In this document: positions 1 to 40,812 of the stretch, piece after piece
How positions within the stretch are numbered: the first letter of the stretch is position 1
How the letters are laid out: each line of letters begins with the position of its first letter
From: a virus
Lineage: Duplodnaviria; Heunggongvirae; Uroviricota; Caudoviricetes
Virus record (IMG/VR): IMGVR_UViG_2541047766_000005
Direction: 5' to 3' (one strand)
Length of the DNA stretch: 40,812 nt
Program-made: the position numbers and the translations under genes
Notes under the pieces: model-generated
Seen by the model: the letters and a program-made list of their open reading frames with translations, nothing else
What the model was told of the DNA's origin: nothing
The model's database searches: none

Positions 1-1284
1 TTACTTCTTCGCCTCTGCAACCACTTTGCTACCCACGCCGCGGTTATTGTATTCCCACATGCGGTTGTAGTTAGTGTCATTCAGATTGCGTTGTATTTCG
101 TCGTTATCATCAACGCTGCCGGTGTTACCCGCAAACGGACGATTAGAGATCACCGCATCAGCCCAGGGTTTGGCTGTGTTAAAACCTTCGTTGATGGCGC
201 TATCACGGATCACCACCTGACCGTTGGTATTGGCATCAACATCCAGCGAGCGACCCAGTTGCGCCACGCCATCACCGGAAGCATTGAAACGGCTGTTTAC
301 GGCGAGGAAACCGTAATAGATGTTAGACAGCGTAGCCGGTGCAAACACATACGCTTCTTGCTGAGTACGTGAGTTCACCACGCGGAATTCGGTGTTATCG
401 AACACCACTGCGCCGCGACCAGAAACGATATCCACATCCCCTTCAATGTAACTGTTGGTCACCAGAGTACGCGGCTGACGGTTGGTTTCCAGACGGTTTT
501 GCACACCACTGTTGGTGACAAAGAAGGTATTCTGACGACCGAGAATGTTGACGTTATTGATCTGCACTTTGTCACCATCAGTACGCAGTGCCACCGCCGG
601 ATGGTTACCCGCATCTACGCTATCGCCCAGCGTGTTTTCGATGGTCAGATTTTGCAGTTGCAGGCCATTGTTTTGTGACCAGAAGACCGCAGAGCAGAGA
701 ACACCGATACTGTCGCTGCGTTTGCTCTGGCAGCTATCGTACATATACCACGCTGGTTTACCTGGCATATATTTGCCGCGCGGGTTGACGTCGTGACGCC
801 AGTCGGCAGGGCTCATGCCCCCATCAAGGGAAAGCCCAATCTTCACATCAATCGGTTTTTCACCTGTACCGTACAGAGTAATTCCACCCGGAGCGGCAGG
901 GACATACACCGTTCCCTGATACTCACCAGGCATCACGGCAATATACTGGCGCTTGTTGGTGCGCTTGATAATTGCCGCATCTACCGCCGCCTGAATCGTG
1001 GTATGCGTTACACCTTGAGTACCCGCCGGGCCGACAACAAAGTCAGGTTGCGCAGGCAGGGTAATCGGGGAAGGATTCCACGCTGCCGCACCTGGTGTCA
1101 GGGATGCAAAATAGTGTTGAGCATCGAAATTCTGCGCTTCTTTTGCCGACAGAATCGGGCGAGAAGAGGTACCAGGCGCGGTTTGATCAGAAGGACGTTG
1201 ATCGGGCGGTGTTGAGCTACAGGCGGTCAGCGTCACGCCAAAAGCCAATGCCAGCGCCAGACGGGAAACTGAAAATGTGTTCAC
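1..1284 (-). CDS. ybhC: YbhC pectinesterase-family outer-membrane lipoprotein (host gene flanking lambda attB)
   Basis: 427-aa ORF with N-terminal lipoprotein signal (LTAC lipobox); sequence recognised as E. coli YbhC; sits immediately next to the attL core. Confidence 0.85.
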   Translation of the reverse strand: MNTFSVSRLALALAFGVTLTACSSTPPDQRPSDQTAPGTSSRPILSAKEAQNFDAQHYFASLTPGAAAWNPSPITLPAQPDFVVGPAGTQGVTHTTIQAAVDAAIIKRTNKRQYIAVMPGEYQGTVYVPAAPGGITLYGTGEKPIDVKIGLSLDGGMSPADWRHDVNPRGKYMPGKPAWYMYDSCQSKRSDSIGVLCSAVFWSQNNGLQLQNLTIENTLGDSVDAGNHPAVALRTDGDKVQINNVNILGRQNTFFVTNSGVQNRLETNRQPRTLVTNSYIEGDVDIVSGRGAVVFDNTEFRVVNSRTQQEAYVFAPATLSNIYYGFLAVNSRFNASGDGVAQLGRSLDVDANTNGQVVIRDSAINEGFNTAKPWADAVISNRPFAGNTGSVDDNDEIQRNLNDTNYNRMWEYNNRGVGSKVVAEAKK

Positions 1285-1315
1285 AGGTTGCTCCGGGCTA
1301 TGAAATAGAAAAATG

Positions 1316-1420
1316 AATCCGTTGAAGCCTGCTTTTTTATACTAAGTTGGCATTATAAAAAAGCATTGCTTATCAATTTGTTGCAACGAACAGGTCACTA
1401 TCAGTCAAAATAAAATCATT
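1316..1420. other. attL: Lambda attL (B arm, 15-bp core GCTTTTTTATACTAA at 1331-1345, P' arm with arm-type Int sites)
   Basis: Exact lambda core at 1331-1345; left flank TGAAGCCT matches the attB B arm; right flank GTTGGCATTATAAAAAAGCATTGCTTATCAATTTGTTGCAACGAACAGGTCACTATCAGTCAAAATAAAATCATT matches the lambda P' arm (arm sites at 1391-1412). Confidence 0.93.
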
Positions 1421-2489
1421 ATTTGATTTCAATTTTGTCCCACTCCCTGCCTCTGTCATCACGATACTGTGATGCCATGGTGTCCGACTTATGCCCGAGA
1501 AGATGTTGAGCAAACTTATCGCTTATCTGCTTCTCATAGAGTCTTGCAGACAAACTGCGCAACTCGTGAAAGGTAGGCGGATCCCCTTCGAAGGAAAGAC
1601 CTGATGCTTTTCGTGCGCGCATAAAATACCTTGATACTGTGCCGGATGAAAGCGGTTCACGACGAGTAGATGCAATTATGGTTTCTCCGCCAAGAATCTC
1701 TTTGCATTTATCAAGTGTTTCCTTCATTGATATCCCGAGAGCATCAACATGCAATGTTGTTGGGATGGCAATTTTTACGCCTGTTTTGCTTTGCTCGACA
1801 TAAAGATATCCATCTACGATATCAGACCACTTCATTTCGCATAAATCACCAACTCGCTGCCCGGTAACAACAGCCAGTTCCATTGCAAGTCTGAGCCAAC
1901 ATGGTGATGATTCTGCTGCTTGATAAATTTTCAGGTATTCGTCAGCCGTAAGTCTTGATCTCCTTACCTCTGATTTTGCTGCGCGAGTGGCAGCGACAGG
2001 GTTTGTTGTTATATGGCCTTCAGCTATTGCCTCTCGGAATGCATCGCTCAGTGTTGATCTGATTAACTTGGCTGACGCAGCCTTGCCCTCGTCTATGTAT
2101 CCATTGAGCATTGCCGCAATTTCTTTTGTGGTGATGTCTTCAAGTGGAGCATCAGGCAGACCCCTCCTTATTGCTTTAATTTTGCTCATGTAATTTATGA
2201 GTGTCTTCTGCTTGATTCCTCTGCTGGCGAGGATTTTTTCGTAGCGATCAAGCCATGAATGTAACGTAACAGAATTATCACTGTTGATTCTCGCTGTCAG
2301 AGGCTTGTGTTTGTGTCCTGAAAATAACTCAATGTTGGCCTGTATAGCTTCAGTGATTGCTATCCTCCTGTCTCTGCCTAATCCGAACTCTTTACCCGTC
2401 CTTGGGTCCCTGTAGCAGTAATATCCATTGTTTCTTAAATAAAGGTTAGGGGGTAAATCCCGGCGCTCATGACTTCGCCTTCTTCCCAT
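1419..2489 (-). CDS. int: Lambda-type tyrosine integrase
   Basis: 356-aa ORF whose translation matches lambda Int as I recall it (MGRRRSHERRDLPPNLYLRNNGYYCYRDPRTGKEF...); adjacent to attL P' arm. Confidence 0.95.
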   Translation of the reverse strand: MGRRRSHERRDLPPNLYLRNNGYYCYRDPRTGKEFGLGRDRRIAITEAIQANIELFSGHKHKPLTARINSDNSVTLHSWLDRYEKILASRGIKQKTLINYMSKIKAIRRGLPDAPLEDITTKEIAAMLNGYIDEGKAASAKLIRSTLSDAFREAIAEGHITTNPVAATRAAKSEVRRSRLTADEYLKIYQAAESSPCWLRLAMELAVVTGQRVGDLCEMKWSDIVDGYLYVEQSKTGVKIAIPTTLHVDALGISMKETLDKCKEILGGETIIASTRREPLSSGTVSRYFMRARKASGLSFEGDPPTFHELRSLSARLYEKQISDKFAQHLLGHKSDTMASQYRDDRGREWDKIEIK

Positions 2490-2685
2490 TTCTGATCCTC
2501 TTCAAAAGGCTACCTGTTACTGGTCGATTTAAGTCAACCTTTACCGCTGATTCGTGGAACAGATACTCTCTTCCATCCTTAACCGGAGGAGGGAATATCC
2601 TGCATTCGCGCACCCATCGACGAACTGTTTCAAGGCTTCTTGGGCGTCGCTGGCGAGCGTTCCACTCCTGAAGAGTCAAGTACAT
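2467..2685 (-). CDS. xis: Excisionase
   Basis: 72-aa ORF MYLTLQEWNARQRRPRSLETVRRWVRECRIFPPPVKDGREY... matching lambda Xis; overlaps int 5' end as in lambda. Confidence 0.93.
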   Translation of the reverse strand: MYLTLQEWNARQRRPRSLETVRRWVRECRIFPPPVKDGREYLFHESAVKVDLNRPVTGSLLKRIRNGKKAKS

Positions 2686-2949
2686 CGCAAAGTCTCCGCA
2701 ATTACACGCAAGAAAAAACCGCCATCAGGCGGTTTGGTGTTCTTTCAGTTCTTCAATTCGAATATTGGTTACGTCTGCATGTGCTATCTGCGCCCATATC
2801 ATCCAGTGGTTATAGCAGTCGTTGATGTCCTCGGCTTCGATAACTCTGTTGAATGGTTCTCCATTCCATTCACCTGTGACTCGGAAGTGCATTTATCATC
2901 TCCATAAAACAAAACCCGCCGTAGCGAGTTCAGATAAAAGAAATCCGCA

Positions 2950-3402
2950 TTAAGCGGCGTCGGTGAATTCAAATAAAAAACCGGCTTGCGCCGGCTCTCT
3001 CATCTTTCTGTCTACCCATGCTGATATCGATGGCGGATGCACCTTTTCAATAGCAGCGCGAAGTACAGCTGTACGTGCCAGTTTGTCGGTAATCTCAGGA
3101 AATCGCTTCTCTGTCTTCGGTACGTTAACAGCAACATTAGTAGAATCCGCACTGGCGAACGGATACATACCAAGAACTCTCACGTCGAGCATTCGAAGAC
3201 CATGAATTTTCACTTTCAAATTACGATTGATATAAATCTCAGTAAAAACTTCATCCATTCTCTGTTCCCACCATTTAGAGCGTATGTGCCTGTGTGGGCC
3301 GCAGCATCCAATCGCCACCCATTCAAATTTTCCAGAAAGGCGTAAAAGACGTTCAATTGATTCGTCGTATGCCAGACCGGAACCGCTTTTGATTTTAGCC
3401 AA
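2950..3402 (-). CDS. Hypothetical protein (possible C-terminal portion of the frameshifted gene, or spurious)
   Basis: 150-aa ORF overlapping 3216-3402 of the upstream ORF in a different frame; its 3' end contains a terminator-like hairpin (2981-2995) plus T-tract on the minus strand. Confidence 0.35.
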   Translation of the reverse strand: MAKIKSGSGLAYDESIERLLRLSGKFEWVAIGCCGPHRHIRSKWWEQRMDEVFTEIYINRNLKVKIHGLRMLDVRVLGMYPFASADSTNVAVNVPKTEKRFPEITDKLARTAVLRAAIEKVHPPSISAWVDRKMREPAQAGFLFEFTDAA

Positions 3403-3749
3403 TCAGGAACCAACTCAATCTGCTCGTCGTTTTCTGCCTCTGTCCCTTCGATAACGTCAGGTATAAGAAACCATTCAATTCTGCTGAACCACTTCCCAAC
3501 AAAGTCGTAGAATTTTGCTCGTCTCTTACTCCAGTCTACCGGAGTGCCTTTCTTTAATGCTTTCATCCAGTCGCTAAAAGCGCCGTTATCAAGGCGTATA
3601 TCACAAGGGAACATGGCAATCTTTTTCATCTGCTCTGGTCTGGCAAATGAAACAAAAGCCCCACTATCACGGTAAAGGGCTTTAATAAGCATATCTGTAG
3701 GGGCATGCTCATCACCCCATATTGGGCTGCCGTGAAAGTGGATGGTCAT
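3216..3749 (-). CDS. Hypothetical early-left protein (N-terminal portion of a possibly frameshifted gene)
   Basis: 177-aa ORF; its 3' third overlaps the next ORF (2950-3402) in another frame. Confidence 0.5.
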   Translation of the reverse strand: MTIHFHGSPIWGDEHAPTDMLIKALYRDSGAFVSFARPEQMKKIAMFPCDIRLDNGAFSDWMKALKKGTPVDWSKRRAKFYDFVGKWFSRIEWFLIPDVIEGTEAENDEQIELVPDWLKSKAVPVWHTTNQLNVFYAFLENLNGWRLDAAAHTGTYALNGGNREWMKFLLRFISIVI

Positions 3750-3807
3750 ATTATCCCCATATAAAAGAAATACCCGCGAGTGCGAGGATTGTTATGTAAT
3801 ATTTGGT

Positions 3808-4089
3808 TTAATCATCTATATGTTTTGTACAGAGAGGGCAAGTATCGTTTCCACCGTACTCGTGATAATAATTTTGCACGGTATCAGTCATTTCTCGCAC
3901 ATTGCAGAATGGGGATTTGTCTTCATTAGACTTATAAACCTTCATGGAATATTTGTATGCCGACTCTATATCTATACCTTCATCTACATAAACACCTTCG
4001 TGATGTCTGCATGGAGACAAGACACCGGATCTGCACAACATTGATAACGCCCAATCTTTTTGCTCAGACTCTAACTCATTGATACTCAT
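3808..4089 (-). CDS. Hypothetical Cys-containing small protein
   Basis: 93-aa ORF with AAGGAG Shine-Dalgarno 8 nt upstream of ATG; several Cys pairs (possible metal binding). Confidence 0.55.
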   Translation of the reverse strand: MSINELESEQKDWALSMLCRSGVLSPCRHHEGVYVDEGIDIESAYKYSMKVYKSNEDKSPFCNVREMTDTVQNYYHEYGGNDTCPLCTKHIDD

Positions 4090-4291
4090 TTATAAACTCC
4101 TTGCAATGTATGTCGTTTCAGCTAAACGGTATCAGCAATGTTTATGTAAAGAAACAGTAAGATAATACTCAACCCGATGTTTGAGTACGGTCATCATCTG
4201 ACACTACAGACTCTGGCATCGCTGTGAAGACGACGCGAAATTCAGCATTTTCACAAGTGTTATCTTTTACAAACCCGTATTCCTGCTCATA

Positions 4292-4843
4292 TCACTCTCC
4301 TTTGATGCGAATGCCTGTTGCAATGCTGTTTATGATGCTGTCAGTGCATGGGGTAGAAAGCTGGGCATCTCCAGCAATTTTCATGACCTCAACATCTGCA
4401 TATCGAATACCGAGGTGTATCAGACCGGCTATACCTGACTTAAGCCGAGCATTTTCCATAAACAGATCCTTTGCCCGCTGTTTTTCTGCCTCAAGCTCAA
4501 CGCGCAGCCTCCCAACCGTAAGCGCAATCTCCTCGTTCTCCTGGTCGCGGCGTTTGATGTACTGCTGGTTTCTTTCCCGTTCATCCAGTAGTGTCAGCAC
4601 GGTAGCCGGATTGGCTGCAGCGATGAATTCAGCATTGGCCTGCTGTTCCATTTGGAAATCTTCATCGAAACCGCTTTCAGGATGCGCTCCTTCAATTCTG
4701 CAAATGGGAATATATCCAGCAGCCTCGCGATGAATTAGCGCATCATCACCATCAAATCGGCCCTCTCCATATTCGAGCGACCACTCGCCACACGTTGCTT
4801 TTTCTGCCTTAGCACGCAGTGCCTGATAATCAATCTTGCTCAC
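4292..4843 (-). CDS. Ead/Ea22-like early protein
   Basis: 183-aa ORF; N-terminus (S)[19 protein letters not shown] resembles the Ead/Ea22 family of lambdoid phages; GTG start 6 nt after GGAGG. Confidence 0.6.
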   Translation of the reverse strand: MSKIDYQALRAKAEKATCGEWSLEYGEGRFDGDDALIHREAAGYIPICRIEGAHPESGFDEDFQMEQQANAEFIAAANPATVLTLLDERERNQQYIKRRDQENEEIALTVGRLRVELEAEKQRAKDLFMENARLKSGIAGLIHLGIRYADVEVMKIAGDAQLSTPCTDSIINSIATGIRIKGE

Positions 4844-5084
4844 TGGTTGCCTCCTGCTTTTCTGCCTTCAACACCATGCGAGAACCATCATCCAGATCCC
4901 ACGCGATCTCACCACCTTCAGCCATGACCAGTCGCCACACCAATTGAGCAGCCTCATTGGTAACATCACGACCTGGATCATTGCCAACGCGCATACGTCC
5001 ACCTTCAACATCGCGCATTTTTGCCAGCATGATAGTTTTTGATAGCGGTGAAAAACCAAGCTGTAGTCGTGCTGAATTACTCAC
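4830..5084 (-). CDS. Hypothetical early protein
   Basis: ORF in leftward operon; likely GTG start at 5084 preceded by AGGAGG (track ORF extends to ATG at 5105). Confidence 0.45.
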
Positions 5085-5244
5085 TGGTTGCCTCCTTTGC
5101 GCCACATCGCATTCAGATATTTGTTGTCATTAACAGAACCGAAACTCTTTCTCTTAAGCAATTCCTCTCTCGATGGCATTGGCTTTACGCGTTGGCGAAT
5201 AATCATTTCTGCCGGAAGAATGCCGGGATTGTATGAAAGTCCTC

Positions 5245-5526
5245 TCATGATTTACTCTCCATGAACTGGTCAACAGCCATGCTAAGTGATACACCTAAAG
5301 TCTCGATATGCTGCTGAATATCCTGTAGCGTCTGCGCCTGAGATAACAGGATTTCACGGTTGCATAACTCTTTGACCAGATGCTCAAACTTGCTGTAATG
5401 ACCGATACGACTTAGTGTTTCTTTCCCTGCATTCTCGCCTTCTTTGATAATTCCTCTTTCGCTAAGAATCAGATCGTGTTTGGTTCCGGTGATAACGTAT
5501 TTGCCGAGGTCGATGTTTAGCTTCAT
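5245..5526 (-). CDS. Hypothetical early protein
   Basis: 93-aa ORF co-oriented with the leftward early operon. Confidence 0.5.
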
Positions 5527-5542
5527 TGTTAATTATTCCATG

Positions 5543-5857
5543 TTAATTTATTCGTATGCCTGCTCTTTCTTCATCGAGTCTTTTTAGCTTGTATCGCATA
5601 GCCCTTACTGAATAAATTGAACGGCAGGTTGCAATTGCTATTTCTTCTGCGGAGAACTTACCGAAAAGTGATACTTCGGCTCTTGTCCAGCGTCTTCCAC
5701 GAAGTCGGCTAACAATGTCAGCACCAATCCTTGTTGCTTTCGCCATTACTGCTTTTTCAGTCCTTTCCAGTTTTTCAGCGATAACTTCAACTGGCATTGT
5801 CGCCGCCACTTCGCGCAAGAAATCGACTTCCCATTTCTCCCATGAAGTCTTTTTCAT
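5543..5857 (-). CDS. Hypothetical early protein with two internally similar helix-rich segments
   Basis: 104-aa ORF, co-oriented, 12 nt after preceding gene. Confidence 0.5.
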   Translation of the reverse strand: MKKTSWEKWEVDFLREVAATMPVEVIAEKLERTEKAVMAKATRIGADIVSRLRGRRWTRAEVSLFGKFSAEEIAIATCRSIYSVRAMRYKLKRLDEERAGIRIN

Positions 5858-5868
5858 AGTCGAGACCG

Positions 5869-6351
5869 TTATTTGATAAGAAGTGAAGGTTTCCCAACTT
5901 TGAGTTGAGCGCCGGGGATATTTATTCCTGCTTTTAGTTGGTGTTTGATTGCCAGTTTGTCGGCTTTAATTGTCGTTTCAAACTCAACGTATTCAGGAGG
6001 AAGGGCGCTTGAGTCGATGATTTCTACAGTTTCTGACGGTTTGCGGATTGTTACCTGGTGAATACCTGCTCGAATCTTTTTCTTGCCAACCATTTCAAGC
6101 GATGACGCTATATACGCCATAATGCTGTCAATCTTATTTTGAATTACTGCGGCTCGCTCATTTAGTGACTGTGCCTCTTCCTTGAGGCGTTCAGCATAAC
6201 CAGATTCATTTTTAATAATGGCAAGAAGTTGCTCTATTTTATCGGTAAATTCTCCTTCCATGCCTTCTATTGTGTCAGCAATCATCTCTGGCTCTAAATC
6301 TGAATCTATCAGCTTTGCGTATTCATTGGCAATTTCATACAGTTTGCTCAC
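5869..6351 (-). CDS. Siphovirus Gp157-like protein (commonly paired with RecT/Erf recombinases)
   Basis: 160-aa ORF directly downstream of recT; GTG start at 6351 6 nt after GGAGG (track ORF starts at TTG 6357); family assignment from memory. Confidence 0.55.
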   Translation of the reverse strand: MSKLYEIANEYAKLIDSDLEPEMIADTIEGMEGEFTDKIEQLLAIIKNESGYAERLKEEAQSLNERAAVIQNKIDSIMAYIASSLEMVGKKKIRAGIHQVTIRKPSETVEIIDSSALPPEYVEFETTIKADKLAIKHQLKAGINIPGAQLKVGKPSLLIK

Positions 6352-7237
6352 TGGCAACCTCCAGTTTCGCTTTGCATTCTGCGTAAATGGCTTGTACGTT
6401 CTGCTGCAATTTCATTCCAGATGTCAGGCGATATGCTTCTGCAAAATATCTCTTCAAATCATCCATGTTTTCAGCCTGAGCCATTTCATCACAAAGAAGT
6501 TGTGCTTTTTCCATTATTTCCTGCTGGCGTTTCCGTTCATCTTCGCGGATATCTTCCTCTGATTTGTGCGGCATAACCGGTTCCTGATGCATACCCTCAT
6601 CTTCGTTAAGCAGGTGAATGGCATTATCCAGTCGCTGGGCTTTAGGCCAGTATTTGCTGGCGCGTTTAACTATTGTTTTACGCGCCATCTCTTCCCAGAA
6701 TGTCTTCCACGGTCCATTCTTTGCCTTGCTCGTTGCTTCCACAGCTTTAATTTCTGCCAGACTCATTTCTTCAGTCAGGTAGTCACCATCTGCTGTTTTA
6801 ACCGTGCAATAACCACCAACAATAGAGCCTCGCTCACCAAATGCGTTGTATTTGTGGGTTGGCGCTGAATCAAGGCCGTTTGATTCATAGGTGTCGTTTG
6901 AGTACACCAGTTTACATTGCCCCCACTTAATTGATCCTGTCGACTGTGCAAGGTGAAGTAATCCCATATAGCTGATATCAAGGCAAACCATGCCGTCGCG
7001 CGGAACTAGATAAGCAAGTTTGCTGGCCGGGTTTAAGGTGATGCCGATCGCCGCAACATTGATGATGGCGTTCTGTGCGCTGGTTGGATTTGCCAGTGCC
7101 GTTTTAGCCAGGTAATCATTTTTCTGGAAATACTGAATTGCAAACTGGCTTTCCTTAGCCCATGTCACCGTCTGTTCAGTCAATGCTCCGCAGAATAACT
7201 GCTCCTGCTGTTTAACGAATTCAACGATATTGCTCAT
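6335..7237 (-). CDS. recT: RecT-family single-strand annealing recombinase
   Basis: 300-aa ORF with RecT-like core; occupies the bet position of the lambda early-left operon; GGAGAAG SD upstream. Confidence 0.8.
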   Translation of the reverse strand: MSNIVEFVKQQEQLFCGALTEQTVTWAKESQFAIQYFQKNDYLAKTALANPTSAQNAIINVAAIGITLNPASKLAYLVPRDGMVCLDISYMGLLHLAQSTGSIKWGQCKLVYSNDTYESNGLDSAPTHKYNAFGERGSIVGGYCTVKTADGDYLTEEMSLAEIKAVEATSKAKNGPWKTFWEEMARKTIVKRASKYWPKAQRLDNAIHLLNEDEGMHQEPVMPHKSEEDIREDERKRQQEIMEKAQLLCDEMAQAENMDDLKRYFAEAYRLTSGMKLQQNVQAIYAECKAKLEVASEQTV

Positions 7238-7545
7238 GCTGCTTCTCCATAAATGTGTCTGCGTTTGAATATTGCGAAGGCATATTCAGCCTTAACTCTT
7301 TCGGTTATTGCATCCCAGAACCATTCAGCGGCTTTTTCCTGATAGTCACAGTCATCATCTTCCAGCCAGTCGATAGCGTCCTTAGTGTGTTCATCTGGCT
7401 TATATGAGCGAAGCATTTCGCTTATTGGGTCGCAGCGTTTGCAGAGGCGATCAACTTCACTGTTGATTCGTTCGTAATCTTCATCAGTAAAACTTGCGAT
7501 GATTTGCGATATTTCACGCTTATCATTCAGAGTCAGAATCATCAT
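7234..7545 (-). CDS. Hypothetical early protein
   Basis: 103-aa ORF, ATGA overlap with recT. Confidence 0.5.
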   Translation of the reverse strand: MMILTLNDKREISQIIASFTDEDYERINSEVDRLCKRCDPISEMLRSYKPDEHTKDAIDWLEDDDCDYQEKAAEWFWDAITERVKAEYAFAIFKRRHIYGEAA

Positions 7546-7627
7546 CTTTCTCCTGTTCTTTGTGCTGATTGAGCATTTTGTTCATCTGACGAATGAATTC
7601 TTCGTCTGACCAGTTATCTGTAAAACT

Positions 7628-7797
7628 CATGGGCGGCCTTGTTGTTTCAAAATATCCCAAAGCTTTTCGAGCAAACTTTTCATTCTTGGTTGTTTAAAGT
7701 CTGCTCCGGTTAGAATGTTTTTTCGTGAATGCTGTACCGATAAAATCGGGTTGAAAGGGCGAACCGATGCCGCCCCTGCAATAGCGAACTGTTGCAT
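7628..7797 (-). CDS. Possible CIII-like small protein
   Basis: 56-aa ORF not in the supplied track (below its length cutoff); MQQFAIAG... and C-terminal SLLEKLWDILKQQG weakly resemble lambda CIII; position between Ea10-like and the recombination genes as in lambda. Confidence 0.35.
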
Positions 7798-7872
7798 AGG
7801 ATGCTCCTTCTGTTTGATTGCATAACGAAAACGCCTCGAGTGAAGCGTTATTGGTATGCGGTAAAGCCGCGC

Positions 7873-8241
7873 TCAGGCGGCTTTGATAGTCATATCATCT
7901 GAATCAAATATTCCAGATGTGTCGATATCGGTAATTCTTATTCCTTCGCTACCATCCATTGGAGGCCATCCTTCCTGACCATTTCCATCATTCCAGTCGA
8001 ACTCACACACAACACCATATGCATTTAAGTCGCTTGAAATTGCTATAAGCAGAGCATGTTGCGCTAGCATGATTAATACAGCATTTAATACAGAGCCGTG
8101 TTTTTTGAGTCTGTATTCAGAGTCTGACCAGAAATTATTAATCTGGTGAAGTTTTTCCTCTGTCATTACGTCATGGTCGATTTCAATTTCTATTGATGCT
8201 TTCCAGTCGTAATCAATGATGTATTTTTTGATGTTTGACAT
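7873..8241 (-). CDS. Ea10-like protein (DUF2528-type)
   Basis: 122-aa ORF, same length and position as lambda Ea10; a hairpin plus T-tract lies just upstream on the minus strand. Confidence 0.55.
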   Translation of the reverse strand: MSNIKKYIIDYDWKASIEIEIDHDVMTEEKLHQINNFWSDSEYRLKKHGSVLNAVLIMLAQHALLIAISSDLNAYGVVCEFDWNDGNGQEGWPPMDGSEGIRITDIDTSGIFDSDDMTIKAA

Positions 8242-8260
8242 CTGTTCATATCCTCATAGA

Positions 8261-8287
8261 TAAAAAATTGCCCTCACATTGGAGGGC
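8261..8287 (-). terminator. Intrinsic terminator within leftward early operon (tL-like)
   Basis: Minus-strand hairpin GCCCTC-CAATGT-GAGGGC followed by AATTTTTTA. Confidence 0.5.
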
Positions 8288-8423
8288 AAAGAAGATTTCC
8301 AATAATCAGAACAAGTCGGCTCCTGTTTAGTTACGAGCGACATTGCTCCGTGTATTCACTCGTTGGAATGAATACACAGTGCAGTATTTATTCTGTTGTT
8401 TATGCCAAAAATGAAGGCCACCA

Positions 8424-8624
8424 TCAGGCAGCCTTGTTGTTCTGTTTACCAAGTTCTCTGGCAATCATTGCCGTCGTTCGTATTGCCCATTTATCGACAT
8501 ATTTCCCATCTTCCATTACAGGAAACATTTCTTCAGGCTTAACCATGCATTCCGATTGCAGCTTGCATCCATTGCATCGTTTGAATTGTCCACACCATTG
8601 ATTTTTATCAATAGTCGTAGTCAT
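8424..8624 (-). CDS. ral: Restriction alleviation protein Ral
   Basis: 66-aa ORF MTTTIDKNQWCGQFKRCNGCKLQSEC..., matching lambda Ral in length and (from memory) sequence. Confidence 0.65.
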   Translation of the reverse strand: MTTTIDKNQWCGQFKRCNGCKLQSECMVKPEEMFPVMEDGKYVDKWAIRTTAMIARELGKQNNKAA

Positions 8625-8702
8625 ACGGATAGTCCTGGTATTGTTCCATCACATCCTGCGGATGCTCTTCGAACTCTTCAAATTCTTCTTCCATATCTCA
8701 CC

Positions 8703-8906
8703 TCAAATAAGTGGTTTGCTGCCTAATTTCATTTTCTGGCGACCAACACAAGTCACACCCATTTCACTGCGTGGCTTGCTGTAGTAAAGATTGTGCCTGT
8801 CTTTTAACCACATCAGGCTCGGTGGTTCTCGTGTACCCCTACAGCGAGAAATCGGATAAACTCTATTCACCCCTACAGAGAGCAAAAGAGAAACGCCGAT
8901 GAACAA
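8703..8906 (-). pseudogene. Fossil of a lambda-type N gene (only the C-terminal ~28 codons are N-like)
   Basis: ORF ends ...YYSKPRSEMGVTCVGRQKMKLGSKPLI, closely resembling the lambda N C-terminus (...YSKPGERGITCSGRQKIKGKSIPLI); upstream part has no N similarity and overlaps the SieB-like start. Confidence 0.45.
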
Positions 8907-9480
8907 CTCATGGTGGCAGGAACTAATGCATTTTTTCCTGCAAGGAATGACACTTAAACAGTTGATTCATATGCTAATCATCCTGATCATATTGATTATT
9001 GTTATGCCGGTAAGCGTAAAAGAATGGATAAACCTGCATAATCCAGAAATCCTTCCTCATTATTGGATGTATTACATCCTGTTGTTCTGCGTTAGCTATG
9101 TGCTTAACGGTGTAGTTAATTCCGCTTATCACGCTGTGACTGAAAGAATTGAGGTATCCGCTGCTCAGAAGCGCAAATCCAAAGAAGAAAAATATGTGCA
9201 AGATTTGTTTGATTCGTTAACTCTTGGAGAAAGAGCGTATTTGGCATTCGCTGTAGCCGCTAATAACCAGCTACAAACGGAAAAGGGAGCTCATGAATCA
9301 ATTTCATTGCTCAAAAAAGGCCTCCTCGTTCGAAGGCCTCCTGCTGTTGGATATCCTGATACCGACCGTTTTATTATCCCGGAAAGCTATAGACATGAGT
9401 GCTACATTAGGTTTGCCGGGAAGGCAGACAGCCTTATGGATGAACTTATCGCTCAGGATAAGCATGGCAAAAACAAGTAA
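8899..9480 (+). CDS. sieB: SieB-like superinfection exclusion membrane protein
   Basis: 193-aa ORF on the opposite strand inside the early-left operon between ral and N; two N-terminal hydrophobic helices; N-terminus MNNSWW... recalled as SieB-like. Confidence 0.6.
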   Translation: MNNSWWQELMHFFLQGMTLKQLIHMLIILIILIIVMPVSVKEWINLHNPEILPHYWMYYILLFCVSYVLNGVVNSAYHAVTERIEVSAAQKRKSKEEKYVQDLFDSLTLGERAYLAFAVAANNQLQTEKGAHESISLLKKGLLVRRPPAVGYPDTDRFIIPESYRHECYIRFAGKADSLMDELIAQDKHGKNK

Positions 9481-9496
9481 TTAGCAAATGAATTTA

Positions 9497-9769
9497 TCAT
9501 CTCGCTGTCAGTTGTTTTGATTTCCGGTAGCCTGCCGCGTAAAGAGCTACGTTTGGCAGGCAAATACTTCCACTGCGTTCATCTTCTTCCTTACAGCGAA
9601 GGCTTCCGAGTGATGCTGCTTTGTCTGCTCTGACGCAACCAGAGAGCTTTAGCGCAATCTTTCGCGCCAGTCGCTGTTCTTGCATTGCCTGTTCACGTTG
9701 AGCCTGTCTGCGTGCTCTGCGGCGATTTCTGGCGTTATCGTCAGCCAGATATGTAATGACTACTGTCAT
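9497..9769 (-). CDS. N-like transcription antiterminator (P22 gp24 type)
   Basis: 90-aa ORF with arginine-rich motif NARNRRRARRQAQ near the N-terminus and C-terminus LPNVALYAAGYRKSKQLTAR resembling P22 gp24; GGAGG SD; first gene downstream of nutL. Confidence 0.75.
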   Translation of the reverse strand: MTVVITYLADDNARNRRRARRQAQREQAMQEQRLARKIALKLSGCVRADKAASLGSLRCKEEDERSGSICLPNVALYAAGYRKSKQLTAR

Positions 9770-9877
9770 GTTGACCTCCGATGATTGACTTTGGCGGTGA
9801 CGCGCCGGGTGCTTATCTTCCGGTTGCCGTCGTGCAGCTGCACTTCACGTCACCCCAAAGCCAACTACTCTTTGGTT

Positions 9878-9917
9878 CCCGCATTTCGGCGGGACAATCC
9901 CATCAATGTTAAAGAGC
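9878..9917 (-). promoter_or_regulatory. nutL (boxA GCTCTTTAA and boxB hairpin CCCGCCGAAATGCGGG)
   Basis: On the leftward transcript, boxA-like GCTCTTTAACA then a 5-bp-stem hairpin; the same boxA and an identical boxB occur at 11547-11589 downstream of cro. Confidence 0.7.
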
Positions 9918-9965
9918 CTGCCAATCTGTTCCGTTTGGCTACCAGCGTCCTGCTGATGGCTAAAG

Positions 9966-10050
9966 AATACTGTAGGTATTTTATTGTGTAAATACCCAAG
10001 GTATTTATTTTTGGTGAGATAATGATAAGCAAATGAATACAAAGGATATT
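9966..10050 (-). promoter_or_regulatory. OL operators and pL region
   Basis: Three 15-bp sites AATACTGTAGGTATT (9966-9980), AATACCCAAGGTATT (9991-10005), AATACAAAGGATATT (10036-10050) sharing AATAC-N5-GTATT dyad symmetry with the OR sites. Confidence 0.65.
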
Positions 10051-10136
10051 TATTTTTTCGGTGTCTGCTTGTTCAGTGCTTTTTATGCGGGATATGTGAA
10101 GTGGATCCCGATAGCTATTGCTGCCGGGATTATGGG

Positions 10137-10505
10137 TTAGTCAGCGAAGGTTAAGACGAGAATTACCTTAATGATGTCTGCTACAACAGACACGGCCATA
10201 GATAAACCAAAGACAATCCAAGCCATAGAGATGTCTTCACTACCATCGTATAGAGTTCCGTAATCACTGGTGTAAGGCGTAAATGTCGCGCCTTGATACA
10301 ATAGGTATAAGCTTGATCCATAGAGGATAAATGCAGATATTCCTTGTATTGCCATGATCACCAGAATCATGAAACGAGCTGATCTATGCGCCCAAGCCTG
10401 GCTTATTTTTTCTGATAGAGATTTCGCAATAAAAGCATGCGCTAAGCCGTAAATTGTCGAGATTGCCAACATCCCAAAAAAGCTTGCTATAGCGGTTCCA
10501 ACCAT
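10137..10505 (-). CDS. Multi-pass membrane protein encoded immediately downstream of cI (rex-position gene)
   Basis: ORF with three predicted hydrophobic helices; probable ATG start at 10505 with AAGGGG SD (track ORF starts at TTG 10526 overlapping the cI stop). Confidence 0.6.
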   Translation of the reverse strand: MVGTAIASFFGMLAISTIYGLAHAFIAKSLSEKISQAWAHRSARFMILVIMAIQGISAFILYGSSLYLLYQGATFTPYTSDYGTLYDGSEDISMAWIVFGLSMAVSVVADIIKVILVLTFAD

Positions 10506-10522
10506 AAGCGCCCCTTGCGTGA

Positions 10523-11239
10523 TCAAACCAGCCTTAGTTTTGTCTCAATTGCAACGCCTATAATCTTGCAGTTTCCATTGATTGGCACGAGAGGCCATGC
10601 AGGGTTAAGTCCCTTGAGGTATTTATTTCCGCCGTCGATTATCAGCTTCTTGAATGTTGCTTCGTTAGAGTCAGAAAGTTTTGCTATGACCAAGCTGCCG
10701 TTGATCGCCTCCCTTCCGGTATCGAAAAGAACGAATGTTCCCTCTGGAATGCTTAACCCAACCGGTGCCGTCATTGAATCACCTTCCACTTTAAGCCAAA
10801 ACGCATTACCTTGAATATGCGCGTCAGACTCAAGCCAAACATCTATGTCTTTAATGGTGTATGGTTCGCATGCTTCACACCACGAGCCAGCCTGGATACT
10901 GCTTAACACCGGATACCTCTTTCCTGCTCTGTATTCCCCTGCATACCTTACGTTGGCATCGCTCTTAAGGCTTTCTGCCTGTTCTGCAACCTTGGCAGCA
11001 ATTGACTGGCTAAAATCAGCAATTGAGACTTGCAACAGTCGTGCAAAACCAGATGCAACCTCAACGTTTAGCGCGTTTCTGCCATTAAGATAATGCCCTA
11101 CCGCTCCTTGGGTGATACCCAGTTCATCAGCGATTGAGTATTGGGTTATTCCCAATTCTTTCTTTTTTGACTCATACAAAGCCTTAAGCCGCTTAGCGTC
11201 TTCGAGCTGTTCTGTCGTCAGTGATTTTTTATTTTCCAT
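10523..11239 (-). CDS. cI: CI-type prophage repressor (HTH N-terminal domain, LexA/S24-like C-terminal autocleavage domain)
   Basis: 238-aa ORF with lambda-CI-like architecture (QYSIADELGITQGAVGHYLNG helix-turn-helix; C-terminal VEGDSM...FKKL motif); divergent from cro across the operator region. Confidence 0.9.
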   Translation of the reverse strand: MENKKSLTTEQLEDAKRLKALYESKKKELGITQYSIADELGITQGAVGHYLNGRNALNVEVASGFARLLQVSIADFSQSIAAKVAEQAESLKSDANVRYAGEYRAGKRYPVLSSIQAGSWCEACEPYTIKDIDVWLESDAHIQGNAFWLKVEGDSMTAPVGLSIPEGTFVLFDTGREAINGSLVIAKLSDSNEATFKKLIIDGGNKYLKGLNPAWPLVPINGNCKIIGVAIETKLRLV

Positions 11240-11250
11240 AGCTTAATTCT

Positions 11251-11314
11251 AATAGCTAAGGTACTTAAACTAAAAATACCCTGAGTATTGATTGCTTTGA
11301 ATACCTGTAGTATT
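11251..11314. promoter_or_regulatory. OR operators with divergent pRM/pR
   Basis: Three 15-bp sites AATAGCTAAGGTACT (11251-11265), AATACCCTGAGTATT (11275-11289), AATACCTGTAGTATT (11300-11314), centres 24-25 bp apart, between cI and cro. Confidence 0.7.
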
Positions 11315-11345
11315 CTTTGTTCATGGTTAATAACGGAGAGTGCAT

Positions 11346-11540
11346 ATGATTCGAATGACACTTGCCGATTACGCCAAAATCCATGGACAGGCTAAAGCAG
11401 CCAGTGACTTTGGTGTAATCCAGTGCGCTATCAGCAAGGCCATTCTGGCAGGCCGTAACATTATGGTTACGGTAAAGCCTGATGGCAGTGTGATTGGAGA
11501 GGAAGTTCGTCCTTTCCCAAGCAACAAGAAAAACAAATAG
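11346..11540 (+). CDS. cro: Cro repressor
   Basis: [36 protein letters not shown]... resembles lambda Cro; GGAGAG SD 5 nt upstream of ATG 11346 (track ORF begins at GTG 11340). Confidence 0.85.
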
Positions 11541-11546
11541 TAACAC

Positions 11547-11589
11547 CGCTCTTTAACAGTCATGGTCCTCATTCCCGCCGAAATGCGGG
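11547..11589 (+). promoter_or_regulatory. nutR (boxA CGCTCTTTAA, boxB CCCGCCGAAATGCGGG)
   Basis: boxA 11547-11556 and hairpin 11574-11589 just downstream of cro; boxB identical to nutL. Confidence 0.7.
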
Positions 11590-11648
11590 AATACAACGCG
11601 CATCAGTTGGTGCGTATAACTTCTTATTTGTTAAGGAAATACTTACAT

Positions 11649-11927
11649 ATGCAACTTACAAGTACTCGCAAGAAAGCGAATGCAATTACAAGCAACATCC
11701 TGAATCGAATTGCTGTACGTGGTCAGCGAAAGGTTGCTGATGCATTAGGGATTAATGAATCGCAAATTTCGCGATGGAAAGACAGCTTTATCCCAAAGAT
11801 GGCCATGCTTCTGGCTGTGCTGGAGTGGGGTGTTGAAGACGAGGAATTGGCGGAACTGGCAAAGAAAGTAGCCAAGGTGCTGACAAAAGAAAAGCCTCAA
11901 GACTGCTGCAACAGTTTTGAGGCCTGA
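11649..11927 (+). CDS. cII: CII transcriptional activator
   Basis: 92-aa ORF from internal ATG; ...ALGINESQISRWKDSFIPKMAMLLAVLEWGV... closely resembles lambda CII; upstream track extension overlaps nutR and is rejected. Confidence 0.85.
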   Translation: MQLTSTRKKANAITSNILNRIAVRGQRKVADALGINESQISRWKDSFIPKMAMLLAVLEWGVEDEELAELAKKVAKVLTKEKPQDCCNSFEA

Positions 11928-11961
11928 TGTAGAAAGACTGGATCAATCCACAGGAGTAATT

Positions 11962-12123
11962 ATGACAAAACGTCGTAAGAAATACCAGGAAAAAGAAGAG
12001 ATTCGACACCCTGATTCACCTGAGGGATTAGTGGTAGCCGCAGCAAATAACAGGGCGTTCGCAGAGCGCCTTGTTGGTGTTTACAGACTAGCCAAAGCAG
12101 GAGTGAAACATGGGCGTCGTTAA
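11962..12123 (+). CDS. Small basic hypothetical protein between cII and O
   Basis: 53-aa ORF from ATG 11962 with AGGAG SD; track ORF starts earlier at 11917. Confidence 0.4.
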   Translation: MTKRRKKYQEKEEIRHPDSPEGLVVAAANNRAFAERLVGVYRLAKAGVKHGRR

Positions 12124-12931
12124 GTTAGCTGATTACAGGCCTCAACTGGAGGTCGTGGAGCATCGCTTGGCAGATACCGAAGATGGTTTCATGCGCGTTG
12201 CTAACGAGATTACCGACAGTCTGCTGATGGCTGATTTAACCGTCCGGCAGTTGAAGGTGATGCTCGCTATCATGCGCAAGACATACGGATTCAATAAGCC
12301 GATGGATCGACTCACAAACACGCAGATAGCAGCCATGACAGGTATTCATCACACTCATGTTTGCGCTGCCAAGCGCCAGCTTATTGAGCGTAAATTCCTC
12401 ATTGCTGATGGCGTGAAAATCGGAGTGAACAAGGTGGTTTCTCAGTGGATTAGCCAGGACAGCTTAAAATTAGCTAAAACAGCTAATAAAACATTAGCTA
12501 AGTCGGCTAATGGGTATAAGCCAAGTCAGCTAAACACAAAAGACAATATACAAAAGACAATAAATACAAATACCCCCTTACCCCCTAACGGGGGCGGCGA
12601 TGGGCAGGTTAAACCTGAACGTCGCAAGGCAGAACGAATCGACTACGAATCCTTCCTGAACGCCTACAACACCGAAGTCGGTGACAGACTTCCACATGCT
12701 GTTGCGGTCAACGAGAAACGCAAACGCCGCCTGAAGAAAATCATCCCGCAACTGAAAACGCCAAACGTGGACGGTTTCAGAGCGTATGTCAGGGCGTTTG
12801 TGCATCAGGCCAAGCCGTTTTACTTCGGAGACAACGACACGGGCTGGACGGCCGATTTTGATTACCTGCTGAGAGAAGATTCGTTAACGGGAGTTCGTGA
12901 AGGGAAGTTTGCAGACAGGGGGATTGCATGA
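12110..12931 (+). CDS. Replication initiator (O-like replisome organiser)
   Basis: 273-aa ORF in the lambda O position with AGGAG SD; contains internal iteron/AT-rich ori-like segment. Confidence 0.75.
12460..12565. repeat. Putative replication origin inside the O-like gene: AGCTAA iterons plus AT-rich tandem repeat
   Basis: AGCTAA/GGCTAA repeated at 12472, 12481, 12496, 12505, 12528; CAAAAGACAATA direct repeat at 12537-12548 and 12551-12562. Confidence 0.5.
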
Positions 12932-14304
12932 GGCAGGATATCGAAGCGAGCGTTATCGGTGGCCTGCTGATTGGTGGATTAACTCCAACCGCCAGTGACG
13001 TTCTGGCAATGCTGGAGCCGGAAGCGTTTTCAATTCCGCTCTACCGGAAAGCCTTCGAAGTTATCCGGAAGCAGGCGAGAAACAGAAACCTAATCGACGC
13101 GCTGATGGTTGCCGAGGCGTGCGGAGAGGAGAATTTCACGTCAATCCTGATGACCAGCAAAAACTGTCCGAGTGCCGCAAACCTGAAGGGATATGCCGGA
13201 ATGGTCGCGGATAACTATCACCGCCGTCTGGTGCTGGAAATCATGGATGAAATGCGCGAACCAATTCAGAGCGGAACCATCGACGCATCGAGTCAGGCGA
13301 TGGATGAGCTTGTAAATCGTCTTTCAGCCATCAGAAAACCCCGTGACGAGGTTAAACCTGTACGGTTAGGGGAAATCATCACCGACTACACTGACACGCT
13401 TGACAGGCGTCTGAGGAACGGAGAAGAGTCAGATACCCTGAAGACCGGAATCGAAGAACTTGATGCCATCACCGGAGGGATGAACGCGGAAGACCTGGTG
13501 ATAATCGCTGCTCGTCCTGGTATGGGTAAAACCGAACTGGCGCTGAAGATTGCCGAAGGCGTTGCAAGCCGCGTTATTCCCGGTTCTGACGTCCGGCGCG
13601 GAGTGTTGATTTTCTCGATGGAAATGAGCGCATTGCAGATTGCAGAGCGAAGCATTGCCAACGCCGGGAGGATGTCGGTTAGCGTGCTGCGAAACCCTGC
13701 ATCGATGGATGACGAAGGCTGGGCGCGTGTTGCTAACGGCATGAGTCAGCTTGCAGATTTGGATGTATGGGTAGTCGATGCCTCGCGGTTATCGGTCGAA
13801 GAAATTCGCTCAATCGCAGAACGGCACAAACAGGAAAATCCAAACCTGTCACTCATCATGGCGGATTATCTTGGCCTGATTGAGAAGCCGAAAGCAGATC
13901 GCAACGACCTCGCAATTGCTCACATCTCCGGAAGTCTAAAAGCGATGGCGAAAGACCTGAAAACGCCTGTTATCTCCCTAAGTCAGCTTTCGCGCGATGT
14001 TGAGAAGCGACCAAACAAACGCCCGACAAACGCAGATTTGCGTGATTCTGGAAGCATTGAACAGGACGCAGACTCAATCATCATGCTCTATCGGGAAGCG
14101 GTATATGACGAGAACAGTAGCGCCGCGCCATTTGCTGAAATCATTGTGACGAAAAACCGTTTTGGCTCGCTTGGTACGGTTTACCAGCGGTTCTGCAACG
14201 GACACTTTGTTGCATGTGACCAGGACGAAGCCAGACAGATTTGCACAGCATCAAATGCACCTGCTGCGCGTGGCAGACGATATGCACAAGGGGCTGACGT
14301 ATGA
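12928..14304 (+). CDS. DnaB-like replicative helicase
   Basis: 458-aa ORF with Walker A ([10 protein letters not shown]) and DnaB-family C-terminal domain; follows the O-like gene with 4-nt overlap. Confidence 0.85.
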
Positions 14305-14330
14305 CCATCTACATCACTGAGCTAATAACA

Positions 14331-14359
14331 GGGGCTATTTACACAGTAGCCCTTTTTTA
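14331..14359 (+). terminator. Intrinsic terminator after the replication genes (tR2-like position)
   Basis: GGGCTA-TTTACACAG-TAGCCC hairpin followed by TTTTTT. Confidence 0.6.
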
Positions 14360-14387
14360 TTGGATTAAGAGCGAGGGGTAAGTACCG

Positions 14388-14570
14388 ATGGTAAATGCAT
14401 TTATTTGTAGTTTATTTCTTGTCGCGATTTTTCATGGATTCCTTCTGATGATGAGTTTTGTTCTCTGGAATAATGGATATCGCATATTGGGAGTAGGTTT
14501 TGTTTTACGGTTTTCAGTCCTCTGCGCGTTGCTACCGATAATTATGGCGACTATCAAATATTATTGGTGA
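14388..14570 (+). CDS. Small hydrophobic membrane peptide (AT-rich moron candidate)
   Basis: 60-aa ORF, two predicted transmembrane segments, GAGGGG SD 9 nt upstream, markedly AT-rich relative to flanks. Confidence 0.4.
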   Translation: MVNAFICSLFLVAIFHGFLLMMSFVLWNNGYRILGVGFVLRFSVLCALLPIIMATIKYYW

Positions 14571-14585
14571 CCCAAAAAATCATCG

Positions 14586-14936
14586 ATGGAGAGTGATATG
14601 GACGAATCAAGAAAGCAGTTTGAAAAAAGTTGGTTGCGACGTGGAGGCGAATCTTCAGACCTTATCCGTTACCCTGAAAATCACCATGAAATTGGCAGCG
14701 GTAATATTGGTGGTCAATACGTGATGAACGATGTTCAAGGCCACTGGCAAACGTGGCAGGCATCGCGAGCAGCTTTTGAACTGGATATCGACTGGCCCGA
14801 ATCGAATGACGACTTTTGGAAAGATGGTGAAGAAGGTGCTTATGCGATGGGTTATGAGGATGGGCGTGACAAAACGATAATTGCAGTAATGAAAGCTATC
14901 AGAGCCGCTGGAATTAAAGAGAAGAATTTTCGATGA
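14586..14936 (+). CDS. Hypothetical nin-region protein
   Basis: 116-aa ORF with GGAGAG SD (alternative start 14598); precedes ninB with overlap. Confidence 0.55.
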   Translation: MESDMDESRKQFEKSWLRRGGESSDLIRYPENHHEIGSGNIGGQYVMNDVQGHWQTWQASRAAFELDIDWPESNDDFWKDGEEGAYAMGYEDGRDKTIIAVMKAIRAAGIKEKNFR

Positions 14937-15343
14937 AGCAAACAATCTTCCTCCGAACTAAGCAACAACAGCAAGCTGCAATAAATGCCATCCTCGCAAC
15001 ACCACTCGATAAAGACAAGCCAGTCACCATCCGCATTACTGACTACAAGCGCAACCTTGACCAGAACGCAAAATTTCACGCGATGGTCGCAGATATCGCT
15101 CGTCAGGTTCAATGGTGCGGCAAATGGTTAAAACCGGAACAATGGAAGGTTTTGTTGATTAGCGGTCATGCAGTGGCAACAAACCTGGAAACTGATGTTT
15201 TGCCCGGGCTTGAAGGCGAATACGTCAACATTCGCGAAAGCAGCGCGCAGATGAGCGTGAAGCGCATGGCAAGTCTGATCGAGTACACAACAGCCTGGGC
15301 TATTGGTCAGGGTGTCAGATTTACCGACAGGAGGTACGAATGA
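14933..15343 (+). CDS. ninB: NinB (Orf-family recombination mediator)
   Basis: 136-aa ORF; ...[27 protein letters not shown]... resembles lambda NinB. Confidence 0.8.
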
Positions 15344-15516
15344 GACGACAGCGACGAAGTTTCACCGACATCATCTGCGAAAACTGCAAATACCTTCCAA
15401 CGAAGCGCTCCAGAAACAAACGCAAGCCAATCCCAAAAGAATCTGACGTAAAAACCTTCAATTACACAGCTCACCTGTGGGATATCCGGTGGCTAAGACA
15501 TCGTGCGAGGAAATGA
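15340..15516 (+). CDS. ninE: NinE
   Basis: 58-aa ORF not in the supplied track (below its length cutoff); [22 protein letters not shown]...[12 protein letters not shown] matches lambda NinE; ATGA overlap with ninB. Confidence 0.75.
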
Positions 15517-15878
15517 CAATGGATTATTCACAGTTAAGTGATTTTGAAATTAACAAGCGAGTGGCAATTTGCTGTGGATTTGCTCCCGAAGATTGCGAAA
15601 TCGCAAAGTTGGGAACATCAATCGTTGGTGTTGAGTGGGATGACGAAACTGGTTATGCAATAAAAACGGTTGATTACTGTAAAAGCCCATCAGACGCAGA
15701 GCCGATTATCGTAGAGAACAGAATTGGAATTATTCCAGCACCAGAAAATGGATTATGGAAGGCAGCGCATAGAAAAGTTGGCGGTGATAGTACCCCATAT
15801 CATATGACTCAAGATGAAAACCCACTCCGCGCTGCCATGATTGTCTTTCTCATGATGCAGGACGCCAATAATGCTTAG
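15513..15878 (+). CDS. NinX-like protein (DUF2591-type)
   Basis: 121-aa ORF from ATG 15513 overlapping the ninE stop; track ORF extends to 15477. Confidence 0.55.
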
Positions 15879-16047
15879 CCCATCCCAATCCATTCAATAC
15901 CAGAAAGAAAGCGTCGAGCGAGCTTTAACGTGCGCTAACTGCGGTCAGAAGCTGCATGTGCTGGAAGTTCACGTGTGTGAGCACTGCTGCGCAGAACTGA
16001 TGAGCGATCCGAATAGCTCAATGTACGAGGAAGAAGACGATGAGTGA
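15871..16047 (+). CDS. ninF: NinF
   Basis: 58-aa ORF not in the supplied track (below its length cutoff); [58 protein letters not shown] matches lambda NinF. Confidence 0.75.
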   Translation: MLSPSQSIQYQKESVERALTCANCGQKLHVLEVHVCEHCCAELMSDPNSSMYEEEDDE

Positions 16048-16252
16048 TTACCTGAAATGGTATCTCTGCCACCGCTGGTTAATTAAGTTTGCTGTAAAAG
16101 ACTGGATGACAGCGGATGCCAACAAGCTTAAGCAAAGAAAAGACTATTACTACGCCAGAATGAAGGAAAACTACTGCTCAATTCGCACTCGCATATTTAT
16201 TAAAAAAGACCTTCAGTCAATTCTTCAATTGCGAGGGAAGGTAAATGGCTAA
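16040..16252 (+). CDS. Hypothetical nin-region protein
   Basis: 70-aa ORF overlapping the ninF stop and the next gene's start. Confidence 0.5.
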   Translation: MSDYLKWYLCHRWLIKFAVKDWMTADANKLKQRKDYYYARMKENYCSIRTRIFIKKDLQSILQLRGKVNG

Positions 16253-16535
16253 CCTACGCAAAGAAGCGCGCGGCAGAGAATGCCAGGTACGTATTTACGG
16301 CGTATGCAATGGCAATCCTGAAACTACAGTTCTGGCACATTACCGGATGGCTGGAATTTGCGGAACGGGAATGAAGCCTGACGACCTGATCGGCGCATGG
16401 GCTTGTAGCGCGTGTCACGATGAAATCGACCGACGCACCCATAATCTCGACAACAAAGACGCCAGACTTTACCACCTCGAAGGCGTGATCAGGACGCAGG
16501 CGATACTGCTGAAGGAGGGGAAGATTAAGTCATGA
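16245..16535 (+). CDS. YbcO-like DUF1364 protein (putative nuclease, Cys-rich)
   Basis: 96-aa ORF MANLRKEARGRECQVRIYGVCNGNPETTVLAHYR...CSACHDEIDRR resembling E. coli DLP12 YbcO. Confidence 0.7.
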   Translation: MANLRKEARGRECQVRIYGVCNGNPETTVLAHYRMAGICGTGMKPDDLIGAWACSACHDEIDRRTHNLDNKDARLYHLEGVIRTQAILLKEGKIKS

Positions 16536-16894
16536 ACGAATATCAGTTTGTGCTCCCATACCCGCCGTCGGTGAATACCTACTGGCGAAGACGGGGAAGC
16601 CAATATTACATAAGCGACAAAGGCCAGAAATACCGAAAAGACGTTCAGCAAATCATCCGCCAACTCAAGTTAGACATTTTCACCAAATCACGACTCCGTA
16701 TCAAAGTCATCGCAGACGTTCCGGACTCCCGCCGTCGCGACCTCGACAACATCCTGAAAGGTTTACTCGACTCCCTTATCCACGCCGGATTTGCGGAAGA
16801 CGACGAGCAATTCGATGACATTCGCGTAATTCGTGGCGTGAAAGTACCAGGCGGAAGGCTTGGAATAAAAATCACCGAACTGGAGAACGCATGA
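16532..16894 (+). CDS. rusA: RusA Holliday-junction resolvase
   Basis: 120-aa ORF with RusA signature (...DVPDSRRRDLDNILKGLLDSL...GGRLGIKITE). Confidence 0.85.
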   Translation: MNEYQFVLPYPPSVNTYWRRRGSQYYISDKGQKYRKDVQQIIRQLKLDIFTKSRLRIKVIADVPDSRRRDLDNILKGLLDSLIHAGFAEDDEQFDDIRVIRGVKVPGGRLGIKITELENA

Positions 16895-17079
16895 ACGCCA
16901 CAATTCAAACGATACCAGAGCTTCTTATCCAGACACGAGGCAATCAGACCGAAGTGGCAAGGATGCTTTCCTGCGCAAGAGGAACAGTGCTCAAGTACAA
17001 CCGAGACAGCAAAGGCGAGCGTCACGTAATAGTTAACGGCGTCCTGATGGTCAAACAGGGCAAAAGGGGAAGGCCATGA
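16891..17079 (+). CDS. ninH: NinH
   Basis: 62-aa ORF; ...GNQTEVARMLSCARGTVLKY... resembles lambda NinH. Confidence 0.75.
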   Translation: MNATIQTIPELLIQTRGNQTEVARMLSCARGTVLKYNRDSKGERHVIVNGVLMVKQGKRGRP

Positions 17080-17699
17080 GACTCGAAAGCGTAGCTAAAT
17101 TTCATTCGCCAAAAAGCCCAATGATGAGTGACTCACCACGGGCTACGGCTTCTGACTCTCTTTCCGGTACTGATGTGATGGCTGCTATGGGGATGGCGCA
17201 ATCACAAGCCGGATTCGGTATGGCTGCATTCTGCGGCAAGCACGAACTCAGCCAGAATGACAAACAAAAGGCTATCAACTATCTGATGCAATTTGCACAC
17301 AAGGTATCGGGGAAATATCGTGGTGTGGCAAAGCTCGAAGGAAATACTAAGGCAAAGGTACTGCAAGTGCTCGCAACATTCGCTTATGCGGATTATTGCC
17401 GTAGTGCCGCGACGCCGGGCGCAAGATGCAGAGATTGCCACGGTACAGGCCGTGCGGTTGATATTGCCAAAACAGAGCAGTGGGGGAGAGTTGTTGAGAA
17501 AGAGTGTGGAAGATGCAAAGGCGTCGGCTATTCAAGGATGCCAGCAAGCGCCGCATATCGCGCTGTAACGATGCTAATCCCCAACCTTACCCAACCCACA
17601 TGGTCACGCACTGTTAAGCCGCTGTATGACGCTCTGGTGGTGCAATGCCACAAAGAAGAGTCAATCGCAGACAACATTTTGAATGCGGTCACACGTTAG
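17076..17699 (+). CDS. Q: Late-gene antiterminator Q (lambda type)
   Basis: 207-aa ORF matching lambda Q essentially throughout (MRLESVAKFHSPKSPMMSDSPRATASD...). Confidence 0.93.
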   Translation: MRLESVAKFHSPKSPMMSDSPRATASDSLSGTDVMAAMGMAQSQAGFGMAAFCGKHELSQNDKQKAINYLMQFAHKVSGKYRGVAKLEGNTKAKVLQVLATFAYADYCRSAATPGARCRDCHGTGRAVDIAKTEQWGRVVEKECGRCKGVGYSRMPASAAYRAVTMLIPNLTQPTWSRTVKPLYDALVVQCHKEESIADNILNAVTR

Positions 17700-17742
17700 C
17701 AGCATGATTGCCACGGATGGCAACATATTAACGGCATGATAT

Positions 17743-17770
17743 TGACTTTTTGAATAAAGTTGGGTAAATT
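17743..17770 (+). promoter_or_regulatory. Late promoter pR' (-35 TTGACT, -10 TAAATT) with downstream qut region
   Basis: TTGACT at 17743-17748 and TAAATT at 17765-17770 with 16-bp spacer, lambda-like sequence immediately after Q. Confidence 0.75.
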
Positions 17771-17911
17771 TGACCCAACGATGGGTTAATTCGCTCGTTG
17801 TGGTAGTGAGATGAAAAGAGGCGGCGCTTACTACCGATTCCGCCTAGTTGGTCACTTCGACGTATCGTCTGGAACTCCAACCATCGCAGGCTGAGAGGTC
17901 TGCAAAATGCA

Positions 17912-17969
17912 ATCCCGAAACAGTTCGCAGGTAATAGTTAGAGCCTGCATAACGGTTTCGGGATTTTTT
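17912..17969 (+). terminator. tR' terminator (3' end of the 6S late leader RNA)
   Basis: Long hairpin ATCCCGAAAC...GTTTCGGGAT followed by TTTTTT, as in lambda tR'. Confidence 0.8.
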
Positions 17970-18369
17970 ATATCTGTGCAACAGGTAAGAGCATTCTCCC
18001 TTATGGGGCTTGGCTTAAATGCACCGAGTGCTCTTTCCGTTGTGCTGAATTAAGCGAATACCGGAAGCAGAACCGGATCAACAAATGCGTACAGGCGTCA
18101 TCGCCGCCCAGCAACAGCACAACCCAAACTGAGCCGTAGCCACTGGCTATCCTGAATTCATCAGTGATAGTTACGCTGCGGCCTTCTACACATGACCTTC
18201 GTGAAAGCGGGTGGCAAGAGGCTGCGCTAACAACCTCCTGCCGTTTTGCCCGTGCATATCGGTCACGAACAAATCTGATTACTAAACACAGTAGCCTGGA
18301 TTTGTTCTATCAGTAATCGACCTTATTCCTAATTAAATAGAGCAAATCCCCTCAATGAAGGGGTAGAGC

Positions 18370-18573
18370 ATGTACCGTATGGACAAAATCAGAGAATGGT
18401 TCAGTTACAGCTTCGGAGGACTGACTGCGATGGGTGGCATTCTCTCCCTGAATGACTGGGCTGTCATCATTGGTATTCTTTGTACTGTCGGCACATTTGG
18501 CATCAACTGGTACTACAAGCGCAAAGAGCGCGAGGACAGATTGAATGGCAATGTCACCGGCACTACGAAATAG
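18370..18573 (+). CDS. Pinholin-type holin with dual start (MYRMDK)
   Basis: 67-aa ORF, two transmembrane segments (Gly/Ser-rich TMD1), Met1/Met4 dual start like phage 21 S; immediately upstream of a SAR endolysin. Confidence 0.7.
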
Positions 18574-19048
18574 CGTAATAGCGGCGATAAGTGGCGGGGC
18601 TATTGCTATAGCATCTGTGTTAATCACTGGCCCAAGTGGTAACGATGGTCTGGAAGGTGTCAGTTACATACCATACAAAGATATTGTTGGCGTATGGACT
18701 GTATGTCACGGACACACCGGAAAAGACATTATGCTCGGTAAAACGTATACCGAAGCAGAATGCAAAGCCCTCCTGAATAAAGACCTCGCCACCGTCGCCA
18801 GACAAATTAACCCGTACATCAAAGTCGATATACCGGAAACAACGCGCGGCGCTCTTTACTCGTTCGTCTACAACGTGGGTGCTGGCAATTTCAGAACATC
18901 GACGCTTCTTCGCAAAATAAACCAGGGCGATATCAAGGGCGCATGTGATCAGCTACGGCGCTGGACATACGCTGGCGGTAAGCAATGGAAAGGGCTGATG
19001 ACCCGTCGTGAGATTGAGCGTGAAGTCTGTTTGTGGGGGCAACAATGA
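18545..19048 (+). CDS. SAR endolysin (lysozyme, phage 21 R-like)
   Basis: 167-aa ORF with Gly/Ala-rich signal-anchor-release N-terminus and lysozyme E-x8-D-x5-T catalytic triad ([16 protein letters not shown]). Confidence 0.88.
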
Positions 19049-19136
19049 GCATGATTTGCTTTTTCATGGCAGCGTTGCTCGCATTGAATGGCAACGATGC
19101 GTGGCCGTGGTTTCTGGCCGTTGGGGTGTTGATGTC

Positions 19137-19604
19137 ATGAGTCGGTTAACCGCGATTATCTCCGCTCTGGTTATCTGCATCATCGTCTGCCTGTCATGGG
19201 CTGTTAATCATTACCGTGATAACGCAATCGCCTACAAAGAACAGCGCGATAAAAAAGTCAGTGAGCTGAAGCAGGCGGCTGCCACCATTACTGACATGCA
19301 GCAGCGCCAGCGTGATGCTGATGCGCTCGATGCTAAATACACGAAGGAGTTAGCTGATGCGAAAGCTGAAAATGATGCTCTTCGGCGCAAGCTTGATAAT
19401 GGTGGCAGGGTGCTCGTCAAAGGAAAATGCCCTGTGCCATCCTCAGCCGAAACCTCCAGCGCCTCCGGCATGGGCAATGATGCCACCGTCGAACTCTCTC
19501 CAGTTGCTGGACGAAACGTTCTCGGTATCCGGGACGGAATTATCCGCGACCAAACAGCACTGAGAACGCTTCAGGAATACATCAGGACGCAATGCCTTCG
19601 ATGA
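19137..19604 (+). CDS. Rz: Rz inner-membrane spanin
   Basis: 155-aa ORF from ATG 19137 with N-terminal transmembrane helix and coiled-coil periplasmic region; Rz1 embedded in +1 frame. Confidence 0.8.
19357..19563 (+). CDS. Rz1: Rz1 outer-membrane lipoprotein spanin (embedded in Rz)
   Basis: 68-aa ORF with lipoprotein signal (LIMVAGC lipobox) and proline-rich mature region, wholly inside Rz. Confidence 0.8.
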
Positions 19605-19780
19605 TAGCGATAATTTTACTCATCATCCTTCACATCTGGCTCTGTAGACAGGGTGGTGCTTACTTCTGGAGCGAATCCAGATTAAACATCTCATTGCTGA
19701 TGCTTGAATTTAAGCATATGGCGCGCGGTAAGGGGCTGCGTTGAGACAAGAGCCAGTTCATTACAAATACCAAGATTTTG

Positions 19781-19803
19781 CCTCGCATTCGCGGGGCTTT
19801 TTT
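19781..19803 (+). terminator. Candidate intrinsic terminator downstream of lysis genes
   Basis: CCTCGC-ATTC-GCGGGG hairpin (one G-U pair) followed by CTTTTTT. Confidence 0.4.
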
Positions 19804-19947
19804 ACATCTGAATTTCACCGCGCATCTCACGCGCATATTAACGAGAGCCTTTCAGTAAGCGAGCCTGAGAAATGCCGTTATAGGTGGCGACCTCTCTCGG
19901 GCGGCTTTTCTGTGAGACAGGCTCACTTTCTAAAAGGTAAAGACGCT

Positions 19948-20472
19948 ATGAATAATCCGTCAGTTATTCCGGCCTTTGACTTCCGAGAAATGGTGCAAGC
20001 TAAAAACGGAGAGGTCGTTACCACATCCAGAAAAGTTGCTACGTACTTCGGAAAGCGACACGGTGATGTGCTCAGGAAAATCGAGCAGGTTAAGGCCGAT
20101 TGCTCAAGAGAGTTTAGCCAACGCAATTTTGCGTCGGCTGATTATATCGATGAGCAGGGTAAGGTTCGCCCGATGTATAGCCTGACGAAAGATGGCTGGA
20201 TCATGGTTGTTATGGGATTCACCGGGAAAGCTGCTGCGGCTATCAAAGAAAGCTACATTTCAGCGTTCAACTGGATGTCTGAGCAACTTAGCCGTCGCCT
20301 GGCCATGGGTGAAGAAATGCAGCACCGCTACGCCATCAAAGAAACGCGCTCAAAGTTGAAGGGAACGATCGGTAGCCGGTTGATGAATGAGCGGAAGAAA
20401 GAGAAGCGCGTTCTTGAGCTAGAGCATGAGCACATCATGCAGGTGACGCAGCCAGAATTGCTGATTGGCTGA
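19948..20472 (+). CDS. rha: Rha-family phage regulatory protein
   Basis: 174-aa ORF from ATG 19948; VATYFGKRHGDVLRKIE motif typical of Rha; same position as rha in P22; track ORF has a TTG-initiated extension that spans the terminator-like hairpin. Confidence 0.7.
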   Translation: MNNPSVIPAFDFREMVQAKNGEVVTTSRKVATYFGKRHGDVLRKIEQVKADCSREFSQRNFASADYIDEQGKVRPMYSLTKDGWIMVVMGFTGKAAAAIKESYISAFNWMSEQLSRRLAMGEEMQHRYAIKETRSKLKGTIGSRLMNERKKEKRVLELEHEHIMQVTQPELLIG

Positions 20473-20538
20473 TTGACATTACAGAAACTCTTCACTGAGG
20501 TGCTTGGACAATGGCGCACCTAACGATGCGCCTAAAAC

Positions 20539-20799
20539 TCAACCCCTGTTGAAATTCTCTTTTGCTTCATTAATGAGATCTGAAGCGATCCGAAAGCTAT
20601 TAGGGTTGGAATTGCTAATCAAACCTTTAACTGTTTCTTCTAATTCAATCAGCGCCTGATTGCTGTGCGCAGACCTTGCAACGTTAGTCAATAAGGCAAC
20701 CAAAATTGCCTCATGGGCAATGGCATGTTCTTTATCAGTTGTTTCTATGCGAAGCGGGCTGTTGGATGATCGTAGGCTTGTTTGGTTGAACGAAGACAT
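20539..20799 (-). CDS. Hypothetical protein, antisense to late operon
   Basis: 86-aa ORF with AGGAGG SD 4-5 nt upstream of ATG; convergent with rha. Confidence 0.55.
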   Translation of the reverse strand: MSSFNQTSLRSSNSPLRIETTDKEHAIAHEAILVALLTNVARSAHSNQALIELEETVKGLISNSNPNSFRIASDLINEAKENFNRG

Positions 20800-20852
20800 T
20801 CTTCCTCCTATATGTCATTGGTAATTTTAACCGCCTTTGAAGGTATAACACT

Positions 20853-21059
20853 ATGTCCGACATCTACCAAATCACGCTAACCACCCAAACAGGCGAAACC
20901 TTCACTGGCAAGATGTCACGACGTCAGCATGAGCTGGTTAATGGCTTTGTGCCGCTGGCGACCGAGACAGGCGAGTAGCTGTACTTTGCTCCTGGTGATG
21001 CGAAGCGCGTGCAGTTCACGCCAGTAGCGGCAGGACAGACAGAGCAAACGACGGAGTAA
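20853..21059 (+). pseudogene. Small ORF interrupted by an in-frame amber codon (TAG at 20976-20978)
   Basis: ATG 20853 opens MSDIYQITLTTQTGETFTGKMSRRQHELVNGFVPLATETGE, then TAG, and the same frame continues for 26 codons to TAA. Confidence 0.3.
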
Positions 21060-21156
21060 CCTATGGCTAACGATGGAGAGCCTAGGTAATGTCCGCCAAT
21101 TATCTTTCCCGACTCTGGCAACTGGCATCCATGAGCCTTTTTACATATGCTGAGTA

Positions 21157-22062
21157 TTAACTGATATATCCATGAGCTTTGAGATAATTTTCTGCAATAA
21201 TCATACCTACTGGATTGATGACTAGTGAGTCAAGTTCTGTAAGGGTTGAAATACCAAAAGAGTCGAGAACTAATTTTGTAGCTGGGAATGCTTCATAAAA
21301 TGATGCATCAGATGTAAGAGTGTCATAACCCGTTCTTTTTGATAATAACTCTAAGTAATTGATATTATATATTTTATCTGAGAAAAATACGCCTTTAATT
21401 TCTAATAGCTGCTGATTTAGGCGTTTGAGGGTGAAATGTTCTCCAAGAAATTTTATATAATCTGTTTCATAAACAGCATACATTGACCTATGGATCATGT
21501 AATTTTCTTCCAAGGAAATGTTAGGTAGTGAAAAATGAGTACTTTTTTTCTCTGCAAGTTCTGTGATATTTATACTTCCTACCATCTTATTGATTGAACG
21601 TAAAAAATATACAAATGCCAAAAACTTAATATCATTAGTGGTCAGTCTGGATGTTGTATCTAACGCTTGATCGATCAAAATGCTTTGGTCTTCTTGATCG
21701 TTTTCAATTTTAGTAACTATTAACTCCTTAAGAAGTTCTGATTTTGCATCAAACCCCTTTCTTGCGACCTGAACGACTGCTTGATTGAGGGTGTACTGAA
21801 TATCGGGATCAGCGAGTTTTGCTCTTAGTTTTTCATCAACATCTTTAGATAGTTTTTCTGCAATTTGGTGACCAAATTCTTGAGCCCGTGAGTCGACTAA
21901 AGCGAATGCATCTTCACGAAGCGAAGCCATTTCACTTTTGACCATTAACTGGCAAATAGCCATGACCTCAGTAGTGGTGTTGCCAAAGTAGGCATCACCG
22001 GTAACTTGTATAGCTGAGGAGTTATCACCCACACTTTGACCGGATTTCTCGAATAAGCTCAT
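21157..22062 (-). CDS. Unknown-function 301-aa protein of an AT-rich antisense accessory cassette (candidate defence/exclusion effector)
   Basis: Long ORF in strongly AT-rich DNA, opposite to the late operon, between lysis module and terminase; ATGA overlap with upstream small membrane gene; no P-loop, HEPN or other motif I can recognise. Confidence 0.7.
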   Translation of the reverse strand: MSLFEKSGQSVGDNSSAIQVTGDAYFGNTTTEVMAICQLMVKSEMASLREDAFALVDSRAQEFGHQIAEKLSKDVDEKLRAKLADPDIQYTLNQAVVQVARKGFDAKSELLKELIVTKIENDQEDQSILIDQALDTTSRLTTNDIKFLAFVYFLRSINKMVGSINITELAEKKSTHFSLPNISLEENYMIHRSMYAVYETDYIKFLGEHFTLKRLNQQLLEIKGVFFSDKIYNINYLELLSKRTGYDTLTSDASFYEAFPATKLVLDSFGISTLTELDSLVINPVGMIIAENYLKAHGYIS

Positions 22063-22304
22063 TCTTTGTCCCTTTCATTAATAGTTATGTTGCCACCAAT
22101 TTGTATACCGCTAGAGTTATCGCCGATTGTTTGGCTAACACCTTGCTCTTTAGCTTTGTTGCTTTTTAGATTTGCTAAGGCTGTTAGAAAAACGACCAAA
22201 CTCGCTAATGCTGCTAGCGCTGTGGATAATGTTTGACTGGTTATGGCTTGATAGCCAAAGCCTAAAGCCGAACAAAAAGATACAAATACGATTAATTTTC
22301 TCAC
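22059..22304 (-). CDS. Small membrane protein of the same accessory cassette
   Basis: GTG start at 22304 6 nt after GGAG (track ORF starts at ATG 22361 inside the terS start region); two hydrophobic segments; C-terminal GDNSSGIQIGGN motif echoed at the N-terminus of the 301-aa partner. Confidence 0.6.
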   Translation of the reverse strand: MRKLIVFVSFCSALGFGYQAITSQTLSTALAALASLVVFLTALANLKSNKAKEQGVSQTIGDNSSGIQIGGNITINERDKE

Positions 22305-22325
22305 GAAAATCTCCAGAGATAAAAC

Positions 22326-22853
22326 ATGGCACTTACTGACAAGCAAGAAATGTTCTGTCACGAGTACCTCATCGATTTAAACGCCACGCAAGCGGCTATT
22401 CGTGCGGGGTACAGCGCAAAGACAGCTAACCGTACCGCATCCGAAAACCTGTCAAAACCTGACATCAAGTTAAGAATCGCCGAACTGAAAGCGCAACGCA
22501 ATGATCTTGTTGGTATTAATGCAGAATATGTACTTAATCGCCTTCTTGAAATCGACCAGATGGATGTGCTCGACATTCTTCTGCAAAACGGTGAGTTAAA
22601 GCCCATTAAAGACTGGCCTAAGGTATGGCGCACAACGCTATCAGGAATGGATGTTGTGGAGATGGTATCCGCAGATAGTGCCGCACTTCTGAAGAAAATC
22701 AAATGGCCTGATAAGGTTAAAAACCTCGAACTTCTTGGTAAGCATGTTTCTGTTCAGGCATTTAAAGAACAATCTTCTCACGAGCTAACCGGCAAAGACG
22801 GCGGCGCAATCCAGATAGAAACATCACCGATGAGCACTCTATTCGGAAAATGA
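22326..22853 (+). CDS. Terminase small subunit (Terminase_2-type)
   Basis: 175-aa ORF, N-terminal LTDKQEMFCHEYLIDLNATQAAIRAGYS typical of small terminase subunits; overlaps large subunit start. Confidence 0.8.
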   Translation: MALTDKQEMFCHEYLIDLNATQAAIRAGYSAKTANRTASENLSKPDIKLRIAELKAQRNDLVGINAEYVLNRLLEIDQMDVLDILLQNGELKPIKDWPKVWRTTLSGMDVVEMVSADSAALLKKIKWPDKVKNLELLGKHVSVQAFKEQSSHELTGKDGGAIQIETSPMSTLFGK

Positions 22854-24265
22854 CCACGATTAATCCTATCTTTGAACCGTTCATTGAGGCGCATCGCTAC
22901 AAAGTCGCCAAAGGCGGTCGAGGTAGCGGTAAATCATGGGCAATTGCGAGACTGCTTGTTGAAGCGGCGCGTCGGCAGCCGGTGCGTATTCTCTGCGCTC
23001 GCGAACTGCAAAACAGTATCAGCGATTCGGTAATCCGGTTGCTTGAAGATACCATCGAGCGTGAAGGGTATTCGGCTGAGTTTGAAATTCAGCGTTCCAT
23101 GATTCGTCATCTCGGAACGAATGCTGAGTTCATGTTCTACGGCATCAAAAACAACCCGACGAAGATTAAATCGCTCGAAGGCATTGATATCTGCTGGGTG
23201 GAAGAAGCGGAAGCGGTAACGAAGGAATCATGGGATATCCTGATCCCAACCATCCGTAAGCCGTTCTCTGAAATATGGGTGAGCTTTAACCCGAAGAACA
23301 TCCTCGACGATACCTATCAGCGATTCGTCGTAAATCCTCCCGATGATATTTGCCTGCTGACGGTGAACTACACCGACAACCCGCACTTTCCTGAAGTTCT
23401 CCGTCTGGAGATGGAAGAGTGCAAACGCAGAAATCCGACACTGTATCGTCACATCTGGCTTGGTGAGCCAGTAAGCGCAAGTGATATGGCAATCATCAAA
23501 CGTGAATGGCTTGAAGCCGCAACCGATGCGCACAAGAAACTCGGATGGAAAGCGAAAGGCGCTGTTGTCTCTGCGCATGACCCGTCAGATACAGGACCGG
23601 ATGCTAAAGGTTATGCATCGCGCCACGGTTCGGTAGTTAAACGCATTGCCGAAGGCCTGCTGATGGACATCAACGAGGGTGCTGACTGGGCTACTTCTCT
23701 GGCGATTGAAGACGGCGCTGACCACTACCTGTGGGATGGTGATGGTGTCGGTGCAGGGCTACGCAGACAGACAACGGAAGCGTTCTCCGGCAAGAAAATC
23801 ACCGCCACGATGTTCAAGGGAAGCGAATCGCCATTTGATGAAGATGCACCGTATCAGGCCGGAGCATGGGCTGATGAAGTCGTACAGGGTGACAACGTTC
23901 GTACTATTGGCGATGTATTCCGCAATAAGCGAGCGCAATTCTATTACGCACTGGCTGACAGGCTGTATCTGACATATCGGGCGGTTGTCCACGGTGAGTA
24001 TGCAGACCCCGACGACATGCTGAGCTTCGACAAAGAAGCGATAGGCGAGAAGATGCTGGAGAAGCTGTTTGCAGAACTGACGCAGATTCAGCGCAAATTC
24101 AATAACAACGGGAAGCTGGAGCTAATGACTAAGGTCGAAATGAAGCAGAAGCTCGGTATTCCATCTCCTAACCTGGCTGATGCACTGATGATGTGTATGC
24201 ATTGCCCGGAGTCGGCTGCGCAACCCGACTATTCCAGTTACTCAATTCCTTGTGGTGTAGGTTGA
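22850..24265 (+). CDS. Terminase large subunit (headful-packaging, Sf6/P22-like)
   Basis: 471-aa ORF with Walker A GRGSGKS and nuclease domain; N-terminus recalled as near-identical to Sf6 large terminase. Confidence 0.9.
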   Translation: MTTINPIFEPFIEAHRYKVAKGGRGSGKSWAIARLLVEAARRQPVRILCARELQNSISDSVIRLLEDTIEREGYSAEFEIQRSMIRHLGTNAEFMFYGIKNNPTKIKSLEGIDICWVEEAEAVTKESWDILIPTIRKPFSEIWVSFNPKNILDDTYQRFVVNPPDDICLLTVNYTDNPHFPEVLRLEMEECKRRNPTLYRHIWLGEPVSASDMAIIKREWLEAATDAHKKLGWKAKGAVVSAHDPSDTGPDAKGYASRHGSVVKRIAEGLLMDINEGADWATSLAIEDGADHYLWDGDGVGAGLRRQTTEAFSGKKITATMFKGSESPFDEDAPYQAGAWADEVVQGDNVRTIGDVFRNKRAQFYYALADRLYLTYRAVVHGEYADPDDMLSFDKEAIGEKMLEKLFAELTQIQRKFNNNGKLELMTKVEMKQKLGIPSPNLADALMMCMHCPESAAQPDYSSYSIPCGVG

Positions 24266-24266
24266 T

Positions 24267-26465
24267 ATGGCAGAAAAAAAGATGACTGACTGGCATCGCA
24301 AGGTGCTGTGCAACTTTGATAATGCCTGGTCAGCAACGCAGGATATGCGTGAGCAGATTATTGAGGCTCAACGTTTCGTCCGGGTGTCCGGCGCACAGTG
24401 GGAAGGCAGCACAAACGCTGGTTACTCATTTGATGAAGGCAGGTTTGAGCATTATCCGCGTTTTGAACTGAATAAGATTGCCCGTGAATGTGATCGCATC
24501 ATTGGCGAGTATCGACAGAATCGCATCAGCGTTAAATTCAGACCGAAGGACGATAAGGCATCGGAAGCGTTAGCCGAAAAGATGAACGGAAAATTCCGCG
24601 CTGACTATCAGGAAACATCCGGTGGCGAAGCGTGTGATAACGCATTTGATGATGCTGTAACGGGCGGATTCGGTTGTTTCCGCATGTGTGCCGATTACGA
24701 AGATGAAATGGATCCGAGTAACGAGCAACGCCGTATAAGCCTTCTCCCGGTTTACGACCCAGCGACATGCGTCTTCTTCGATCAGGACAGCAAGCAATAT
24801 GACCGCTCTGATGCTATGTGGGCTATGGAAATGTTCTCCATGACGCCTAAAGCGTTCGAGGCTGAATACCCTGATTCCATCGCGGCAAGTCTTTCTCGTG
24901 ATGACACTGGCACTCAATATGACTGGTCAACTCCTGATGCTATCTATGTTGGTCGCTACTACGAAGTTCGCATAGAGAAGGTGAAGCTCACAGCATGGCG
25001 TAACCCTGTTAGCGGAGAAACGGCAATCTATGATGAAGAGCAAATCAAAGATATTGTCGACGAGCTGACCGATGGTGCATTCGAACTGATTGGTGAGCGG
25101 ACAGTGAAGAAACGCCGAGTTTATTGCGGTCTTCTGTCTGGCGCTGAATGGCTGGAAGAACCGAAGCGTATTCCGGGCGAACATATTCCTCTCATCCCGG
25201 TATATGGGCGTCGTTCATTTGTTGATAATCAGGAGCGAATCGAAGGCCACGCAGCAAAAGCGATGGATGCACAGCGTCTTGAGAACCTGATGGTTTCCAT
25301 GATTGCAGATAACGCTACTCAGGCTGGCGGTGATGGCATTCCTGTAGTTGATGCTGACATGATTCCTGGTCCTCTCGCCACTCATTGGGCGGAGCGCAAC
25401 AAAAAGCGCCCGGCGTTCCTGCCGATGGTCAGTCTGAAAAACAAAAACGGAGATATTACTGCGCAGGCTCAGGTCAGCAGTTATACGCCTCCGACACAAA
25501 TGCCTCCAGCTCTTGCCGGGCTATTGCAGTACACCGGAACGGCTATTCAGCAAATTACAGGTGCGTCGCAGCTTGAGAACATGCCGAGCAACGTCGCCAC
25601 CGATACCGTTGATAGCATCTTTAACCGGATGGACACGCAGTCCTATATCTACATGGACAACATGGCTAAATCCATGCGCCGCGCTGGCGTCGTGTGGCTT
25701 TCTATGGCTCGTGAAGTCTATGGCAGTGATACGCCGATGCGTGTCGTTAATGAGGACGGCAGCGATGACGTGGCGCTGATGACTGGTGAAGTGGTTGACC
25801 GTCAGACAGGGCAGGTTATCGCGCTTAACGACCTTTCGCAGGGTAACTATGAAGTGACTGTCGATGTCGGTCAGTCGTTCGCTACTCGCCGTGATGCAAC
25901 GGTTAAGTCGTTACTTTCCATGCTGGCACTTATCCCGCCCGGAACGCCGAAACACGACCTTGTGTCGTCTCTTATTCTCGACAATATGGACGGCGAAGGG
26001 ATGGACGACCTGAAAGAATACAACCGCAATCAGTTGATTCTGTCTGGAGTTATCAAGCCGAGAACGCCAGAAGAACAGCAGATGGTTGAGCAGGCGAAAC
26101 AACAACAGGCCAGTCAGCCGGATCCGGCTATGATTGCAGCGCAAGGTCAGCTTCTTGCTGGTCAGGCTGAATTGCAGAAAGCGCAGAACGAACAAGCAGC
26201 CATTCAGGTTAAAGCATTCCAGGCACAGACGGATGCTCAGGTTGCTGCGGCAAATGTTGTGAAAATCCTCGCATCTGCCGATAGCCAGCAAAAATCTGAT
26301 ATCCGTGAGGCGCTGAAACTGCTCGGACAGTTCCAGCAACAGCAAGGAGATAATGCCCGTGCTGATGCAGAGCTTGTCCTGAAAAGTCAGGCGCAGGGCC
26401 ATGCGCAGCGCATGGACATCAGCAGCATCCTGCAAAAATCAACTCAGCAACAACCACAGCAGTAA
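24267..26465 (+). CDS. Portal protein (P22 gp1-like, with long C-terminal helical barrel)
   Basis: 732-aa ORF; conserved blocks shared with P22 portal (GEHIPLIPVYG, Q-rich C-terminus ending RMDISSILQ). Confidence 0.9.
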   Translation: MAEKKMTDWHRKVLCNFDNAWSATQDMREQIIEAQRFVRVSGAQWEGSTNAGYSFDEGRFEHYPRFELNKIARECDRIIGEYRQNRISVKFRPKDDKASEALAEKMNGKFRADYQETSGGEACDNAFDDAVTGGFGCFRMCADYEDEMDPSNEQRRISLLPVYDPATCVFFDQDSKQYDRSDAMWAMEMFSMTPKAFEAEYPDSIAASLSRDDTGTQYDWSTPDAIYVGRYYEVRIEKVKLTAWRNPVSGETAIYDEEQIKDIVDELTDGAFELIGERTVKKRRVYCGLLSGAEWLEEPKRIPGEHIPLIPVYGRRSFVDNQERIEGHAAKAMDAQRLENLMVSMIADNATQAGGDGIPVVDADMIPGPLATHWAERNKKRPAFLPMVSLKNKNGDITAQAQVSSYTPPTQMPPALAGLLQYTGTAIQQITGASQLENMPSNVATDTVDSIFNRMDTQSYIYMDNMAKSMRRAGVVWLSMAREVYGSDTPMRVVNEDGSDDVALMTGEVVDRQTGQVIALNDLSQGNYEVTVDVGQSFATRRDATVKSLLSMLALIPPGTPKHDLVSSLILDNMDGEGMDDLKEYNRNQLILSGVIKPRTPEEQQMVEQAKQQQASQPDPAMIAAQGQLLAGQAELQKAQNEQAAIQVKAFQAQTDAQVAAANVVKILASADSQQKSDIREALKLLGQFQQQQGDNARADAELVLKSQAQGHAQRMDISSILQKSTQQQPQQ

Positions 26466-26555
26466 TTAACCCATAACGTGCAATGGCTGTCTTTATGAGG
26501 CCTGGCACCCTATTGCCTTCCGATGGGCTGAACATCGAGTAAACAGGGGTAACAA

Positions 26556-27449
26556 ATGGACCAGATGGCAGAAAACACACCAGAAGTTGAAATCGAAACC
26601 GATACATCAGAGCAGATTCCTGATGATGTCGAACTGGCTGAAGAAGTCGAAACAGAAGATGGCAGTAAGCCCTCCGGAAATGATGCAGAGGAAGCTACTG
26701 AAACTGATGACGACGAATCAGAACAGGAATTCTACTTTGGTGACGAAAAGCTGGATTCGCCAACCAGCGAAGATGGCGCAGAGCATGGACTGGTAAAACA
26801 CCTGCGCAAGACGATTAAAGAGAAGGACCGCGAGCTGAAAGAGCTGATGCGTCAGTCTCAGAAACCCGTCGAGCAGCAGCCGGTAATCACTCAACCACCG
26901 CGAATGCCAAAACTGGATGATGAGGACATCGGTTTCGATGAAGAAATCTACCAGCAACGCATGACTAAGTGGGCAGAGGATAACGGCAAGTACCAGCAAC
27001 AGGAGATGGCTCGCAAGCAGAAGGAACAGGAGCTTCATGCTGCCTATCAAGAGCGATTATCCAAATATCAACAACGTGTTAAGGCTCTCAAGGTCCCTGG
27101 CTATCAGGAAGCAGAACAGGCCGTACTCGAGGAAATCCCCATCGAGACACAAAACGCGATCCTGTTTGAGTCAGAGAAGCCGGAAATCGTTGTTCTGGCA
27201 CTCGGTCGCAACGCTGAACTGCGCAAGCAACTGGCAGAAGCTACCAACCCCGTAGCAATTGGTCGTCTGCTGGAACGTATCGAATCGAAGGCCAGAATCA
27301 TGCCAAAAGCAAAAACCACGGCAGCCACAACCCCGACAGTTAAGGGGAGCAACGGCGCAGTAATCAACAACCTCGACAAATTGAAAGCCAAGGCGCTGGA
27401 AACTGGTGACTGGACGCCGTATTTCGCCGCTAAAAAGGCAAAAAAATAA
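26556..27449 (+). CDS. Scaffolding protein
   Basis: 297-aa acidic, helix-rich ORF between portal and coat, as P22 gp8. Confidence 0.75.
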   Translation: MDQMAENTPEVEIETDTSEQIPDDVELAEEVETEDGSKPSGNDAEEATETDDDESEQEFYFGDEKLDSPTSEDGAEHGLVKHLRKTIKEKDRELKELMRQSQKPVEQQPVITQPPRMPKLDDEDIGFDEEIYQQRMTKWAEDNGKYQQQEMARKQKEQELHAAYQERLSKYQQRVKALKVPGYQEAEQAVLEEIPIETQNAILFESEKPEIVVLALGRNAELRKQLAEATNPVAIGRLLERIESKARIMPKAKTTAATTPTVKGSNGAVINNLDKLKAKALETGDWTPYFAAKKAKK

Positions 27450-27467
27450 CCTATCGGAGCATTAAGC

Positions 27468-28721
27468 ATGGCTAACCAATTAGCAAAAGACCTTGAAATC
27501 ATGTTCGAAAACTACGTTGAAGGCTTTGAGGCCGCCTGCGTAGTTTCCCGTAACGCTAAAAAATTCCGTCCCGGTGATACAGCAATGCAGCGAGCAGGTG
27601 ATGTTCTGTATCGTCCGCAGCATTACCACATGAACATTGAGGAAGGCCTCGACCTCAGCAGCAAAACGCCAACAGCACTGGTTCAGCGCCTTGTTCCTTC
27701 TGTGTTCAAGGAGCCTAAAAACATTCTGTACACTCTGGATGCGCGTGAAATGCGTGACCCGGAACATAAAACTGAAGCTGGTCGCGCCGCAGGTATGCGC
27801 CTTGCTGCACAGATTGACTCTGACCTGATTTCCATGGTCACGCAGCGTGCTACTAACGTGATCACAATGGCTGACTCAACCACTGGTTCACAGGGCCGTG
27901 ATTTGTGGAACTGTGCGGCAGGTATTGATGCCACCATGACGGCGATTGGTGTACCGCAGGGTATCAACCGTCGCTCTTTCTGGAACCCCTTCAACTACAA
28001 AGACCTTGCTGGCGAGCTTGGTCACCGTGCCTACGCTCAGGGCGCAACCCTGACAGCATACGAAAAAGCGCAGATCCCTCCTATTGCTTCCTTTGATAGC
28101 TACAAGACCGATATTTCTGGTCGTGTTCCGAAAGGGACTGCGACTTCCATTACGCTGGCGGCCGAACCTGCGCACAAGGTTGAAGCGAAAGACGCCAACG
28201 ATATGCCAGTGGATAACCGACAGGGGACCATTACGGTATCTGCATCTGGTTTGCAGGTTGGCGATGCATTTACCATTGCAGGGGTGAATTCTGTACACCA
28301 GATCACCAAAGACACCACCGGGCAGCCGCAGGTATTCCGCGTTCTGGCAGTTAGCGGAACGACAGTAACTATCTCCCCGAAAATTTTGCCGCCTGACAAC
28401 GCGGATGTCGCCAGCCGTCCATATGCAAACGTTGATGCTAACGCGGCAAATGGTGCAGCAATTACCATTCTCAACAAAAATGCCGCACCGGCTAACCTGT
28501 TCTGGGCTGATGGTTATGTTGAACTGATGTACGGCAAACTGGCATTCCCGACTGGTCAGGGGCCACAGGTAATGACAGCAACCACCGAGCAGGGCGCTAC
28601 GCTGATCATGTCTTACGCCTTCGACCACATCAAAGGCGTAACCACTGCACGTTTCACCACTCTGTACGGTTGCTCTGTACTGGTTCCTGAATATACGGGC
28701 ATCGTTATTGCCGGGCAGTAA
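27468..28721 (+). CDS. Major coat (capsid) protein, P22/Sf6-like
   Basis: 417-aa ORF in the coat position with GGAG SD, followed by a strong intrinsic terminator. Confidence 0.85.
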   Translation: MANQLAKDLEIMFENYVEGFEAACVVSRNAKKFRPGDTAMQRAGDVLYRPQHYHMNIEEGLDLSSKTPTALVQRLVPSVFKEPKNILYTLDAREMRDPEHKTEAGRAAGMRLAAQIDSDLISMVTQRATNVITMADSTTGSQGRDLWNCAAGIDATMTAIGVPQGINRRSFWNPFNYKDLAGELGHRAYAQGATLTAYEKAQIPPIASFDSYKTDISGRVPKGTATSITLAAEPAHKVEAKDANDMPVDNRQGTITVSASGLQVGDAFTIAGVNSVHQITKDTTGQPQVFRVLAVSGTTVTISPKILPPDNADVASRPYANVDANAANGAAITILNKNAAPANLFWADGYVELMYGKLAFPTGQGPQVMTATTEQGATLIMSYAFDHIKGVTTARFTTLYGCSVLVPEYTGIVIAGQ

Positions 28722-28725
28722 TTTT

Positions 28726-28751
28726 GGTGGGGCTTCGGCCCCATTTTTATT
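28726..28751 (+). terminator. Intrinsic terminator after coat gene
   Basis: GGGGC-TTCG-GCCCC hairpin followed by ATTTTTATT. Confidence 0.7.
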
Positions 28752-28762
28752 GGGAGAAGACA

Positions 28763-28951
28763 ATGGCACGAACAATGCTCTATAAGCCTGGCAACATGAT
28801 CACCTGTGGTCAGTTTGCTGTCGATTACATCATTGTTGATGACGAAGAAGTTAAATCTCACCTGAAAAAAGGCTGGGTAAAAACTCCTGAAGAAACCGCA
28901 ACGAAGCAAAAAGTGGCTAAGGCGGAAGAAGATGGCGAAAACGAAGGGTGA
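28763..28951 (+). CDS. Small hypothetical protein
   Basis: 62-aa ORF from ATG 28763 with GGGAGA SD; track ORF starts at 28724. Confidence 0.45.
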   Translation: MARTMLYKPGNMITCGQFAVDYIIVDDEEVKSHLKKGWVKTPEETATKQKVAKAEEDGENEG

Positions 28952-29393
28952 TCTCGTTCTTAAGGCTTTACGAAAAGCCGGGCTGTATTCCAATGCCACG
29001 TTGACAGATGCTGACCCTCAGGCAATTGAAGATGCCATTAATGACCTCGAAGACATGATGGCAGCATGGCAGGCTAAAGGTATCGAGCTTGGGTATCAGT
29101 TTGCTGATACAGAAAACGGCATCATGCCGTTACCTGACGATGATTCAGGTATCCCTGCATGGGCAAATGATGGCGTCGCTTTGAAACTCGCTGTGCAAGT
29201 GTGCATGGATAACGTCATTCAGCCGTCAGACGCTCTCCTTACCGCTGCTGACAGTGCATATCAGACAATCTGTATCGCTTTAACCAAAATACCACCACTT
29301 GAGCGACGAAATGACATGCCTCGCGGTAGTGGTAACAAAAGCGCGTTTACGTGGAATCGGTTTTACATCGAGAAAGATGATCCGAGTACGTGA
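28932..29393 (+). CDS. Head completion / tail adaptor protein (P22 gp4-like)
   Basis: 153-aa ORF; MAKTKGDLV...ATLTDADPQAIEDAINDLEDMMAAW resembles P22 gp4. Confidence 0.8.
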   Translation: MAKTKGDLVLKALRKAGLYSNATLTDADPQAIEDAINDLEDMMAAWQAKGIELGYQFADTENGIMPLPDDDSGIPAWANDGVALKLAVQVCMDNVIQPSDALLTAADSAYQTICIALTKIPPLERRNDMPRGSGNKSAFTWNRFYIEKDDPST

Positions 29394-29402
29394 GGTGAAT
29401 AA

Positions 29403-30821
29403 ATGCCGATTCAGCAACTTCCGCTTATGAAAGGTGTCGGCAAAGACTTTCGAAACGCCGACTATATCGACTATCTGCCAGTAAATATGTTGGCTACACC
29501 CAAAGAAATCCTTAACAGCAGCGGATATCTTCGCTCATTCCCGGGCATTGCAAAACGTTCTGATGTGAACGGTGTATCTCGAGGCGTCGAGTACAACATG
29601 GCGCAGAATGCTGTTTATCGCGTGTGTGGTGGCAAGCTGTACAAAGGAGAAAGTGAAGTCGGTGATGTTGCCGGAAGTGGTCGCGTATCAATGGCGCATG
29701 GTCGGACATCACAGGCGGTAGGCGTTAATGGTCAACTTTTCGAGTATCGCTATGATGGCACGGTTAAAACCGTCTCAAACTGGCCTGCAGACAGCGGATT
29801 TACGCAGTATGAATTAGGTTCGGTTCGTGACATTACTCGCTTACGTGGGCGTTATGCGTGGTCAAAAGACGGTACTGATTCATGGTTTATCACTGATCTT
29901 GAAGACGAATCGCATCCTGACCGCTACAGCGCACAATATCGGGCAGAATCACAGCCTGACGGCATCATCGGCATCGGAACATGGCGAGACTTCATCGTCT
30001 GCTTTGGCTCATCGACGATTGAATATTTCTCCCTGACTGGTGCAACCACAGTTGGTGCTGCTTTGTATGTCGCACAGCCATCGCTGATGGTGCAGAAAGG
30101 CATTGCCGGGACTTACTGCAAAACGCCGTTTGCTGATTCGTATGCGTTCATCAGCAATCCGGCAACAGGTGCGCCGTCTGTGTACATCATCGGTTCCGGT
30201 CAGGTGTCACCAATCGCCAGCGCGAGCATTGAGAAAATCCTCCGCTCCTACACTGCTGATGAACTGGCTGATGGTGTGATGGAATCGCTGCGATTTGATG
30301 CTCATGAGTTGCTGATTATCCACCTTCCGCGCCATGTTCTCGTGTACGACGCATCTTCAAGCGCCAATGGTCCGCAATGGTGTGTGTTGAAAACTGGCTT
30401 GTATGACGATGTGTACCGCGCTATCGACTTCATTTACGAAGGCAATCAGATAACGTGCGGCGATAAGCTGGAATCCGTGACCGGGAAATTGCAGTTCGAT
30501 ATCAGCAGCCAGTACGACAAGCAGCAGGAACACCTGCTGTTTACTCCGTTGTTCAAAGCGGATAACGCCAGAGTTTTCGACCTTGAAGTTGAATCGTCAA
30601 CTGGAGTTGCGCAGTATGCTGACCGCCTTTTTCTCTCTGCAACCACTGACGGCATCAATTACGGGCGTGAGCAGATGATTGAGCAGAATGAACCGTTCGT
30701 TTACGACAAACGCGTTTTGTGGAAGCGGGTCGGACGCATCAGGAAAAATGTCGGCTTCAAATTGCGCGTTATCACTAAGTCACCTGTCACTCTCTCAGGC
30801 TGCCAGATAAGGATTGAGTAA
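29403..30821 (+). CDS. Tail accessory protein (P22 gp10-like)
   Basis: 472-aa ORF, same length and position as P22 gp10. Confidence 0.8.
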
Positions 30822-31669
30822 TGGTTGATTCATCACTGAATGATCCTGTTGTGGTTCAGGCTACGCGCCTTGATGCTTCAATTTTGCCACGCAATATATT
30901 CAGCCAGTCTTACCTACTATATGTCATAAATCAGGGAGCTGATGTCGGTGCAATCGCCGGGAAGGCAAATCAGGCTGGTCAGGGCGCTTATGATGCACAG
31001 GTCAGGAACGATGAGCAGGATGTGATTCTCGCTGACCATGAGCAGCGAATTTCTGCTGCGGAAGCAACGCTTGTTAATCATGAGGAGCGAATCAGCCAGG
31101 CAGAATCAACTCTTCAGGAACATGAAACACGAATAGCTCAGAATGAAAGCGATATTGCCTCGCTTGATACCAGAGTTCAGTCGCTGGAATCGCAGGTTTC
31201 AGACCATGAAACGCGCATCGATGCTCTGGAGTATGCCACTACTCGCAAAAAGTCAGAGGTTGTTTACTCTGGTGTATCTGTAACCATCCCGACAGCGCCG
31301 ACCAACCTTGTTAGCCTGCTGAAAACGCTCACGCCATCATCCGGCACGTTGGCACCATTCTTCGACACCGTTAACAACAAGATGGTTGTGTTCAACGAGA
31401 ACAAAACCTTGTTCTTCAAGCTGTCGATCGTCGGGACGTGGCCCAGCGGAACCGCCAACAGGTCAATGCAGCTAACCTTTTCCGGCTCTGTTCCTGACAC
31501 ACTGGTAAGCAGTTGCAACTCGGCGACAACAACCGATAACATCTTGTTAGCTACGTTCTTCAGCGTGGATAAAGACGGCTTTCTTGCCACAAATGGCAGC
31601 ACGTTAACCATTCAGTCTAATGGTGCGGCGTTTACTGCCACAACCATCAAAATCATTGCGGAGCAGTGA
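30821..31669 (+). CDS. Tail needle protein (P22 gp26-like, with C-terminal knob as in Sf6)
   Basis: 282-aa ORF; N-terminus [36 protein letters not shown] matches P22 gp26; trimeric coiled-coil heptads; extra C-terminal domain. Confidence 0.85.
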
Positions 31670-32136
31670 TGGAAATAAAGCTCATCGATAATCCGGTGAA
31701 GCTTGCAGAATTCCTCAACAACCCGGCAAACACGGGAAATATCGTAGACAGTGGAGATAAATACTACATCAAGCCTGATGCGGTATACCTCGGCATCTAC
31801 GAAGGATTAGTGCTGGCTGGCGTTCATGAAGTGCGTAACTTCTGGCATAGCGTTGTGGAATGTCATGCGGTGTACGACCCCGGATTCCGTGGTGAATATG
31901 CACTGCAAGGGCATCGATTATTCTGCAAATGGCTTCTCGAAAACTCACCATTCCTTAACAGCATCACCATGGTTCCTGACACCACGAAATACGGACGGGC
32001 AATTATCCGTTTGCTTGGCGCTTCCCGTGTTGGTCACCTTGATGATGCGTACATGAGTAACGGAAAACCGGTTGGAATCACCCTCTATCAATTACCTCGT
32101 TCAAAATATGAGGAGCTAATAAATGTTAGTACTTAG
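31666..32136 (+). CDS. Head assembly protein (P22 gp14-like)
   Basis: 156-aa ORF in the gp14 position, overlapping neighbours. Confidence 0.6.
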
Positions 32137-32803
32137 CGAAAGCTTCAAGAATAAATTGCTTCCTATGAATGGGTATATGAAAGGCGGCAGCGACTCCGGC
32201 TCTAAAGCCCAGGCACGCGCAACTGAAAAGGGTATCGAATTGCAGCGTGAAATGTGGCAAACGAACATGCAAAACCTTGCACCGTTCACGCCACTCGCTC
32301 AGCAGTACGTATCACAGTTGCAGAATCTTTCCTCTCTTCAGGGGCAAGGTCAGGCGCTTAACCAGTATTACAACTCCCAGCAGTATAAAGACCTTGCAGG
32401 GCAGGCGCGTTACCAGAGTCTGGCAGCAGCAGAGGCAACGGGTGGATTAGGCTCTACAGCAACAGGAAACCAGTTAGCAGCAATCGCACCTACACTCGGT
32501 CAAAACTGGTTGTCAGGTCAGATGAACAACTACAACAATCTGGCAAATATTGGCCTTGGCGCTCTTACAGGTCAGGCAAACGCCGGACAGAACTATGCCA
32601 ACAACGTCAGCCAGTTGTATCAACAGCAGGCGGCAGCATCTGCGGCTAATGCTAACCGACCATCAGGATTGCAATCAGCTTTGGGCGGTGCCATGAGCGG
32701 TGCGGCATCAGGGGCGATGATTGGCTCTGTGGTGCCTGGAATAGGTACAGCTGTTGGCGCTATTGGTGGCGGTATTATCGGTGGTCTTGGATCATTGTTT
32801 TAA
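32123..32803 (+). CDS. Ejection (DNA transfer) protein, P22 gp7-like
   Basis: 226-aa Gln/Ala/Gly-rich ORF with C-terminal hydrophobic glycine-zipper segment, in the gp7 position. Confidence 0.65.
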   Translation: MLVLSESFKNKLLPMNGYMKGGSDSGSKAQARATEKGIELQREMWQTNMQNLAPFTPLAQQYVSQLQNLSSLQGQGQALNQYYNSQQYKDLAGQARYQSLAAAEATGGLGSTATGNQLAAIAPTLGQNWLSGQMNNYNNLANIGLGALTGQANAGQNYANNVSQLYQQQAAASAANANRPSGLQSALGGAMSGAASGAMIGSVVPGIGTAVGAIGGGIIGGLGSLF

Positions 32804-32812
32804 GGTGGGAAT

Positions 32813-34114
32813 ATGGCTACTTGGCAACAAGGAATCAACTCAGGCGGTTTTCTTGCTGGTATCGGTGGGCAAAACTCAAATGCGCCAAAGGCAAGTGATG
32901 TAAGTGAGGCGTTGGCCTATATTCGCCAGAACAACGAAATGGAGCGTTCAGGTCGCAATAACATCGGCCTTCAGGCGTTGCAGGGACTTGGTAGTGTCGC
33001 TCAAACATATCAAGCCGCAAAGCAACAGGAAGCGGATGCTGCATTCCAAAAAGAATATGCGGCAGCCATCCAGTCCGGTGATCGACAGCAGGTTCGAGAT
33101 CTGATGACCAAATATCCTGGTCAATTAGAGAAGATTCAGTCTGGTATGAAGTGGGCAGACGAAGACCAGCGCAATTCTATCGGCACCTTAGCGGCTGGCG
33201 CACGCCTTGCGGCCTCGTCTCCAGAAGCAATGCAATCATGGCTGCAAAACAACGCCAAGGAACTGACTCGCGTCGGTGTTGACCCTAATAACGTTGCTCA
33301 GATGTATCAGCAGAATCCTTCAGGATTTGGTGAGTTTGTTGATCACCTTGGAATGTCAGCGCTTGGTCCTAATGATTATTTCAATGTTCAGGACAAGATG
33401 GCTGGTCGTGAGATTGACCGAGGCAGGCTGGCAGAGACAATCCGCAGCAATCAGGCCGGAGAAGCACTAACAGCTCGAGGTCAGGACATCCAGATACGTG
33501 GACAGAACATCAGCGCACAGAATGCTGCTCTTTCCCGCGAAATACAAAGAGCAGAATTACAAGAAAAGGCTCTGGACAGACAGATAGCCAGAGAAAGCAA
33601 TCAGTTAAAGCTTGAAGAGTTAAAGCAGAAACAGGCAGATGTTCGGCAAAAGGCTGACATAGCCCGCGCGGACAGACAGGCCGCCGCTCAGGGCGCTGTT
33701 GATACGTTCAGCACTGCGCTTGATTCTCTCAACGAGATAGAGCAAAGCCCCGGCCTTTCAAAAGCAGTAGGCATTCGCTCAGCGTTTCCGACAGTTCCTG
33801 GATCCGATGCGGCTAACTTTGAAGCAAGGCTAGATACCTTTAAAGCTCAAACTTTCCTCCCTATGGTGCAGTCCCTGAAGGGGATGGGGGCTCTTTCAGA
33901 TGCTGAGGGTAAAAAATTATCCGATGCGGTTGGTGCTCTAAGTCCCAAAATGAGTGAAAAGGCTTTTCGTGACTCTATCGGAAAGATTCGAAATCAGCTT
34001 GAAAGCAAGTTGAGCACTGTTAAAAAACAGTTTGATTATCAGGAGCCGGTGCAGAATACGCCAGGACAACAATCTCCTGCTGGCAGTAACTTTTCTTCAC
34101 TATGGGGTGATTAA
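32813..34114 (+). CDS. Ejection protein, P22 gp20-like
   Basis: 433-aa ORF in the gp20 position. Confidence 0.65.
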   Translation: MATWQQGINSGGFLAGIGGQNSNAPKASDVSEALAYIRQNNEMERSGRNNIGLQALQGLGSVAQTYQAAKQQEADAAFQKEYAAAIQSGDRQQVRDLMTKYPGQLEKIQSGMKWADEDQRNSIGTLAAGARLAASSPEAMQSWLQNNAKELTRVGVDPNNVAQMYQQNPSGFGEFVDHLGMSALGPNDYFNVQDKMAGREIDRGRLAETIRSNQAGEALTARGQDIQIRGQNISAQNAALSREIQRAELQEKALDRQIARESNQLKLEELKQKQADVRQKADIARADRQAAAQGAVDTFSTALDSLNEIEQSPGLSKAVGIRSAFPTVPGSDAANFEARLDTFKAQTFLPMVQSLKGMGALSDAEGKKLSDAVGALSPKMSEKAFRDSIGKIRNQLESKLSTVKKQFDYQEPVQNTPGQQSPAGSNFSSLWGD

Positions 34115-36111
34115 TGGCTAAAGCATGGAAAGATGTTATCGCCTCTCCACAGTATCAGGCGTTAGCACCAGAACAAAAAGCGCAGGCTCAGGAGCAATAC
34201 TTCAATGAAGTCGTGGCACCGCAAGCCGGAGAAAATGCAGAGCAGGCTAAGCAAGCTTTCTATGCAGCCTATCCATTGTCATCTGTGCAGCCAGTGGAGA
34301 CACAGCAACCAGTAGCACAGCAACAACCACAGCAAAGTAGATTTATGTCTGACCTTGGTGAAGCAGTGAAAGAGACTGGTCGCGGACTGGTGCAGGCTGG
34401 CGTGAACGTGGCAAACATACCTGCATCAATTGCCGATGCTGTAACAAGCGCGGCGGCATGGGCTGGCGGTAAACTCGGCATTGGCGATGGGACATATCAA
34501 CCAGCGCCACGAGTAACAACGCAGGGATTAGAACAGGACTTTGGTCTTCAGCAAGGCGCGCTGACTCCACAAACGACAGAGGGCAGGGTATTTGCTGAGG
34601 CATTGCCTTATCTCACTCCTGCTGGCGTTGAGAGAGCGGCAACACAGGCACCAACACTTGCTGGTCGAATTGCTCAGGGTGCAACTCGCCTTCTCGCAGA
34701 AAACGCAGTCGGAACACTTGCTGCAAATAGTGCGAAAGATGATGCGGAAGCACTCGCCACCGATTTAGGCGTTGGTGTTCTGGCTGGAGGCGCTATTAAC
34801 GCTGCTGGACGTGGATTAGGTGCTGCTTATCGTGGCGTTCGTGGTGCTATCGCACCAGAAGCGCAACAGGCTATCAGATTTGCAGAGCGTGAAGGGGTGC
34901 CTCTTCATACTACTGACCTCTTACAGCCTACTTCCCGCGTCGGAAAAATGGCGCAAACGACAGCAGAAAATATCCCCCTGGCTGGCACAAGCGGAATGAG
35001 AGCAACGCAACAGGAAGCGAGAAGTCAGTTGGTGCAGAGATTTGCTGATAAATTCGGTGAGTATGATCCAGCGGTTATTATTGACAGCCTTAAAGCGAAA
35101 ACATCAGGAATTCGTCGTGCTGCTGGGAACCGTCTTGAGCAGGTTCAGAATGCAATGGCGGGAGTCAACATTCAGCCTGCGCGAGCAATTCAGCAGATTG
35201 ATACTGAGATATCTAATCTGCAGAAGCTTGGTAAGGTTGCTGATAACGAGACGATTTCAAAACTTCAATCATATCGTGATGAGCTTGTTCGCAATGCTGG
35301 TCCTGATGGTCCGGTAAATCTGGATTTGAAACAATTAAGCGATCTGCGCAGCCAGTTCAGAATGGACGTGAAGGGGGAGCGACCAGTGTTACCAAACCGT
35401 TCCGATGCCGCCATTCAGCGCGTTTACAAGGCAATGACCGACGATATCAATAGTGTCATTGGTCAGAATCTTGGCAACGATACTCTCCGGAAATATCAGC
35501 AGGCCAATGCCGTCTACGCTGACGAAGCGGCGAAACTAAAGAATACCAGGCTGAAGAATGTTCTCATGAAAGGCGATCTGACGCCGGAAGTTGTCAACAA
35601 CATGCTATTCAGCAAGAACAAATCGGAAATTAAGACTCTGTATAACTCAGTTGGTCGTGTTGGCAGGGCGCAAATGCGCAATGGCATCATTGGAAAGGCG
35701 ATGGAGAAATCTGGCGGATCCCCTGACCAGTTCCTTCGGCAGCTTAACATCCTGCAAAACCAGACTGGCATCACATTTAAGGGTCAGGACGCTGCTTATC
35801 TGAAAGGATTAAAAAACTACCTGCAATCCACGCAGCAGGCTGCAAAAGCGGCAGTAACAACACCCACAGGGCAGCAAACCATCCCGTTCATTATTGGGTA
35901 TGGTACGGCAATGAACCCGGCGACAACTGGCGCAGCAGTAAGCTACGGACTTCTTACTCGCGCCTATGAGAGCGAGCCATTCAGAAATGCAATGCTCAGA
36001 ATGGCAAACACCCCACGTGGATCAACAGCGTTTGAGAAAGCCATGCAGCAGGCACAAAAGGCAATTAGCGCCATGACTCAGGGTGCTAAGTCTGATGCGT
36101 TGTCAGAATAG
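34114..36111 (+). CDS. Ejection protein, P22 gp16-like
   Basis: 665-aa ORF in the gp16 position. Confidence 0.65.
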   Translation: MAKAWKDVIASPQYQALAPEQKAQAQEQYFNEVVAPQAGENAEQAKQAFYAAYPLSSVQPVETQQPVAQQQPQQSRFMSDLGEAVKETGRGLVQAGVNVANIPASIADAVTSAAAWAGGKLGIGDGTYQPAPRVTTQGLEQDFGLQQGALTPQTTEGRVFAEALPYLTPAGVERAATQAPTLAGRIAQGATRLLAENAVGTLAANSAKDDAEALATDLGVGVLAGGAINAAGRGLGAAYRGVRGAIAPEAQQAIRFAEREGVPLHTTDLLQPTSRVGKMAQTTAENIPLAGTSGMRATQQEARSQLVQRFADKFGEYDPAVIIDSLKAKTSGIRRAAGNRLEQVQNAMAGVNIQPARAIQQIDTEISNLQKLGKVADNETISKLQSYRDELVRNAGPDGPVNLDLKQLSDLRSQFRMDVKGERPVLPNRSDAAIQRVYKAMTDDINSVIGQNLGNDTLRKYQQANAVYADEAAKLKNTRLKNVLMKGDLTPEVVNNMLFSKNKSEIKTLYNSVGRVGRAQMRNGIIGKAMEKSGGSPDQFLRQLNILQNQTGITFKGQDAAYLKGLKNYLQSTQQAAKAAVTTPTGQQTIPFIIGYGTAMNPATTGAAVSYGLLTRAYESEPFRNAMLRMANTPRGSTAFEKAMQQAQKAISAMTQGAKSDALSE

Positions 36112-36275
36112 CTTTGCAAACACCAGGAACGTGCAAAAACCAAATATATAGAGCGCAATATTCAACAGATCTCTTTGCATAGACTCATCTCATAATTAAC
36201 AAATCATAACTGACATTAGTGCAATGCTGGGCAAGTTGCATCTTGTTCGGCATTGCTACGTCCGGAGCAAATTAA

Positions 36276-38039
36276 ATGACAGACATTACAGCCAATGTTG
36301 TGGTAAGCATGCCTTCGCAACTCTTCACTATGGCGCGTTCTTTTAAAGCCGTTGCCAATGGCAAAATTTATATCGGTAAAATTGACACTGACCCGGTAAA
36401 TCCTGAAAACCAGATTCAGGTTTATGTAGAGAACGAAGACGGCTCTCACGTTCCTGTTTCGCAACCAATCATCATTAACGCTGCTGGTTATCCGGTATAT
36501 AACGGACAGATTGCAAAGTTCGTTACCGTACAGGGACATTCAATGGCTGTGTATGACGCATATGGCACACAGCAGTTCTACTATCCAAACATTCTCAAGT
36601 ATGACCCGGACCAGTTCCGGCAGGAGCTAGAGGGAGAGTTTGCAAGCGGGGCATTCCCTGAAACAGTAAAGTATAAGTATGGATTACCATCTGTTGTTGA
36701 TGGTGCTGTCTTCAGGAATGTACAAGAAAAGCTGGATGATTTTGTATTTTTGGAAGACTTTGGTGGCAAAGATGATTCTGGAACAACAGATAATAGCATA
36801 GCCTTTCAGAAGGCATTCGCTTCAGGCGCAAGAAAAATTCACTTGAAAGGTTCTGGCATATATGGAATGAAGACCAGAGACATTGAGCTTCCAGCAAAAT
36901 ATGAAATTATTGGTAACGCAAAAAATCCAGAGATTAAATATCTAGGTTCTGATTCAACCTTCACTATGTTTACCCTTACAGGGTCTGGCCCGGCTGCTAG
37001 TCAGTGGAAACAGGGTGGCATATTCCGAGATGTAGTCATATCATCCGACGTGCTGATTAACTGGATTGTTTGTCGTCATGTCCAGAACTTAGAGTTTGAT
37101 CGGGTGTTTTTCTATAACGCACAAACTACTATGAACAACTACCATTACGTTAACTTCTTCCGGTGCGAACGTTGGGGTAGTCCATTCTTGGGGCGTGCGG
37201 ATTTAAATACTGTGGAGTTCATCAGCGAATCACCTAAGTTTCTTATGTGTTTCAGTTCTAACTCTCCGATTGACGTATGGGATACCGCCGATTTATTTAT
37301 TAGTGAATGCTCAATGTTTGCTGGAGATTTTGCGGTAAGAACACGCACAACACTTGGTGAGATGGGTGGAACAGACCAATTCGCGGGTTATCCGGTTATA
37401 ATTTCAAATAGCGTTTTTGATGCCATCAACGGTACTGCTTTTGATATGGAGAGTCTGGCTTACGCTACCATCAGCGGTAACATTATTAGTGCAGGGAGGA
37501 TAAACAATAGTCGTGGAATTAATATTAAAGGGGCAAGAAATCTAACATTTACGGGAAACACTATCACTTACTGTGGTGAGTTCGGCATGGTATTGGAAAA
37601 TGCTGAACAATGTTCTTTGTCTAATAATATATTCAACGGAAATAAGACTGGTGGGCTATCGTTGGTAAACTGTAAAGAAATATCTGTTATTGGCGGCTCT
37701 ATGGGTACGTCTTATATCAGAGGTGGATACTACGTGCAACCACTTGGGATCACAGACCCCGCCGATAACTGTAACGGCATAACCATCAATGGCGTTTCTT
37801 TCGATAGCGATATGACGACCAAGATTTACCTTAATACATCGGAAGAGCGCAAAAATCGTATTATAGCTTGTCTAGGTGTTAATGATACTCAGACGACTTA
37901 TCAAAACCGTGGATCTACTGCGCAGCGCCCTACAGCACCAGTCAGTGGGCAGATGTATTATGATACAACGCTAGGTCTTCCAATATGGTATAACACAGTA
38001 TCATCTGAATGGAAGAGGGCGGATGGTACAAGTGTATGA
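36276..38039 (+). CDS. Tailspike protein (P22 gp9-like head-binding domain plus distinct receptor-binding domain)
   Basis: 587-aa ORF; first ~110 aa match the P22 tailspike head-binding domain ([11 protein letters not shown]...YDPDQ); the rest diverges, consistent with a different O-antigen specificity. Confidence 0.9.
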
Positions 38040-38043
38040 TAAT

Positions 38044-38068
38044 GCGGGTGCTTAGCACCCGCTTATTT
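38044..38068. terminator. Bidirectional intrinsic terminator between tailspike and gtr operon
   Basis: GCGGGTGC-TTA-GCACCCGC hairpin flanked by T-rich tract, between convergent genes. Confidence 0.7.
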
Positions 38069-38070
38069 AA

Positions 38071-39537
38071 TTAATTGCAGTTGAATGTAATGTTTTTATC
38101 GTAAACAAAAATCTTCTTATCTCCGACGTCAATAACCTTTGATGGATTACCAATCTCTTTAATTGTTATATTTCTCATAACCTCGTCATCTGTAATTATG
38201 AAATTTCCTCCGCGCTCATACCAATAGTTTTTTGACAACCATTTATTGCATGCAAGTATATTCAAACCTCGGTTTACATCAATCGGAGCAATTGATATGT
38301 CTCCATCTATACTTGCTGATGAAGCAAACCAGAAAGATGCATACCCGTTTGTGAGGTTATTCTGCCTTACAGTGTGTTTTATCTGATTTATAATATCATT
38401 AGAATTGTCTTTTTTTTCATGCATATAAATAGAACAAAAGAGAATAAATGTTGTAACAACCCCTAATGCGATGAATTTCCACCCTCTGGAGTTGTTAGAT
38501 CTGCCAATAACAACAGGTGCTAGTATAAAAAATGGAACGATATATCTTATAGTCCATTCATCTATTGGACGGTTACTTGCAAGGTATGCTGGTATCATTA
38601 TAATACAAGCTATACATATAGCCATATTGATCATGGAGGTAAAGAATATTTCCTTTACTGACATTGCAACTAATATAAGAAGTAAAATCATTACAACAAA
38701 ACAAAAAACAGAAATAAGCGCTGTAATATCAGAAGGTGGCTTGCCAAAGAAGAAAGCTCCACTGTATAGGAGGAATCCTTTTACGAATAAGTATAAATTA
38801 TTCAGGATATCATCAAATGCAACAAATGTTGGATCTGGAACGCCTGGCAAAATGTACCAGTTATGAGCTCTTGCGTACATGGTCATAATTTTTGATGCAA
38901 CATATGCAAATATAGTTGCAACTAGTATGATCAGATTTTTTTGGCTTTTGGTTTTTACTATAAAAATCACTGATGATATTGCTACTGGTGCAATAATGAG
39001 TAGCTTTATGATGTCATCACTGAAACAAGCTAGAGCTAACACTAAAATATAAAGAGATAGAGAAATTAACGATCTTGTTTTGGAAAAATTGTCTAACATT
39101 ATGAAGCAAAACAACATGGATACATATGTGCCGACATGTATCACAGGTATTAATACGTTTAATACTGCAAACCCAGAAGGCAGCGCAACGCAAAATGAAA
39201 TGGCCCATAACGATGAAAGCCTTTCTTTTGAAAGATAAAATGTCATCAATGTAACCATTGAATACATAATTGCCGGTATGCAGTATGCTTGGTACTGTCC
39301 GTACCAGAATACCTTTGAAGCAAGCCCGTACCATATTATGTCTGTAAAATAGAATGATACTGTAGAGAGATACCATCCACTAAGCGTCCAATTTCCGTCC
39401 GCAATGTCCTTACCCTCAAGAAGTCCAGAAACAGCATCCGAACTTGGCAAAATCTGTTTTGAAATCGAGGCGTAGAAGAAAGTCAGGAATATAAATCCAA
39501 TGATGTATATGGCTGTTTTTTTTATATTTAAAGTCAT
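38071..39537 (-). CDS. Serotype-specific O-antigen glucosyltransferase (GtrC-type polytopic membrane protein)
   Basis: 488-aa multi-pass membrane ORF, very AT-rich, immediately downstream of gtrB in the gtr operon. Confidence 0.75.
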   Translation of the reverse strand: MTLNIKKTAIYIIGFIFLTFFYASISKQILPSSDAVSGLLEGKDIADGNWTLSGWYLSTVSFYFTDIIWYGLASKVFWYGQYQAYCIPAIMYSMVTLMTFYLSKERLSSLWAISFCVALPSGFAVLNVLIPVIHVGTYVSMLFCFIMLDNFSKTRSLISLSLYILVLALACFSDDIIKLLIIAPVAISSVIFIVKTKSQKNLIILVATIFAYVASKIMTMYARAHNWYILPGVPDPTFVAFDDILNNLYLFVKGFLLYSGAFFFGKPPSDITALISVFCFVVMILLLILVAMSVKEIFFTSMINMAICIACIIMIPAYLASNRPIDEWTIRYIVPFFILAPVVIGRSNNSRGWKFIALGVVTTFILFCSIYMHEKKDNSNDIINQIKHTVRQNNLTNGYASFWFASSASIDGDISIAPIDVNRGLNILACNKWLSKNYWYERGGNFIITDDEVMRNITIKEIGNPSKVIDVGDKKIFVYDKNITFNCN

Positions 39538-39538
39538 T

Positions 39539-40453
39539 TTACTTATCCTTTAGAATGTATCTTGGTCGCTGCTTAACTTCAACATAAATTCTTCCTATAT
39601 ACTCTCCAAGAACTCCTATGCCTATTAACTGAACTCCACCAAGAAACAATATTGATACAATGATAGAAGGGTAACCTGGAACACTATTTCCAAACATCAA
39701 TTTATCAGCAATCATCCATGCTCCATAAAGGAATGATAAGGTTGCCACAAACAGGCCTATATAAGTCCACATGCGCAAAGGGAAAGTAGAAAAGCTAGTG
39801 ATCCCTTCCAGCGCCAAGTTCCATAGCTTCCATCCATTGAACTTTGTGCTTCCTGCAACGCGTTCTGCTCGCGCATATTCTACGACATCGGTTCGACCAC
39901 CAACCCAGCTCAGCACACCCTTCATAAACAGGTTTCGTTCTGGCATGAGCTTAATGTTTTCTACTACTTCGCGAGACATGAGCCGGAAGTCGCCAACATT
40001 CTCTTCTATCTGAGGGTTGCTGATTTTGTTATGAAGTTTATAGAACCACTCAGCAGATTTACGCTTCAGCCTGCTGTCAGTGGAGCGGTCAGAGCGTTTA
40101 GCCAGAACCATATCTGCACCGGCCTGCCATTTCTCTATCAAGTGAGGAATAACTTCTATAGGGTCTTGCAGATCAACGTCAATCGGGATAATTGCCTCCC
40201 CGGTAGCATGGTCCAGACCTGCGAACAGGGCAGGTTCTTTGCCGAAGTTACGTGTGAACGACAGCGAAACCACAAGCGGGTCGGCAACAGCAAGCTCGTT
40301 GATAATTGATTCTGTAGCGTCTTTGCTGCCATCGTTTATGAAGACTATCTCGACTTCATGCTGCTGAAGCCCTTCAAATTCGCGCACGGTTTTATAAAAA
40401 ATAGGTATCGTGGCCTCTTCGTTAAAGACCGGAACGACTAAAGAAATTTTCAT
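39539..40453 (-). CDS. gtrB: Bactoprenol glucosyltransferase GtrB (GT2 family)
   Basis: 304-aa ORF with GT2 N-terminal domain (VVPVFNEE...DGSKD) and two C-terminal transmembrane helices. Confidence 0.9.
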
Positions 40454-40812
40454 TTCGCATCCCTAAAGACAATGAACTTTGAATAGACGAAACCGCACAC
40501 CAGGCTGATGGCGGAGAAGGTGACAAGAGTTATCATCGGAGGAAGTGCGCATCTATCAGCAGCCCATCCAACAGTAGCACTCAGTGTTCCCATGAACCCG
40601 ACATATAACATGTAGCGCATCGTTGTAGTTGATGCTTTGAATGTGAATTTTGCATTCGCGAAGAAGCTAAAACTCACAGCCACAACGAAACCTGCGAAGT
40701 TTGCCAGAGCCTGATTGGTATGCGCGGCATAGATACATACACCAAAAACCACCCAGTGTATAAGTGTGTTCAGCACACCAATCGAGGTGTACCTTGCAAA
40801 TATATTTAACAT
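40450..40812 (-). CDS. gtrA: GtrA flippase (bactoprenol-glucose translocase)
   Basis: 120-aa four-helix membrane ORF matching GtrA of serotype-converting phages; start codon at the last three bases of the window. Confidence 0.88.

Follow-up and report, generated by a model that had tools for sequence, protein, structure and literature searches.

Whether a stretch of DNA in which lambda-like and P22-like genes alternate holds one phage genome or parts of two is the question raised by the locus beside ybhC, analysed here as a window of 40,812 nucleotides which is 100% identical to positions 2993206-3034017 of E. coli PS_131_S11 (NZ_CP145099.1). An earlier note had read it as a lambda integration and Q module fused to a P22/Sf6-type virion and N module. 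Nucleotide comparison with lambda, P22, Sf6, HK620, JEP4, CUS-3 and Gally gave a mosaic map that agrees with the per-gene identity table in supporting one mosaic prophage whose virion module is P22-like and short-tailed. With its 39.84 kb forming a single element between ybhC and ybhB, the window very probably represents one complete mosaic temperate P22-like (genus Lederbergvirus) genome at the lambda attachment site, an assessment that includes the functions inferred for its modules, its host range and its cargo. Judged from the sequence, this short-tailed, P22-like prophage is apparently intact.

The location at the lambda attB site was recognized correctly, as ybhC occupies positions 1-1284 on the minus strand, followed by the host B arm (1285-1330) and by attL (1331-1425), where an exact match to the lambda 15-bp core GCTTTTTTATACTAA at 1331-1345 and the adjoining P′ arm are identical to lambda 27724-27818 in 95 of 95 positions. 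The window does end at the gtrA start codon, its last letters CAT belonging to this minus-strand gene (40450-40812), and attR, expected just beyond, was found once the window was extended in the 100%-identical source genome: the 46.8-kb locus (L001) holds exactly two copies of the core (0.00 expected from shuffles), the second of which (L001 41156-41170) lies 344 nt past the window end and is followed by ybhB and then bioA. The same prophage occupies the same site, 100% identical, in ten independent complete genomes, which rules out an assembly artefact. In the reconstructed attP, core and P′ arm equal those of lambda and the P1 and P2 arm-type sites are kept in the P arm; the latter, however, is only 85% identical, and its differences, which count against the preferred explanation, are clustered in one region where we take the Xis/Fis sites and H2 to be located.

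Equally lambda-like are the adjacent genes on the minus strand. The tyrosine integrase gene int (1419-2489; Pfam Arm-DNA-bind_1 and Phage_integrase) encodes a protein that matches JEP4 Int completely (100%) and differs from lambda Int (99% identity) in four residues, with the catalytic residues R212, K235, H308, R311, H333 and Y342 intact, and the excisionase gene xis (2467-2685) encodes 71 of the 72 residues (99%) of lambda Xis, nucleotides 1331-2946 being 98.2% identical to lambda overall. Lambda nucleotide homology stops at 2946 and restarts at 3758, a split phrog_887-like gene (2950-3749, minus strand; phrog_887 match) being inserted between orf55 (2725-2892, minus strand; 95% to lambda) and ea8.5 (3808-4089, minus strand; 100%). 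An ea22-like gene at 4424-4843 is truncated. A Gally-type recombination module (5543-7797, minus strand) with RecT, a Gp157-family protein and small ORFs follows, its proteins 87-100% identical to those of phage Gally and nucleotides 5523-7859 identical at 92.8%; homologs of lambda exo/bet/gam and P22 erf were not found in the prophage by protein comparison. The lambda-like character of Ral and Ea10 was confirmed (ea10, 7873-8241, 99%; ral, 8424-8624, 100%; both minus strand), with 95.8% identity to lambda over nucleotides 7774-8719. The superinfection exclusion gene sieB (8899-9480, plus strand) is of P22 type, with 83% protein identity and 87.1% nucleotide identity to P22 over 8771-9559.

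The assignment of N to P22/Sf6, on the other hand, had to be given up, as N (9497-9769, minus strand; Pfam N_peptide) is 93% identical to HK620 N as opposed to 38% to P22 gp24 and does not match Sf6 N, itself lambda-type. It belongs to an HK620-type immunity region (9497-11927; 97.7% nucleotide identity to HK620 over 9501-11971) which comprises the nutL boxB (9877-9893), an hkaS-like gene (10137-10505) and cI (10523-11239) on the minus strand as well as cro (11346-11540), nutR with boxA and boxB (11548-11590) and cII (11649-11927) on the plus strand; cI and cro are 100% identical to HK620, and the boxB hairpin is the same at both nut sites (0.00 expected by chance). An O-like initiator and a DnaB-type helicase of P22/CUS-3 type (12110-14304, plus strand) follow, the helicase being 99% identical to those of CUS-3, JEP4 and Gally and 90% to P22 gp12, and the prophage has no homolog of lambda P. 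The nin region (14598-17079, plus strand), annotated as ninB, ninE, ninX, ninF, DUF1364, rusA and ninH, is 95-100% identical to its HK620, Gally or CUS-3 counterparts.

A lambda-like Q-pR′-tR′ segment, as claimed previously, stands in part. On the plus strand Q (17076-17699), pR′ (TTGACT-17-TAAATT, 17742-17770), which turned up in a promoter scan, and the 6S leader with tR′ (17914-17971) form a stretch that base-by-base alignment showed to be near-identical to lambda 44500-44790, within 95.3% identity over nucleotides 17066-18365. Although 206 of 207 residues of Q are identical to lambda Q, identity is nearly as high to P22 gp23 (98%) and HK620 Q (99%), and Q, being common to these phages, is by itself no marker of lambda ancestry; among the references compared, only 17800-18365, downstream of pR′, is lambda-specific. 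Lambda homology ends at 18365, ahead of a lysis cassette (18370-19604, plus strand) encoding a 67-aa class II holin (Pfam Phage_holin_2_3), a 165-aa lysozyme (Phage_lysozyme) and an Rz spanin, which is neither of lambda nor of P22 type: the prophage has no match to lambda S or R, and the cassette shares 95-96% nucleotide identity with Salmonella phages SEN22 and SPN9CC. A gene at 20853-21059 carries an internal stop. Next to it lies a low-GC two-gene moron (21157-22304, minus strand) encoding an 81-aa membrane protein and a 301-aa Vpar_1526-family protein (NCBIfam NF045477), for which there was no DNA match among phage records, no sequence match in PADLOC or PDB and no fold match; Klebsiella prophages carry the same pair at the same junction.

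The virion genes terL, portal, scaffold, coat, gp4, gp10, needle, gp14, gp7, gp20, gp16 and tailspike are arranged in P22 order, and homologs of lambda A, B, C, E, V, H and J are absent from the prophage. The P22/Sf6-like virion holds for gene order, for the Sf6-type needle, gp20 and gp16 and for the head-binding domain of the tailspike, but terL, portal, scaffold, coat and gp4 are of CUS-3 type. The packaging and head genes (22326-29393, plus strand: terS, terL, portal, scaffold, coat, a small ORF and gp4) encode proteins 94-100% identical to CUS-3, and the 8.3 kb of nucleotides 22778-31041 are 95.7% identical; the coat protein, with 8skg as best solved-structure match (E 9.6e-266), is 29% identical to that of P22 and does not match that of Sf6. 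Within the tail hub and ejection genes (29403-36111, plus strand: gp10, needle with knob, gp14, gp7, gp20, gp16), identity to Sf6 amounts to 99% for gp10, 94% for the needle, 85% for gp20 and 98% for gp16, with 94.4% nucleotide identity over 33158-36625, while gp14 is divergent (22% to every reference) yet a clear DUF2824 member. An immI region ahead of the tailspike is absent. Comparison with the reference phages bears out a mosaic with P22 gene order, though with an HK620-type N and CUS-3-type head genes.

The tailspike (36276-38039, plus strand) combines a P22-type head-binding domain (aa 1-113; Pfam Head_binding, E 2.4e-67) with a receptor-binding domain, residues 114-586, which matches 5w6f/6nw9, CBA120 TSP3, with 66% identity (E 7.6e-223) and in which the TSP3 active-site residues (PMC6517402) are conserved as E318, D339 and D382. 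CBA120 TSP3 is O77-specific (PMC9965104, PMC10408124). The O-antigen glucosylation cassette gtrCBA (38071-40812, minus strand) adjoins attR; its gtrB (39539-40453) and gtrA are 87% and 77% identical to P22. For gtrC (38071-39537), which encodes a polytopic membrane protein, no homolog was found in any of 50,697 phage records and no family match in Pfam or NCBIfam, and gene position, size and membrane topology suggest GtrC to be an O-antigen modifier. This gtrC allele occurs in 25 of 94 genomes with the O17/O44/O73/O77/O106 wzy as compared to 0 of 5332 without (Fisher p = 3e-46), all 25 carrying wzy of this O-antigen cluster. The carrier ESC818 has been published as OgGp9:H18 (PMC10540162). Two O77-group lineages with the allele are reported as untypeable by the antisera of the group. 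Related tailspike fragments (91-93%) also occur in three genomes without the O77-group wzy, and the relation between receptor specificity and the domain as a whole may therefore not be a simple one.

The word fused had implied something unusual, an implication which is not sustained, since lambda-site integration combined with a P22-like virion is already known from JEP4, Gally and phiHS3, the latter integrating upstream of ybhC, and from many E. coli genomes, so that the mix is ordinary. P22-like prophages with gtr genes at the lambda site are present in many E. coli genomes, and in at least 12 further genomes a gtrC variant, gtrBA, attR and ybhB come after a tailspike of the head-binding kind. 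JEP4 (MT740315, Lederbergvirus) shares, besides Int, attP-int-xis (98.8% nucleotide identity), the portal-to-gp10 head block (95.7%) and an HK620-type N, but has P22 C2-type immunity, an immI region, another Q, lambda-type S/R lysis, another tailspike and no gtr cassette and covers only 38% of the prophage nucleotides. Top coverage (48%) is reached by Gally, the P22-like prophage 1 of E. coli LF82 (OV696608) with a lambda-family Int, which has the RecT module, replication genes, nin region, Q and gp16 in common and whose published attP primer matches the P arm; its Int, however, is only 74% identical, its head genes are Sf6-type, its immunity is P22-type, and it has another tailspike and no gtr genes. 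CUS-3, a K1-specific P22-like phage of E. coli RS218, resembles the prophage in terL, portal, scaffold, coat, gp4 and gp10 (94-100%) but differs in integrase and att site, endosialidase tailspike, Q, lysis cassette and presence of immI. Shigella phage Sf6 shares needle with knob, gp20, gp16 and tailspike N-terminus (85-98%), likewise lacks immI between gp16 and tailspike and also carries an O-antigen-modifying gene beside attP, though this is oac in place of gtrABC, and its coat type, lambda-type N, phage-21-type Q, integrase and att site differ. With HK620 the N-nutL-hkaS-cI-cro-nutR-cII segment (97.7%) and the rusA-ninH-Q-pR′ block (96%) are shared, but not its IntS-type integrase, Sf6-type head genes, lambda-type S/R lysis or tailspike. 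Lambda itself has int, xis, orf55, ea8.5, ea10 and ral in common with the prophage, as well as the core and P′ arm of attP and the stretch from Q through pR′, the 6S leader and tR′ as far as the start of S (all 95-100%), and uses the same chromosomal site, yet matches only 14% of the prophage, in which its virion, exo/bet/gam, N, cI, P and S/R genes are missing. The order tailspike or tail fibre, gtrC, gtrB, gtrA, attP, int is that of the seroconverting phages P22, SfI, SfII, SfIV, SfV and SfX, and gtrA and gtrB are conserved, with nucleotide identities to the Sf phages of about 80%; the prophage differs in that its gtrC has no phage-record homolog and its site is lambda attB.

Could a lambda-like remnant with int, xis, ea genes and Q lie beside a separate P22-like prophage or be interspersed with it? 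The lambda-identical segments are indeed scattered (1331-2946, 3758-4315, 7774-8878 and 17066-18365), but they stand in canonical lambdoid gene order among HK620-, Gally- and CUS-3-type segments, only two core sites exist in 46.8 kb, int, repressor, replication module, Q, lysis cassette and terminase each occur exactly once, the length of 39.84 kb comes close to that of the P22-like reference phages (38-42 kb), and the sequenced free phage JEP4 pairs the same Int with P22-like virion genes, which makes two elements highly improbable. Less remote, though still unlikely, is a defective, domesticated prophage that no longer forms infectious particles and that the host retains solely because of the gtr cassette and further morons. 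ISEc31 splits the tailspike in five of the ten carriers, a sign that part of the population of this element is in decay; several accessory genes (ea22-like, 20853-21059 and 2950-3749) are pseudogenes, and the gtrCBA-attR end persists within a different prophage in other O77-group strains. Nevertheless, all counterparts of P22 lytic, lysogenic and virion genes are open, PGAP-annotated CDS of similar lengths, Int catalytic residues and att sites are intact, and the broken genes are all accessory.

A comparably low probability is assigned to the view that clonal descent within a few host lineages, and not receptor matching, accounts for the link of tailspike and gtrC with the O77 group. The ten full carriers with 100%-identical prophages may be one clone; the gtrC allele, however, resides in at least two prophage backbones, P22-like and contractile-tail-type, its hosts, which come from several continents, were of human, cow, duck and milk origin, and, independently of this, the receptor domain has a homolog in a tailspike whose action on O77 was demonstrated by experiment (PMC9965104).

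The functions for immunity, replication, late control, lysis, packaging, head, tail and tailspike are each present in one copy. From the known biology of such modules, a single functional temperate phage of this kind would integrate and excise by the lambda Int/Xis/IHF pathway, be repressed by a CI of HK620 specificity, express early genes through HK620-type N acting at its own boxA/boxB nut sites and turn on late genes through lambda/P22-type Q at pR′. Headful packaging would fill a CUS-3-type capsid equipped with Sf6-type needle and ejection proteins, and class II holin, lysozyme and spanin would lyse the cell. In E. coli of the O77 group (O17/O44/O73/O77/O106), the tailspike is predicted to bind and cleave the O antigen at its mannose-rich backbone, and in the lysogen gtrABC would add a glucose side branch to this same O antigen. 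Such glucosylation would change the serotype and, by analogy with Shigella and Salmonella seroconverting phages, probably blocks re-adsorption. Through its tailspike and sugar-modifying genes the prophage is tied to a group of E. coli surface antigens, the O77 group, and it is this cargo that is the more useful lead.

A prophage of 39.84 kb occupies the classical lambda attB in the gal-bio interval, as follows from a pair of lambda 15-bp cores (GCTTTTTTATACTAA) flanked by ybhC (1-1284, minus strand) on one side and ybhB-bioA on the other. The window matches the Escherichia coli PS_131_S11 chromosome (NZ_CP145099.1 2993206-3034017) at 100% identity, the same 40.8 kb occupies the same place in nine further complete genomes, and the core occurs exactly twice in the 46.8 kb of the source locus that includes the downstream flank, at 1331-1345 and 41156-41170, with a chance expectation from shuffled sequence of 0.00 matches. 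The earlier note had placed a prophage at lambda attB beside ybhC, with the window stopping at the gtrA start codon and attR near beyond it; this is borne out by exact cores at both junctions, by the source record, in which the last window bases are indeed the gtrA start codon, and by an attR core 344 nt past the last window base, followed by ybhB, bioA and bioBFCD.

The attP rebuilt from the two junctions and aligned to lambda is identical over core and P' arm (95/95; the P' arm alone 80/80) and at 131 of 154 positions of the P arm, where most differences are located in lambda 27648-27712, which we take to be the interval with the X1/X2/F (Xis/Fis) and H2 sites. The arm-type Int sites P1, P2 and P'1-3 are present, those annotated in lambda as int1 and int2 agree at 18/20 and 19/20 positions, with unaltered motifs GGTCACTAAT and ATAGTGACTG, and the H2 IHF consensus WATCAANNNNTTR, judged by eye, is retained as TATCAATGTGTTA on the bottom strand. 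Int, which combines the N-terminal lambda arm-binding domain Arm-DNA-bind_1 with Phage_integrase (Pfam), agrees with lambda Int at 352 of 356 residues and keeps all six catalytic residues R-K-H-R-H-Y, while Xis agrees at 71 of 72. The proposed lambda type of attL, int and xis thus holds, with attP core, P' arm, int, xis and orf55 (1331-2946) closest to lambda at 98.2% nucleotide identity.

The virion genes are P22-like. All thirteen, terS-terL-portal-scaffold-coat-gp4-gp10-gp26-gp14-gp7-gp20-gp16-tailspike, stand in P22 order at 22326-38039 and the best DNA matches of the prophage are Lederbergvirus phages, so that by gene order, tailspike head-binding domain and P22-family coat the prophage is assigned to the P22-like phages (Lederbergvirus), in line with the P22-like virion claimed earlier, here as read from the genes; a short tail and headful (pac) packaging are predicted. 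The head genes had been called P22/Sf6-type and have to be renamed CUS-3-type: the C-terminus of terS, terL, portal, scaffold, coat, gp4 and gp10 (22778-31041) are closest to CUS-3 (95.7% nt), and the coat protein is 94% identical to that of CUS-3 and 29% to that of P22, has no detectable match to the Sf6 coat and, among solved structures, fits 8skg best (E 9.6e-266; P22 coat 2xyy, E 4.6e-38). The attribution of needle, ejection proteins and tailspike to the P22/Sf6 type stands, as gp10 and the needle with knob (29393-31671, 92.7% nt) and the gp20 C-terminus, gp16 and tailspike N-terminus (33158-36625, 94.4% nt) are closest to Sf6. Within a block otherwise 92-99% conserved, gp14 (31669-32136, plus strand; DUF2824, E 1.1e-64) is 22% identical to gp14 of P22, Sf6, HK620, CUS-3, JEP4 and Gally and the adjacent gp7 about 72% identical, a divergent island.

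Comparisons with lambda, P22, Sf6, HK620, JEP4, CUS-3 and Gally covered all annotated proteins and the complete nucleotide sequence. The whole-genome alignment that the earlier note had proposed upheld both the lambda segments and the P22-like structural genes, with a nucleotide-level coverage of the prophage of 14% by lambda, 24% by P22, 29% by HK620, 32% by Sf6, 38% each by JEP4 and CUS-3 and 48% by Gally. The lambda-like pieces keep canonical lambdoid order and alternate with other types. On the left side, ea8.5 (3758-4315) is closest to lambda (96.8% nt), a RecT recombination module (5523-7859) to Gally (92.8%), ea10 and ral (7774-8878) again to lambda (about 95%), as had been said of Ral/Ea10, and sieB (8771-9559) to P22 (87.1%). 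N, nutL, an hkaS-like gene, cI, cro, nutR and cII (9501-11971) are closest to HK620 (97.7%), the O C-terminus and a DnaB-type helicase (12554-14377) to CUS-3/JEP4/Gally (about 97%), and a DUF1364 gene, rusA, ninH, Q and pR' (16244-17799) to HK620/Gally (96%). Homologs of the lambda virion, exo/bet/gam, P, S and R genes are absent from the prophage, and scans of the window with Rfam at gathering thresholds and for tRNAs returned no match. All genes with a counterpart among the P22 genes for lytic growth, lysogeny or the virion are annotated open reading frames in this copy, and the damage is confined to accessory genes, namely an ea22-like fragment, an ORF (20853-21059) interrupted by a stop codon, and a phrog_887-like gene (2950-3749) in split form. 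The latter, on the minus strand, consists of overlapping ORFs of 102 and 177 aa which match phrog_887 profile positions 171-318 and 10-142. It has the look of a single inserted gene that was split or frameshifted, and its place between lambda orf55 and ea8.5 coincides exactly with the gap in lambda homology.

Early control had been ascribed to a P22/Sf6-like N, which does not hold: N (Pfam N_peptide) is 93% identical to HK620 N and 38% to P22 gp24, and matches neither lambda N nor the lambda-type N of Sf6. With identical boxB hairpins in both early operons (9877-9893, minus strand; 11574-11590, plus strand), each preceded by boxA GCTCTTTAACA, the N/nut antitermination system is predicted to have HK620 specificity, not that of lambda or P22. 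Next to ral, what looks like a fossil 3' remnant of an N gene of lambda/CUS-3 type persists at 8690-8788: tblastn aligns 27 aa of it with the C-terminus of lambda N, and at nucleotide level it is 97-99% identical to CUS-3 and Gally. This suggests that an older N was replaced by the block of sieB and HK620-type N. In the pL/OL-cI interval, at the position of lambda rexAB, lies a 122-aa gene (10137-10505, minus strand) 97% identical to HK620 hkaS (phrog_6534), whose product had no match in family and defence-system searches.

Late control has the parts of lambda Q-type antitermination, a Q gene with pR' and, downstream, tR'. Q is identical to lambda Q at 206 of 207 residues but would, taken alone, say nothing on lambda ancestry, because it is near-identical in P22 (gp23, 98%) and HK620 (99%) too. 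The earlier reading of Q-pR'-tR' as lambda-like is therefore kept for the stretch, Q, pR', 6S leader and tR' up to the lambda S start (17066-18365) being closest to lambda (95.3% nt), and given up for Q as a diagnostic gene; among the references only 17800-18365 is lambda-specific. It follows on pR' (TTGACT-17-TAAATT, 17742-17770), and 6S leader and tR' (17914-17971) are nearly base-for-base those of lambda (44560-44790). Lambda homology stops precisely at the S start codon, where lysis genes (18370-19048, plus strand) common to the Salmonella phages SEN22 and SPN9CC follow (18366-19130, 95-96% nt), a 67-aa class II holin of the HP1 family and a 165-aa lysozyme. A phage-21-type pair of pinholin and SAR-endolysin was considered, with the holin fitting the HP1 family (E 4.4e-21) far better than the P21 S family (E 1e-3). 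Between lysis genes and terS lies a minus-strand gene pair of low GC content (0.38; 21157-22304), one gene for a membrane protein of 81 residues and the other for a 301-residue member of the Vpar_1526/LPO_1073 family; the pair had no match among the phage records and is found at the same junction in Klebsiella lambdoid prophages.

That lambda and P22 traits meet in one locus could be ascribed to two adjacent elements or to an assembly chimera, readings rejected on one att pair, a single copy per function and the agreement of ten independent complete genomes. The single mosaic prophage has, moreover, relatives. JEP4, a sequenced Lederbergvirus, carries an Int 100% identical to that of the prophage beside P22-like virion genes, and Gally, active prophage 1 of E. 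coli LF82, joins the P22 plan with a lambda-family Int as a prophage, its published attP primer TTGCGCTAATGCTCTGTC matching the P arm found here. For the P22-like phage phiHS3, a 2026 preprint shows lysogeny upstream of ybhC. A search with 6.2 kb spanning gp16, tailspike, gtr genes, attR and ybhB found at least 12 further E. coli genomes in which a P22 head-binding tailspike, another gtrC allele, gtrBA, attR and ybhB stand together. A P22-like virion with lambda-type integration at attB is thus an ordinary, already documented lambdoid mosaic. As the best phage coverage of either prophage half is at most about 55-69%, this particular mosaic is new and its kind known; the architecture is one more case of textbook module shuffling among lambdoid phages and by itself changes nothing.

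One finding alone may have some wider bearing, namely that an O77-type tailspike is joined here by an uncharacterised gtrC confined to the O77 group. The tailspike starts with the head-binding domain (PF09008 Head_binding, residues 1-113, E 2.4e-67; matched in the PDB by the N-termini of the P22 and Sf6 tailspikes), and its residues 114-586 match the structures 5w6f and 6nw9 of tailspike 3 (TSP3) of phage CBA120 (E 7.6e-223, 66% identical over 473 residues). TSP3 acts on E. coli O77 (PMC9965104, PMC10408124) with the active-site residues Glu362, Asp383 and Asp426, of which Glu362 and Asp426 are catalytic (PMC6517402); all three are kept in the beta-helix receptor domain as E318, D339 and D382. 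The tailspike can thus be classed as O77-type with a TSP3-like receptor domain, and a cleavage of O77-group O antigen is putative. In five of ten carrier genomes, ESC818 (NZ_AP029046.1 1393747-1394960, mapping to about window 36600) and those of four JNE strains, an ISEc31 insertion separates the head-binding domain of the tailspike from its receptor domain; part of the prophage population is therefore decaying while gtr stays. In strain G4/9, a 97.7%-identical copy is interrupted by an IS3 insertion.

The gtr cassette lies 344 nt away from the attR core. Its gtrB and gtrA (39542-40852) are closest to P22 (74.8% nt; 87% and 77% identical, respectively), and gtrC (38071-39537, minus strand) encodes 488 aa with multiple predicted hydrophobic (transmembrane) segments over residues 7-374, roughly eight once overlapping ones are merged, and some 110 soluble residues at the C-terminus. 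With a gtrA flippase, a gtrB bactoprenol glucosyltransferase, a polytopic GtrC and a position adjacent to attP, the cassette fits the Gtr type of O-antigen glucosylation, glucose transfer being putative. This gtrC had no match by tblastn against 50,697 phage records and its product no family in Pfam and NCBIfam, and the homologs found are all named 'hypothetical'. Among these are relatives from Salmonella enterica at 99% and 89% identity, the latter from serovar Carrau. Salmonella O:6,14 has the O77 backbone too, a link which the Carrau protein fits, as a lead only.

A chimeric query of the tailspike receptor domain, gtrC and the O77-group wzy of the published O77g strain CNREC_004-43 was used to survey genomes. 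All 25 with this gtrC allele, the host of the window included, also have the O77-group wzy, which occurs in 94 of 5426 genomes; the allele is absent from the remaining 5332 (Fisher p = 3e-46). Every genome with the tailspike plus this gtrC likewise carries that wzy, with the caveat on the tailspike side that three genomes with a 91-93% related tailspike fragment are without it. The allele is not in the O44 strain 042. In CNREC_004-43 (NZ_CM195844.1 1444882-1448659) the same gtrCBA-P arm-attR-ybhB end, 99.3% identical over 3.8 kb, forms the terminus of a different prophage, whose genes include those for tape measure, baseplate and tail fibre, so that this end moves between prophages of different virion type. 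At the same slot, other O77-group strains combine a 96.9%-identical gtrBA-attR-ybhB with another gtrC, and alternative gtrC alleles therefore share the lambda-site slot within one serogroup family. Examples of this arrangement are DG341-1, KK05-19 and CFSAN061770; several of the strains that show it carry the O77-group wzy, and its gtrC is annotated 'glucosyltransferase domain-containing protein'. From the mobile end and the exchanged alleles together, the lambda site looks like a slot diversifying this serogroup.

The O17/O44/O73/O77/O106 group shares one O-antigen gene cluster and backbone, of which O77 is the unbranched member, and differs in glucose side branches attributed to prophage gtr (PMC7685785). 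ESC818, from a milk-borne outbreak in Japan with >1,800 cases, is typed OUT(OgGp9):H18 and was negative with O17, O44, O73 and O106 sera (PMC10540162), and CNREC-004-43, the French 2025 HUS outbreak strain (O77g:K92:H18), reacted with none of the five sera (PMC13094856). It is conceivable, and we put it forward tentatively, that this gtrC allele specifies a sixth, serologically undescribed glucosylation variant of the O77 group, the lambda attB slot then being the diversifying locus of the serogroup. The negative serology of the two lineages fits such a new variant without proving it, and masking by the capsule is an obvious alternative source of negative agglutination, for which other LPS changes could account too. 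The O77 group includes ST69 lineages behind recent food-borne outbreaks, whose isolates had failed O-typing. Should this gtrC be the cause of the negative agglutination, lambda-site gtrC alleles could subtype 'O77g' strains from sequence, and the tailspike would also be a ready-made reagent to recognise them.

Follow-up and report, generated by a model that had tools for sequence, protein, structure and literature searches.

Two overlapping prophage ORFs are probably the halves of one DpdA-like gene broken by a one-nucleotide deletion

The DNA analysed here, referred to as the window (the whole stretch, positions 1-40812), is a mosaic prophage, in which lambda-type int, xis, orf55, and ea8.5 genes at the lambda attB site beside ybhC are combined with an otherwise P22-like genome. 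The ybhC gene, next to which the prophage is inserted, occupies positions 1-1284 on the minus strand, and is followed by leftward genes for a lambda-type Int (1419-2489), Xis (2467-2685), a 55-aa orf55/lambdap35-like product (2725-2892), and an Ea8.5 homologue (3808-4089; Pfam Lambda_ea8_5, E 1e-48). Other recognizable genes are those for SieB (8899-9480), a CI-like S24 repressor (10523-11239), a P22-type portal (24267-26465), a tailspike with a P22 head-binding domain (36276-38039), and the O-antigen modification proteins GtrB/GtrA (39539-40812). Between ea8.5 and orf55 lie two minus-strand ORFs, of 177 aa (3216-3749) and 150 aa (2950-3402, with a TTG start), that are in different frames and share a stretch of 187 nt (3216-3402). 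Examination of the sequence by itself had described these ORFs with exact coordinates and lengths and an overlap of about 190 nt, and had suggested that they derive from a single gene of about 266 codons broken by an indel. This suggestion is now borne out by profile searches and alignments.

In a search against PHROG profiles, the 177-aa ORF corresponds to positions 10-142 of phrog_887 (E 5.7e-50), while the 150-aa ORF corresponds to positions 135-318 of the same profile (E 8.6e-46), which is annotated as 'queuine tRNA-ribosyltransferase'. Because the two ORFs match consecutive segments of phrog_887, they are parts of one protein and not a chance pairing. Nucleotide comparison points in the same direction: with megablast, phage HK106 was found to contain the entire region (98% identity) as one CDS of 801 nt, gp29, and intact E. 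coli prophage alleles are also of 801 nt, encoding 266 aa. In the window, the corresponding span (3749..2950, minus strand) has 800 nt, one nucleotide fewer than a multiple of three. When the window was aligned to HK106 and to two intact alleles from E. coli, the sole length difference was located at 3367..3368, where CATACCGACGA of the intact alleles reads CATACGACGA, i.e., one C of a CC dinucleotide is gone (window position 3367, codon Thr128). In the family alignment, the deletion is within the conserved motif VPVWH(T/S)DES, directly after the invariant H127, and restoring the missing C in silico gives a 266-aa ORF.

This allows each ORF to be divided into authentic and out-of-frame parts. 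Residues 1-128 of the 177-aa ORF, with the invariant D54, D98, and H127, are authentic and its last 49 residues are out of frame; conversely, the first 12 residues of the 150-aa ORF are out of frame, and the other 138 correspond to residues 129-266 of the intact protein, with the invariant H183, R186, and D202-S203. When both translations were aligned with homologues, 2229 proteins, typically of 245-270 aa, were found to span both halves as one protein, and the pattern that would have argued for separate genes, namely homologues matching a single ORF in full, was not observed. No uninterrupted frame of the window copy carries all catalytic motifs in one polypeptide; since D54/D98/H127 and H183/D202 are split between the two ORFs, this copy is to be considered a pseudogene of the family rather than a functional member.

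The deletion is found well beyond the window. Among 5426 complete E. coli genomes, 79 contain the region. With a 60-nt probe that has the deletion at its centre, 11 of these, which come from different projects and countries, match 60/60, while the other 68 match with a gap consistent with an extra base. Over 6.8 kb, the genome FDAARGOS_1288 has the same sequence as the window, and its RefSeq annotation shows the locus as two hypothetical proteins, WP_001544360 and WP_001544359. In addition, the truncated 177-aa product forms a 32-member cluster (P0079) in metagenome assemblies. Only about three substitutions separate the window allele from the closest intact one, and the inactivation is therefore recent. 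From these sequence comparisons, we conclude that the deletion is most likely inherited, and is neither an assembly error nor part of a recoding signal.

The sequence-only reading had also drawn attention to a terminator-like hairpin in the downstream frame, which is real and was misplaced by a few bases only (2971-2997). On the minus strand, its core, GCCGGC-GCAA-GCCGG (2995-2981; CCGGC and GCCGG around a GCAA loop), is followed by T6 (2980-2975), and the hit in a terminator scan is larger, spanning 3000-2975 with a stem of 11 pairs. Its folding energy (MFE) is -17.7 kcal/mol, versus -7.9 +/- 2.2 kcal/mol in shuffled sequences (z = -4.5), none of the 200 shuffles reaching so low a value. A scan of the whole window with Rfam gathering thresholds returned no family. 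The element has the GC-rich stem-loop and U-run of an intrinsic terminator but, instead of being untranslated and downstream of a stop, it is embedded in the coding sequence of the intact gene, within codons 250-258 (REPAQAGFL), and precedes the stop codon by 23 nt. This C-terminal tail is poorly conserved in distant homologues, and residues 255-266 have a pLDDT<50 in the AlphaFold (AF2) model. The stem is unchanged in homologues of 86%, 80%, and 75% identity, in which the loop differs at two third-codon positions (GCAA vs TCAG) and the flanking codons diverge; in a 72% homologue, the tail is kept in frame and the stem is lost. A 45% homologue has another hairpin, CCCGCTACGGCGGG-U6, at the same place in its last codons, and a CCGGC/GCCGG-T6 hairpin is found mid-ORF in a homologue that is fused to Dam (P0006, see below).

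We lean slightly towards viewing the hairpin and its U6 tract as the cassette's own intrinsic terminator, through which the ORF reads, a function suggested by sequence and folding. The conservation of the stem in homologues from 99% to 75% would also fit a translation-sensitive attenuator, in which ribosomes melt the hairpin and allow read-through while untranslated transcripts terminate, a possibility that we consider doubtful. Were it true, read-through would extend into orf55-xis-int here, and into Dam or C5 methylase genes elsewhere, and the frameshift allele would both silence the enzyme and lower non-antiterminated leftward transcription into xis/int.

More generally, the gene is found in an environment rich in such structures. 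Four leftward terminator-like hairpins, one after each small gene, are present in about 1.1 kb between ea8.5 and xis (minus strand, 2716-2735, 2912-2931, 2975-3000, and 3773-3786, with 2716-2735 scoring on both strands), and the region 1300-6000 contains 10 terminator-like sites versus 3.8 +/- 1.9 expected. Upstream of the DpdA-like gene, between it and ea8.5, the hairpin CCTCGCACTCGCGGG followed by TATTTCTTTTAT (3761..3786, minus strand) is the equivalent of the 'tL4 terminator' annotated in the HK022 record X51962.1, where the sequence is CCTCGCAxTCGCGGGG-ATTTxTTTTA. A second backbone hairpin, GAACTCGC-TACG-GCGGGTTT and then TGTTTT (2912..2931, minus strand), lies just downstream of the gene; it is not tL4 itself, which the HK022 record places upstream of the cassette. 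In lambda (locus L005, 1586-1675) and in HK022, this second hairpin, CTCGCTACGGCGGG-TTTTGTTTT, directly follows the tL4 hairpin, whereas in the window the two are separated by about 827 bp (3760..2934) containing the DpdA-like gene. Alignment with lambda reveals a direct repeat of 16-17 nt, GCGG(GT)ATTTCTTTTAT, on either side of the insertion, with TGCGGATTTCTTTTAT (2934..2949, minus strand) as its right copy and GCGGGTATTTCTTTTAT (3761-3777, minus strand) as its left copy. This arrangement suggests that the cassette was gained or lost by recombination at the terminator T-tract.

Several other explanations for the pair of ORFs were considered. Single-base indels are the commonest assembly error, and RefSeq simply gives two CDS at this locus, so that the missing C could be an artefact and the actual gene unbroken. 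This is very unlikely, given the identical 60-nt deletion stretch in 11 complete genomes of different projects and countries, the recovery of the 177-aa product as a cluster of 32 metagenomic sequences, and the nature of the deletion site, which is a CC dinucleotide and not a homopolymer run. The same dinucleotide led us to reject phase variation, as it is no repeat tract. Programmed -1 ribosomal frameshifting, or another form of recoding joining the ORFs into a full-length enzyme, could be envisaged since passing from the upstream to the downstream frame takes a -1 shift, which would recover the native sequence if it occurred exactly at ACG|G; moreover, the overlap contains a single X_XXY_YYZ heptamer, A_AAT_TTG (3330-3324, minus strand). 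The deletion site itself has no slippery sequence, however, and the heptamer is 37 nt downstream of it. A shift there would replace 13 residues, including the nearly invariant E130, S131, and R134 and the invariant L138, and the heptamer is not conserved, HK106 reading AAATGTG; it was judged to be a chance match. Furthermore, 68 of the 79 genomes and about 2200 homologues have one uninterrupted ORF, and no homopolymer would fit transcriptional slippage. With neither a heptamer at the junction nor a two-frame architecture conserved in the homologues, recoding is hardly credible.

The sequence-only reading had offered another possibility, in which the 177-aa ORF alone is the true gene and is followed by an intrinsic terminator, the 150-aa ORF being spurious. 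The strength of the hairpin downstream is in keeping with such an arrangement of two units, but the structure is located 216 nt beyond the stop of the 177-aa ORF and within the conserved frame of the intact gene. The 150-aa frame is, in addition, the C-terminal half of the family (E 8.6e-46), whereas nothing in any homologue corresponds to the 49 residues that end the 177-aa ORF, and no homologue ends where this ORF does, except copies of the same allele (P0079). Almost no weight is thus left to this proposal. Lastly, both fragments could be made, the second one from the TTG at 3402 or from the ATG chosen by PGAP, and form a split active TIM barrel, or the N-terminal fragment could have acquired a new role. 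Split TIM barrels can sometimes reassemble, and the allele has been maintained in 11 genomes, in which it has gained few other mutations. A recent mutation explains this persistence equally well, and a start at PGAP's ATG would leave out residues 129-164, while the truncated or N-terminally shortened copies found elsewhere (P0020, H61) suggest that the gene is dispensable in lysogens; retained activity of the fragments is accordingly regarded as quite improbable. All in all, we favor the explanation in which the two ORFs are the halves of one DpdA-like prophage gene broken by the loss of a single C, the window copy being a recent loss-of-function pseudogene, and we attribute to it a probability of about 0.9.

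As for the protein encoded by the intact gene, several lines of evidence connect it to DpdA. DpdA enzymes belong to the TGT superfamily and replace guanine in DNA with a 7-deazaguanine, for example preQ0. Using hhalign, a profile of 38 diverse homologues was matched to DpdA of phage 9g with a probability of 94.7% (E 5.9e-8, 150 columns), with motifs in register: LDNGAFS, VPVWH, KIHGL, and SADST in the family versus LDSGAFS, LPCFH, KVHGF, and SCDSS in 9g. Residues D54, D98, and D202 are invariant across the 38 homologues, and two of them, D54 and D202, fall on the motifs LDSGAF and CDS of 9g DpdA in the alignment, so that the conserved active-site aspartates are recovered at the family level. 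The AF2 model of the intact protein predicts an alpha/beta barrel (pLDDT 88, pTM 0.86), consistent with a TGT-like TIM-barrel fold. Together with the 9g alignment and the PHROG 887 match, the listing of the HK106 orthologue as a DpdA (see below) establishes homology to experimentally validated DpdA. With the break located just past H127, one fragment retains the residues presumed to act in acid/base catalysis and base recognition, and the other the presumed nucleophile, D202.

Neither the ORFs, nor the restored protein, nor the 38 homologues match Pfam models (including TGT, PF01702) or NCBIfam TGT/DpdA models. This is expected for phage DpdA groups, since their recognition required PSI-BLAST and HHpred (Hutinet et al., 2019; PMC6884629). 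PDB sequence searches, with the single protein or the family profile, gave nothing meaningful. A TGT zinc site was dropped as a requirement for membership, the validated 9g DpdA also being devoid of CxCxxC. The intact gene would thus encode a 266-aa TIM-barrel homologue of phage DpdA, of the 'singleton' group, with homology shown by alignment and the fold predicted by modeling; the enzyme would presumably insert a host-derived 7-deazaguanine into phage DNA.

The origin of the precursor also has to be considered. E. coli itself makes preQ0, and a tblastn search of the window revealed no FolE, QueD, QueE, or QueC, as in the 'DpdA-only' group, which implies that the intact enzyme would depend on preQ0 from the host. 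In two homologues, of 80% (P0004) and 75% (P0006) identity, a gene of the Vut_1/YhhQ family (PF02592) lies upstream and overlaps by 4 nt (L012:1148-1504 and L013:1040-1504), forming a putative operon for a 7-deazaguanine precursor transporter and a DpdA-like protein. A VUT neighbour is likewise listed in the records of phages PEAT2, Tbat1_6, and Phleasolo, and no Vut_1/YhhQ-type gene was found in the window. P0006 (460 aa, L013:1501-2883) is moreover an in-frame fusion of the DpdA-like domain to Dam (PF05869), and the 45% homologue (L007:3001-5272) overlaps the gene for a 487-aa C5 DNA methylase. This context of Vut_1/YhhQ, Dam, and C5 methylase in the relatives would be in keeping with a role in 7-deazaguanine or DNA modification.

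Other shortened copies of the gene exist. Examples include a 247-aa CDS lacking the N-terminus in E. coli LH10-b-1 (locus L010), and the protein clusters P0020 and P0010 (154-aa C-terminal ORF cluster with 67 members, chimeric N-terminus). These copies suggest independent decay or recombination events in other prophages and, in the case of P0020 and the LH10-b-1 allele, recurrent decay of the gene in lysogens. In the same early-left region of the window, an Ead/Ea22-like ORF (4292-4843, minus strand; Pfam E 9e-33) is overlapped, in the identical RefSeq genome, by a CDS that PGAP annotates as an incomplete pseudogene with a missing C-terminus; it may be a second decayed accessory gene.

Taken together, these data support the following scenario. 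The region contains one accessory ('moron'-type) gene of a P22-like/lambdoid prophage, which was inserted between ea8.5 and orf55-xis-int and belongs to the 'singleton' DpdA-like genes, i.e., those of phages with DpdA and without preQ0 synthesis genes. A single C, at window position 3367, was lost in this prophage lineage, such that translation from the normal start would leave the frame after Thr128 and stop after 49 wrong residues. The resulting product would keep the D54, D98, and H127 motifs and lack H183 as well as the ADS motif, whose D202, aligned with the CDS motif of 9g DpdA, is the presumed nucleophile; we infer that it is inactive. In the broken allele, ribosomes from the normal ATG would stop at 3216 and no longer cover the hairpin, which could conceivably raise termination of non-antiterminated leftward transcripts ahead of orf55-xis-int.

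The gene family is already catalogued, and the pseudogene is an ordinary one that leaves current understanding unchallenged. In terms of annotation, WP_001544360 and WP_001544359 should be merged and flagged as one DpdA-like pseudogene. In addition, the intact allele (68 complete genomes) and the broken one (11 complete genomes) constitute a natural pair in near-identical sequence contexts, which could be used to determine whether the gamma-proteobacterial singleton DpdA group places 7-deazaguanines in the DNA of temperate phages, and whether this protects against restriction.

The closest known relative is gp29 of HK106 (YP_007151699), which is listed in supplementary data as a group 3 'singleton DpdA', the group of DpdA-only phages; singleton DpdAs of the gamma-proteobacterial kind were described there as a separate cluster in need of functional study (Hutinet et al., 2019, Nat Commun; PMC6884629). 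In the literature searched, HK106 appears in supplementary tables only, and no main text was found to link DpdA with lambdoid phages or with HK106. The window copy shares with gp29 98% nucleotide identity over the whole gene, its position upstream of orf55-xis-int and, once the C is restored, the 266-codon frame; gp29 differs in being intact and in its upstream neighbours, DUF4752 and a small ORF instead of ea8.5. A second singleton, DpdA of Salmonella phage 7-11, is 57.8% identical in amino-acid sequence to the restored protein over 89% of its length. Phage 7-11 is also DpdA-only and reliant on a host precursor, although, in contrast to the prophage, it is a virulent-type phage of about 90 kb with an intact gene. 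Its virion DNA contains about 50 dADG per 10^6 nt (PMC6884629), a modification that its DpdA may make.

More distant is DpdA of Enterobacteria phage 9g (DpdA1), whose expression in E. coli leads to the insertion of preQ0 into DNA (PMC6884629). It has in common with the window family the motifs LDxGAFS, (W/F)H, K(I/V)HG, and (A/C)DS, as well as the lack of the CxCxxC...H zinc motif of TGT, while identity is only about 25% across 150 columns and the protein is longer (317 versus 266 aa). The bacterial DpdA of the Dpd restriction-modification system of Salmonella Montevideo (PDB 7ui4) is further away, with 15% sequence identity. That 413-aa enzyme contains a structural Zn site and depends on the ATPase DpdB (PMC10164549), whereas no Zn motif and no DpdB partner were observed for the window family. 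Three invariant aspartates have been described for DpdA and TGT (PMC10164549), in agreement with the invariance of D54, D98, and D202, which, judging from motif order, probably correspond to Asp95, Asp130, and Asp256 of the Salmonella enzyme.

Follow-up and report, generated by a model that had tools for sequence, protein, structure and literature searches.

The 40,812-nt window (the whole stretch of DNA analyzed; IMG/VR record IMGVR_UViG_2541047766_000005) is a mosaic lambdoid prophage of E. coli with three similar gene-start junctions, sites 1, 2, and 3, in its leftward early operon. The account that we favor, and consider likely, is that sites 1 and 2 are homology linkers for cassette swapping, whereas site 3 is merely a conserved junction. 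Comparison of phage sequences indicates that hundreds of enterobacterial lambda-like phages carry the linker of sites 1 and 2 as a sequence identical by descent.

Organization of the prophage and its early genes

An integrase gene and a small ORF in the excisionase position adjoin a ybhC-like host gene, and the prophage also carries P22-like virion genes along with the leftward early operon. The integrase-like gene (1419–2489) gave weak tyrosine-recombinase matches only and is the sole such gene in the examined region. The genes that bear on the three junctions are the following.

Left edge of the window: ybhC-like host gene
4292–4843, minus strand: ead/Ea22-like gene, 183 aa, GTG start
4830–5084, minus strand: DUF7446 gene cassette, 84 aa, GTG start, with a 17-nt linker at each end
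5081–5248, minus strand: DUF2737 gene, 55 aa (Pfam DUF2737, E = 1e-28)
5869–6351, minus strand: Siphovirus Gp157-family gene, 160 aa, GTG start
6335–7237, minus strand: recT single-strand annealing recombinase gene (Pfam RecT, E = 2.5e-33)

The ead/Ea22-like protein matches Pfam Ead_Ea22 (E = 9.4e-33, residues 2–152 against profile positions 1–139) and 17 PHROG families, several of them through residues 1–21 only. The body of this gene is itself mosaic, with internal breakpoints at ~4600–4640 and ~4460–4500. Breakpoints are defined throughout as the ends of BLAST alignments against about 390 related loci. A repeat family (567–592 and 4798–4823) was considered as a second ea22 head and rejected; it lies inside the ybhC-like host gene, and its 77% match is due to chance. 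The DUF7446 protein was assigned by Pfam (E = 3e-18) and by phrog_1578 (profile positions 1–76 against residues 4–83). The gp157 protein aligns over residues 3–160 with positions 1–162 of the 162 in Pfam Sipho_Gp157 and belongs to phrog_253; in PHROGs and RefSeq it goes under the label 'Mu Gam-like end protection'. If short homologies are recombined by an enzyme of the phage itself, the recT product is the candidate.

Sequence of the three junctions

The first-pass annotation had placed a recurrent junction at gene starts 4843, 5084, and 6351, and all three were found on the minus strand.

4836–4857, minus strand: site 1 linker GCAGGAGGCAACCAGTGAGCAA, ead/ea22-like gene start
5077–5098, minus strand: site 2 linker AAAGGAGGCAACCAGTGAGTAA, DUF7446 start
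6344–6362, minus strand: site 3 junction GGAGGTTGCCAGTGAGCAA, gp157 Shine-Dalgarno and GTG start

Site 1 consists of GGAGG (4854–4850), the spacer CAACCA (4849–4844), and GTG (4843–4841), followed by AGCAA. Site 2 has GGAGG (5095–5091), the same spacer (5090–5085), and GTG (5084–5082), followed by AGTAA. At site 3, GGAGG (6362–6358) and the spacer TTGCCA precede GTG (6351–6349), and AGCAA follows. The three genes had been described as all beginning GTG-AGC-AA; this holds for sites 1 and 3, which read GTGAGCAA, but site 2 reads GTGAGTAA. The exact pattern GGAGG-N6-GTGAGCAA consequently has two matches in the window, not three, because site 2 carries AGTAA in place of AGCAA. The relaxed pattern GGAGGNNNCCAGTGAG has three matches in the window against 0.01 expected, and three were reached in 0 of 100 shuffles. 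An independent repeat search of the window returned the same three-copy family, with spacings of 241 and 1267. Sites 1 and 2 have 17 identical bases in common, AGGAGGCAACCAGTGAG, which lie 241 bp apart and bracket the DUF7446 gene.

Could a strong Shine-Dalgarno followed by GTG, with a common preference for Ser-Lys/Asn at codons 2 and 3, produce the likeness by coincidence? We regard this as highly improbable, and what speaks for it may apply to site 3 only: GGAGG and GTG make up 8 of the 16 shared bases, MSK/MSN N-termini are frequent in the fetched loci (a biased sample), and site 3 shows no shuffling. Against it stand the window expectation and the 17 consecutive bases common to sites 1 and 2, which include the functionally free spacer. 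Of the 36 candidate starts in the window that follow a Shine-Dalgarno, only these three combine GGAGG and GTG with CCA before and AG after; the other 33 look nothing like the linker. This within-window census was used in place of the frequency of CCA-GTG-AGYAA among GGAGG starts in all fetched loci, which was discarded, part of those loci having been chosen for carrying the motif. The possibility, raised with the original observation, that the motif is no commoner at gene starts than a strong Shine-Dalgarno and chance would make it is ruled out by the 3 versus 0.01 comparison for sites 1 and 2 only.

The linker as a translation start element

The linker of sites 1 and 2 is about 17–22 nt long, (AA)AGGAGGCAACCAGTGAG, and has three parts. 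The first is a Shine-Dalgarno, 7 nt (AAGGAGG) at site 2 and GGAGG after CA at site 1. The second is the GTG start six bases past it. The third is a set of stop codons that end the upstream gene in either of the other two frames, either a TGA over the GTG or a TAA/TGA 5–11 nt further on. As read from its sequence, the element would provide a strong Shine-Dalgarno together with initiation at GTG and termination of the upstream gene in the two remaining frames. At all three sites the GGAGG lies inside the upstream ORF, 6 nt before the GTG. At sites 1, 2, and 3 the start overlaps the end of the upstream gene by 14, 4 (GTGA), and 17 nt, respectively. The site 2 GTG overlaps the DUF2737 stop TGA (5083–5081), and the last five codons of DUF2737 are the linker itself, coding for the tail K-G-G-N-Q-stop. 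The gp157 Shine-Dalgarno and GTG fall within the last 17 nt of recT. In the window, 14 of the 36 candidate starts have the form NTGA. The three sites are ribosome-binding/start junctions of tightly packed early-operon genes, whose translation is probably coupled.

It is very unlikely that the conserved bases owe their spread to some other function, namely an RNA structure or translational-regulator site, a KGGNQ C-terminal peptide, or a target-site duplication left by a small mobile DUF7446 insertion. An RNA element finds no Rfam match anywhere in the window, and the 91-nt folds at the three junctions are no different from shuffles (z = -1.4, +1.5, and +0.5). Many upstream proteins do end in KGGNQ, as a functional peptide would require. 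However, upstream ORFs enter the linker in two frames and stop promptly in both: among the matches listed, 91 end as KGGNQ-stop at +1 and 39 end at +5/+11. The peptide is therefore not conserved as such.

Breakpoints and gene combinations at sites 1 and 2

The core GGAGGCANCCAGTGA was found in IMG/VR and GenBank phages in at least 133 unique contexts, where it joins at least 21 upstream to at least 31 downstream clusters in at least 73 combinations. It is present in at least 120 IMG/VR contigs per scan. Two IMG/VR scans were selected on the motif, and only the anchored scans are unbiased; conservation from -14 to +7 in the motif-selected sets arises by construction because the motif defined the scans. 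A block that includes the core is shared by 404 GenBank phage records, with the left edge of homology at about 4855 and alignments typically ending at 4813. A set with one genome per species gave 8 core matches against about 4 expected by our own calculation, and only the Escherichia ones look real.

BLAST alignment ends number 196 at 5060–5119, 61 at 4840–4859, and 4 at 6340–6359. The peak at 5100–5119 is exactly where the DUF2737 tail begins. The suggestion that the core marks breakpoints in related phages thus holds for sites 1 and 2, where the ends pile up, but not for site 3. Among the matches listed, pairs of junctions that differ on both sides share a motif-centered block with a median of 25 nt. 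The left edges of these blocks range from -11 to -36, and the right edges lie mostly at +3 to +7 or at about +31.

Further scans were anchored on single genes. In the anchored sample, DUF2737 genes end in one of two alternative 3' tails. Its ATGA tail is followed by the same next gene in 107/107 of the matches listed; in the anchored sample the linker tail leads into at least 11 downstream clusters versus 1 for the alternative tail. The Ea22-head anchor returned at least 154 unique contexts with at least 26 upstream and at least 13 downstream clusters in at least 72 combinations, and the adjusted mutual information (AMI) between upstream and downstream genes was 0.11 among the matches listed, which is close to free reassortment. 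Linker variants, among the matches listed, had an AMI of 0.47 with the upstream gene versus 0.12 with the ea22 body. Upstream genes that carry Sf6-type or AGA-ATG-type linkers also reassort with 4–5 ea22 bodies (among the matches listed). Since linker variants follow the upstream gene and genes with other linkers reassort too, many ea22 crossovers would lie in the coding head or beyond, outside the Shine-Dalgarno/GTG core.

The unbiased anchored samples contain the same 23-mer behind at least 5 unrelated genes. This recurrence, the window expectation, and the 73 or more combinations refute chance likeness as the explanation for sites 1 and 2.

The DUF7446 cassette is a clean 241-bp presence/absence difference from two related loci (L066 and L088), bounded by the 17-nt repeat. 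The empty site has one copy of the repeat and the filled site has two copies around the 241 bp, an arrangement formally like that of a target duplication. On the other hand, the cassette codes for one 84-aa protein only, and Pfam recognized no recombinase domain in it. A target duplication or mobile cassette was rejected on two grounds: many other genes are flanked by the linker, and DUF7446 follows five different upstream genes among the matches listed.

The recT–gp157 junction at site 3

The first-pass annotation had proposed all three junctions as a module boundary used for gene shuffling. The combinations and breakpoint peaks bear this out for sites 1 and 2, but site 3 joins a fixed recT–gp157 pair. 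Anchoring on the 3' end of recT showed an unchanged junction leading into gp157 in 123/124 of the loci listed, and anchoring on the 5' end of gp157 gave recT upstream in 118/120 of the matches listed. The 4 breakpoints at site 3 come from about 130 covering alignments. Site 3 is a conserved recT–gp157 junction with a similar sequence and not a shuffling point.

Origin of the gene combinations

The same linker lies on many genes of the region, and at ea22 it runs into about 31 conserved coding bases; from these two features it can be read as a patch of homology. Recombination would occur at or beside this patch through host RecA or a phage annealing protein of the RecT/Erf/Red-beta type. Gene cassettes would be swapped in this way, and each gene would keep a working stop, ribosome site, and start. 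Comparative evidence suggests that the linker, beyond its role in translation, probably also serves as a homology patch for cassette exchange. The combinations would then have been made by homologous recombination within the linker and not by selection after random joining.

The alternative, following the view of Hendrix and Juhala, is that random illegitimate joins were followed by selection and that the linker is a hitch-hiking ribosome site rather than recombination homology. We consider this unlikely, although several observations suit it. The scatter of left block edges (-11 to -36) fits several independent joins equally well, linker variants are tied to the upstream gene, and the linker is entered in two reading frames, as frame-blind joins would give. 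The 17–22-nt core is also below the published minimal efficient pairing segment of 23–27 bp, which tells against homologous exchange, and many phage boundaries are without a conserved sequence (PMC3233612). Nevertheless, junctions with neither flank in common share the spacer and flanking bases, which a Shine-Dalgarno or start role would not fix by itself. Illegitimate joining would need two precise joins, one at each edge of a 20-nt block, many times over. Linker-less borders, moreover, are almost never broken (the DUF2737 ATGA tail and the recT–gp157 pair, among the matches listed), whereas linker borders have at least 11 partners.

A stronger proposal, that the linker is a selected 'universal adaptor' for cassettes beyond a passively shared ribosome site, seems to us unlikely. 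If it were true, a gene joined on the left in frame 1 or 2 would be terminated and the next gene would still be translated; RecT/Erf/Red-beta proteins would shuffle single genes far faster than at linker-less borders; and the region would be an integron-like cassette system working on short homology without a site-specific recombinase.

The operon offers a clean, quantifiable case for the old mosaicism debate between targeted boundary recombination and random joining plus selection. Within one operon, linker borders have many partners (at least 11 downstream clusters for one upstream gene) versus one partner at linker-less borders, and this contrast makes the mosaicism question open to experimental test.

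Relationship to lambdoid boundary sequences

The bases adjoining site 1 correspond to an annotated feature of phage Sf6.

4812–4842, minus strand: equivalent of the Sf6 'bsq3; boundary sequence', TGAGCAAGATTGAYTATCAGGCACTGCGTG, the first 31 nt of ead/ea22-family genes

Window positions 4842–4812 are identical in 29/31 positions to the Sf6 misc_feature bsq3 (AF547987, record positions 19844–19874), which lies at the start of an ead/ea22-like gene. Clark, Inwood, Cloutier, and Dhillon reportedly described in 2001 (J Mol Biol 311:657) conserved boundary sequences in dissimilar lambdoid genomes and proposed them as foci of homologous recombination. Site 1 is the left flank of their bsq3 as defined by the Sf6 GenBank annotation. 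Since the Sf6 record already labels the adjoining 31 nt as bsq3, the module-boundary idea is not new; sites 1 and 2 are the already-described lambda-like 'boundary sequence', not a new kind of element. The element fits the known 2001 model, and it is therefore an ordinary, well-documented example.

Like lambdoid boundary sequences, the linker is short, is conserved among dissimilar lambdoid genomes, and sits at the border of an exchangeable module in the early-left operon. Non-homologous flanks on both sides were found at sites 1 and 2 but not at site 3, and positional identity with an annotated boundary was found at site 1 only. There are differences. In Sf6, bsq3 begins one base into the start codon and the upstream leader differs, so that the Shine-Dalgarno/spacer/GTG core lies just outside the bsq3 annotated there. 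Site 2, between DUF2737 and DUF7446, has the core but lacks the ea22 head, and Sf6 has no boundary annotated there; the Sf6 and HK620 records have no annotated boundary counterpart of sites 2 and 3. In the literature searched, no paper was found that contains Sf6, HK620, and 'boundary sequence' together. The N-terminal segment of Ea22 is common to its mosaic variants (PMC10834534).

PMC3233612 traces the boundary-sequence model to a 1978 paper by Susskind and Botstein and to Clark et al. (2001); it also describes the inter-module 'linker' homologies of the 1978 modular theory. That theory predicts short shared sequences between interchangeable modules, as seen here. In contrast, it is individual small accessory genes, not functional modules, that form the units here, and the linker is partly within coding sequence. 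ATGA stop/start overlaps are described as typical of lambdoid nin-region genes (Kroger and Hobom 1982 and Cheng et al. 1995, cited in PMC8022706). The present junctions resemble these in their tight packing and in an upstream TGA that overlaps the downstream start, which at site 2 is GTGA. They differ in having GTG behind a full GGAGG, and about 20 nt, not 4, are identical across unrelated gene pairs.

Rad52-like phage recombinases, RecT included, recombine short or diverged homologies and thereby generate mosaics; the minimal efficient pairing segment is 23–27 bp for Red-beta versus 31–34 bp for RecA (PMC3945230). This relaxed recombination by annealing proteins was reported by Martinsohn et al. 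2008 (PMC2327257) and De Paepe et al. 2014 (PMC3945230). The operon here likewise encodes a RecT-family protein, but the published assays used hundreds of bp of homology, and use of a 17–45-nt linker is an extrapolation from them.

Integron cassettes with attC sites also consist of promoterless small genes, with a recurring short element that bounds presence/absence differences. Unlike an integron, the linker shows none of the marks of a site-specific cassette or target-duplication system: it has no structured recombination site, its crossover edges are variable rather than fixed, and no dedicated recombinase is tied to it. The resemblance to integrons is one of outcome only.

Start codons of the three genes

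Sequence comparison supports the earlier assignment of GTG initiation to all three genes. Among the matches listed, 27/125 Ea22 heads and 2/120 gp157 genes have ATG exactly where the GTG stands here. The naive TTG start of gp157 is TAA in a divergent pair (L019), and in the DUF7446 contexts the GTG at -21 is removed by an in-frame TAA or by a different upstream gene. The Pfam and PHROG profiles of the three genes begin at residues 1–7. The HK140 RefSeq record has the same starts, with the gp157-equivalent GTG annotated with a 17-nt overlap. Naive ORF calling was said to choose an upstream ATG or TTG. It does so at site 3 (TTG 6357), but it takes another GTG at site 2 (5105) and already selects GTG 4843 at site 1. 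The lesson for annotation is that correct GTG starts are overlooked by mechanical ORF callers and in some deposited annotations. Phage Gally is an example: its deposited annotation places the gp157-family start at a downstream ATG, 42 nt too far in.

Setting of the three junctions

The left end of the window (1-1284, minus strand) carries a host gene whose NCBIfam match, to the YbhC-type acyl-CoA thioester hydrolase equivalog PRK10531, is full-length; ybhC flanks the lambda attachment site. Next to it are an integrase-like gene whose tyrosine-recombinase matches are all weak (1419-2489, minus strand) and, at the excisionase position, a small ORF (2467-2685, minus strand); the two encoded proteins resemble λ Int and Xis. 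This succession identifies the window as a prophage whose attL junction lies near 1290-1420. The excisionase-position ORF is followed by an operon of small genes running leftward, and P22-like virion genes occupy the far side. No phage record covering 80% of either half was found when each half was compared with phage records, which makes the window a mosaic lambdoid prophage. Overlapping ORFs at 3749-3216 and 3402-2950 (within 2950-3749, minus strand) both match phrog_887, a queuine tRNA-ribosyltransferase-like family, at profile positions 10-142 and 135-318, and look like a single gene broken by a frameshift (pseudogene, sequencing error or programmed shift).

Genes around the junctions
7237-6335, minus strand: recT
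6351-5869, minus strand: Siphovirus-Gp157 family gene (gp157; PHROG label 'Mu Gam-like')
5857-5543, minus strand: 104-aa D5-like regulator fragment
5526-5245, minus strand: DUF5405 gene
5248-5081, minus strand: DUF2737 gene
5084-4830, minus strand: DUF7446 gene
4843-4292, minus strand: ead/Ea22-like gene
4089-3808, minus strand: ea8.5-like gene

Junctions of GGAGG, spacer and GTG
Site 1, 4856-4835, minus strand: caGGAGGcaaccaGTGagcaag, GTG at 4843
Site 2, 5098-5076, minus strand: aaaGGAGGcaaccaGTGagtaat, GTG at 5084
Site 3, 6364-6343, minus strand: ctGGAGGttgccaGTGagcaaa, GTG at 6351

The three motifs recur beyond chance

All three motifs sit within the 3' end of the upstream gene, which overlaps the next gene by 14 nt at site 1 and 17 nt at site 3 and forms a GTGA stop/start overlap at site 2. 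The first-pass annotation described three GGAGG-N6-GTG-AGC-AA junctions. All three are present, but the AGC is wrong for site 2, where the codon is AGT, and the exact pattern GGAGG-N6-GTGAGCAA matched only sites 1 and 3 in the window. The relaxed pattern GGAGGNNNCCAGTGAG matched three times in the window, at sites 1, 2 and 3, against 0.01 expected, and three matches were reached in 0 of 100 shuffles; for sites 1 and 2, a Shine-Dalgarno sequence plus chance, the explanation that would have undone the proposal, does not account for the likeness. A repeat search independently returned the three-site family, its members 241 and 1267 apart. Sites 1 and 2 have 17 consecutive identical bases (AGGAGGCAACCAGTGAG), and site 3 is identical to site 1 at 16 of 19 bases. 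Of the window's 36 candidate starts with a Shine-Dalgarno sequence ahead of them, only sites 1-3 combine GGAGG and GTG with CCA before and AG after the codon.

GTG start codons

Comparison of related sequences bears out the GTG starts proposed earlier, and GTG is well supported as the predicted start at all three sites. At the ea22-like start position, the 125 matches listed for loci found via the ea22 coding head alone include 84 with GTG and 27 with ATG, and the ead/ea22-like gene of Shigella phage Sf6 has ATG at the equivalent position. ATG occupies the gp157 start position in 2 of the 120 homologues among the matches listed, both with a different upstream gene. The TTG called mechanically for gp157 directly adjoins GGAGG with zero spacer, and it is replaced by TAA in a locus with a divergent recT-gp157 pair (L019). 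The in-frame upstream GTG at 5105 is missing where the DUF7446 gene has another upstream partner, and in several loci an in-frame TAA separates its equivalent from the DUF7446 gene. Pfam and PHROG profiles start at residues 1-7 of the proteins begun at GTG, and the HK140 RefSeq record (L003; gp157-family gene 2459-2941) uses equivalent starts. Phage Gally (L004, OV696608; gp157-family gene 2501-2941) is annotated with an ATG start 42 nt downstream of the GTG; the HK140 RefSeq record, comparative data and the Pfam profile all back the GTG over this ATG.

Sites 1 and 2 are mosaic boundaries

IMG/VR was scanned with the motif and then with four anchors adjoining but excluding it, which left the motif itself free of selection in the anchored scans. 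Every count from these scans is a sample and hence a minimum. The core GGAGGCANCCAGTGA of the linker, the Shine-Dalgarno/spacer/GTG sequence common to sites 1 and 2, was found in at least 133 unique 660-nt contexts comprising at least 21 upstream clusters, 31 downstream clusters and 73 combinations. Many ea22 bodies follow it, as do DUF7446, an Sf6 gp22-like gene and 8 or more other gene starts. Among the matches listed, core pairs differing on both sides have a common block of median 25 nt (interquartile range 19-44), with left edges at -11 to -36 and right edges at +3 to +7, or about +31 where both partners are ea22 genes. The ea22-head anchor returned at least 154 unique contexts with at least 26 upstream clusters, 13 downstream clusters and 72 combinations; the adjusted mutual information (AMI) linking upstream gene to ea22 body was 0.11 among the matches listed, near free reassortment. 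The 23-mer AAAGGAGGCAACCAGTGAGCAAG is identical behind at least five unrelated upstream genes in these contexts.

The DUF2737 anchor revealed two alternative, mutually exclusive 3' tails in IMG/VR loci (5081-5101 in the window). Among the matches listed, the tail CGGAGTGGGAAGAAATGA (RSGKK-stop, ATGA overlap) is followed by the same HK97-gp37/hkaH-like gene in 107 of 107 unique contexts, and the tail CGCAAAGGAGGCAACCAGTGA (RKGGNQ-stop, RKGGxQ-stop; GTGA) by at least 11 downstream clusters over 64 contexts. ATGA overlaps are known in lambdoid nin regions (PMC8022706). The hkaH-like gene's own 3' end reads ...ADQLRKGGNQ-stop, and a deletion between the two Arg codons could therefore have turned DUF2737-hkaH-linker-ea22 into DUF2737-linker-ea22.

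Phage collections extend the linker to Salmonella and Shigella phages. In a one-genome-per-species bacterial set, the 19-mer matched 2 Escherichia contigs plus 6 scattered places, where by our calculation about 4 matches are expected by chance in 596 Gb, both strands. Some contigs (L017 at 12096-12698, L039, L014 and L082) have tandem ead/ea22-like genes, two or three in number, each opening with the linker and an MSKIDYQ head and closing with a ...QLRKGGNQ-stop tail; these are arrays of paralogous cassettes with the same linker between them.

Breakpoints were taken as the ends of BLAST alignments between window 3700-7600 and all loci retrieved.

Alignment ends by position in the window
Site 2, 5060-5119: 196 ends
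Site 1, 4840-4859: 61 ends
DUF2737 start, 5240-5259: 137 ends
DUF5405 start, 5520-5559: 84 ends
Site 3, 6340-6359: 4 ends, about 130 covering alignments

The proposed check of the motif against mosaic breakpoints came out positive at sites 2 and 1, where alignment ends concentrate. The 61 nt around site 1 match 404 GenBank phage records, the match typically extending from the left end of GGAGG at 4855 as far as 4813. Alignment with the window showed DUF2737 joined directly to ea22 via a single linker copy in L066 and L088, whereas the window and L115 have linker-DUF7446-linker in between; the two arrangements differ by a clean 241-bp indel with the repeat at its bounds. A target-site duplication around DUF7446 does not fit, as copies of the linker also flank many other genes and five different upstream partners precede DUF7446. 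The conserved module boundary claimed for all three junctions holds for sites 1 and 2, which are genuine mosaic boundaries by the 73 listed combinations and the breakpoint peaks of 196 and 61, but not for site 3.

The ea22-like protein (4292-4843, minus strand) matches 17 PHROG families, some via residues 1-21 only, and two further breakpoint clusters lie within its coding region, at about 4600-4640 and about 4460-4500. At least three exchangeable segments make up the mosaic gene body.

Site 3 is a fixed junction

An anchor in the recT 3' end recovered this junction, followed by this gp157 gene, in 123 of 124 loci, and an anchor in the gp157 5' end found recT upstream in 118 of 120 (both among the matches listed). 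With the 4 alignment ends, these data argue against a shuffling boundary at site 3; present-day shuffling was seen neither in the recT- and gp157-anchored loci nor in the window breakpoints. recT-gp157 is a conserved gene pair. Beyond GGAGG and GTG, site 3 resembles the linker in eight bases only, CCA and AGCAA, a likeness that may reflect an old relationship or coincidence, aided by the common Met-Ser-Lys start.

How the linker would work

No Rfam family was found in the window, and RNA folds at the junctions were unremarkable. AAGGAGG could pair with seven anti-Shine-Dalgarno bases, with the GTG six bases on, and the layout is that expected for translational coupling, judged from sequence. 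Upstream ORFs enter the linker in two frames and meet a stop codon at once in both: among the 133 contexts listed, 91 end ...KGGNQ-stop at the TGA of GTGA and 39 end ...EA(T/A)SE(QD)-stop at a TAA/TGA 5-11 nt downstream. Fusion to the downstream gene would be limited to upstream ORFs that share its reading frame. Two reading frames across the linker speak against a KGGNQ tail conserved as a peptide.

The spacer and flanking bases, under no Shine-Dalgarno or start-codon constraint, are identical at junctions with neither neighbour in common, which indicates identity of the linker by descent and many rounds of recombination on either side of it. Homologous or short-homology exchange among genomes whose cassettes all bear the linker would be the simplest route. 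Phage Rad52-like recombinases including RecT promote mosaics from short or diverged homology, and the minimal efficient pairing segment measures 23-27 bp with Red-beta and 31-34 bp with RecA (PMC3945230). The core alone is shorter than this; at ea22 genes the consensus linker extends to about 45-70 nt, including the coding head and a frequent left ...A-x-Q-L-R tail. Borders of the same genes have many partners with the linker and one without it, and this contrast favours targeting at the linker over purely random joining plus selection.

A conserved ribosome-site linker acting as a boundary sequence is the probable overall reading. Within it, we lean modestly towards recombination acting on the linker homology itself. 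The scattered left edges of the common block are a caveat here. Linker variants track the upstream gene (AMI 0.47) far more than the ea22 body (AMI 0.12) among the matches listed, and upstream genes with unrelated leaders likewise reassort with ea22 bodies, so many ea22 crossovers must lie in the coding head or deeper, outside the Shine-Dalgarno/GTG core.

Known boundary sequences

The HK620 paper reportedly lists seven boundary sequences for the metabolic domain. Foci of homologous recombination have been proposed to lie in short sequences conserved where modules meet, the boundary-sequence model (Susskind & Botstein 1978, Clark et al. 2001; attributed so in PMC3233612), and Ea22 genes are mosaic with a common amino-terminal segment (PMC10834534). 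The shuffling interpretation restates the published boundary-sequence model, an annotated instance of which, bsq3 of Sf6, adjoins site 1. The three-site case is a tidy example, of use for annotation and the design of recombination tests, and no discovery. In the Sf6 record (AF547987) the feature 'bsq3; boundary sequence' covers the opening 31 nt of the ead/ea22-like gene 21, counted from base two of its start codon, and bsq3 is identical to window 4842-4812 at 29 of 31 positions.

Follow-up and report, generated by a model that had tools for sequence, protein, structure and literature searches.

The gene at positions 8899-9480 of the stretch of DNA analysed here (40,812 nucleotides, IMG/VR record IMGVR_UViG_2541047766_000005; hereafter, the window) very probably belongs to a sieB-esc-sas module of a P22-like or lambdoid Escherichia coli prophage. 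An earlier note on this DNA had read the locus as a plus-strand SieB-like exclusion gene; sieB itself is confirmed, and the nested frame esc and the antisense RNA sas, both of which are integral to the working of the module, were missed. The window is a mosaic P22-like/lambdoid E. coli phage, with HK620, Kapi1, and HK140 among its relatives.

Genomic context

The gene and its neighbours are the following.

8424-8624, minus strand: ral (restriction alleviation), to the left of sieB in the pL operon (Pfam Ral, 162.5 bits; PHROG 1055)
8899-9480, plus strand: sieB coding sequence, 193 amino acids, P22-type (open reading frame; PF14163; PHROG 1301)
9497-9769, minus strand: N-type antiterminator, right neighbour (Pfam N_peptide, 60.3 bits; PHROG 271)
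9992-9964, minus strand: candidate pL promoter, TTTACA-17-TATTCT (promoter scan)
9966-9981, 9991-10005, and 10036-10049, within 9964-10049, minus strand: three operator-like palindromes accompanying the candidate pL
10523-11239, minus strand: cI-like repressor (Peptidase_S24 and HTH_3)

The open reading frame (ORF) at 8899-9480 (+) opens with ATG and codes for 193 amino acids (ORF list of the window). Judged by its profile matches, it is a real gene rather than a chance ORF, because its product matches Pfam SieB at 79.7 bits and PHROG 1301 over the full length at 1e-121. It lies between ral and the N-type antiterminator gene on the strand opposite pL, just as the earlier note had described, and the Ral (162.5 bits) and N_peptide (60.3 bits) matches identify the two flanking genes. 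The antiterminator has an arginine-rich N-terminus, and its gene (9497-9769, -) converges with sieB, the two stop codons being 16 nt apart.

The candidate pL promoter overlaps operator-like palindromes of the form AATACnnnnGGTATT, a motif that reappears at 11275-11314, beyond the cI-like repressor gene, and repeat families D1, I1, I4, I6, and I8 are common to the pL region and to this region beside the cI-like gene (11275-11314). A pL-like promoter on the minus strand implies that leftward early transcription would run antisense through the sieB ORF. The promoter at 9992-9964 (-) and the palindromes near it therefore bear out the further claim that the gene is antisense to pL transcription.

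Two ORFs of the same region were recorded separately. Directly downstream of the cI-like gene, in the position that rexAB has in lambda, a hydrophobic ORF of 129 amino acids (10137-10526, -) matches only phrog_6534 (unknown function), without a match in Pfam, PADLOC, or NCBIfam; it may be another lysogen-expressed gene. To the left of ral in the pL operon is an ORF of 122 amino acids (7873-8241, -) assigned to DUF2528/phrog_646, also of unknown function.

Family assignment

The product had been called a SieB-like exclusion protein, and both profile and pairwise comparisons agree: it matches PF14163 (SieB) at 79.7 bits against a cut-off of 26 (residues 24-147), PHROG 1301 covers residues 1-193 of 193 at 1.3e-121, and P22 SieB is 83.2% identical over residues 1-191 (E 3e-95). 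Under the same PF14163 model, lambda SieB scores 103.5 bits and P22 SieB 101.4 bits, and yet lambda SieB and the window protein share only ~20% identity in a pairwise BLASTP comparison that is not significant (E 0.58). The alignment with lambda and P22 SieB that the earlier note had proposed as a check is, consequently, positive for P22 (83%) and negative for lambda when the two proteins are compared directly (20%, E 0.58). Because of the 83% identity to P22 SieB and the non-significant comparison with lambda SieB, the window gene is, on its sequence, a P22-type and not a lambda-type sieB. At this level, P22-type and lambda SieB are linked only via the Pfam profile and a common upstream cassette, which is described below.

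Proteins of the E. coli phages 2G7b, PhiR11_1, and ev207 are 98-99% identical to the window protein, and the SieB of VT1-Sakai is ~91% identical. Searching with tblastn at E <= 1e-5 gave no match below 60% identity except in one Klebsiella phage, and the BFVD viral fold library returned P22 SieB relatives only. Two other matches were dropped: that to the PADLOC 2TM-TIR model was sub-threshold (E 0.008) and driven by the hydrophobic region, and that to an NCBIfam 12-TM family (14.9 bits against a cut-off of 70) was likewise a hydrophobic-region match.

As a point of nomenclature, the PHROG 1301 product name, ‘superinfection exclusion; inhibits SieB’, is put on sieB itself (NC_002371, NC_019710). 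This label is misleading, as it merges SieB with its own inhibitor, Esc.

The SieB protein

Two parts of the protein can be delimited.

8953-9123, plus strand: N-terminal membrane module with two predicted transmembrane (TM) helices, amino acids ~19-40 and ~52-75 (hydropathy, AlphaFold, invariant columns)
9211-9423, plus strand: C-terminal soluble domain, amino acids ~105-175, predicted to be winged-helix-like and the most variable part of the family

That the product is a membrane protein, as previously claimed, is upheld by two hydrophobic stretches at amino acids ~19-40 and ~52-75; the N-terminal hydrophobic helices of the SieB family are predicted here both as hydrophobic windows and as AlphaFold helices. 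In an alignment of 26 family members, the first ~75 residues are almost invariant, the TM helices being joined by a nearly invariant loop (KEWxNxxNPEIxPxxWMYY), and the C-terminal domain is highly variable. The AlphaFold model, built from 26 homologues (mean pLDDT 80), opens with a short N-terminal helix, followed by one at residues 19-35 and by another short one within the connecting loop; a long helix (56-105) then exits the membrane and leads to a compact C-terminal domain (pLDDT 90-95), for which winged-helix matches were obtained. Since the segment after helix 2 (KRKSKEEK) is basic and the connecting loop is acidic, the positive-inside rule would suggest that both termini are cytoplasmic.

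Given how little the 75 N-terminal residues differ within the family and how much the C-terminal domain does, we infer that the conserved membrane module is a fixed effector and the variable winged-helix-like domain a diversifying sensor. SieB may be a membrane-anchored winged-helix protein that uses its variable cytoplasmic part to recognise a nucleic acid or a protein of a phage. By analogy with P22, Esc would be SieB without its first 24 residues, which make up the N-terminal helix and the beginning of membrane helix 1, and may act via inactive mixed SieB oligomers.

A small inner-membrane protein of a prophage that has two TM helices and bears the name ‘superinfection exclusion’ could also be a true entry blocker acting at the membrane, like P22 SieA or T4 Imm, rather than an abortive system. 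The P22 literature, however, separates SieA, which blocks DNA entry, from SieB, with which infection starts and all macromolecular synthesis then stops in the middle of the lytic cycle (PMC10883804, PMC7380047), and a large, well-folded C-terminal domain that is predicted to be cytoplasmic fits the sensing of an intracellular event. We consider entry blocking very improbable for this protein and continue with abortive infection as the preferred reading; no description of the molecular trigger of SieB or of its killing mechanism was found in the literature searched.

Promoter, nested esc, and antisense sas

The record of P22 (BK000583) annotates a sieB promoter (1433-1463 in the locus stretch compared), an RNA start at 1470, sieB itself at 1501-2079, and a nested esc at 1573-2079, beginning 72 nt past the sieB start. 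All of these have counterparts in the window, as does the P22 antisense RNA sas, a 127-nt read cluster (Table 2 of PMC13397905).

8832-8862, plus strand: PsieB promoter, TGTACC-19-TAAACT (mapping from P22, relaxed hexamer scan)
8971-9480, plus strand: nested esc frame, Met25 to stop, 169 amino acids (same in-frame ATG as the esc of BK000583)
8778-8903, minus strand: sas antisense RNA region (identity to the P22 sas reads)

In the pairwise DNA alignment, the P22 sieB RNA start maps to A8869 (+), and the columns covering the promoter (8832-8862) and the start (8869) have zero mismatches to P22. A relaxed hexamer scan found the promoter as TGTACC-19-TAAACT ending at 8862. A stricter consensus scan of 8600-9900 for promoters and terminators did not report it, and PsieB is for that reason taken to be a weak promoter. 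Two plus-strand sites from scanning 8600-9900 (8947-8975 and 9348-9377) were set aside: their number equals chance expectation, and the first would start transcripts past the esc ATG. The presence of the P22 promoter and RNA start without a mismatch supports, at the sequence level, the expression of sieB from its own promoter in the lysogen, which the earlier note had expected from the arrangement of the genes. The in-frame ATG of esc is at 8971 (codon 25), in the same position as in P22, and Met25 is retained in at least 90% of the 26 family members aligned.

The sas region (8903-8778, -) is identical to the P22 sas reads at 122 of 126 positions. It spans the sieB start codon, the ribosome-binding region, the 5' leader, and the promoter and ends 68 nt before the esc ATG. 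This geometry, in which the sieB start is covered and the esc ATG is spared, fits the published model of a sas/Esc switch, in which, as summarised in later papers, sas blocks SieB synthesis and Esc synthesis continues (Ranade and Poteete 1993, via PMC12197685 and PMC7067206).

Neither the stricter scan of 8600-9900 nor a relaxed hexamer scan of the minus strand gave a consensus sas promoter, and sas may have its own promoter or may be processed from pL transcripts. The sole minus-strand site of the relaxed scan, TTTAAG-17-AAAAAT ending at 8930, was dropped because P22 has AAAAAC at the counterpart (read by eye from the alignment), the final T being lost. By minimum free energy, the sas region folds no more stably than shuffled sequences do (z = -0.76), and an Rfam scan of 8000-12000 at E <= 1 returned only a chance snoRNA match, with no family for sas or for the cassette.

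The upstream cassette and its cargo

The ~110-nt non-coding cassette that precedes sieB (8778-8898) has changed far less than the protein. HK140, 2G7b, VT1-Sakai, and one lambda-like phage, the left neighbours of which differ, carry it almost without change, and it can still be recognised in loci of Yersinia, Phytobacter, and Arsenophonus in which SieB is only 44-56% identical. Lambda has the cassette from the hairpins (see below) through the -10 element, followed by unrelated coding DNA. The sieB promoter of lambda was first recognised through its homology with that of P22, and the lambda match up to the -10 element agrees with this origin.

Scanning viral contigs with an 18-nt core motif of the cassette yielded at least 120 loci. 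Among the listed loci that were readable, the ORF behind the cassette encodes P22-type SieB in 68, lambda-type SieB in 26, other PF14163 variants with predicted membrane helices in ~20, and a phrog_1244 protein in 6. The latter is a soluble coiled-coil protein of 155-189 amino acids with two CxxC pairs and unknown function, for which there is no Pfam match. Independently of the reading of sieB, the phrog_1244 proteins in the sieB slot (6 of ~120 listed IMG/VR loci) are candidates for an alternative exclusion gene.

The locus also has the appearance of a mosaic. Near-identity among the phages begins at a boundary around 8794, at TGCCTGTCTTTTAACC, and continues rightwards; to the left of ~8794 are ral in P22, HK140, and this window, and ea10/ssb in VT1-Sakai and Lambda_2E9. 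Within sieB, identity to P22 falls past about codon 85.

Possible structure of the cassette RNA

When read on the minus strand, the cassette can form two sets of paired elements.

8795-8827, minus strand: stems S1 and S2, conserved 3' structure of the sas-sense RNA (anchored arm extraction)
8826-8883, minus strand: two hairpins with the common loop CUGUAGGGGU (arm/loop table across loci)

Stem S1 (AACCAC/GUGGUU) pairs 8822-8827 with 8806-8811 (-), and stem S2 (GCCUG/CAGGC), interleaved with S1, pairs 8814-8818 with 8795-8799 (-); the third loop is A-rich. The two stems would either form together, as an H-type pseudoknot, or be hairpins that alternate with each other. Hairpin 2 is at 8826-8850 and hairpin 1 at 8860-8883 (-), the pair corresponding to a direct repeat, ACCCCTACAG, at 8835-8844 and 8869-8878, and the loop CUGUAGGGGU is the complement of the bases with which the sieB mRNA begins.

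A structure computed by RNAalifold on a MAFFT alignment was discarded, as loop-length variation misaligns the 3' arms, and anchored arm extraction was used in its place. The S1/S2 layout fits 41 of 43 distinct sequences (from >120 loci). Compensatory changes are seen in S1 (CCAC/GUGG to CCUC/GAGG), in S2 (GCCUG/CAGGC to GCCGGG/CCCGGC), and, as one type (G-C to U-A), in hairpin 2. In an alignment restricted to the arms, 95% of cells pair and the observed covariation score was reached by none of 500 shuffles, with the qualification that the stem arms were picked by a pairing search and that register shifts inflate the apparent covariation of S1. Counts of G-U against C-A wobbles, which bear on the strand, were 3 versus 0 for S2 and uninformative for S1 and hairpin 2; the assignment of the stems to the minus strand is weakly supported.

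As part of the leftward transcript, the cassette may represent a hitherto undescribed structured RNA, with two CUGUAGGGGU-loop hairpins and, after them, an H-type pseudoknot. It may also be the counterpart of the tL1 terminator region of lambda, as we presume from the sizes of lambda transcripts. The lambda sRNA PreS/LPR1 was dropped as an identity for the cassette, since it lies at tL2a between ea10 and ral. The literature search returned nothing relevant that joins sieB with a pseudoknot or with tL1.

From this angle, the main product of the locus could be a leftward structured RNA (sas, or a pL terminator or processing element that may be the equivalent of lambda tL1), with SieB as secondary cargo. 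Such a reading draws on the better conservation of the ~110-nt cassette than of the protein, on its occurrence with P22-type sieB, lambda-type sieB, and unrelated cargo alike, and on the compensatory changes in its stems. Part of that conservation, however, could be explained by the promoter PsieB, which the cassette also contains, and the 75 N-terminal residues of SieB are themselves almost invariant. Moreover, P22 genetic evidence assigns the exclusion phenotype to the protein, the wobble-pair asymmetry speaks only weakly for the strand, and the tL1 counterpart is presumed from the sizes of lambda transcripts. We regard a locus built primarily around the RNA as unlikely, and SieB as the principal product is retained in what follows.

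A joint proposal, in which the cassette is both a structured RNA and a portable unit for exclusion cargo and SieB is a membrane-anchored winged-helix recogniser, is offered tentatively and is, taken as a whole, rather doubtful.

Occurrence

The sieB gene described here is already known and routinely annotated, being a classical lambdoid gene. It occurs unchanged in hundreds of E. coli prophages, and hundreds of genomes already have this copy annotated. The exact 193-amino-acid protein is found on 431 public contigs, where it is named "superinfection exclusion protein B". The 703-bp stretch 8778-9480, which includes the sas region, is present as 100% identical DNA in complete E. coli genomes, where the PGAP label is "super-infection exclusion protein B", and at least 80% of it is present in 577 of 5426 complete genomes. 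Separately, a 4.2-kb contig binned as a ‘Segatella copri’ metagenome-assembled genome (JAJXBQ010000254.1) has a 99% identical sieB; it most probably stems from an enterobacterial phage and was placed in that bin by mistake.

These numbers bear on whether the ORF might be an inactive relic that is SieB-like but no longer expressed or functional in the prophage. The weakness of PsieB would be in keeping with such decay. Against it, the frame is intact and of full length, the promoter, the RNA start, the esc start, and the sas region are conserved, identical DNA occurs in many complete genomes (with 577 of 5426 having at least 80%), and the non-coding cassette is retained even in distant relatives. 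The intact frame, the conserved regulatory parts, the identical genomes, and the kept cassette point to purifying selection, and we give the relic scarcely any credence; a functional sieB is assumed below.

Proposed mechanism and comparison with known systems

Both abortive infection and the Esc/sas switch are transferred to this locus from the P22 literature. Such a transfer, from a phage of Salmonella to a prophage of E. coli, would rest on 83% identity, most of the substitutions being C-terminal, and nothing in the window contradicts it. In the lysogen, pL would be repressed and the weak PsieB (8832-8862) would yield an mRNA starting at ~8869, the AUG at 8899 of which would be translated into SieB, an inner-membrane protein with two TM helices. 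Upon superinfection by a heteroimmune lambdoid phage that lacks a suitable escape function, SieB would abort the infection. Internal initiation at Met25 (8971) would produce Esc, a truncated SieB that inhibits SieB. During lytic growth, leftward transcription would yield sas (8903-8778), which would pair with the ribosome-binding region and start codon of sieB and not with the esc start; this pairing would switch translation from SieB to Esc. By these two routes, Esc and sas, the resident phage type would escape.

The closest known system is the sieB/esc/sas locus of P22 (Ranade and Poteete 1993; BK000583), which has an 83% identical protein, the same placement of sieB with ral and the N homologue (gene 24) as flanking genes on the other strand, a promoter and RNA start without a mismatch, the nested Met25 start, and sas at 122 of 126 positions. 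It differs in its host (Salmonella versus E. coli here), in protein length (192 versus 193 amino acids here), in ~17% of the residues, nearly all of them in the C-terminal domain and tail, and in the DNA that adjoins the cassette on its left, which is unlike that of the window. Lambda SieB (NP_597779) shares PF14163, the position between ral and N, and the upstream cassette; in contrast, the protein is only ~20% identical and the DNA downstream of the -10 element, including the leader with which sas would pair, is unrelated.

Two other exclusion systems resemble SieB in a more general way. Lambda RexA/RexB is likewise prophage-expressed and membrane-associated and, by analogy, also halts macromolecular synthesis in superinfected cells; it has no sequence relationship to SieB, consists of two proteins instead of one, and is encoded beside cI, a slot that an unrelated 129-amino-acid membrane ORF (10137-10526) occupies in the window. 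P22 SieA is also an inner-membrane exclusion protein encoded by a prophage, but what it blocks is the injection of DNA and not later development (PMC10883804), and its family is unrelated to that of SieB.

Implications

The practical value of the analysis is a correct annotation of the locus as a P22-type sieB with esc and sas. By analogy with P22, a prophage that carries this sieB is predicted to exclude some heteroimmune phages. The cassette structure, the swapping of cargo, and the winged-helix-like domain are separate leads that leave the verdict on sieB unaffected. If the cassette is indeed a portable unit, then lambdoid phages swap cargo behind it, with P22-type SieB, lambda-type SieB, PF14163 variants, and the coiled-coil/zinc-ribbon phrog_1244 protein taking turns in the same place. 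The membrane module with its variable winged-helix-like domain and the reused cassette could, finally, give a handle on how SieB senses infection.

Follow-up and report, generated by a model that had tools for sequence, protein, structure and literature searches.

The middle region of lambda N contacts NusA, and residues 82-107 of the protein are the part that contacts RNA polymerase. In lambda DE3 (imm21), the N gene of phage 21 (N21; NC_042057 11092-11391) is intact and is followed directly by orf28 and ral, without sieB. Gene remnants at "novel joints" in mosaic lambdoid genomes, and morons, were reportedly described by Juhala et al. in 2000. A linker model of mosaicism, based on short homology, was presented by De Paepe et al. 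(2014; PMC3945230), according to whom such short-homology exchanges occur; the minimal pairing segment for Red-beta is 23-27 bp (PMC3945230).

The locus described here lies in a tailed-phage sequence of 40,812 nt (Caudoviricetes; IMG/VR record IMGVR_UViG_2541047766_000005), hereafter the window, to which all coordinates refer unless another sequence is named. Within it, positions 8703-8788 are very probably a dead pseudogene fragment at a mosaic joint, consisting of the last 27 codons and the stop of a 21-type N gene. No description of this remnant was found in the full-text literature searched, and Franklin (1985) and Ranade & Poteete (1993) may mention it. The fragment is a product of ordinary lambdoid mosaicism, with no new mechanism or function.

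Parent allele of the N-tail fragment

Read leftward from pL, the order of elements is nutL boxA, N, the convergent sieB gene, the DNA upstream of sieB, the fragment, an orf28 homologue and ral. Their positions are as follows.

8424..8624, minus strand: ral (restriction alleviation), 66 aa, the anti-restriction gene beyond orf28
8608..8694, minus strand: lambda orf28 homologue (MEEEFEEFEEHPQDVMEQYQDYPYDYDY), whose Shine-Dalgarno sequence GAGGTGA overlaps the stop codon of the fragment
8703..8788, minus strand: N-tail fragment, 86 nt, made up of 2 nt of a codon, 27 codons (YYSKPRSEMGVTCVGRQKMKLGSKPLI) and a TGA stop
8703..8813, minus strand: 36-aa ORF, MWLKDRHNL plus the N tail, the sole ATG-started reading of the fragment, with its start within the sieB promoter block
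8703-8906, minus strand: mechanical ORF containing the fragment, 67 aa from TTG 8906, with YYSKPRSEMGVTCVGRQKMKLGSKPLI and a stop as its C-terminal end
8789..8793, no strand: filler of 5 nt (CAATC on the minus strand), from neither N21 nor, clearly, the sieB promoter block
8794..8898, plus strand: conserved sieB promoter and 5'-leader block, with the annotated P22 promoter at 8832-8862 and the RNA start at 8869
8899..9480, plus strand: sieB, superinfection-exclusion gene, 193 aa, convergent with N (Pfam PF14163, E 2.2e-22; PHROG 1301, E 1.3e-121)
9497..9769, minus strand: working N, 90 aa (Pfam N_peptide, E 2.9e-16; PHROG 271 positions 58-157)
9908..9917, minus strand: nutL boxA (GCTCTTTAAC), upstream of the working N

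Matches to boxA occur twice in the window (nutL and nutR), against 0.04 expected, and a possible boxB-like hairpin can be read from the letters after nutL boxA, at about 9877-9894. Alignment gives the working N a 21-like middle (ARKIALKLSGCVRADKAASLGSLRCK) and a P22-type tail (LPNVALYAAGYRKSKQLTAR). Between N/nutL and a cI-like repressor gene (10523-11239), a predicted membrane protein of 129 aa is encoded at 10137-10526 (minus strand), without a PADLOC match. This is the position at which lambda has rexAB, and HK140 gp48 occupies the equivalent place.

A first-pass annotation of this DNA had matched the end of the 8703-8906 ORF to the C-terminus of lambda N and had placed the functional N on the other side of sieB. 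Both observations hold. Pfam matches to SieB and N_peptide confirm the neighbouring genes, with the working N across sieB from the fragment. The 27 codons are identical to lambda N residues 82-107 (sequence checked against NC_001416) at 17/27 aa, with a significant E of 1e-8 for this single comparison, and positions 137-170 of the 176 in PHROG 271 ("anti-termination protein N-like") match ORF residues 32-66 with E 9.5e-11. Lambda N residues 82-107 map to the same C-terminal end of that family. No Pfam family, N_peptide included, matched the ORF, and its residues 1-31 had no match in either Pfam or PHROG.

The parent, however, had been taken to be lambda N itself. At the DNA level, the best local match between the fragment and lambda N is just 39/56 nt, whereas 85/86 nt of 8703-8788 are identical to the 3' end of the intact phage-21 N in lambda DE3, as are 26/27 aa of the encoded peptide. 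Therefore, lambda N is rejected as the parent allele, and the likeness to it is ordinary family homology. Comparison with N21 also locates the breakpoint: homology ends abruptly at 8788/8789, at about N21 codon 72/73, which places the limits given at first (8703-8790) correctly to within 2 nt. The N21-orf28-ral order of lambda DE3 is the pre-joint arrangement, and by these alignments the fragment is the tail of a 21-type N gene fused behind the sieB promoter block.

The sieB joint and its 61-nt deletion

Lambda, P22, HK140, Stx1a_10051, three E. coli prophages and six IMG/VR contigs all share, letter for letter, the junction between the two parts, GACAGGCA-CAATC-TTTACTAC. HK140 is the closest relative across the 1.7-kb region. 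The neighbours of this joint vary: lambda N together with a lambda-type sieB in one case, P22 gp24 in another, and elsewhere a different sieB allele or a gene other than sieB. That the joint is identical despite differing sieB and N alleles points to a single origin.

These contexts bear on the event that the scar records. It had been proposed that a P22-type nutL-N-sieB block replaced lambda N and left the lambda N C-terminus behind, which is taken here as a recent event in the window's own phage. The position of the fragment, where the 3' end of N would lie relative to orf28-ral, is consistent with such a replacement, as are the identity of the ral-orf28 stretch to lambda (274/279) and the homology to lambda N 82-107. 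Nevertheless, this history is very unlikely: the fragment is of phage-21 rather than lambda type, and the same joint adjoins lambda's own N and sieB, P22 gp24 and non-sieB cargo. A joint in such varied contexts is neither recent nor specific to a P22-type block. With a 21-type parent and an older, shared joint, the original interpretation is only partly supported. Its N remnant, the position on the far side of sieB and the recombination joint stand, but the parent allele and the recorded event do not.

Alternatively, a cassette of ~800 bp (8789-9589) comprising the P22-type N tail, sieB and PsieB could have been inserted in situ into an N21-type gene, replacing ~36 nt. The middle of the window's N is 21-like to codon 60 (...SLGSLRCK) and the fragment resumes at N21 codon 73, leaving just ~12 N21 codons unaccounted for. 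However, P22 gp24 has the same tail and scar with an unrelated middle, and lambda has a complete N beside sieB in addition to the scar. Furthermore, N middles and tails reassort freely (a lambda body with a 21-type tail; a P22-type arginine-rich motif with a 21-type tail), so the 21-like middle can have arrived separately, and given P22 and lambda this is at least as likely. We consider in-situ insertion improbable, and equally improbable its corollary that the present N and the fragment are two halves of one original gene. Fusion of a 21-type N tail behind the sieB promoter block remains the preferred reading.

In lambda, P22 and HK140, the joint (GACAGGCACAATCTTTACTAC) is identical to that of the window, and much of the fragment is missing.

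8710..8770, no strand: stretch of 61 nt absent from lambda, P22 and HK140 (alignments; the gap is 61 columns)
8711..8721, no strand: left copy (GTGGTTTGCTG) of an imperfect 11-nt direct repeat, 10/11 identity, spacing 60 nt
8771..8781, no strand: right copy (GTGGCTTGCTG), which with the left copy brackets the deleted stretch

Such a repeat-bracketed loss is the signature of slippage or microhomology deletion. Since 61 is not a multiple of three, the deletion destroys the reading frame. What is left of the scar in lambda (34358-34390) is 18 nt of the fragment start and the stop/Shine-Dalgarno region, and lambda's real N lies across sieB from this deleted scar. Undeleted scars are found with a different sieB allele in E. 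coli CU37RT-2, and with a phrog_1244 non-sieB gene in O26:H11 11368 and Stx1a_10051. Three different genes lie downstream of the undeleted scar, all starting from the same ATG after TGAGGTGAGAT, and every state retains TGAGGTGA(G/T)ATATG. Among 5,426 complete E. coli genomes, counted at a coverage of at least 80% of a junction-spanning query, the undeleted scar is present in 58, the deleted scar in 502, and an intact 21-type N across the breakpoint in 285.

On the other side of the joint, the sieB promoter block begins at 8794 in phages that have no fragment (VT1-Sakai, ev203, ev099 and Klebsiella phage Kp4884-1). The annotated 31-nt sieB promoter feature of P22 matches exactly at 8832-8862; positions 8789-8878, comprising the five joint bases and most of the block, are 85/90 identical to lambda, and the block is ~80% identical in the Klebsiella phage. 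The same block precedes two types of sieB as well as phrog_1244 genes. With a predicted promoter of its own, an orientation opposite to the operon and exchangeable cargo, the sieB cassette would fit the description of a moron.

The promoter block contains twin ACCCCTACAG(C/A)GAG repeats at a distance of 34 bp (8835-8851 and 8869-8885), of which the second falls on the mapped RNA start, and a 6-bp inverted repeat, AACCAC-N10-GTGGTT, at 8806-8827. Both may be regulatory sites.

In VT1-Sakai, ev203 and ev099 (loci L009, L010 and L011, ~1340-1510), the promoter block is joined straight to the region upstream of ea10, without the fragment, orf28 or ral. This joint, GACAGGCA followed by TA..., resembles a deletion between GGCA microhomologies corresponding to window positions 8795-8798 and ~8404-8407. 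These copies were considered as the pre-joint state of the block and set aside, since secondary deletion may have produced them; of the fragment-free blocks, that of the Klebsiella phage alone is clearly independent.

Where sieB would otherwise follow this promoter block, some phages have a gene for a phrog_1244 protein. These proteins (164-171 aa) resemble a coiled coil in the N-terminal half and carry a zinc ribbon (CxxC...CxxC) in the C-terminal part. Their carriers are O26:H11 Stx1 prophages, phage ev099 and the Klebsiella phage, and the genes, all on the plus strand, are located as follows.

L007 2004-2498: phrog_1244 gene
L004 2204-2698: phrog_1244 gene
L011 1593-2096: phrog_1244 gene
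L012 1604-2119: phrog_1244 gene

No Pfam match and no credible PADLOC match was obtained for these cargo genes, which are candidates for an alternative exclusion or defence gene. The ev099 record annotates a wrong-strand ORF in place of the phrog_1244 gene.

Coding potential of the fragment

Phage-21 N occupies the same position as the fragment, just upstream of the orf28 ribosome-binding site. In comparison, the fragment is without the first 72 codons, which hold the arginine-rich boxB-binding motif and the middle region, and without a start codon, ribosome-binding site or nut site of its own. As an N antitermination protein (PHROG 271 / Pfam PF25694) it would lack both the boxB-binding motif, its PHROG match being confined to C-terminal positions, and the central region (ARKIALKLSGC... 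in 21-type N; the part of lambda N that contacts NusA), while homology to the C-terminal, RNA polymerase-contacting end is present. Additionally, it lies beyond sieB, and not just downstream of pL-nutL as N genes do.

A separate question is whether the frame encodes a real small gene, of 67 aa from TTG 8906 or 36 aa from ATG 8813, that carries the RNA polymerase-binding tail of N. The frame is open in 11/11 copies of this scar type, the tail is nearly that of a working N21, and the locus is on the pL transcript. However, no convincing Shine-Dalgarno sequence could be read, including ahead of the in-frame ATG 8813, and the 40 codons ahead of the N tail run antisense to the promoter and leader of sieB, without a match to any family. 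Neither reading is conserved: the long ORF is absent in Stx1a_10051, the 36-aa ORF reads MWLKDRHNLYYRNPLFKVIYGRRI and a stop in lambda, and the deletion breaks the frame in most relatives, namely lambda, P22, HK140 and ~500 E. coli genomes. Similarly, in copies of the Kapi1 type a stop codon lies shortly before the fossil, with no start in frame ahead of it. PGAP called no CDS at the scar in three genomes. Variants among the 11 scar copies are 0 synonymous to 4 non-synonymous, in comparison with 10:13 in intact N21-body genes, although such small numbers are not decisive. A functional small gene is thus hardly credible, and the 36-aa ORF is probably not expressed.

For phages that retain the undeleted scar, translation off the pL transcript of a 36-residue peptide from ATG 8813, with nine new residues and the complete 21-type N tail, is just as far-fetched. 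If it did occur, a free N tail could compete with or modulate N-dependent antitermination. One conceivable effect is interference with superinfecting phages whose N is of lambda or 21 type, as the N of the resident phage ends in a P22-type tail instead. In that case, the scar would have been co-opted as a micro-gene next to the exclusion gene sieB.

A complete, distinct conserved gene had been named as an alternative to a remnant, and was rejected: Pfam is blank, PHROG matches the N-tail part alone, and the long ORF is unconserved. An RNA element was likewise excluded by a shuffle fold test and an Rfam scan. The minus-strand RNA of 8690-8800 folds no better than its shuffles (z = +1.10), and Rfam over 8300-10100 returned nothing save a chance snoRNA match (E 0.17). 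Furthermore, a consensus scan for promoters and terminators found none inside the fragment. The sharp end of homology and the lack of gene signs agree with the initial reading of a non-functional C-terminal N remnant at a recombination joint. The stop/Shine-Dalgarno/ATG junction, which is kept in every state, is the sole part that looks constrained.

The N 3' end as a mosaic boundary

IMG/VR was scanned for the exact 26-nt core of the block, which yielded 124 copies including the window and loci fetched earlier. The DNA upstream of the block falls into the following classes, whose proportions are not population frequencies, since the exact seed biases the sample.

33/124 loci: 21-type N body, intact gene
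37/124 loci: lambda-type N body, in-frame hybrid, joint at TACAGCAAGCC
11/124 loci: sieB promoter block (the window's scar type)
16/124 loci: intrinsic terminator of an extra gene, Kapi1 type, 93 nt kept
25/124 loci: P22-type N tail, TGA formed at the joint, last 55 nt kept (apparently including 933W, judged from match geometry)
2/124 loci: unclassified

Across these varied contexts, the 3' end of N is a recurrent mosaic boundary with several independent remnants. Short terminal pieces have three distinct joints, leaving 86 nt in the window, 93 nt in the Kapi1 type and 55 nt in what is apparently the 933W type. The three joints are clustered more tightly than under a uniform breakpoint model (~3% by a crude estimate), and a constraint or recombination hot spot may thus be involved.

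Several of these loci have further features. In hybrid N genes with a lambda body and a 21-type tail (among IMG/VR loci L015-L134, e.g. L018 and L026), the two parts meet exactly at the shared motif TACAGCAAGCC (Y-S-K-P). The N of an Stx2a phage (L013 5755-6096) has a 21-type tail as well, but its N-terminal arginine-rich motif is of P22 type. By these comparisons, the N gene is itself a mosaic of three parts. In N genes with a P22-type tail (...KSKQLTAR; e.g. L015 and L025, and apparently also 933W / VT2-Sakai), the TGA is created at the joint GCGAG/GTGACTTG with the last 55 nt of the block, which thus forms a second, shorter fossil directly after these genes. This 55-nt piece could have arisen from an arrangement like that of the window through loss of the whole sieB cassette at TGA microhomologies. 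In Kapi1 (L014, MT813197), an independent N-tail fossil at 1801-1893 (NRIYYSKP...PLI and a stop) directly follows the terminator of a 114-aa gene. There, an Nmad5-family gene (L014 1845-2528) is annotated from a TTG inside the fossil; its real start is probably the ATG at L014 1905, after GAGAGGAATTAAT.

The fragment is little decayed, with one substitution relative to N21, which would also suit selection. One possibility is that the block is maintained as useful DNA, a portable homology patch (linker or boundary) plus ribosome-binding site that is not decaying. In the 124 loci, its near-invariant sequence is preceded by DNA of five kinds (the body of N21, the body of lambda N, the sieB promoter block, a terminator and a P22-type N tail) and followed by at least five different genes, which start at the ATG after the block. 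At 86 nt it also exceeds the Red-beta minimum of 23-27 bp (PMC3945230) and could therefore act as a homology patch. Against this, lambda, P22 and 502 E. coli genomes manage without 61 of the 86 nt, and VT1-Sakai-type phages without the block entirely. Moreover, shared ancestry by itself makes the block useful in recombination, without any need for selection. Maintenance of this kind is thus unlikely, if conceivable, and the same degree of doubt attaches to the specific role of exchanging an immunity/N/exclusion segment on one side and ral and anti-restriction genes on the other. This reading is compatible with that of a pseudogene fragment and does not exclude it. The near-perfect preservation can be explained by recent common ancestry, or by repeated recombination with intact N genes.

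The identities, joints, deletion and variety of contexts, all observed directly, suggest a history of the dead fragment in which we infer the order of events, a single origin and neutrality. The scar would have been created once, when the left end of a segment carrying N, sieB and PsieB, just behind the sieB promoter, was joined illegitimately to an N21-type gene at its codon 72; orf28-ral directly followed that gene at the time. The join would have removed the 5' 214 nt of the N21-type gene and produced the order N(x) - sieB - PsieB - 'N21 tail - orf28 - ral, an arrangement that homologous recombination in conserved DNA on either side would then have carried into other lambdoid phages. The window would keep the earliest, undeleted state of the scar. 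Most of the fragment would have been lost, by a 61-bp deletion between the imperfect 11-nt repeats, in the lineage that passed the scar on to lambda, P22 and HK140. The order from intact gene to scar to deleted scar is the most parsimonious one, rather than that of a dated phylogeny. Because the joint is shared, also by lambda and P22, the event predates the window's phage and is tied to the sieB promoter block and not to the P22-type N. The fragment would be functionless save for its last ~15 nt (stop, Shine-Dalgarno GAGGTGA and spacing to the ATG), which would be the translation-initiation region for whichever leftward gene follows.

If so, the N-sieB-ral arrangement of lambda and P22 would descend from a joint that destroyed a 21-type N gene, and the fragment would give direction to part of lambdoid genome history. 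With the scar as a marker, one could also follow how prophages exchange their immunity, N and exclusion modules, and it could be a worked example for the debate over linker-mediated versus illegitimate recombination in phage mosaicism. For annotation it calls for caution, as ORF callers can run into the fossil, as they probably did with the Kapi1 Nmad5 start.

In comparison to known systems, the block resembles the linkers of the short-homology model (De Paepe et al. 2014; PMC3945230) in that a short conserved block lies between variable modules and is likewise long enough for Red-beta/RecT-type recombination; selection for a linker role of the window's block, however, is hypothetical. As in the remnants and morons at lambdoid novel joints, a truncated gene piece sharply abuts unrelated DNA beside an oppositely oriented accessory gene with its own promoter. 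In contrast to other such remnants, the window's scar is unusually widespread, is present in eroded form in lambda and P22, and can be ordered into states.

Follow-up and report, generated by a model that had tools for sequence, protein, structure and literature searches.

The window, by which we mean the whole 40.8-kb stretch of viral DNA analysed here, carries a canonical lambdoid immunity region, ordered N-nutL-pL-cI-pR-cro-nutR-cII, with operators at pL and at pR, and its remainder is a P22-like mosaic. The features of this region are listed below; window positions equal positions in the corresponding segment L001 plus 8000.

9497..9769, minus strand: gene N, 90 aa, with an arginine-rich motif (ARM), DNARNRRRARRQ, at about residues 11-22; Pfam PF25694, N_peptide, 60.3 bits (cut-off 27.9)
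9855..9875, minus strand: second conserved hairpin, CCAAAG-N9-CUUUGG, just 3' of the nutL boxB
9877..9918, minus strand: nutL (boxA, spacer, boxB), leftward from pL; equals nutL of HK620, AF335538 7753-7794 (L001 1877-1918)
9877..9894, minus strand: nutL boxB hairpin, UCCCGC-CGAAAU-GCGGGA, 6-bp stem, by repeat search and folding
9909..9917, minus strand: nutL boxA, GCUCUUUAA; its exact sequence occurs twice in the window
9957..9992, minus strand: pL, by homology to the pL annotated in HK620 (L001 1957-1992); promoter-like site at 9992-9964
10137-10526, minus strand: hkaS-like open reading frame
10523..11239, minus strand: cI repressor, HTH_3 plus Peptidase_S24; cI of HK620
11288..11323, plus strand: pR, by homology to the pR annotated in HK620 (L001 3288-3323)
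11346..11540, plus strand: cro; Pfam Cro, 91 bits
11547..11592, plus strand: nutR (boxA, spacer, boxB), rightward from pR; equals nutR of HK620, 9423-9468 (L001 3547-3592)
11548..11556, plus strand: nutR boxA, GCUCUUUAA, an exact copy in the window
11571..11592, plus strand: nutR boxB hairpin, AUUCCCGC-CGAAAU-GCGGGAAU, 8-bp stem, by repeat search and folding
11649..11927, plus strand: cII; Pfam Phage_CII, 151 bits

The region thus has the components of a lambdoid N/nut system, namely a small N protein with an N-terminal ARM and two nut sites in transcript sense in their operons, composed of boxA and a boxB hairpin. On the minus strand, the nutL pair of elements falls between pL and N, 108 nt upstream of the N gene; on the plus strand, the nutR pair falls between cro and cII. 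Terminator-like hairpins occur further down the leftward operon at 8435-8414 and 8289-8268, and the HK620 record annotates terminators tR1, tL1, and tL2. A scan of positions 9300-12300 against Rfam returned no family at E <= 1, so the nut sites are apparently not modelled there.

The original prediction, that nutL and nutR share an identical boxB preceded by boxA, holds in the repeat structure of the window. The 16-nt core CCCGCCGAAATGCGGG occurs exactly twice, at 9878-9893 (minus strand) and 11574-11589 (plus strand). With up to two mismatches allowed, 0.04 matches to it are expected in the window, and none of 100 shuffles of the window reached two. The 9-mer boxA GCTCTTTAA likewise has only two exact copies, at 9909-9917 (minus strand) and 11548-11556 (plus strand). 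The gap from boxA to the 16-mer is 15 nt in nutL and 17 nt in nutR, as had been predicted; measured to the base of the extended boxB stem it is 14 nt in both. As RNA, this boxA, GCUCUUUAA, fits the rrn consensus type rather than the lambda type; the published forms are UGCUCUUUA for rrn and CGCUCUUA for lambda, and N activity is reportedly higher with a boxA of the consensus type (PMC2724277).

These sites are real but ordinary, and they were already known. Over 2.5 kb the immunity region is 98.1% identical to that of HK140 and 97.7% identical to those of HK620, HK630, and others. The HK620 record, AF335538, has carried since 2001 the labels "nutL; putative N-utilization leftward" and "nutR; putative N-utilization rightward", and both features map base for base onto window positions 9877-9918 and 11547-11592, so homology places the nut sites exactly where the original prediction put them. 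A 60-mer spanning nutR is 100% identical, the nut sites show no difference, and N is 93% identical, with a few substitutions at residues 58-66; the surrounding P22-like mosaic differs between HK620 and the window. Records for mEpX2, HK140, and HK630 annotate boxA elements as well. The nutL segment was found in 501 of 5426 complete E. coli genomes (about 9%), nearly always at 99% identity or better, and with an annotation of such age the sites therefore matter little as a discovery. The reference for N, nutL, and nutR of HK620 is Clark et al. 2001 (GenBank AF335538; J Mol Biol 311:657). In the searchable literature we found no experimental test of an HK620-type N/nut pair. Taken with the evidence that follows, we hold it very probable that the two sites are nutL and nutR of an HK620-type lambdoid immunity region in a P22-like E. 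coli phage or prophage.

Folding was performed for both sites, and each boxB is predicted to form a stable hairpin with a formal loop of 6 nt, CGAAAU. The 26-nt segment containing the nutR boxB folds into 8 bp at -12.5 kcal/mol (z -3.65, with 0 of 200 shuffles as good), and the corresponding nutL segment folds into 6 bp at -10.5 kcal/mol (z -2.95, with 1 of 200 shuffles as good). This stability belongs to the boxB hairpins alone, since the nut segments taken in full, at 66 nt, do not significantly exceed their shuffles in stability (z -0.6 and -0.8).

Relatives of these sites were collected from IMG/VR in two scans. The pattern boxA-N(10-30)-CCGAAATG matched at least 120 loci, and a scan anchored on boxA and the nutL spacer only yielded additional boxB types. 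Stem pairing was scored over the 17 distinct genuine sites among the matches listed, a set of related sequences selected beforehand for pairing in the five inner pairs. In this pre-filtered set 87.5% of stem cells pair, and four of the eight stem pairs are changed on both sides among the 17 related sequences. The co-variation score of the pre-filtered sites, 0.305, compares with 0.194 in shuffles, none of 500 of which reached the observed value, and with 0.007-0.141 when the register is slid. Pantoea phage PA-1 and Erwinia phage Eho49 keep the CGAAAU loop on altered stems, including a G-C to A-U exchange at the second pair; the nutR sites of Pantoea and Erwinia have a mismatched third stem pair (C·C or C·A). 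Judged by these alignments, the boxB stem appears to be conserved as RNA structure, with compensatory changes. One further match, L023 (TGACC-CGAAAT-GGTCA), has a seemingly fully compensated stem but falls within an unrelated coding sequence; we treated it as a chance match and left it out of the count.

The N-terminal sequences of the N proteins compared are as follows.

Window: MTVVITYLADDNARNRRRARRQAQREQ
P22: MTVITYGKSTFAGNAKTRRHERRRKLAIER
phi21: MVTIVWKESKGTAKSRYKARRAELIAERR
lambda: MDAQTRRRERRAEKQAQW

The aligned ARMs of the window, lambda, P22, and phi21 proteins have in common the core NA-x-x-R-R-x-x-R-R, and the window protein begins with the P22-like leader MTV(V)ITY. Because the window ARM keeps both core and leader, it is a variant rather than an outlier, and its earlier description as divergent was overstated; the divergence is mild. 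N proteins of this class range from 76 to 101 aa and differ in their C-terminal modules. A sequence search of the PDB with the window N returned no match even at E <= 10.

Whether this ARM is matched to the boxB, as the original prediction had it, can be judged from phages with close N homologs, in which the two types travel together. The count covers nutL-type sites with the same boxA and spacer, followed by 450 nt or more of sequence. Downstream of 90 of the 92 sites with a GNRA loop core lies an ARM of the form xx[RK]NRR[RK]x[RK]R, and tyrosine occupies ARM position 6 (TAKSRYKARR, N[AS]KNRYRARR) at all 18 sites with a UAAC (phi21-type) or UAGC core; with many of the loci near-identical to one another, these counts do not represent independent events. 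Arginine or tyrosine at ARM position 6 thus tracks G or U at the first base of the loop core, and other boxB hairpins accompany unrelated N termini. In mEpX2, N is shared with the window over only about the first 30 residues, yet the nut sites are identical. VT1-Sakai provides the complementary case. Its N is near-identical to the window N from residue 37 to the end, and its nutL has boxA, spacer, and 3' flank in common with the window nutL, but residues 1-36 of N and the boxB are both phi21-type (ARM GTAKSRYKARR, boxB CUAACC). As far as sequence comparison can tell, VT1-Sakai is a natural swap of ARM and boxB as one module, and it is the strongest evidence for N-boxB matching, which this case and the wider co-variation support. 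In the class represented by L131 and L136, N is otherwise close to that of HK620 but has tyrosine at ARM position 6, and the loop is C-UAGC-A; this makes position 6 a candidate specificity determinant.

The loop itself admits of more than one reading. The original prediction contrasted it with the loops of lambda (GAAGA in nutL, GAAAA in nutR) and P22 (GACAA); we checked these comparison sequences and they are correct, and the window loop differs from all of them. It was also noted for its length of 6 nt, which is indeed found at both sites, but that length is not new: phi21, omitted from the earlier comparison, already has the hexaloop CUAACC, in which a C·C flanking pair surrounds a GNRA-like UAAC core (PDB 1NYB; PMC12550061). 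CGAAAU is not a pentaloop of the lambda and P22 type (G-N-R-N-A or GACAA, with one extruded base); a lambda-like reading as GAAAU was rejected, as the shifted register cannot pair. Against the phi21 hexaloop, compared in sequence and not in three dimensions, the length and the C...U flanks fit, but the core is GAAA and not UAAC. Most sites have C-GAAA-U under essentially the same ARM. The nutR sites of L020 and L133 have C-GCAA-U, L129 has C-GAGA-U, and the nutL of L133 has A-GAGA-U, for which ViennaRNA predicts a GAGA tetraloop closed by A-U. In Hafnia phages, which have a different ARM, the loop architecture is the same, with C-GCAA-U in nutR and, in nutL, C-GAGA-G, where the flanks form a closed C-G pair. 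Loop positions 2-5 are therefore only ever G-N-R-A, flanked at positions 1 and 6 by C·U, A-U, or C-G. This pattern is most simply read to mean that the loop is probably a genuine GNRA tetraloop (GAAA, and in relatives GCAA or GAGA) that stacks on a usually non-canonical C·U pair. Alternatively, the sites may be nut sites at which N reads six unpaired bases, whether through a phi21-like U-turn or through base-specific reading of the C and U. The near invariance of those flanks, present in 16 of the 17 distinct sites, might stem from direct contacts with the protein; the phi21 hexaloop has its own mode of recognition; and thermodynamic folding predicts an open loop of 6 nt. ViennaRNA, however, can model neither a C·U pair nor a GNRA fold, so it is the pattern of loop variants on which the tetraloop reading is based, and that pattern argues against six-base reading: under one and the same ARM the core varies solely within G-N-R-A, one nutL has in place of C·U an A-U pair that closes a GAGA tetraloop, and the Hafnia nutL has C-G there. 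We consider a true six-base loop unlikely, although well short of negligible.

Two further explanations would deny the hairpins any part in recognition by N, and the same variation in stem, loop, and ARM bears on both. The 16-mers might be "boundary sequences" at recombination junctions of mosaic modules, with no role at the level of RNA. Homology to phages with a different cro does start exactly at the nutR boxA, and the CUS-3 record annotates the region between N and cI as "bsq5; boundary sequence". Co-variation in the stem and loop variation restricted to G-N-R-A are nonetheless signatures of RNA structure, both copies are oriented in the sense of their transcripts, and the loop co-varies with the ARM; a role at junctions is better explained as a consequence of the conservation of functional sites, and we regard the boundary explanation as highly improbable. 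Intrinsic terminators, or elements of RNA stability or processing unrelated to N, would also appear as G+C-rich hairpins in early leaders. Neither hairpin is followed by a U-tract, however, and the terminator scan called neither; moreover, each of the two divergent operons has this hairpin, with the same distance of 14 nt to a consensus boxA, and the loop type of the hairpin tracks the ARM. This last explanation seems to us the least credible of all. The reading we prefer is that both hairpins are the boxB elements of N utilization sites, with a loop that is probably a GNRA tetraloop.

Comparison with characterized systems helps to place that boxB. In P22 (gp24-nut, PDB 1A4T, GACAA pentaloop), the N protein has the MTV(V)ITY leader and the ARM core NA[KR]xRRxxRR, as in the window. 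The P22 nutR boxB, ACCGC-C-GACAA-C-GCGGU, whose fold has 5 bp and a loop of 7 nt, closely resembles the window form, CCCGC-C-GAAA-U-GCGGG; the latter corresponds to P22 nutR less the extruded third-position C of GACAA and with the 3' flank changed from C to U. A histidine and an arginine of the P22 protein contact that extruded C (PMC12550061), and where P22 has H, E, and R the window ARM has R, A, and Q. The phi21, H-19B, and VT1-Sakai systems have the same boxA, with spacers and downstream flank homologous to those of the window, and window N residues from about 37 to 64 are common to phi21 N, and from about 37 to 90 to VT1-Sakai N. By the VT1-Sakai annotation, H-19B N is a phi21-like N, similar to the window N beyond the ARM. 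The phi21 boxB resembles that of the window in its 6-nt loop with a pyrimidine-pyrimidine flank around a 4-nt core, but the core is UAAC with a C·C flank, whereas the window has GAAA, true to GNRA, with C·U; the phi21 ARM reads SRYKARR, and the window ARM, NRRRARR, has arginine in place of the phi21 tyrosine. The lambda system shares the logic of boxA, spacer, boxB, and an ARM helix (core RRRxRR) that recognizes a GNRA-type fold, but its boxA, CGCUCUUA, has one U fewer, its spacer is shorter, its GNRA-like pentaloop (GAAAA or GAAGA) extrudes the fourth base, and its N contains Trp18 and lacks an N-terminal leader.

The homologous systems of lambda, P22, phi21, and H-19B suggest how this one would work; for H-19B, antitermination by N together with its nutR has been demonstrated biochemically, in vitro as well as in vivo (PMC3526286). 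The pL and pR transcripts would each present an rrn-type consensus boxA to NusB/NusE and a spacer to NusA. The arginine-rich helix at the N terminus of the 90-aa N would bind the boxB hairpin, 14 nt beyond boxA. The remainder of N, its central and C-terminal portions, is shared with the N proteins of H-19B/VT1-Sakai and phi21 and would contact NusA and RNA polymerase, which might then read through the early terminators. The C-GAAA-U loop would most likely present a true GNRA fold on C·U, as a relative of P22 nutR lacking the extruded C and as an architectural analog of phi21 C-UAAC-C. A bolder proposal, in which we place slightly less belief than doubt, is that the HK620-type pair constitutes a fourth N-boxB class, in which the ARM reads a GNRA tetraloop on a C·U pair without an extruded base, and in which arginine or tyrosine at position 6 switches between GNRA-core and UAAC/UAGC-core loops.

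The value of these sites is modest, as a natural data set for the specificity of ARM-RNA recognition. While boxA, spacer, and the body of N stay constant, ARM/boxB cassettes (GNRA-core with R-type, UAAC- or UAGC-core with Y-type, and others) appear interchangeable, and they might serve in designing orthogonal N-boxB pairs for tethering. A separate observation concerns the second hairpin, at 9855..9875 on the minus strand. It is kept in Pantoea phage PA-1 and Erwinia phage Eho49 as well, and its counterpart in phi21 has changed bases but retained pairing (CCAGAA/UUUUGG).

The nutR site lies where the homology of several phages to the window begins. In CUS-3, IME10, ECP1, N7, JEP4 and Gally, all of which carry an unrelated cro, that homology begins exactly at position 11548, the first base of boxA, so that a junction of the mosaic falls at the nut site. 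The N-cI intergenic region of CUS-3 is annotated as a "boundary sequence" (bsq5). Further features of the immunity region, in window coordinates, are:

9855-9875, minus strand: second hairpin, CCAAAG-N9-CUUUGG, directly 3' of the nutL boxB
10137-10526, minus strand: 129-residue hydrophobic ORF, homologous to hkaS of HK620, located between cI and pL where rex would be expected
11593-11640, plus strand: stretch able to form a hairpin, GCGCATCAGTTGGTGCG, with a T-rich run after it, between the nutR boxB and cII

The hairpin at 9855-9875 is conserved in Pantoea phage PA-1 and Erwinia phage Eho49, and in its phi21 counterpart the bases differ (CCAGAA/UUUUGG) with the pairing retained. It may represent an element resembling boxC, or a "second nut hairpin", as mentioned for the nutR of H-19B. 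When the 66-nt nutL segment at 9862-9927 (minus strand) is folded to minimum free energy, the sequence AAAGAGU downstream of boxB pairs with boxA (GCUCUUU) and so encloses boxB, a possible alternative structure of nutL that, as modeled, would sequester boxA. Taken as a whole, the segment is no more stable than shuffled sequences (z -0.6), and conservation of the boxA pairing in PA-1 and Eho49 is only partial.

On the nutR side, a different hairpin occupies the place of the 11593-11640 stretch in phi21, VT1-Sakai and the Hafnia phages. In HK620, tR1 is annotated right after nutR, and the hairpin-forming stretch of the window may be part of that terminator. For the hkaS-like ORF, which has no Pfam match, position suggests a membrane protein expressed from the prophage with a role in exclusion.

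Two IMG/VR sequences (L131 and L136) have in nutL a boxB variant, UUCCUCU-CUAGCA-GGAGGAA, with a C-UAGC-A loop, and encode an N protein that is HK620-like except for Tyr in its arginine-rich motif (N[AS]KNRYRARR); this boxB-N pair falls between the HK620 and phi21 classes. A third IMG/VR sequence, L159, has downstream of an HK620-type nutL an ORF whose product begins MTDKVNRIPLPSQRSLLKQLRYD; this ORF is reminiscent of the HNH homing endonuclease that the PA-1 annotation places directly after N. No arginine-rich motif of N occurs within 560 nt downstream of that nutL, which suggests either that an insertion separates nutL from N or that N has been lost. Hafnia phage Pocitis76 carries a tRNA-Gly(CCC) gene in its nutL-N leader (2196-2269, minus strand), both predicted by ARAGORN and annotated in the record; its close relative yong1 has no tRNA in this leader, and no tRNA gene occurs in the window.

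A 60-nt sequence 100% identical to the HK620-type nutR of E. coli occurs at 253465-253524 of MT713136.1 (Aeromonas phage AP1, 254 kb). Located near the end of this jumbo phage record, it appears to be a contaminant or a product of chimeric assembly.

Follow-up and report, generated by a model that had tools for sequence, protein, structure and literature searches.

The AATAC-N5-GTATT operator region of a Caudoviricetes genome corresponds to the immunity module of phage HK620

The region around the repressor gene of IMG/VR record IMGVR_UViG_2541047766_000005 is very probably the HK620-type immunity module of a P22-like E. coli prophage, built as a lambda-style bistable switch. Within the window, by which we mean the whole stretch of 40,812 nucleotides that was analysed, a 1.66-kb region matches 16 phage records at 98.8-99.3% identity, among them HK620, mEpX2, HK140, HK630, HF4s and some Stx2c phages. 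The HK620-type region is real, distinct from lambda, 434 and P22 in specificity, and already known: the HK620 GenBank record (AF335538; Clark, Inwood, Cloutier & Dhillon, J Mol Biol 2001) annotates OL1-3, OR1-3, pL, pR, nutL/R and pRE. The main result is a re-identification of the module of HK620 and related phages, and as such it matters little. Among E. coli prophages, some Stx2c ones included, the module is common. It is of practical use in predicting superinfection immunity between prophages: 146 of the 5,426 complete E. coli genomes have it (at least 80% of the region covered). By-products for work on repressor specificity and the lambda switch are an OL3 that is likely to be mis-annotated, a measure of how broad the AATAC/QGAVGHYLNGR class is, and a natural Gly45Ser/AGTAC specificity variant.

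The gene order N-OL-hkaS-cI-OR-cro-cII is the same in HK620 and in the window, and OL1, OL2, OR1, OR2, OR3, pL, pR, nutL, nutR and pRE are base-identical. The two differ at about 1% of nucleotides, mainly in hkaS and in the non-operator spacer of OL. The flanking modules are mosaic, with sieB and ral in the window at the place of hkaP and hkaQ in HK620. The genes and signals of the module are as follows.

9497..9769, minus strand: N antiterminator gene, first in the PL operon (Pfam N_peptide, E 2.9e-16; 93% identical to HK620 N)
9877..9918, minus strand: nutL, with boxA and the boxB hairpin CCCGC-CGAAAU-GCGGG; same as HK620 nutL, hairpin present in the fold
10137..10505, minus strand: hkaS, 122 aa, hydrophobic, downstream of cI in the rexAB position (PHROG 6534, E 4.6e-79)
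10523..11239, minus strand: cI, 238 aa (Pfam HTH_3 and Peptidase_S24), recognition helix Q44-N55
11346..11540, plus strand: cro, 64 aa (Pfam Cro PF09048, E 3.6e-26), recognition helix Q26-C-A-I-S-K31
11547..11592, plus strand: nutR, with boxA CGCTCTTTAA and the same boxB hairpin as nutL; same as HK620 nutR, hairpin folds
11633-11672, minus strand: pRE, mapped from the HK620 annotation with 0 mismatches
11649-11927, plus strand: cII (Pfam Phage_CII, E 1.8e-44)

N, nutL, nutR, cII, pRE and sieB are ordered as in lambda. The hkaS product is 97-98% identical to those of HK620 and mEpX2; it has no match in Pfam or PADLOC, and PHROG 6534 carries no assigned function. No tRNA able to define an attachment site is present in the window.

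The CI protein aligns over its full length with the lambda repressor structure 3BDN (E 2.9e-52). Its Ala117-Gly118, Ser155 and Lys197 align with A111-G112, S149 and K192 of lambda CI, which marks the first as the predicted cleavage site and the other two as the predicted catalytic dyad. As the earlier note had proposed, the recognition helix is unlike that of lambda: 6 of 12 positions differ between QGAVGHYLNGRN and lambda's QSGVGALFNGIN. CI is identical to that of mEpX2 at 238 of 238 residues and to that of HK620 at 237 of 238, the one substitution (A66T) lying outside the recognition helix. Cro matches the lambda Cro structures 1COP and 6CRO (E 5e-19), indicating a lambda-Cro fold, and all of its 64 residues are shared with HK620 and mEpX2. 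From the identical CI (mEpX2; one residue off in HK620), Cro and operators, homoimmunity with HK620 or mEpX2 lysogens is predicted.

The earlier note counted six sites of one dyad around cI, three in OR and three in OL. All six can be recognised, four of them exact, one with one mismatch and one with two mismatches. Exact AATAC-N5-GTATT occurs four times in the 40.8-kb window (9966-9980, 9991-10005, 11275-11289 and 11300-11314), against 0.055 expected from base composition. The exact dyads all fall in the two intergenic regions on either side of cI, and each pair has a weaker third site beside it. The fifth site, AATACAAAGGATATT at 10036-10050, is the only match with one mismatch in the window. 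With up to two mismatches there are 33 sites against 16.3 expected, so the sixth site, AATAGCTAAGGTACT at 11251-11265, is not significant by itself; it is supported by its position, because its centre lies 19 bp from the cI ATG, as does that of lambda OR3, and the same offset is found in every related lineage. The first and the last site form the exact ends of the interval 9966-11314. The operators and promoters are listed below, operators being unstranded.

9964..9992, minus strand: PL promoter, -35 TTTACA (9992-9987), 17-nt spacer, -10 TATTCT (9969-9964); 9/12 in the promoter scan; coincides with HK620 pL
9965..9981: OL1 GAATACTGTAGGTATTT, exact dyad, same as HK620 OL1; lies between the PL -35 and -10 and overlaps the -10
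9990..10006: OL2 AAATACCCAAGGTATTT, exact dyad, same as HK620 OL2; overlaps the PL -35
10035..10051: probable OL3 GAATACAAAGGATATTT, putative, the third OL site of the earlier note; one mismatch, 45 bp centre-to-centre from OL2
11246..11274, minus strand: inferred PRM, -10 TAGAAT (11251-11246), 17-nt spacer, -35 TTTAGT (11274-11269); read from the sequence
11250..11266: OR3 TAATAGCTAAGGTACTT, weak, two mismatches, same as HK620 OR3; covers the PRM spacer and -10, at the same offset in all related lineages
11274..11290: OR2 AAATACCCTGAGTATTG, exact dyad, same as HK620 OR2; overlaps the PR -35 and abuts the PRM -35
11288..11316, plus strand: PR promoter, -35 TTGATT (11288-11293), 17-nt spacer, -10 TATTCT (11311-11316); HK620 pR mapped with 0 mismatches
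11299..11315: OR1 GAATACCTGTAGTATTC, exact dyad, same as HK620 OR1; lies between the PR -35 and -10

OL1 is invariant in 28 HK620-type loci, and variation of OL2 in relatives is limited to the central spacer bases. PL alone was flagged by the consensus promoter scan, PR and PRM being weak consensus matches. PR agrees with the consensus at 8 of 12 positions, under the scan threshold, and has the -10 hexamer and operator register of PL; PRM was not flagged and is unannotated in the HK620 record. The three dyads between cI and cro overlap hexamers of PR and of the inferred PRM, the arrangement that marks a lambda-type switch, and their centres lie 19, 43 and 68 bp from the cI ATG, compared with 19, 42 and 66 bp in lambda. 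Because the -10 of PRM ends 6 nt before the cI ATG, the cI transcript is probably leaderless, as in lambda.

At PL, OL1 and OL2 are clear, and a third dyad is conserved, yet it lies 45 bp from OL2, contrary to the HK620 annotation. We place the probable OL3 at 10036-10050, whereas the HK620 record puts OL3 at 10012-10028. The dyad at 10036-10050 is also identical in HK620, and its half-sites are invariant in HK620-type loci. A dyad is found at +69/+70 from OL1 in 48 loci whose CI proteins are 46-100% identical, despite diverged flanks; in some related lineages the third site is elsewhere (+46, +55) or missing. The dyad at 10036-10050 is conserved across diverged lineages and the annotated "OL3" of HK620 is not, and the OL3 of HK620 is likely mis-annotated in GenBank. 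In lambda the third OL site is 20 bp from OL2, and the 45-bp spacing seen here is unusual for pairwise cooperativity.

Two other readings of this site deserve consideration. The dyad at 10036-10050 may be part of tIMM, the terminator of the cI operon, with the true OL3 at 10012-10028 as annotated. The tIMM feature of HK620 corresponds to 10025-10055 in the window and includes the probable OL3, the 22-bp spacing of 10012-10028 from OL2 would be lambda-like, and a short A/U hairpin could form from the dyad. We consider this reading unlikely. The stretch 10012-10028 (TGGTGAGATAATGATAA) has neither an AATAC nor a GTATT half-site, varies among near-identical phages, differs from HK620 at 2 of 17 positions and is not conserved between lineages. 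The hairpin itself was rejected as an account of the third site: on both strands the predicted fold of 10015-10075 is no more stable than those of shuffled sequences (z -0.76 and -0.45), the cI-sense strand has no U-run following, and the terminator scan found no match in this stretch. Moreover, in lineages whose cI ends 112 bp from OL2, the space between cI and the +70 dyad contains a GC-rich hairpin of its own with a T-run after it.

It is about equally improbable that OL has only two functional operators, as in 933W, and that the conserved block 10032-10060 serves some other purpose, for example as an A/T-tract element upstream of PL or as a site for a nucleoid protein acting on that promoter. 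The block does reach past the dyad (ATGA...TATTTATTTT), its T-run is retained even in lineages with their best third dyad at +46 or +55, and most lineages have a degenerate left half-site. Against this, a good GTATT or ATATT half-site in the right register is among the conserved bases, an exact AATAC-N5-GTATT stands there in two lineages (L008 and L028), and weak third operators are the norm, OR3 of lambda and OR3 of the window among them.

The layout suggests how the switch would work. The sequence identities, the homologies, the positions of the sites and the joint conservation and covariation of helices and operators are observed; binding, order of affinities, cooperativity, PRM activation, looping and autocleavage are inferred. 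CI dimers would bind 17-bp dyads of the form nAATAC(C/T)-N3-(G/A)GTATTn. Occupation of OL1/OL2 and OR1/OR2 would turn off PL (the N operon) and PR (cro-cII-O-P), and CI at OR2 would probably activate the adjacent weak PRM, giving a probably leaderless cI-hkaS transcript. At high CI, the weak OR3 and the weak third OL site (10036-10050) may mediate negative autoregulation. Cro, acting on the same dyads, would shut off PRM in lytic growth. In a switch of the lambda type, CI would bind cooperatively and the two proteins would rank the operators in opposite order; the evidence here is indirect, namely the co-conservation and covariation of both helices with the operators. On induction, CI would be inactivated by RecA-stimulated self-cleavage at Ala117-Gly118 through Ser155/Lys197.

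The general logic of CI, Cro and tripartite operators is held in common with 434, P22 and 933W. The operators of 434 have the pattern ACAA-N6-TTGT and those of P22 the pattern TTAAG-N4-CTTAA. Neither these nor a 933W CGAAC-type pattern matched anywhere in OR, and OL gave only two matches to 434 with two mismatches; the lambda half-site is absent from both OL and OR even with two mismatches allowed. The view that AATAC is not a half-site of lambda, 434 or P22 is thus upheld. Identity with 933W was also rejected: its repressor is 434-like and its half-site, with conserved G2, A3, A4 and C5, differs from the one here (PMC3317979).

The likeness to lambda goes further. Shared features include 17-bp dyads with an odd central base pair, half-site positions A2, A5, C6 and C7, full-length homology of CI, the lambda-Cro fold, the Ala-Gly site and Ser/Lys dyad, and the context of N/nut, cII/pRE and sieB. 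In contrast, the half-site is nAATAC(C/T) here and TATCACCGC in lambda (base pairs 3, 4 and 8), the Cro helix is QCAISK rather than QSAINK, hkaS replaces rexA and rexB, and CI is only 53% identical in the N-domain. The predicted specificity departs from that of lambda at operator base pairs 3-4 (TATCAC in lambda, nAATAC here), which matches changes at CI residues 45, 46, 49-51 and 54 and at Cro helix positions 2 and 5.

The earlier note had suggested a possibly distinct immunity group. The region does stand apart from lambda, 434, P22 and 933W; its novelty does not hold, CI, Cro and the operators being matched in HK620 and mEpX2. OL1, OL2 and OR1-3 are base-for-base those of HK620, and CI and Cro are identical or one residue off, so the region is one already described, the outcome that the earlier note had named as a refutation, where described means annotated in sequence. 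Among the papers searched for experiments on HK620-type CI, Cro and operators there were genome and mosaicism studies only, with no binding, footprinting or immunity work. That this is a previously undescribed group is highly improbable, even if its operators match none of lambda, 434, P22 and 933W (PMC3317979 for the last) and lambda CI, the nearest repressor with a solved structure, shares only about 53% identity with it in the N-domain. Proteins and operators identical or nearly so are found in HK620 (2001), mEpX2, HK140, HK630, HF4s and some Stx2c phages, and the module is common among E. coli genomes. This alternative is already refuted, the question of novelty being settled by the identity to known phages.

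The HK620-type region also allows recognition helix and operator to be compared among relatives. A set of 120 viral loci was selected by the paired-dyad DNA pattern alone. In 97 of these, the CI protein has the helix QG[AG]VGH[YW][LM]NG[RK], with CI identities of 33-100%. Of the other 23, most stop short on the cI side; three (L013, L050 and L077) are GC-rich and look unrelated or carry other HTH proteins. A second set, of 80 loci, was selected by protein, with the peptide GHYLNGRN among the search seeds. AATAC dyads are present in OR of all 65 loci with a QG helix. In each of the 15 with a QS helix the half-sites are AGTA(C/T), and Ile stands in place of Cys/Thr at position 2 of the Cro helix. 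Position 2 of the CI and Cro recognition helices therefore covaries with operator base pair 3 (AATAC versus AGTAC) in related phages, although independent events are far fewer than loci because these associations were drawn from related sequences. Controls picked by protein (lambda, P13374, ENT39118 and F116) have other helices and no AATAC dyads. The published Cro code (Hall, Lefevre & Cordes 2005; Hall et al. 2011; summarised in PMC6649833) pairs Gln at H1 with A+2, Ala at H3 with A+5 and Lys at H6 with C+6. With its helix Q-C-A-I-S-K (H1 Gln, H3 Ala, H6 Lys) and the half-site n1-A2-A3-T4-A5-C6, the present Cro fits all three pairings.

That the dyads are chance AT-rich palindromes or host-factor sites rather than sites for CI and Cro has next to no probability, AT-rich as the intergenic regions are (32-40% GC), given four exact sites against 0.055 expected and none elsewhere across 40.8 kb, a register relative to the promoters and the cI start codon that resembles lambda's, and a half-site co-conserved and covarying with the CI and Cro recognition helices in diverged phages.

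We tentatively propose, as quite possible though short of probable, that the HK620-type pair belongs to a large recognition class (CI helix xGAV(G/S)H(Y/W)LNG(R/K), ATAC-N5-GTAT core, CI down to about 33% identity) in which helix position 2 (CI Gly45 to Ser, Cro Cys/Thr to Ile) and base pair 3 (A to G) jointly switch specificity, and in which OL3 lies 45 bp from OL2 and is mis-annotated in GenBank. If so, a rule linking H2 to base pair 3 would be added to the published three-pair Cro code, the OL3 position would give an OL-OR loop geometry unlike that of lambda, and a shared operator code might make many mosaic phages cross-immune even though their CI and Cro have diverged.

Two further immunity systems are among the closest known. 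The Fostie-type phages (Escherichia phage Fostie, PP925832, and 14 viral contigs) have the same architecture, a CI N-domain 68-74% identical to that of the window and an equal CI helix save for residue 45, which is Ser instead of Gly. Position 2 of their Cro helix is Ile instead of Cys, and their operators are AGTA(C/T)-N5-GTAC(T) instead of AATAC-N5-GTATT; they are predicted to be heteroimmune to HK620-type phages. In Salmonella phage epsilon34 (EU570103; PMC2629481), the annotated candidate operators, with the consensus WTACRAWWTGTAT, share the ATAC-N5-GTAT core, and the CI helix KGAVSHWLNGR resembles QGAVGHYLNGR. However, the epsilon34 CI is shorter (213 aa in the frame of the record) and has neither the lambda-like N-terminal arm nor helix 1; its Cro, an HTH protein, does not have the lambda-Cro fold, and each operator region has only two annotated sites.

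The immunity region of the window is a real one with a specificity other than that of lambda, and it is an already known module, that of the HK620-type phages. The 1,661 bp from 9900 to 11560 are 98.8-99.3% identical, over their full length, to 16 phage records, including HF4s, mEpX2, phi296/phi367, HZ41, HK140, 611R6, two Stx2c-converting phages, HK620 and HK630. Among 5,426 complete E. coli genomes, 146 cover at least 80% of the stretch, with identity up to 99.9%. In the record of HK620 (AF335538; Clark et al., J Mol Biol 2001), the matching stretch is annotated with pL, OL1-3, tIMM, hkaS, cI and OR3-1, together with pR, cro, nutR, pRE and cII. When these features are placed on the window by adding 7399 to the locus coordinate, OL1, OL2, OR1, OR2, OR3, pL, pR, nutL, nutR and pRE are base-for-base the same. 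CI matches mEpX2 CI at every residue, and its sole change from HK620 CI is A66T; Cro is identical to that of both phages. The earlier note had suggested a distinct immunity group. The non-lambda specificity stands but the novelty does not, since CI, Cro and operators are those of HK620 and mEpX2, an identity with a described region that the note itself had named as evidence against its proposal. Described here means sequenced and annotated; a literature search found no biochemical study of an HK620-type repressor. The residual value may lie in a probable mis-annotation of OL3, in how broad the recognition class is and in a natural specificity variant at helix position 2 and base pair 3.

Features of the immunity region (window positions)
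10523-11239, minus strand: cI, 238 aa, with HTH_3 and Peptidase_S24 domains
PL: -35 TTTACA, 17-nt spacer, -10 TATTCT
PR (HK620 annotation): -35 TTGATT, 17-nt spacer, -10 TATTCT
PRM (inferred from sequence): TAGAAT ending 6 nt before the cI ATG, TTTAGT 17 nt upstream and abutting OR2
9877-9918: nutL, boxB hairpin CCCGC-CGAAAU-GCGGG, same as nutR
11547-11592: nutR, boxB hairpin CCCGC-CGAAAU-GCGGG, same as nutL

The six dyads reported around a CI repressor were all recovered. Exact AATAC-N5-GTATT occurs at four sites (9966, 9991, 11275 and 11300), against 0.055 expected from base composition in the 40,812-bp window; the only site with one mismatch is at 10036, and the dyad at 11251 has two. All six are confined to the two intergenic regions either side of cI. 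Since 33 sites with up to two mismatches occur in the window against 16.3 expected, the number of mismatches alone does not make the dyads at 10036 and 11251 significant; their position and conservation support them.

CI gives a full-length alignment to the lambda repressor (3BDN, E 2.9e-52), and Cro aligns to lambda Cro (1COP, 6CRO; E about 5e-19). By alignment, Ala117-Gly118 of CI corresponds to the lambda cleavage site, and Ser155 and Lys197 to the catalytic dyad. Measured from the A of the cI ATG, the operators are centred at 19, 43 and 68 bp, compared with 19, 42 and 66 bp in lambda. OL1 and OR1 sit between the hexamers of PL and PR, and OL2 and OR2 over their -35 elements; PRM would yield a cI mRNA without a leader, like that of lambda. 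Given this homology and layout, the region should function like the lambda switch, for which we infer binding, affinity order, cooperativity, activation and autocleavage.

In the 17-bp operators the sequence is n-A-A-T-A-C-(C/T)..., where lambda has T-A-T-C-A-C-C-G-C, so that half-site positions 2, 5, 6 and 7 are common to both while positions 3 and 4 differ. The CI recognition helix is indeed unlike that of lambda (QGAVGHYLNGRN here, QSGVGALFNGIN in lambda), and the Cro helix is Q-C-A-I-S-K instead of Q-S-A-I-N-K. Under the published Cro code (PMC6649833), Gln at H1 goes with A+2, Ala at H3 with A+5 and Lys at H6 with C+6; the half-site here agrees with each of the three. No lambda-, P22- or 933W-type operator pattern was found in OL or OR, and the 434 pattern has only two matches, both in OL and each with 2 mismatches (consensus patterns for 434 and P22). 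CI N-domain homologues picked by protein similarity (lambda, P13374, ENT39118, F116) have other recognition helices and no AATAC dyads near cI. Together these results bear out the view that the specificity is not that of lambda, 434 or P22.

IMG/VR was scanned for pairs of dyads separated by 10 bp, a selection on DNA alone, and at least 120 loci matched. Among the 120 matches listed, 34 are HK620-type and the rest have CI 33-88% and Cro 46-87% identical; the helix QG[AG]VGH[YW][LM]NG[RK] is encoded at 97, of which 89 also encode Cro Q[CT]AISKA, and most of the 23 loci that lack the helix motif are truncated on the cI side. At every listed locus that carries both cI and cro, the three OR sites have the same offsets. 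Conversely, 80 loci were picked with the CI N-domain of phage Fostie, the peptide GHYLNGRN being among the search seeds: 65 combine a QG(A/G)VGHYLNGRN helix with AATAC-N5-GTATT in OR, and 15 combine QS(A/G)VGHYLNGRN with AGTA(C/T)-N5-GTAC(T)/GTAT(G) and have Ile, not Cys/Thr, at Cro helix position 2. This clean 65/15 split indicates that position 2 of the CI and Cro recognition helices covaries with base pair 3, although the loci are phylogenetically related and independent events therefore far fewer than loci.

A sister specificity is seen in phage Fostie (L123), L129-L139 and similar loci, where CI QSAVGHYLNGRN and Cro QIAISKA accompany AGTA(C/T)-N5-GTAC(T) operators; in the HK620 type, QGAVGHYLNGRN and Q(C/T)AISKA go with AATAC-N5-GTATT. 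From sequence comparison, the recognition class appears to extend well beyond lambda-like CI proteins. The candidate operators annotated in Salmonella phage epsilon34 (L128; 339-379, 2261-2332), ATAC-N5-GTAT, and its CI helix, KGAVSHWLNGR, are of the same broad class as the HK620 type; its Cro is an HTH protein, not of the lambda-Cro fold. Six further loci (L003, L007, L031, L073, L097, L110) encode short and very distant CI-like repressors, 33-45% identical, with helix QGAVGHWLNG[KR], some 435-900 bp from paired CAATAC-N5-GTATTT dyads.

In AF335538, OL3 maps to 10012-10028 (TGGTGAGATAATGATAA) and the terminator tIMM to 10025-10055. The 10012-10028 stretch contains no half-site and no dyad, has 2 differences from HK620 in its 17 positions, is variable across 28 in-register HK620-type loci in which the dyad half-sites never vary, and is without conservation across lineages. 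The dyad at 10036-10050 is 24 bp more distant from PL and falls inside the annotated tIMM, within a block, ATGA(A/T)T...(G/A)TATTTATTTT (10032-10060, upstream of PL), that is conserved down to 46% CI identity and whose flanks have diverged. In the tIMM stretch neither strand forms a significant hairpin, and the cI-sense strand lacks a U-run. On this evidence we favour 10036-10050 as OL3, a predicted operator, and consider the HK620 annotation probably, if not firmly, wrong. Possibly OL has two operators and another upstream element: the dyad is 45 bp from OL2 (20 bp in lambda), and other lineages have a third dyad at +46 or +54/55 from OL1, or none. The T-run of the block is kept even in lineages with their best third operator at +46 or +55. 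Recurrence of the 10036-10050 dyad at +69/+70 from OL1 in 48 loci whose CI proteins are 46-100% identical counts for this site as OL3.

The window is a P22-like prophage. Its left part carries, in order, an integrase bearing the arm-binding domain of lambda Int, recombination genes, ral, sieB, N and nutL; right of the immunity region come cII, O, a DnaB-type P, then lysis and head genes, a tailspike with a P22 head-binding domain and, at the right end, a glycosyltransferase. The N protein shares 93% identity with HK620 N and only 65% with the mEpX2 protein at that position, which places a mosaic junction just left of OL. The module is found across morphotypes (Lederbergvirus HK620, Hendrixvirinae mEpX2, Stx phages), a case of familiar lambdoid mosaicism; co-transfer of cI and cro is documented (PMC9836094).

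Other features (window positions)
1-1284, minus strand: pectinesterase-family ORF running off the left end, possibly host flank
1419-2489, minus strand: the integrase, adjoining the pectinesterase-family ORF
10137-10505, minus strand: hkaS, 122-aa hydrophobic protein directly downstream of cI, matching PHROG 6534
21157-22062, minus strand: 301-aa ORF antisense to the rightward late-region genes, no Pfam or PADLOC match
38071-39537, minus strand: 488-aa ORF downstream of the tailspike and opposite to it in strand, no Pfam or PADLOC match
39539-40453, minus strand: GT2 glycosyltransferase, likewise downstream of the tailspike and opposite to it in strand

No tRNA gene was found in the window. 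The pair at 38071-40453 looks like an O-antigen-modification (lysogenic conversion) cassette, and the 301-aa antisense ORF is possibly a moron. HkaS, which has no match in Pfam or PADLOC, occupies the place of lambda rexAB and is a candidate for a prophage-expressed membrane function; in diverged lineages its position holds 0.1-2.6 kb of other cargo.

Follow-up and report, generated by a model that had tools for sequence, protein, structure and literature searches.

What is a small, predicted membrane protein doing directly behind the repressor of a lambdoid prophage? The question is raised by an open reading frame (ORF) of 122 codons in a 40,812-nucleotide stretch of DNA (the window), which is a P22-like prophage of E. 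coli integrated beside ybhC. RexAB, Hex and BstA are encoded right behind other lambdoid repressors, and the interval between cI and N has been described as a mosaic hotspot that holds rexAB and bstA (PMC8585504).

Results and discussion

Identity of the gene

The ORF runs on the minus strand from an ATG at 10505 to a TAG stop at 10139..10137. Its product is 96.7% identical, with 4 differences and equal length, to HkaS of phage HK620 (AAK28867.1), the gene for which was annotated "unknown" in AF335538 (2001). It also matches phrog_6534, of unknown function, at E 4.6e-79, the match covering residues 1-122 of 122. A sequence-only reading that had drawn attention to the ORF treated it without recognising either of these catalogued entries. 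In the PGAP annotation of the E. coli PS_131_S11 chromosome, with which the first 25 kb of the window are 100% identical and in which the whole 40.8 kb was read, the same CDS is WP_000233127.1, a hypothetical protein. The ORF is an allele of the HkaS/PHROG 6534 family, a membership that gives no mechanism. The ORF and its position were already known from the annotation of 2001; what this analysis adds is the extreme narrowness of the family, its one-to-one, co-divergent pairing with the repressor, the evidence for selection and the predicted topology.

A Shine-Dalgarno sequence, AAGGGG, can be read at 10511..10516 (minus strand), within the 17-nt spacer (10506..10522) between cI and hkaS. The hkaS ATG and an AAGG(G/A) sequence about 5-8 nt upstream of it are kept in all diverged lineages, and the distance between the two is constant in the HK620, HK140, Salmonella and Hafnia-type loci and in that of metagenome contig L007, while the remainder of the spacer varies. 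With start codon and ribosome binding site conserved across lineages, the worry that the true start lies far downstream and leaves a non-membrane fragment does not apply. A 129-aa extension from a TTG start, given by the ORF finder, was rejected: it is unconserved, and in the Salmonella lineage the ATG is directly preceded by an in-frame stop. A 35-aa hydrophobic antisense ORF at 10033..10140 (plus strand) was rejected as spurious, being interrupted by stops in all three diverged lineages.

Homologues of hkaS keep a constant length of 122 codons, with zero indels, at identities down to 52%. Among them 43 positions are invariant, including K33, W38, H40, R44, Q54, a YLLY motif, D110, K113 and a C-terminal ILVLT-A. 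The ratio dN/dS was ~0.14 against the Hafnia-type copy, for which dS is unsaturated; in deeper comparisons the synonymous sites are saturated and pN is merely 0.27-0.32. All of the IMG/VR copies (80/80) are intact. They comprise 19 protein alleles, and their polymorphic sites are spread 15/2/19 over the three codon positions, the second being nearly invariant. The ORF is a genuine gene under purifying selection.

Transcriptional context

The first cistron is cI (11239..10523, minus strand), which encodes a repressor of 238 aa with matches to HTH_3 (8.1e-10) and Peptidase_S24 (5.2e-24). The protein differs from HK620 cI at 1 residue and is 100% identical to mEpX2 cI. Its TGA stop (10525..10523) is followed on the same strand, after 17 nt, by the hkaS ATG. 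The sequence-only reading had put the ORF directly 3' of cI, ahead of OL and pL, in the slot that lambda gives to rexA and rexB, and this placement holds: the order cI, cargo, OL/pL/N is common to lambda, HK620 and the window. It was also right that a RexA-like partner is missing, as the 17-nt gap precedes the ORF, a hairpin and the operators follow it, and no further conserved ORF is present.

Because the spacer, with its conserved Shine-Dalgarno sequence, is too short for a promoter or terminator of its own, co-transcription with cI, as had been proposed, is the natural reading. No promoter-like site was found between cI and hkaS in a promoter scan. A candidate pRM (11246..11274, minus strand) was read from the sequence as TTTAGT (11274..11269), a 17-nt spacer and TAGAAT (11251..11246); it was unreported by a strict promoter scan. 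The -10 hexamer stops 6 nt short of the cI ATG, and the -35 hexamer shares sequence with the end of OR2 nearest the promoter. We infer that transcription may begin with, or close to, the A of the cI start codon, giving a leaderless message as in lambda. The right operators, mapped from the HK620 annotation, occupy 11250..11315 as OR1 (11315..11299), OR2 (11290..11274) and OR3 (11266..11250). OR1 and OR2 match AATAYN5RTATT exactly and OR3 is a weaker copy.

The operon would then run from the candidate pRM through cI, the 17-nt spacer with its Shine-Dalgarno sequence and hkaS to the hairpin and the left operators. As the product of the second cistron of the repressor operon, HkaS would be synthesised along with cI, without interruption in the lysogen and also, from pRE, while lysogeny is being set up; from this arrangement we infer that hkaS is expressed in lysogens. 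For the corresponding gene pair of phage 434, RT-PCR in a lysogen shows a transcript running from cI into hex (PMC3564112).

The hairpin, AUCCCGG(CAGCAAUAGCUA)UCGGGAU, lies 7 nt past the hkaS stop (10105..10130, minus strand) and has no U tract. The RNA fold of 10145..10000 has an energy of -20.2 kcal/mol (z = -2.2). The hairpin may mark the 3' end of the cI-hkaS transcript or stabilise it. A similar hairpin after the stop can be seen by eye in the Hafnia-type locus, where one G-to-A change in the stem retains the pair, and the Salmonella and L007 loci have palindromic sequences, again judged by eye, that suggest unrelated hairpins. The terminator scan called no canonical intrinsic terminator after hkaS, the hairpin included, and an Rfam search of 8500..12500 gave nothing relevant. 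The HK620 record puts the terminator of the cI transcript past hkaS. That no clear intrinsic terminator follows hkaS to fix where the transcript ends is one observation to be set against a protective function of the gene.

Predicted membrane architecture

The hydropathy profile of HkaS (Kyte-Doolittle, 19-residue windows) has three peaks above 1.6, at residues ~3-27, 45-70 and 93-119. The AlphaFold2 model, built from a 7-sequence alignment, has a pLDDT of 92.5 and consists of three long helices and a short beta-hairpin in loop 2, with helical segments at 2-29, 31-38, 41-73 and 89-121. Loop 1 (residues 28-44) contains 4 K/R and 1 D/E, and loop 2 (residues 71-92) contains 0 K/R and 4 D/E. Since loop 1 is basic and loop 2 is acidic and without K/R, the positive-inside rule predicts that the N-terminus is out and the C-terminus in. 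The chain would start in the periplasm, expose a basic 17-residue loop to the cytoplasm, return an acidic 22-residue loop with the beta-hairpin to the periplasm and end in the cytoplasm. HkaS is thus predicted to be a 122-residue protein that crosses the cytoplasmic membrane three times. The earlier description of a ~122-aa protein with three hydrophobic helices is borne out by the translation, the hydropathy peaks and the AlphaFold2 model, and the topology prediction (three helices, N-out/C-in) carries a clear positive-inside bias.

The cytoplasmic loop is the best-conserved part of the protein, with 9/17 positions invariant and 71% mean identity, and the periplasmic loop is the least conserved (4/22 invariant, 52% mean identity). 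This pattern hints, weakly, at a periplasmic surface that would face the phage and evolve faster. Invariant polar or charged residues are found inside the helices at Q54, S65, S106, D110 and K113. Helical periodicity of conservation, of the kind that would mark a pore-lining or interface face, was not significant (p = 0.18-0.99). The protein ends in ...LTFAD, 3 residues past helix 3.

Distribution and linkage to the repressor

A search of 5.8 billion proteins matched 12 clusters, all enterobacterial and all named 'hypothetical', with members in Escherichia, Salmonella, Enterobacter and Hafnia. Among 1.84 billion cluster representatives, searched exhaustively with a profile, there were 2 matches, namely the family representative and one 44-residue fragment, and a scan of GTDB species-representative genomes (one genome per species) gave no match. 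Against Pfam only noise was obtained (TssN at 0.066; Cation_ATPase_C at 0.0012 in 3/7 members; both below cut-off). There was no match in NCBIfam, 0 families among the PADLOC-DB 2.0 defence models at E up to 1 and 0 matches in a sequence-profile search of the PDB at E up to 10; fold searches returned generic helical bundles only. The remote homology search, a check that went with the sequence-only reading, has been run in Pfam, NCBIfam, PADLOC and the PDB and yields no characterised relative, PHROG 6534 alone being matched. No functional study or experiment on the family was found in the literature searched, nor any paper linking HK620 with hkaS, and the gene is not discussed in the searched passages of papers on SieA, Tai, svsR and urinary coliphages.

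At the DNA level the immunity region is 97-98% identical to those of HK620, HK630, HK140, mEpX2, HF4s, HZ41 and several Stx2c-converting phages. The hkaS module is thus carried by differing virion types (HK620, a Lederbergvirus; HK140, of the Hendrixvirinae; Stx2c-converting phages), which implies that the immunity module moves independently of the structural genes.

Within this range the gene keeps to one repressor lineage. In complete E. coli genomes hkaS and cI are each present in 146/5426, at 147 places each, all of them chromosomal prophage contexts. In IMG/VR cI lies directly upstream in 79/80 hkaS loci, and the 80th ends at a contig edge. The diverged loci examined (Salmonella L003-L006, metagenome contig L007 and Hafnia-type L008-L010) all have hkaS behind an HK620-type cI, 86-96% identical to that of the window, and ahead of conserved operators and an N gene. 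The gap between cI stop and hkaS ATG is 17-20 nt in every lineage with upstream sequence.

Synonymous divergence is equal for the two genes (pS for cI/hkaS of 0.81/0.79, 0.77/0.78 and 0.48/0.45), and at non-synonymous sites hkaS has diverged ~3.4-4.6 times as much as cI. The two genes thus have a long shared inheritance as one unit, in which hkaS is the less constrained. Strict pairing is by itself no argument for functional coupling, because anything between cI and the left operators travels inside the immunity module. Outside the lineage, the closest cI in the phage collection belongs to Cronobacter phage ENT39118 (64.7% identity); there the slot is filled by other ORFs and hkaS is missing, which fits the mosaic hotspot described in the literature for the cI-N interval.

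Possible functions of HkaS

Genes in this place, the sequence-only reading noted, usually serve exclusion or lysogenic conversion. The position of the gene and the type of protein make HkaS a good candidate for a protective factor. We tentatively favour, with confidence somewhat short of even, a stand-alone factor, expressed from the prophage, that would guard the lysogen from superinfecting phages by acting at the inner membrane. HkaS would most likely disturb genome entry at its membrane step, in the manner of P22 SieA, HK97 gp15 and T4 Imm. Each of these characterised proteins is, like HkaS, one small membrane protein with little soluble mass; SieA and gp15 are expressed from the prophage and T4 Imm is expressed early. 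T4 Imm reportedly stops genome entry at the inner membrane. The same block has been reported for HK97 gp15 (PMC3594210), and P22 SieA is reported to block DNA delivery of P22-like phages (PMC10883804). The resemblance does not extend to sequence or location: HkaS has no similarity to SieA (hhalign probability 0.3%) and no Pfam match to any such family, and whereas sieA is found beside the immI region and gp15 in the tail operon, hkaS lies behind cI.

Direct interference at the membrane is ranked above a triggered abortive mechanism because HkaS has hardly any soluble mass for sensing a signal inside the cell and has no partner; an abortive system of the RexAB type, with sensor and channel, is less likely. 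A bolder form of the protective reading, which we regard as somewhat unlikely, is that HkaS is the first of a new family of membrane defence proteins that work as one gene without a partner. A three-pass protein of 122 residues, made from the repressor transcript, would then suffice alone to stop heterologous phages at the inner membrane, with a mechanism unrelated to those of RexB, SieA, Imm and gp15 and with target specificity set by the fast-evolving periplasmic loop. Still less likely is the variant in which the invariable pairing with cI would reflect a link between HkaS and maintenance of the repressor.

An abortive effector was also considered. HkaS might be a latent membrane-permeabilising protein, similar to RexB or to a holin in action and not in ancestry, and a product of the infecting phage would trigger depolarisation and the death or arrest of the cell ahead of any progeny. 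The comparison with lambda RexB is the obvious one, as both are polytopic inner-membrane proteins encoded on the repressor strand after cI and before OL/pL, with expression expected in the lysogen, and the tenancy of the rexB slot speaks for such an effector. RexB, however, has 144 aa and a reported 4 helices, compared with 122 aa and 3 predicted helices for HkaS, and rexB sits 15 nt after rexA, whereas hkaS directly follows cI with no RexA partner. BLASTP of HkaS against RexB gave E = 9 and hhalign a probability of 0.7%, and no RexB family was found in Pfam at E up to 1. Kinship with RexB was rejected on these grounds: there is no sequence relationship, three helices are predicted and not four, and Pfam gives noise only.

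Class I holins have three transmembrane helices with the N-terminus out and the C-terminus in. The hydropathy profile, charge bias and AlphaFold2 model predict this same topology for HkaS, and together with the invariant polar and charged residues inside its helices (Q54, S65, S106, D110 and K113) it would suit a protein that permeabilises the membrane. Against this, the charged C-terminal tail typical of holins is missing, the chain stopping right after helix 3; the gene lies outside the lysis cassette, the prophage having its holin at 18370..18573; and no holin family in Pfam or PHROGs was matched. The absence of helical periodicity leaves no pore-lining face marked out. Nor is there a partner or sensor gene, the soluble parts being loops of 17 and 22 residues, and the lysogen is not killed although HkaS is presumably made constitutively with cI. 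With neither RexB similarity nor a holin match to call on, we consider an abortive effector distinctly unlikely.

A one-gene, membrane-associated abortive protein is known in this phage group, which is in favour of an effector of that kind. It is SieB, a homologue of which (193 aa; PF14163, 2.2e-22) is encoded at 8899..9480 in the window. P22 SieB resembles HkaS as a single-gene abortive-infection protein, encoded by the prophage, with hydrophobic segments. The homologue differs: it is larger, its N-terminal half contains the hydrophobic segments, and it lies on the other side of N, 660 bp off; the hkaS ORF has no match to PF14163. The prophage also bears a gtr cluster. With the SieB-like gene and the gtr cluster present, protection is not an unfilled need of this prophage, a consideration that weighs against the protective reading.

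The third explanation is lysogenic conversion directed at the host, in which HkaS would alter the envelope of the lysogen, for example by conferring immunity to a pore-forming bacteriocin or toxin or tolerance of stress, or by modulating a host membrane transporter or protease. E1-type pore-forming colicins have three-helix immunity proteins. HkaS, compared with these by Pfam only, resembles them in size and helix number. A small polytopic inner-membrane protein made, as it appears, in the lysogen would be in keeping with such a role, and the strong conservation of the cytoplasmic loop and the C-terminal helix is what a conserved partner in the host might call for. Morons that contribute to host fitness are, moreover, common (PMC3594210). 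We nevertheless think this explanation improbable. No immunity-protein or transporter family was matched in Pfam, NCBIfam or the PDB; HkaS has no chromosomal or plasmid relatives, unlike HK97 gp15 with YebO; and every place in E. coli is a chromosomal prophage context.

A regulator of lysogeny similar to 434 Hex seems more doubtful again. HkaS would in that case tune repressor stability, induction or the lysis-lysogeny decision, for example via a membrane protease such as FtsH/HflKC, and would remain with this repressor because they cooperate. There is a precedent: hex directly follows a related cI (~52% identical, from the lambda imm434 record) in the same slot, and Hex is reported to act on RecA-stimulated repressor cleavage and in exclusion, and to lower spontaneous induction (PMC3564112). 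The strict one-to-one tie of hkaS to a single cI lineage, at equal synonymous distance over a long divergence, would agree with such a function, as would the additional expression expected from pRE during establishment. Linkage without functional coupling is sufficient to account for the tie, however, since any gene in the stretch from cI to the left operators is locked into the immunity module, whose components have to be passed on jointly. The non-synonymous rate of HkaS, ~3.4-4.6 times that of cI, gives no sign of its tracking changes in cI, and hardly any of the protein is exposed to the cytoplasm for contact with cI or RecA. It is also dissimilar to Hex (BLASTP E = 4), which in the phage 434 genome has an N-terminal segment resembling a secretion signal and no multi-pass membrane core. 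The reported action of Hex on repressor cleavage illustrates that a gene's place beside the repressor does not decide what it does, an observation that counts against the protective reading as well.

The remaining system from this interval, BstA of Salmonella prophage BTP1, is reported at sites of phage DNA replication and has a DNA self-immunity element (PMC8585504); neither it nor other cargo of the cI-N hotspot is similar to HkaS, and PADLOC gave 0 matches. HkaS stands outside the RexB, SieA, SieB, Hex and holin families, each of which has defining features that it lacks.

The weakest proposal, a spurious or decaying ORF that arose as a chance open frame in the AT-rich spacer between cI and the operators, could appeal to the annotation, which is merely 'hypothetical' everywhere, to a GC content (41.7%) lower than that of the window (46.9%) and to the failure of the exhaustive profile search to find homologues outside the cI-operator context, but it is already refuted by the comparative data, with frame and length maintained to 52% identity, dN/dS at ~0.14, 80/80 copies intact, Shine-Dalgarno sequence and start codon conserved, and a confident AlphaFold2 model.

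Significance

The gene is present in ~2.7% of complete E. coli genomes (146/5426) and is carried by the laboratory phages HK620, HK140, mEpX2 and HK630 and by some Shiga-toxin (Stx2c) phages. We rate it as an uncharacterised prophage accessory gene, apparently cotranscribed with the repressor, that would not surprise a specialist in lambdoid phages. A role for HkaS in exclusion or abortive infection would place it among the smallest stand-alone defence proteins known and would affect host-range tests and phage-therapy matching for lysogens of HK620 immunity. Should HkaS prove to have no role connected with phages, it would serve as a useful counter-example to the common assumption that any gene beside a repressor is a defence gene.

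Left operators

The far boundary of the slot is the N antiterminator gene, the first of the pL operon (9497..9769, minus strand; PF25694 N_peptide, 2.9e-16; phrog_271). The promoter scan placed pL at 9964..9992 (minus strand; TTTACA, a 17-nt spacer and TATTCT), where it coincides with pL of HK620. The HK620 annotation maps OL1 to 9981..9965 and OL2 to 10006..9990, together 9965..10006, and both contain exact palindromes that are conserved in all lineages. A third left operator-like palindrome (AATATCCTTTGTATT, minus strand) was found at 10036..10050; it too matches AATAYN5RTATT exactly and is conserved in all diverged lineages. The left-side palindromes are therefore at 10050..10036, 10005..9991 and 9980..9966, and the window contains five exact matches to AATAYN5RTATT only: the one at 10050..10036 and those in OL1, OL2, OR1 and OR2. 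In the HK620 record the stretch with the third palindrome is labelled tIMM, and OL3 of that record corresponds to 10028..10012 of the window.

The repressor gene cI (10523..11239, minus strand) and hkaS (10137..10505, minus strand), which encodes a predicted three-pass membrane protein, were compared across window 10137..11239 with the diverged cI-hkaS pairs of a Salmonella locus (L003), an unplaced metagenome contig (L007) and a Hafnia-type locus (L009). Synonymous divergence was equal for the two genes, and non-synonymous divergence of hkaS was approximately 3.4-4.6 times that of cI. Of the 146 E. coli genomes that carry them, 142 had a cI with 99% or more identity to the query, against only 14 for hkaS.

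The cargo behind cI differs between the HK620 lineage and Cronobacter phage ENT39118 (L094 2694..3700), whose repressor, at 64.7% identity, is the nearest outside that lineage. No hkaS is present at the ENT39118 locus; the slot holds an unannotated 120-aa ORF in which no hydrophobic segments are obvious, together with a short gene labelled 'CI-like repressor'. In phage 434, hex (L011 3130..3534) encodes 134 aa as currently annotated in GenBank, and the product begins MIRIAALLSILLTTSANSEC, a sequence that resembles a signal for secretion or of a lipoprotein. A GenBank note on the gene states that a wrong start codon was inferred in the paper. In the published model Hex shields the cytoplasmic repressor from RecA-stimulated cleavage (PMC3564112), a role that is hard to square with a signal-like start.

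No canonical terminator was found in the window between the repressor operon and pL/N. A hairpin lacking a U tract lies 7 nt 3' of the hkaS stop (10105..10130, minus strand), and by eye a similar one can be seen after hkaS in the Hafnia-type locus, where a single G-to-A change keeps the pairing. Palindromic stretches picked out by eye suggest unrelated hairpins after hkaS in the Salmonella and L007 loci.

Among the left operators, pattern matching to the palindrome AATAYN5RTATT gave only one exact match besides OL1 and OL2, at 10036..10050, and locus comparison showed that it is kept in all the diverged lineages. The 'OL3' of the HK620 GenBank record corresponds to window 10028..10012, a non-palindromic stretch, and the 'tIMM' terminator of the same record (compare 10025..10055) overlies the palindrome. 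On the sequence, it seems that the third left operator is mis-placed in the record and that the true site is 10036..10050. Bound by repressor, this putative site, which lies 86 bp beyond the end of hkaS (counted from its stop), might form a roadblock where the cI-hkaS transcript ends. A further copy with one mismatch, GATATTCCTTGTATT (10336..10350), lies within hkaS over the conserved A-I-Q-G-I codons; chance alone would give about five one-mismatch sites over the window, so this one is probably coincidental.

Opposite the 3' flank of hkaS, in antisense orientation, lies a very hydrophobic 35-aa ORF (10033..10140, plus strand), its ATG falling within the operator palindrome. The ORF is probably spurious, since it is intact in close relatives only and each of the three diverged lineages has stops in the frame.

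Convergent with N is a SieB-type superinfection-exclusion gene (8899..9480, plus strand; PF14163 at 2.2e-22, phrog_1301); the prophage thus already has, at a distance of 660 bp from hkaS, a gene with a predicted role in abortive infection. Three leftward genes (20539..22304, minus strand), flanked by the lysis/Rha region on one side and the terminase genes on the other, have the look of a separate insertion of accessory genes. One of them encodes a protein of 301 aa of the LPO_1073/Vpar_1526 family, and the region also contains a pseudogene with an internal stop. At the right end of the window, after the tailspike gene, lie genes for a GtrA family protein, a family-2 glycosyltransferase and a 488-aa hypothetical protein (38071..40812, minus strand). 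Their arrangement is like that of a gtrABC O-antigen modification cluster; such a cluster would give the hkaS prophage one more lysogenic-conversion or exclusion function.
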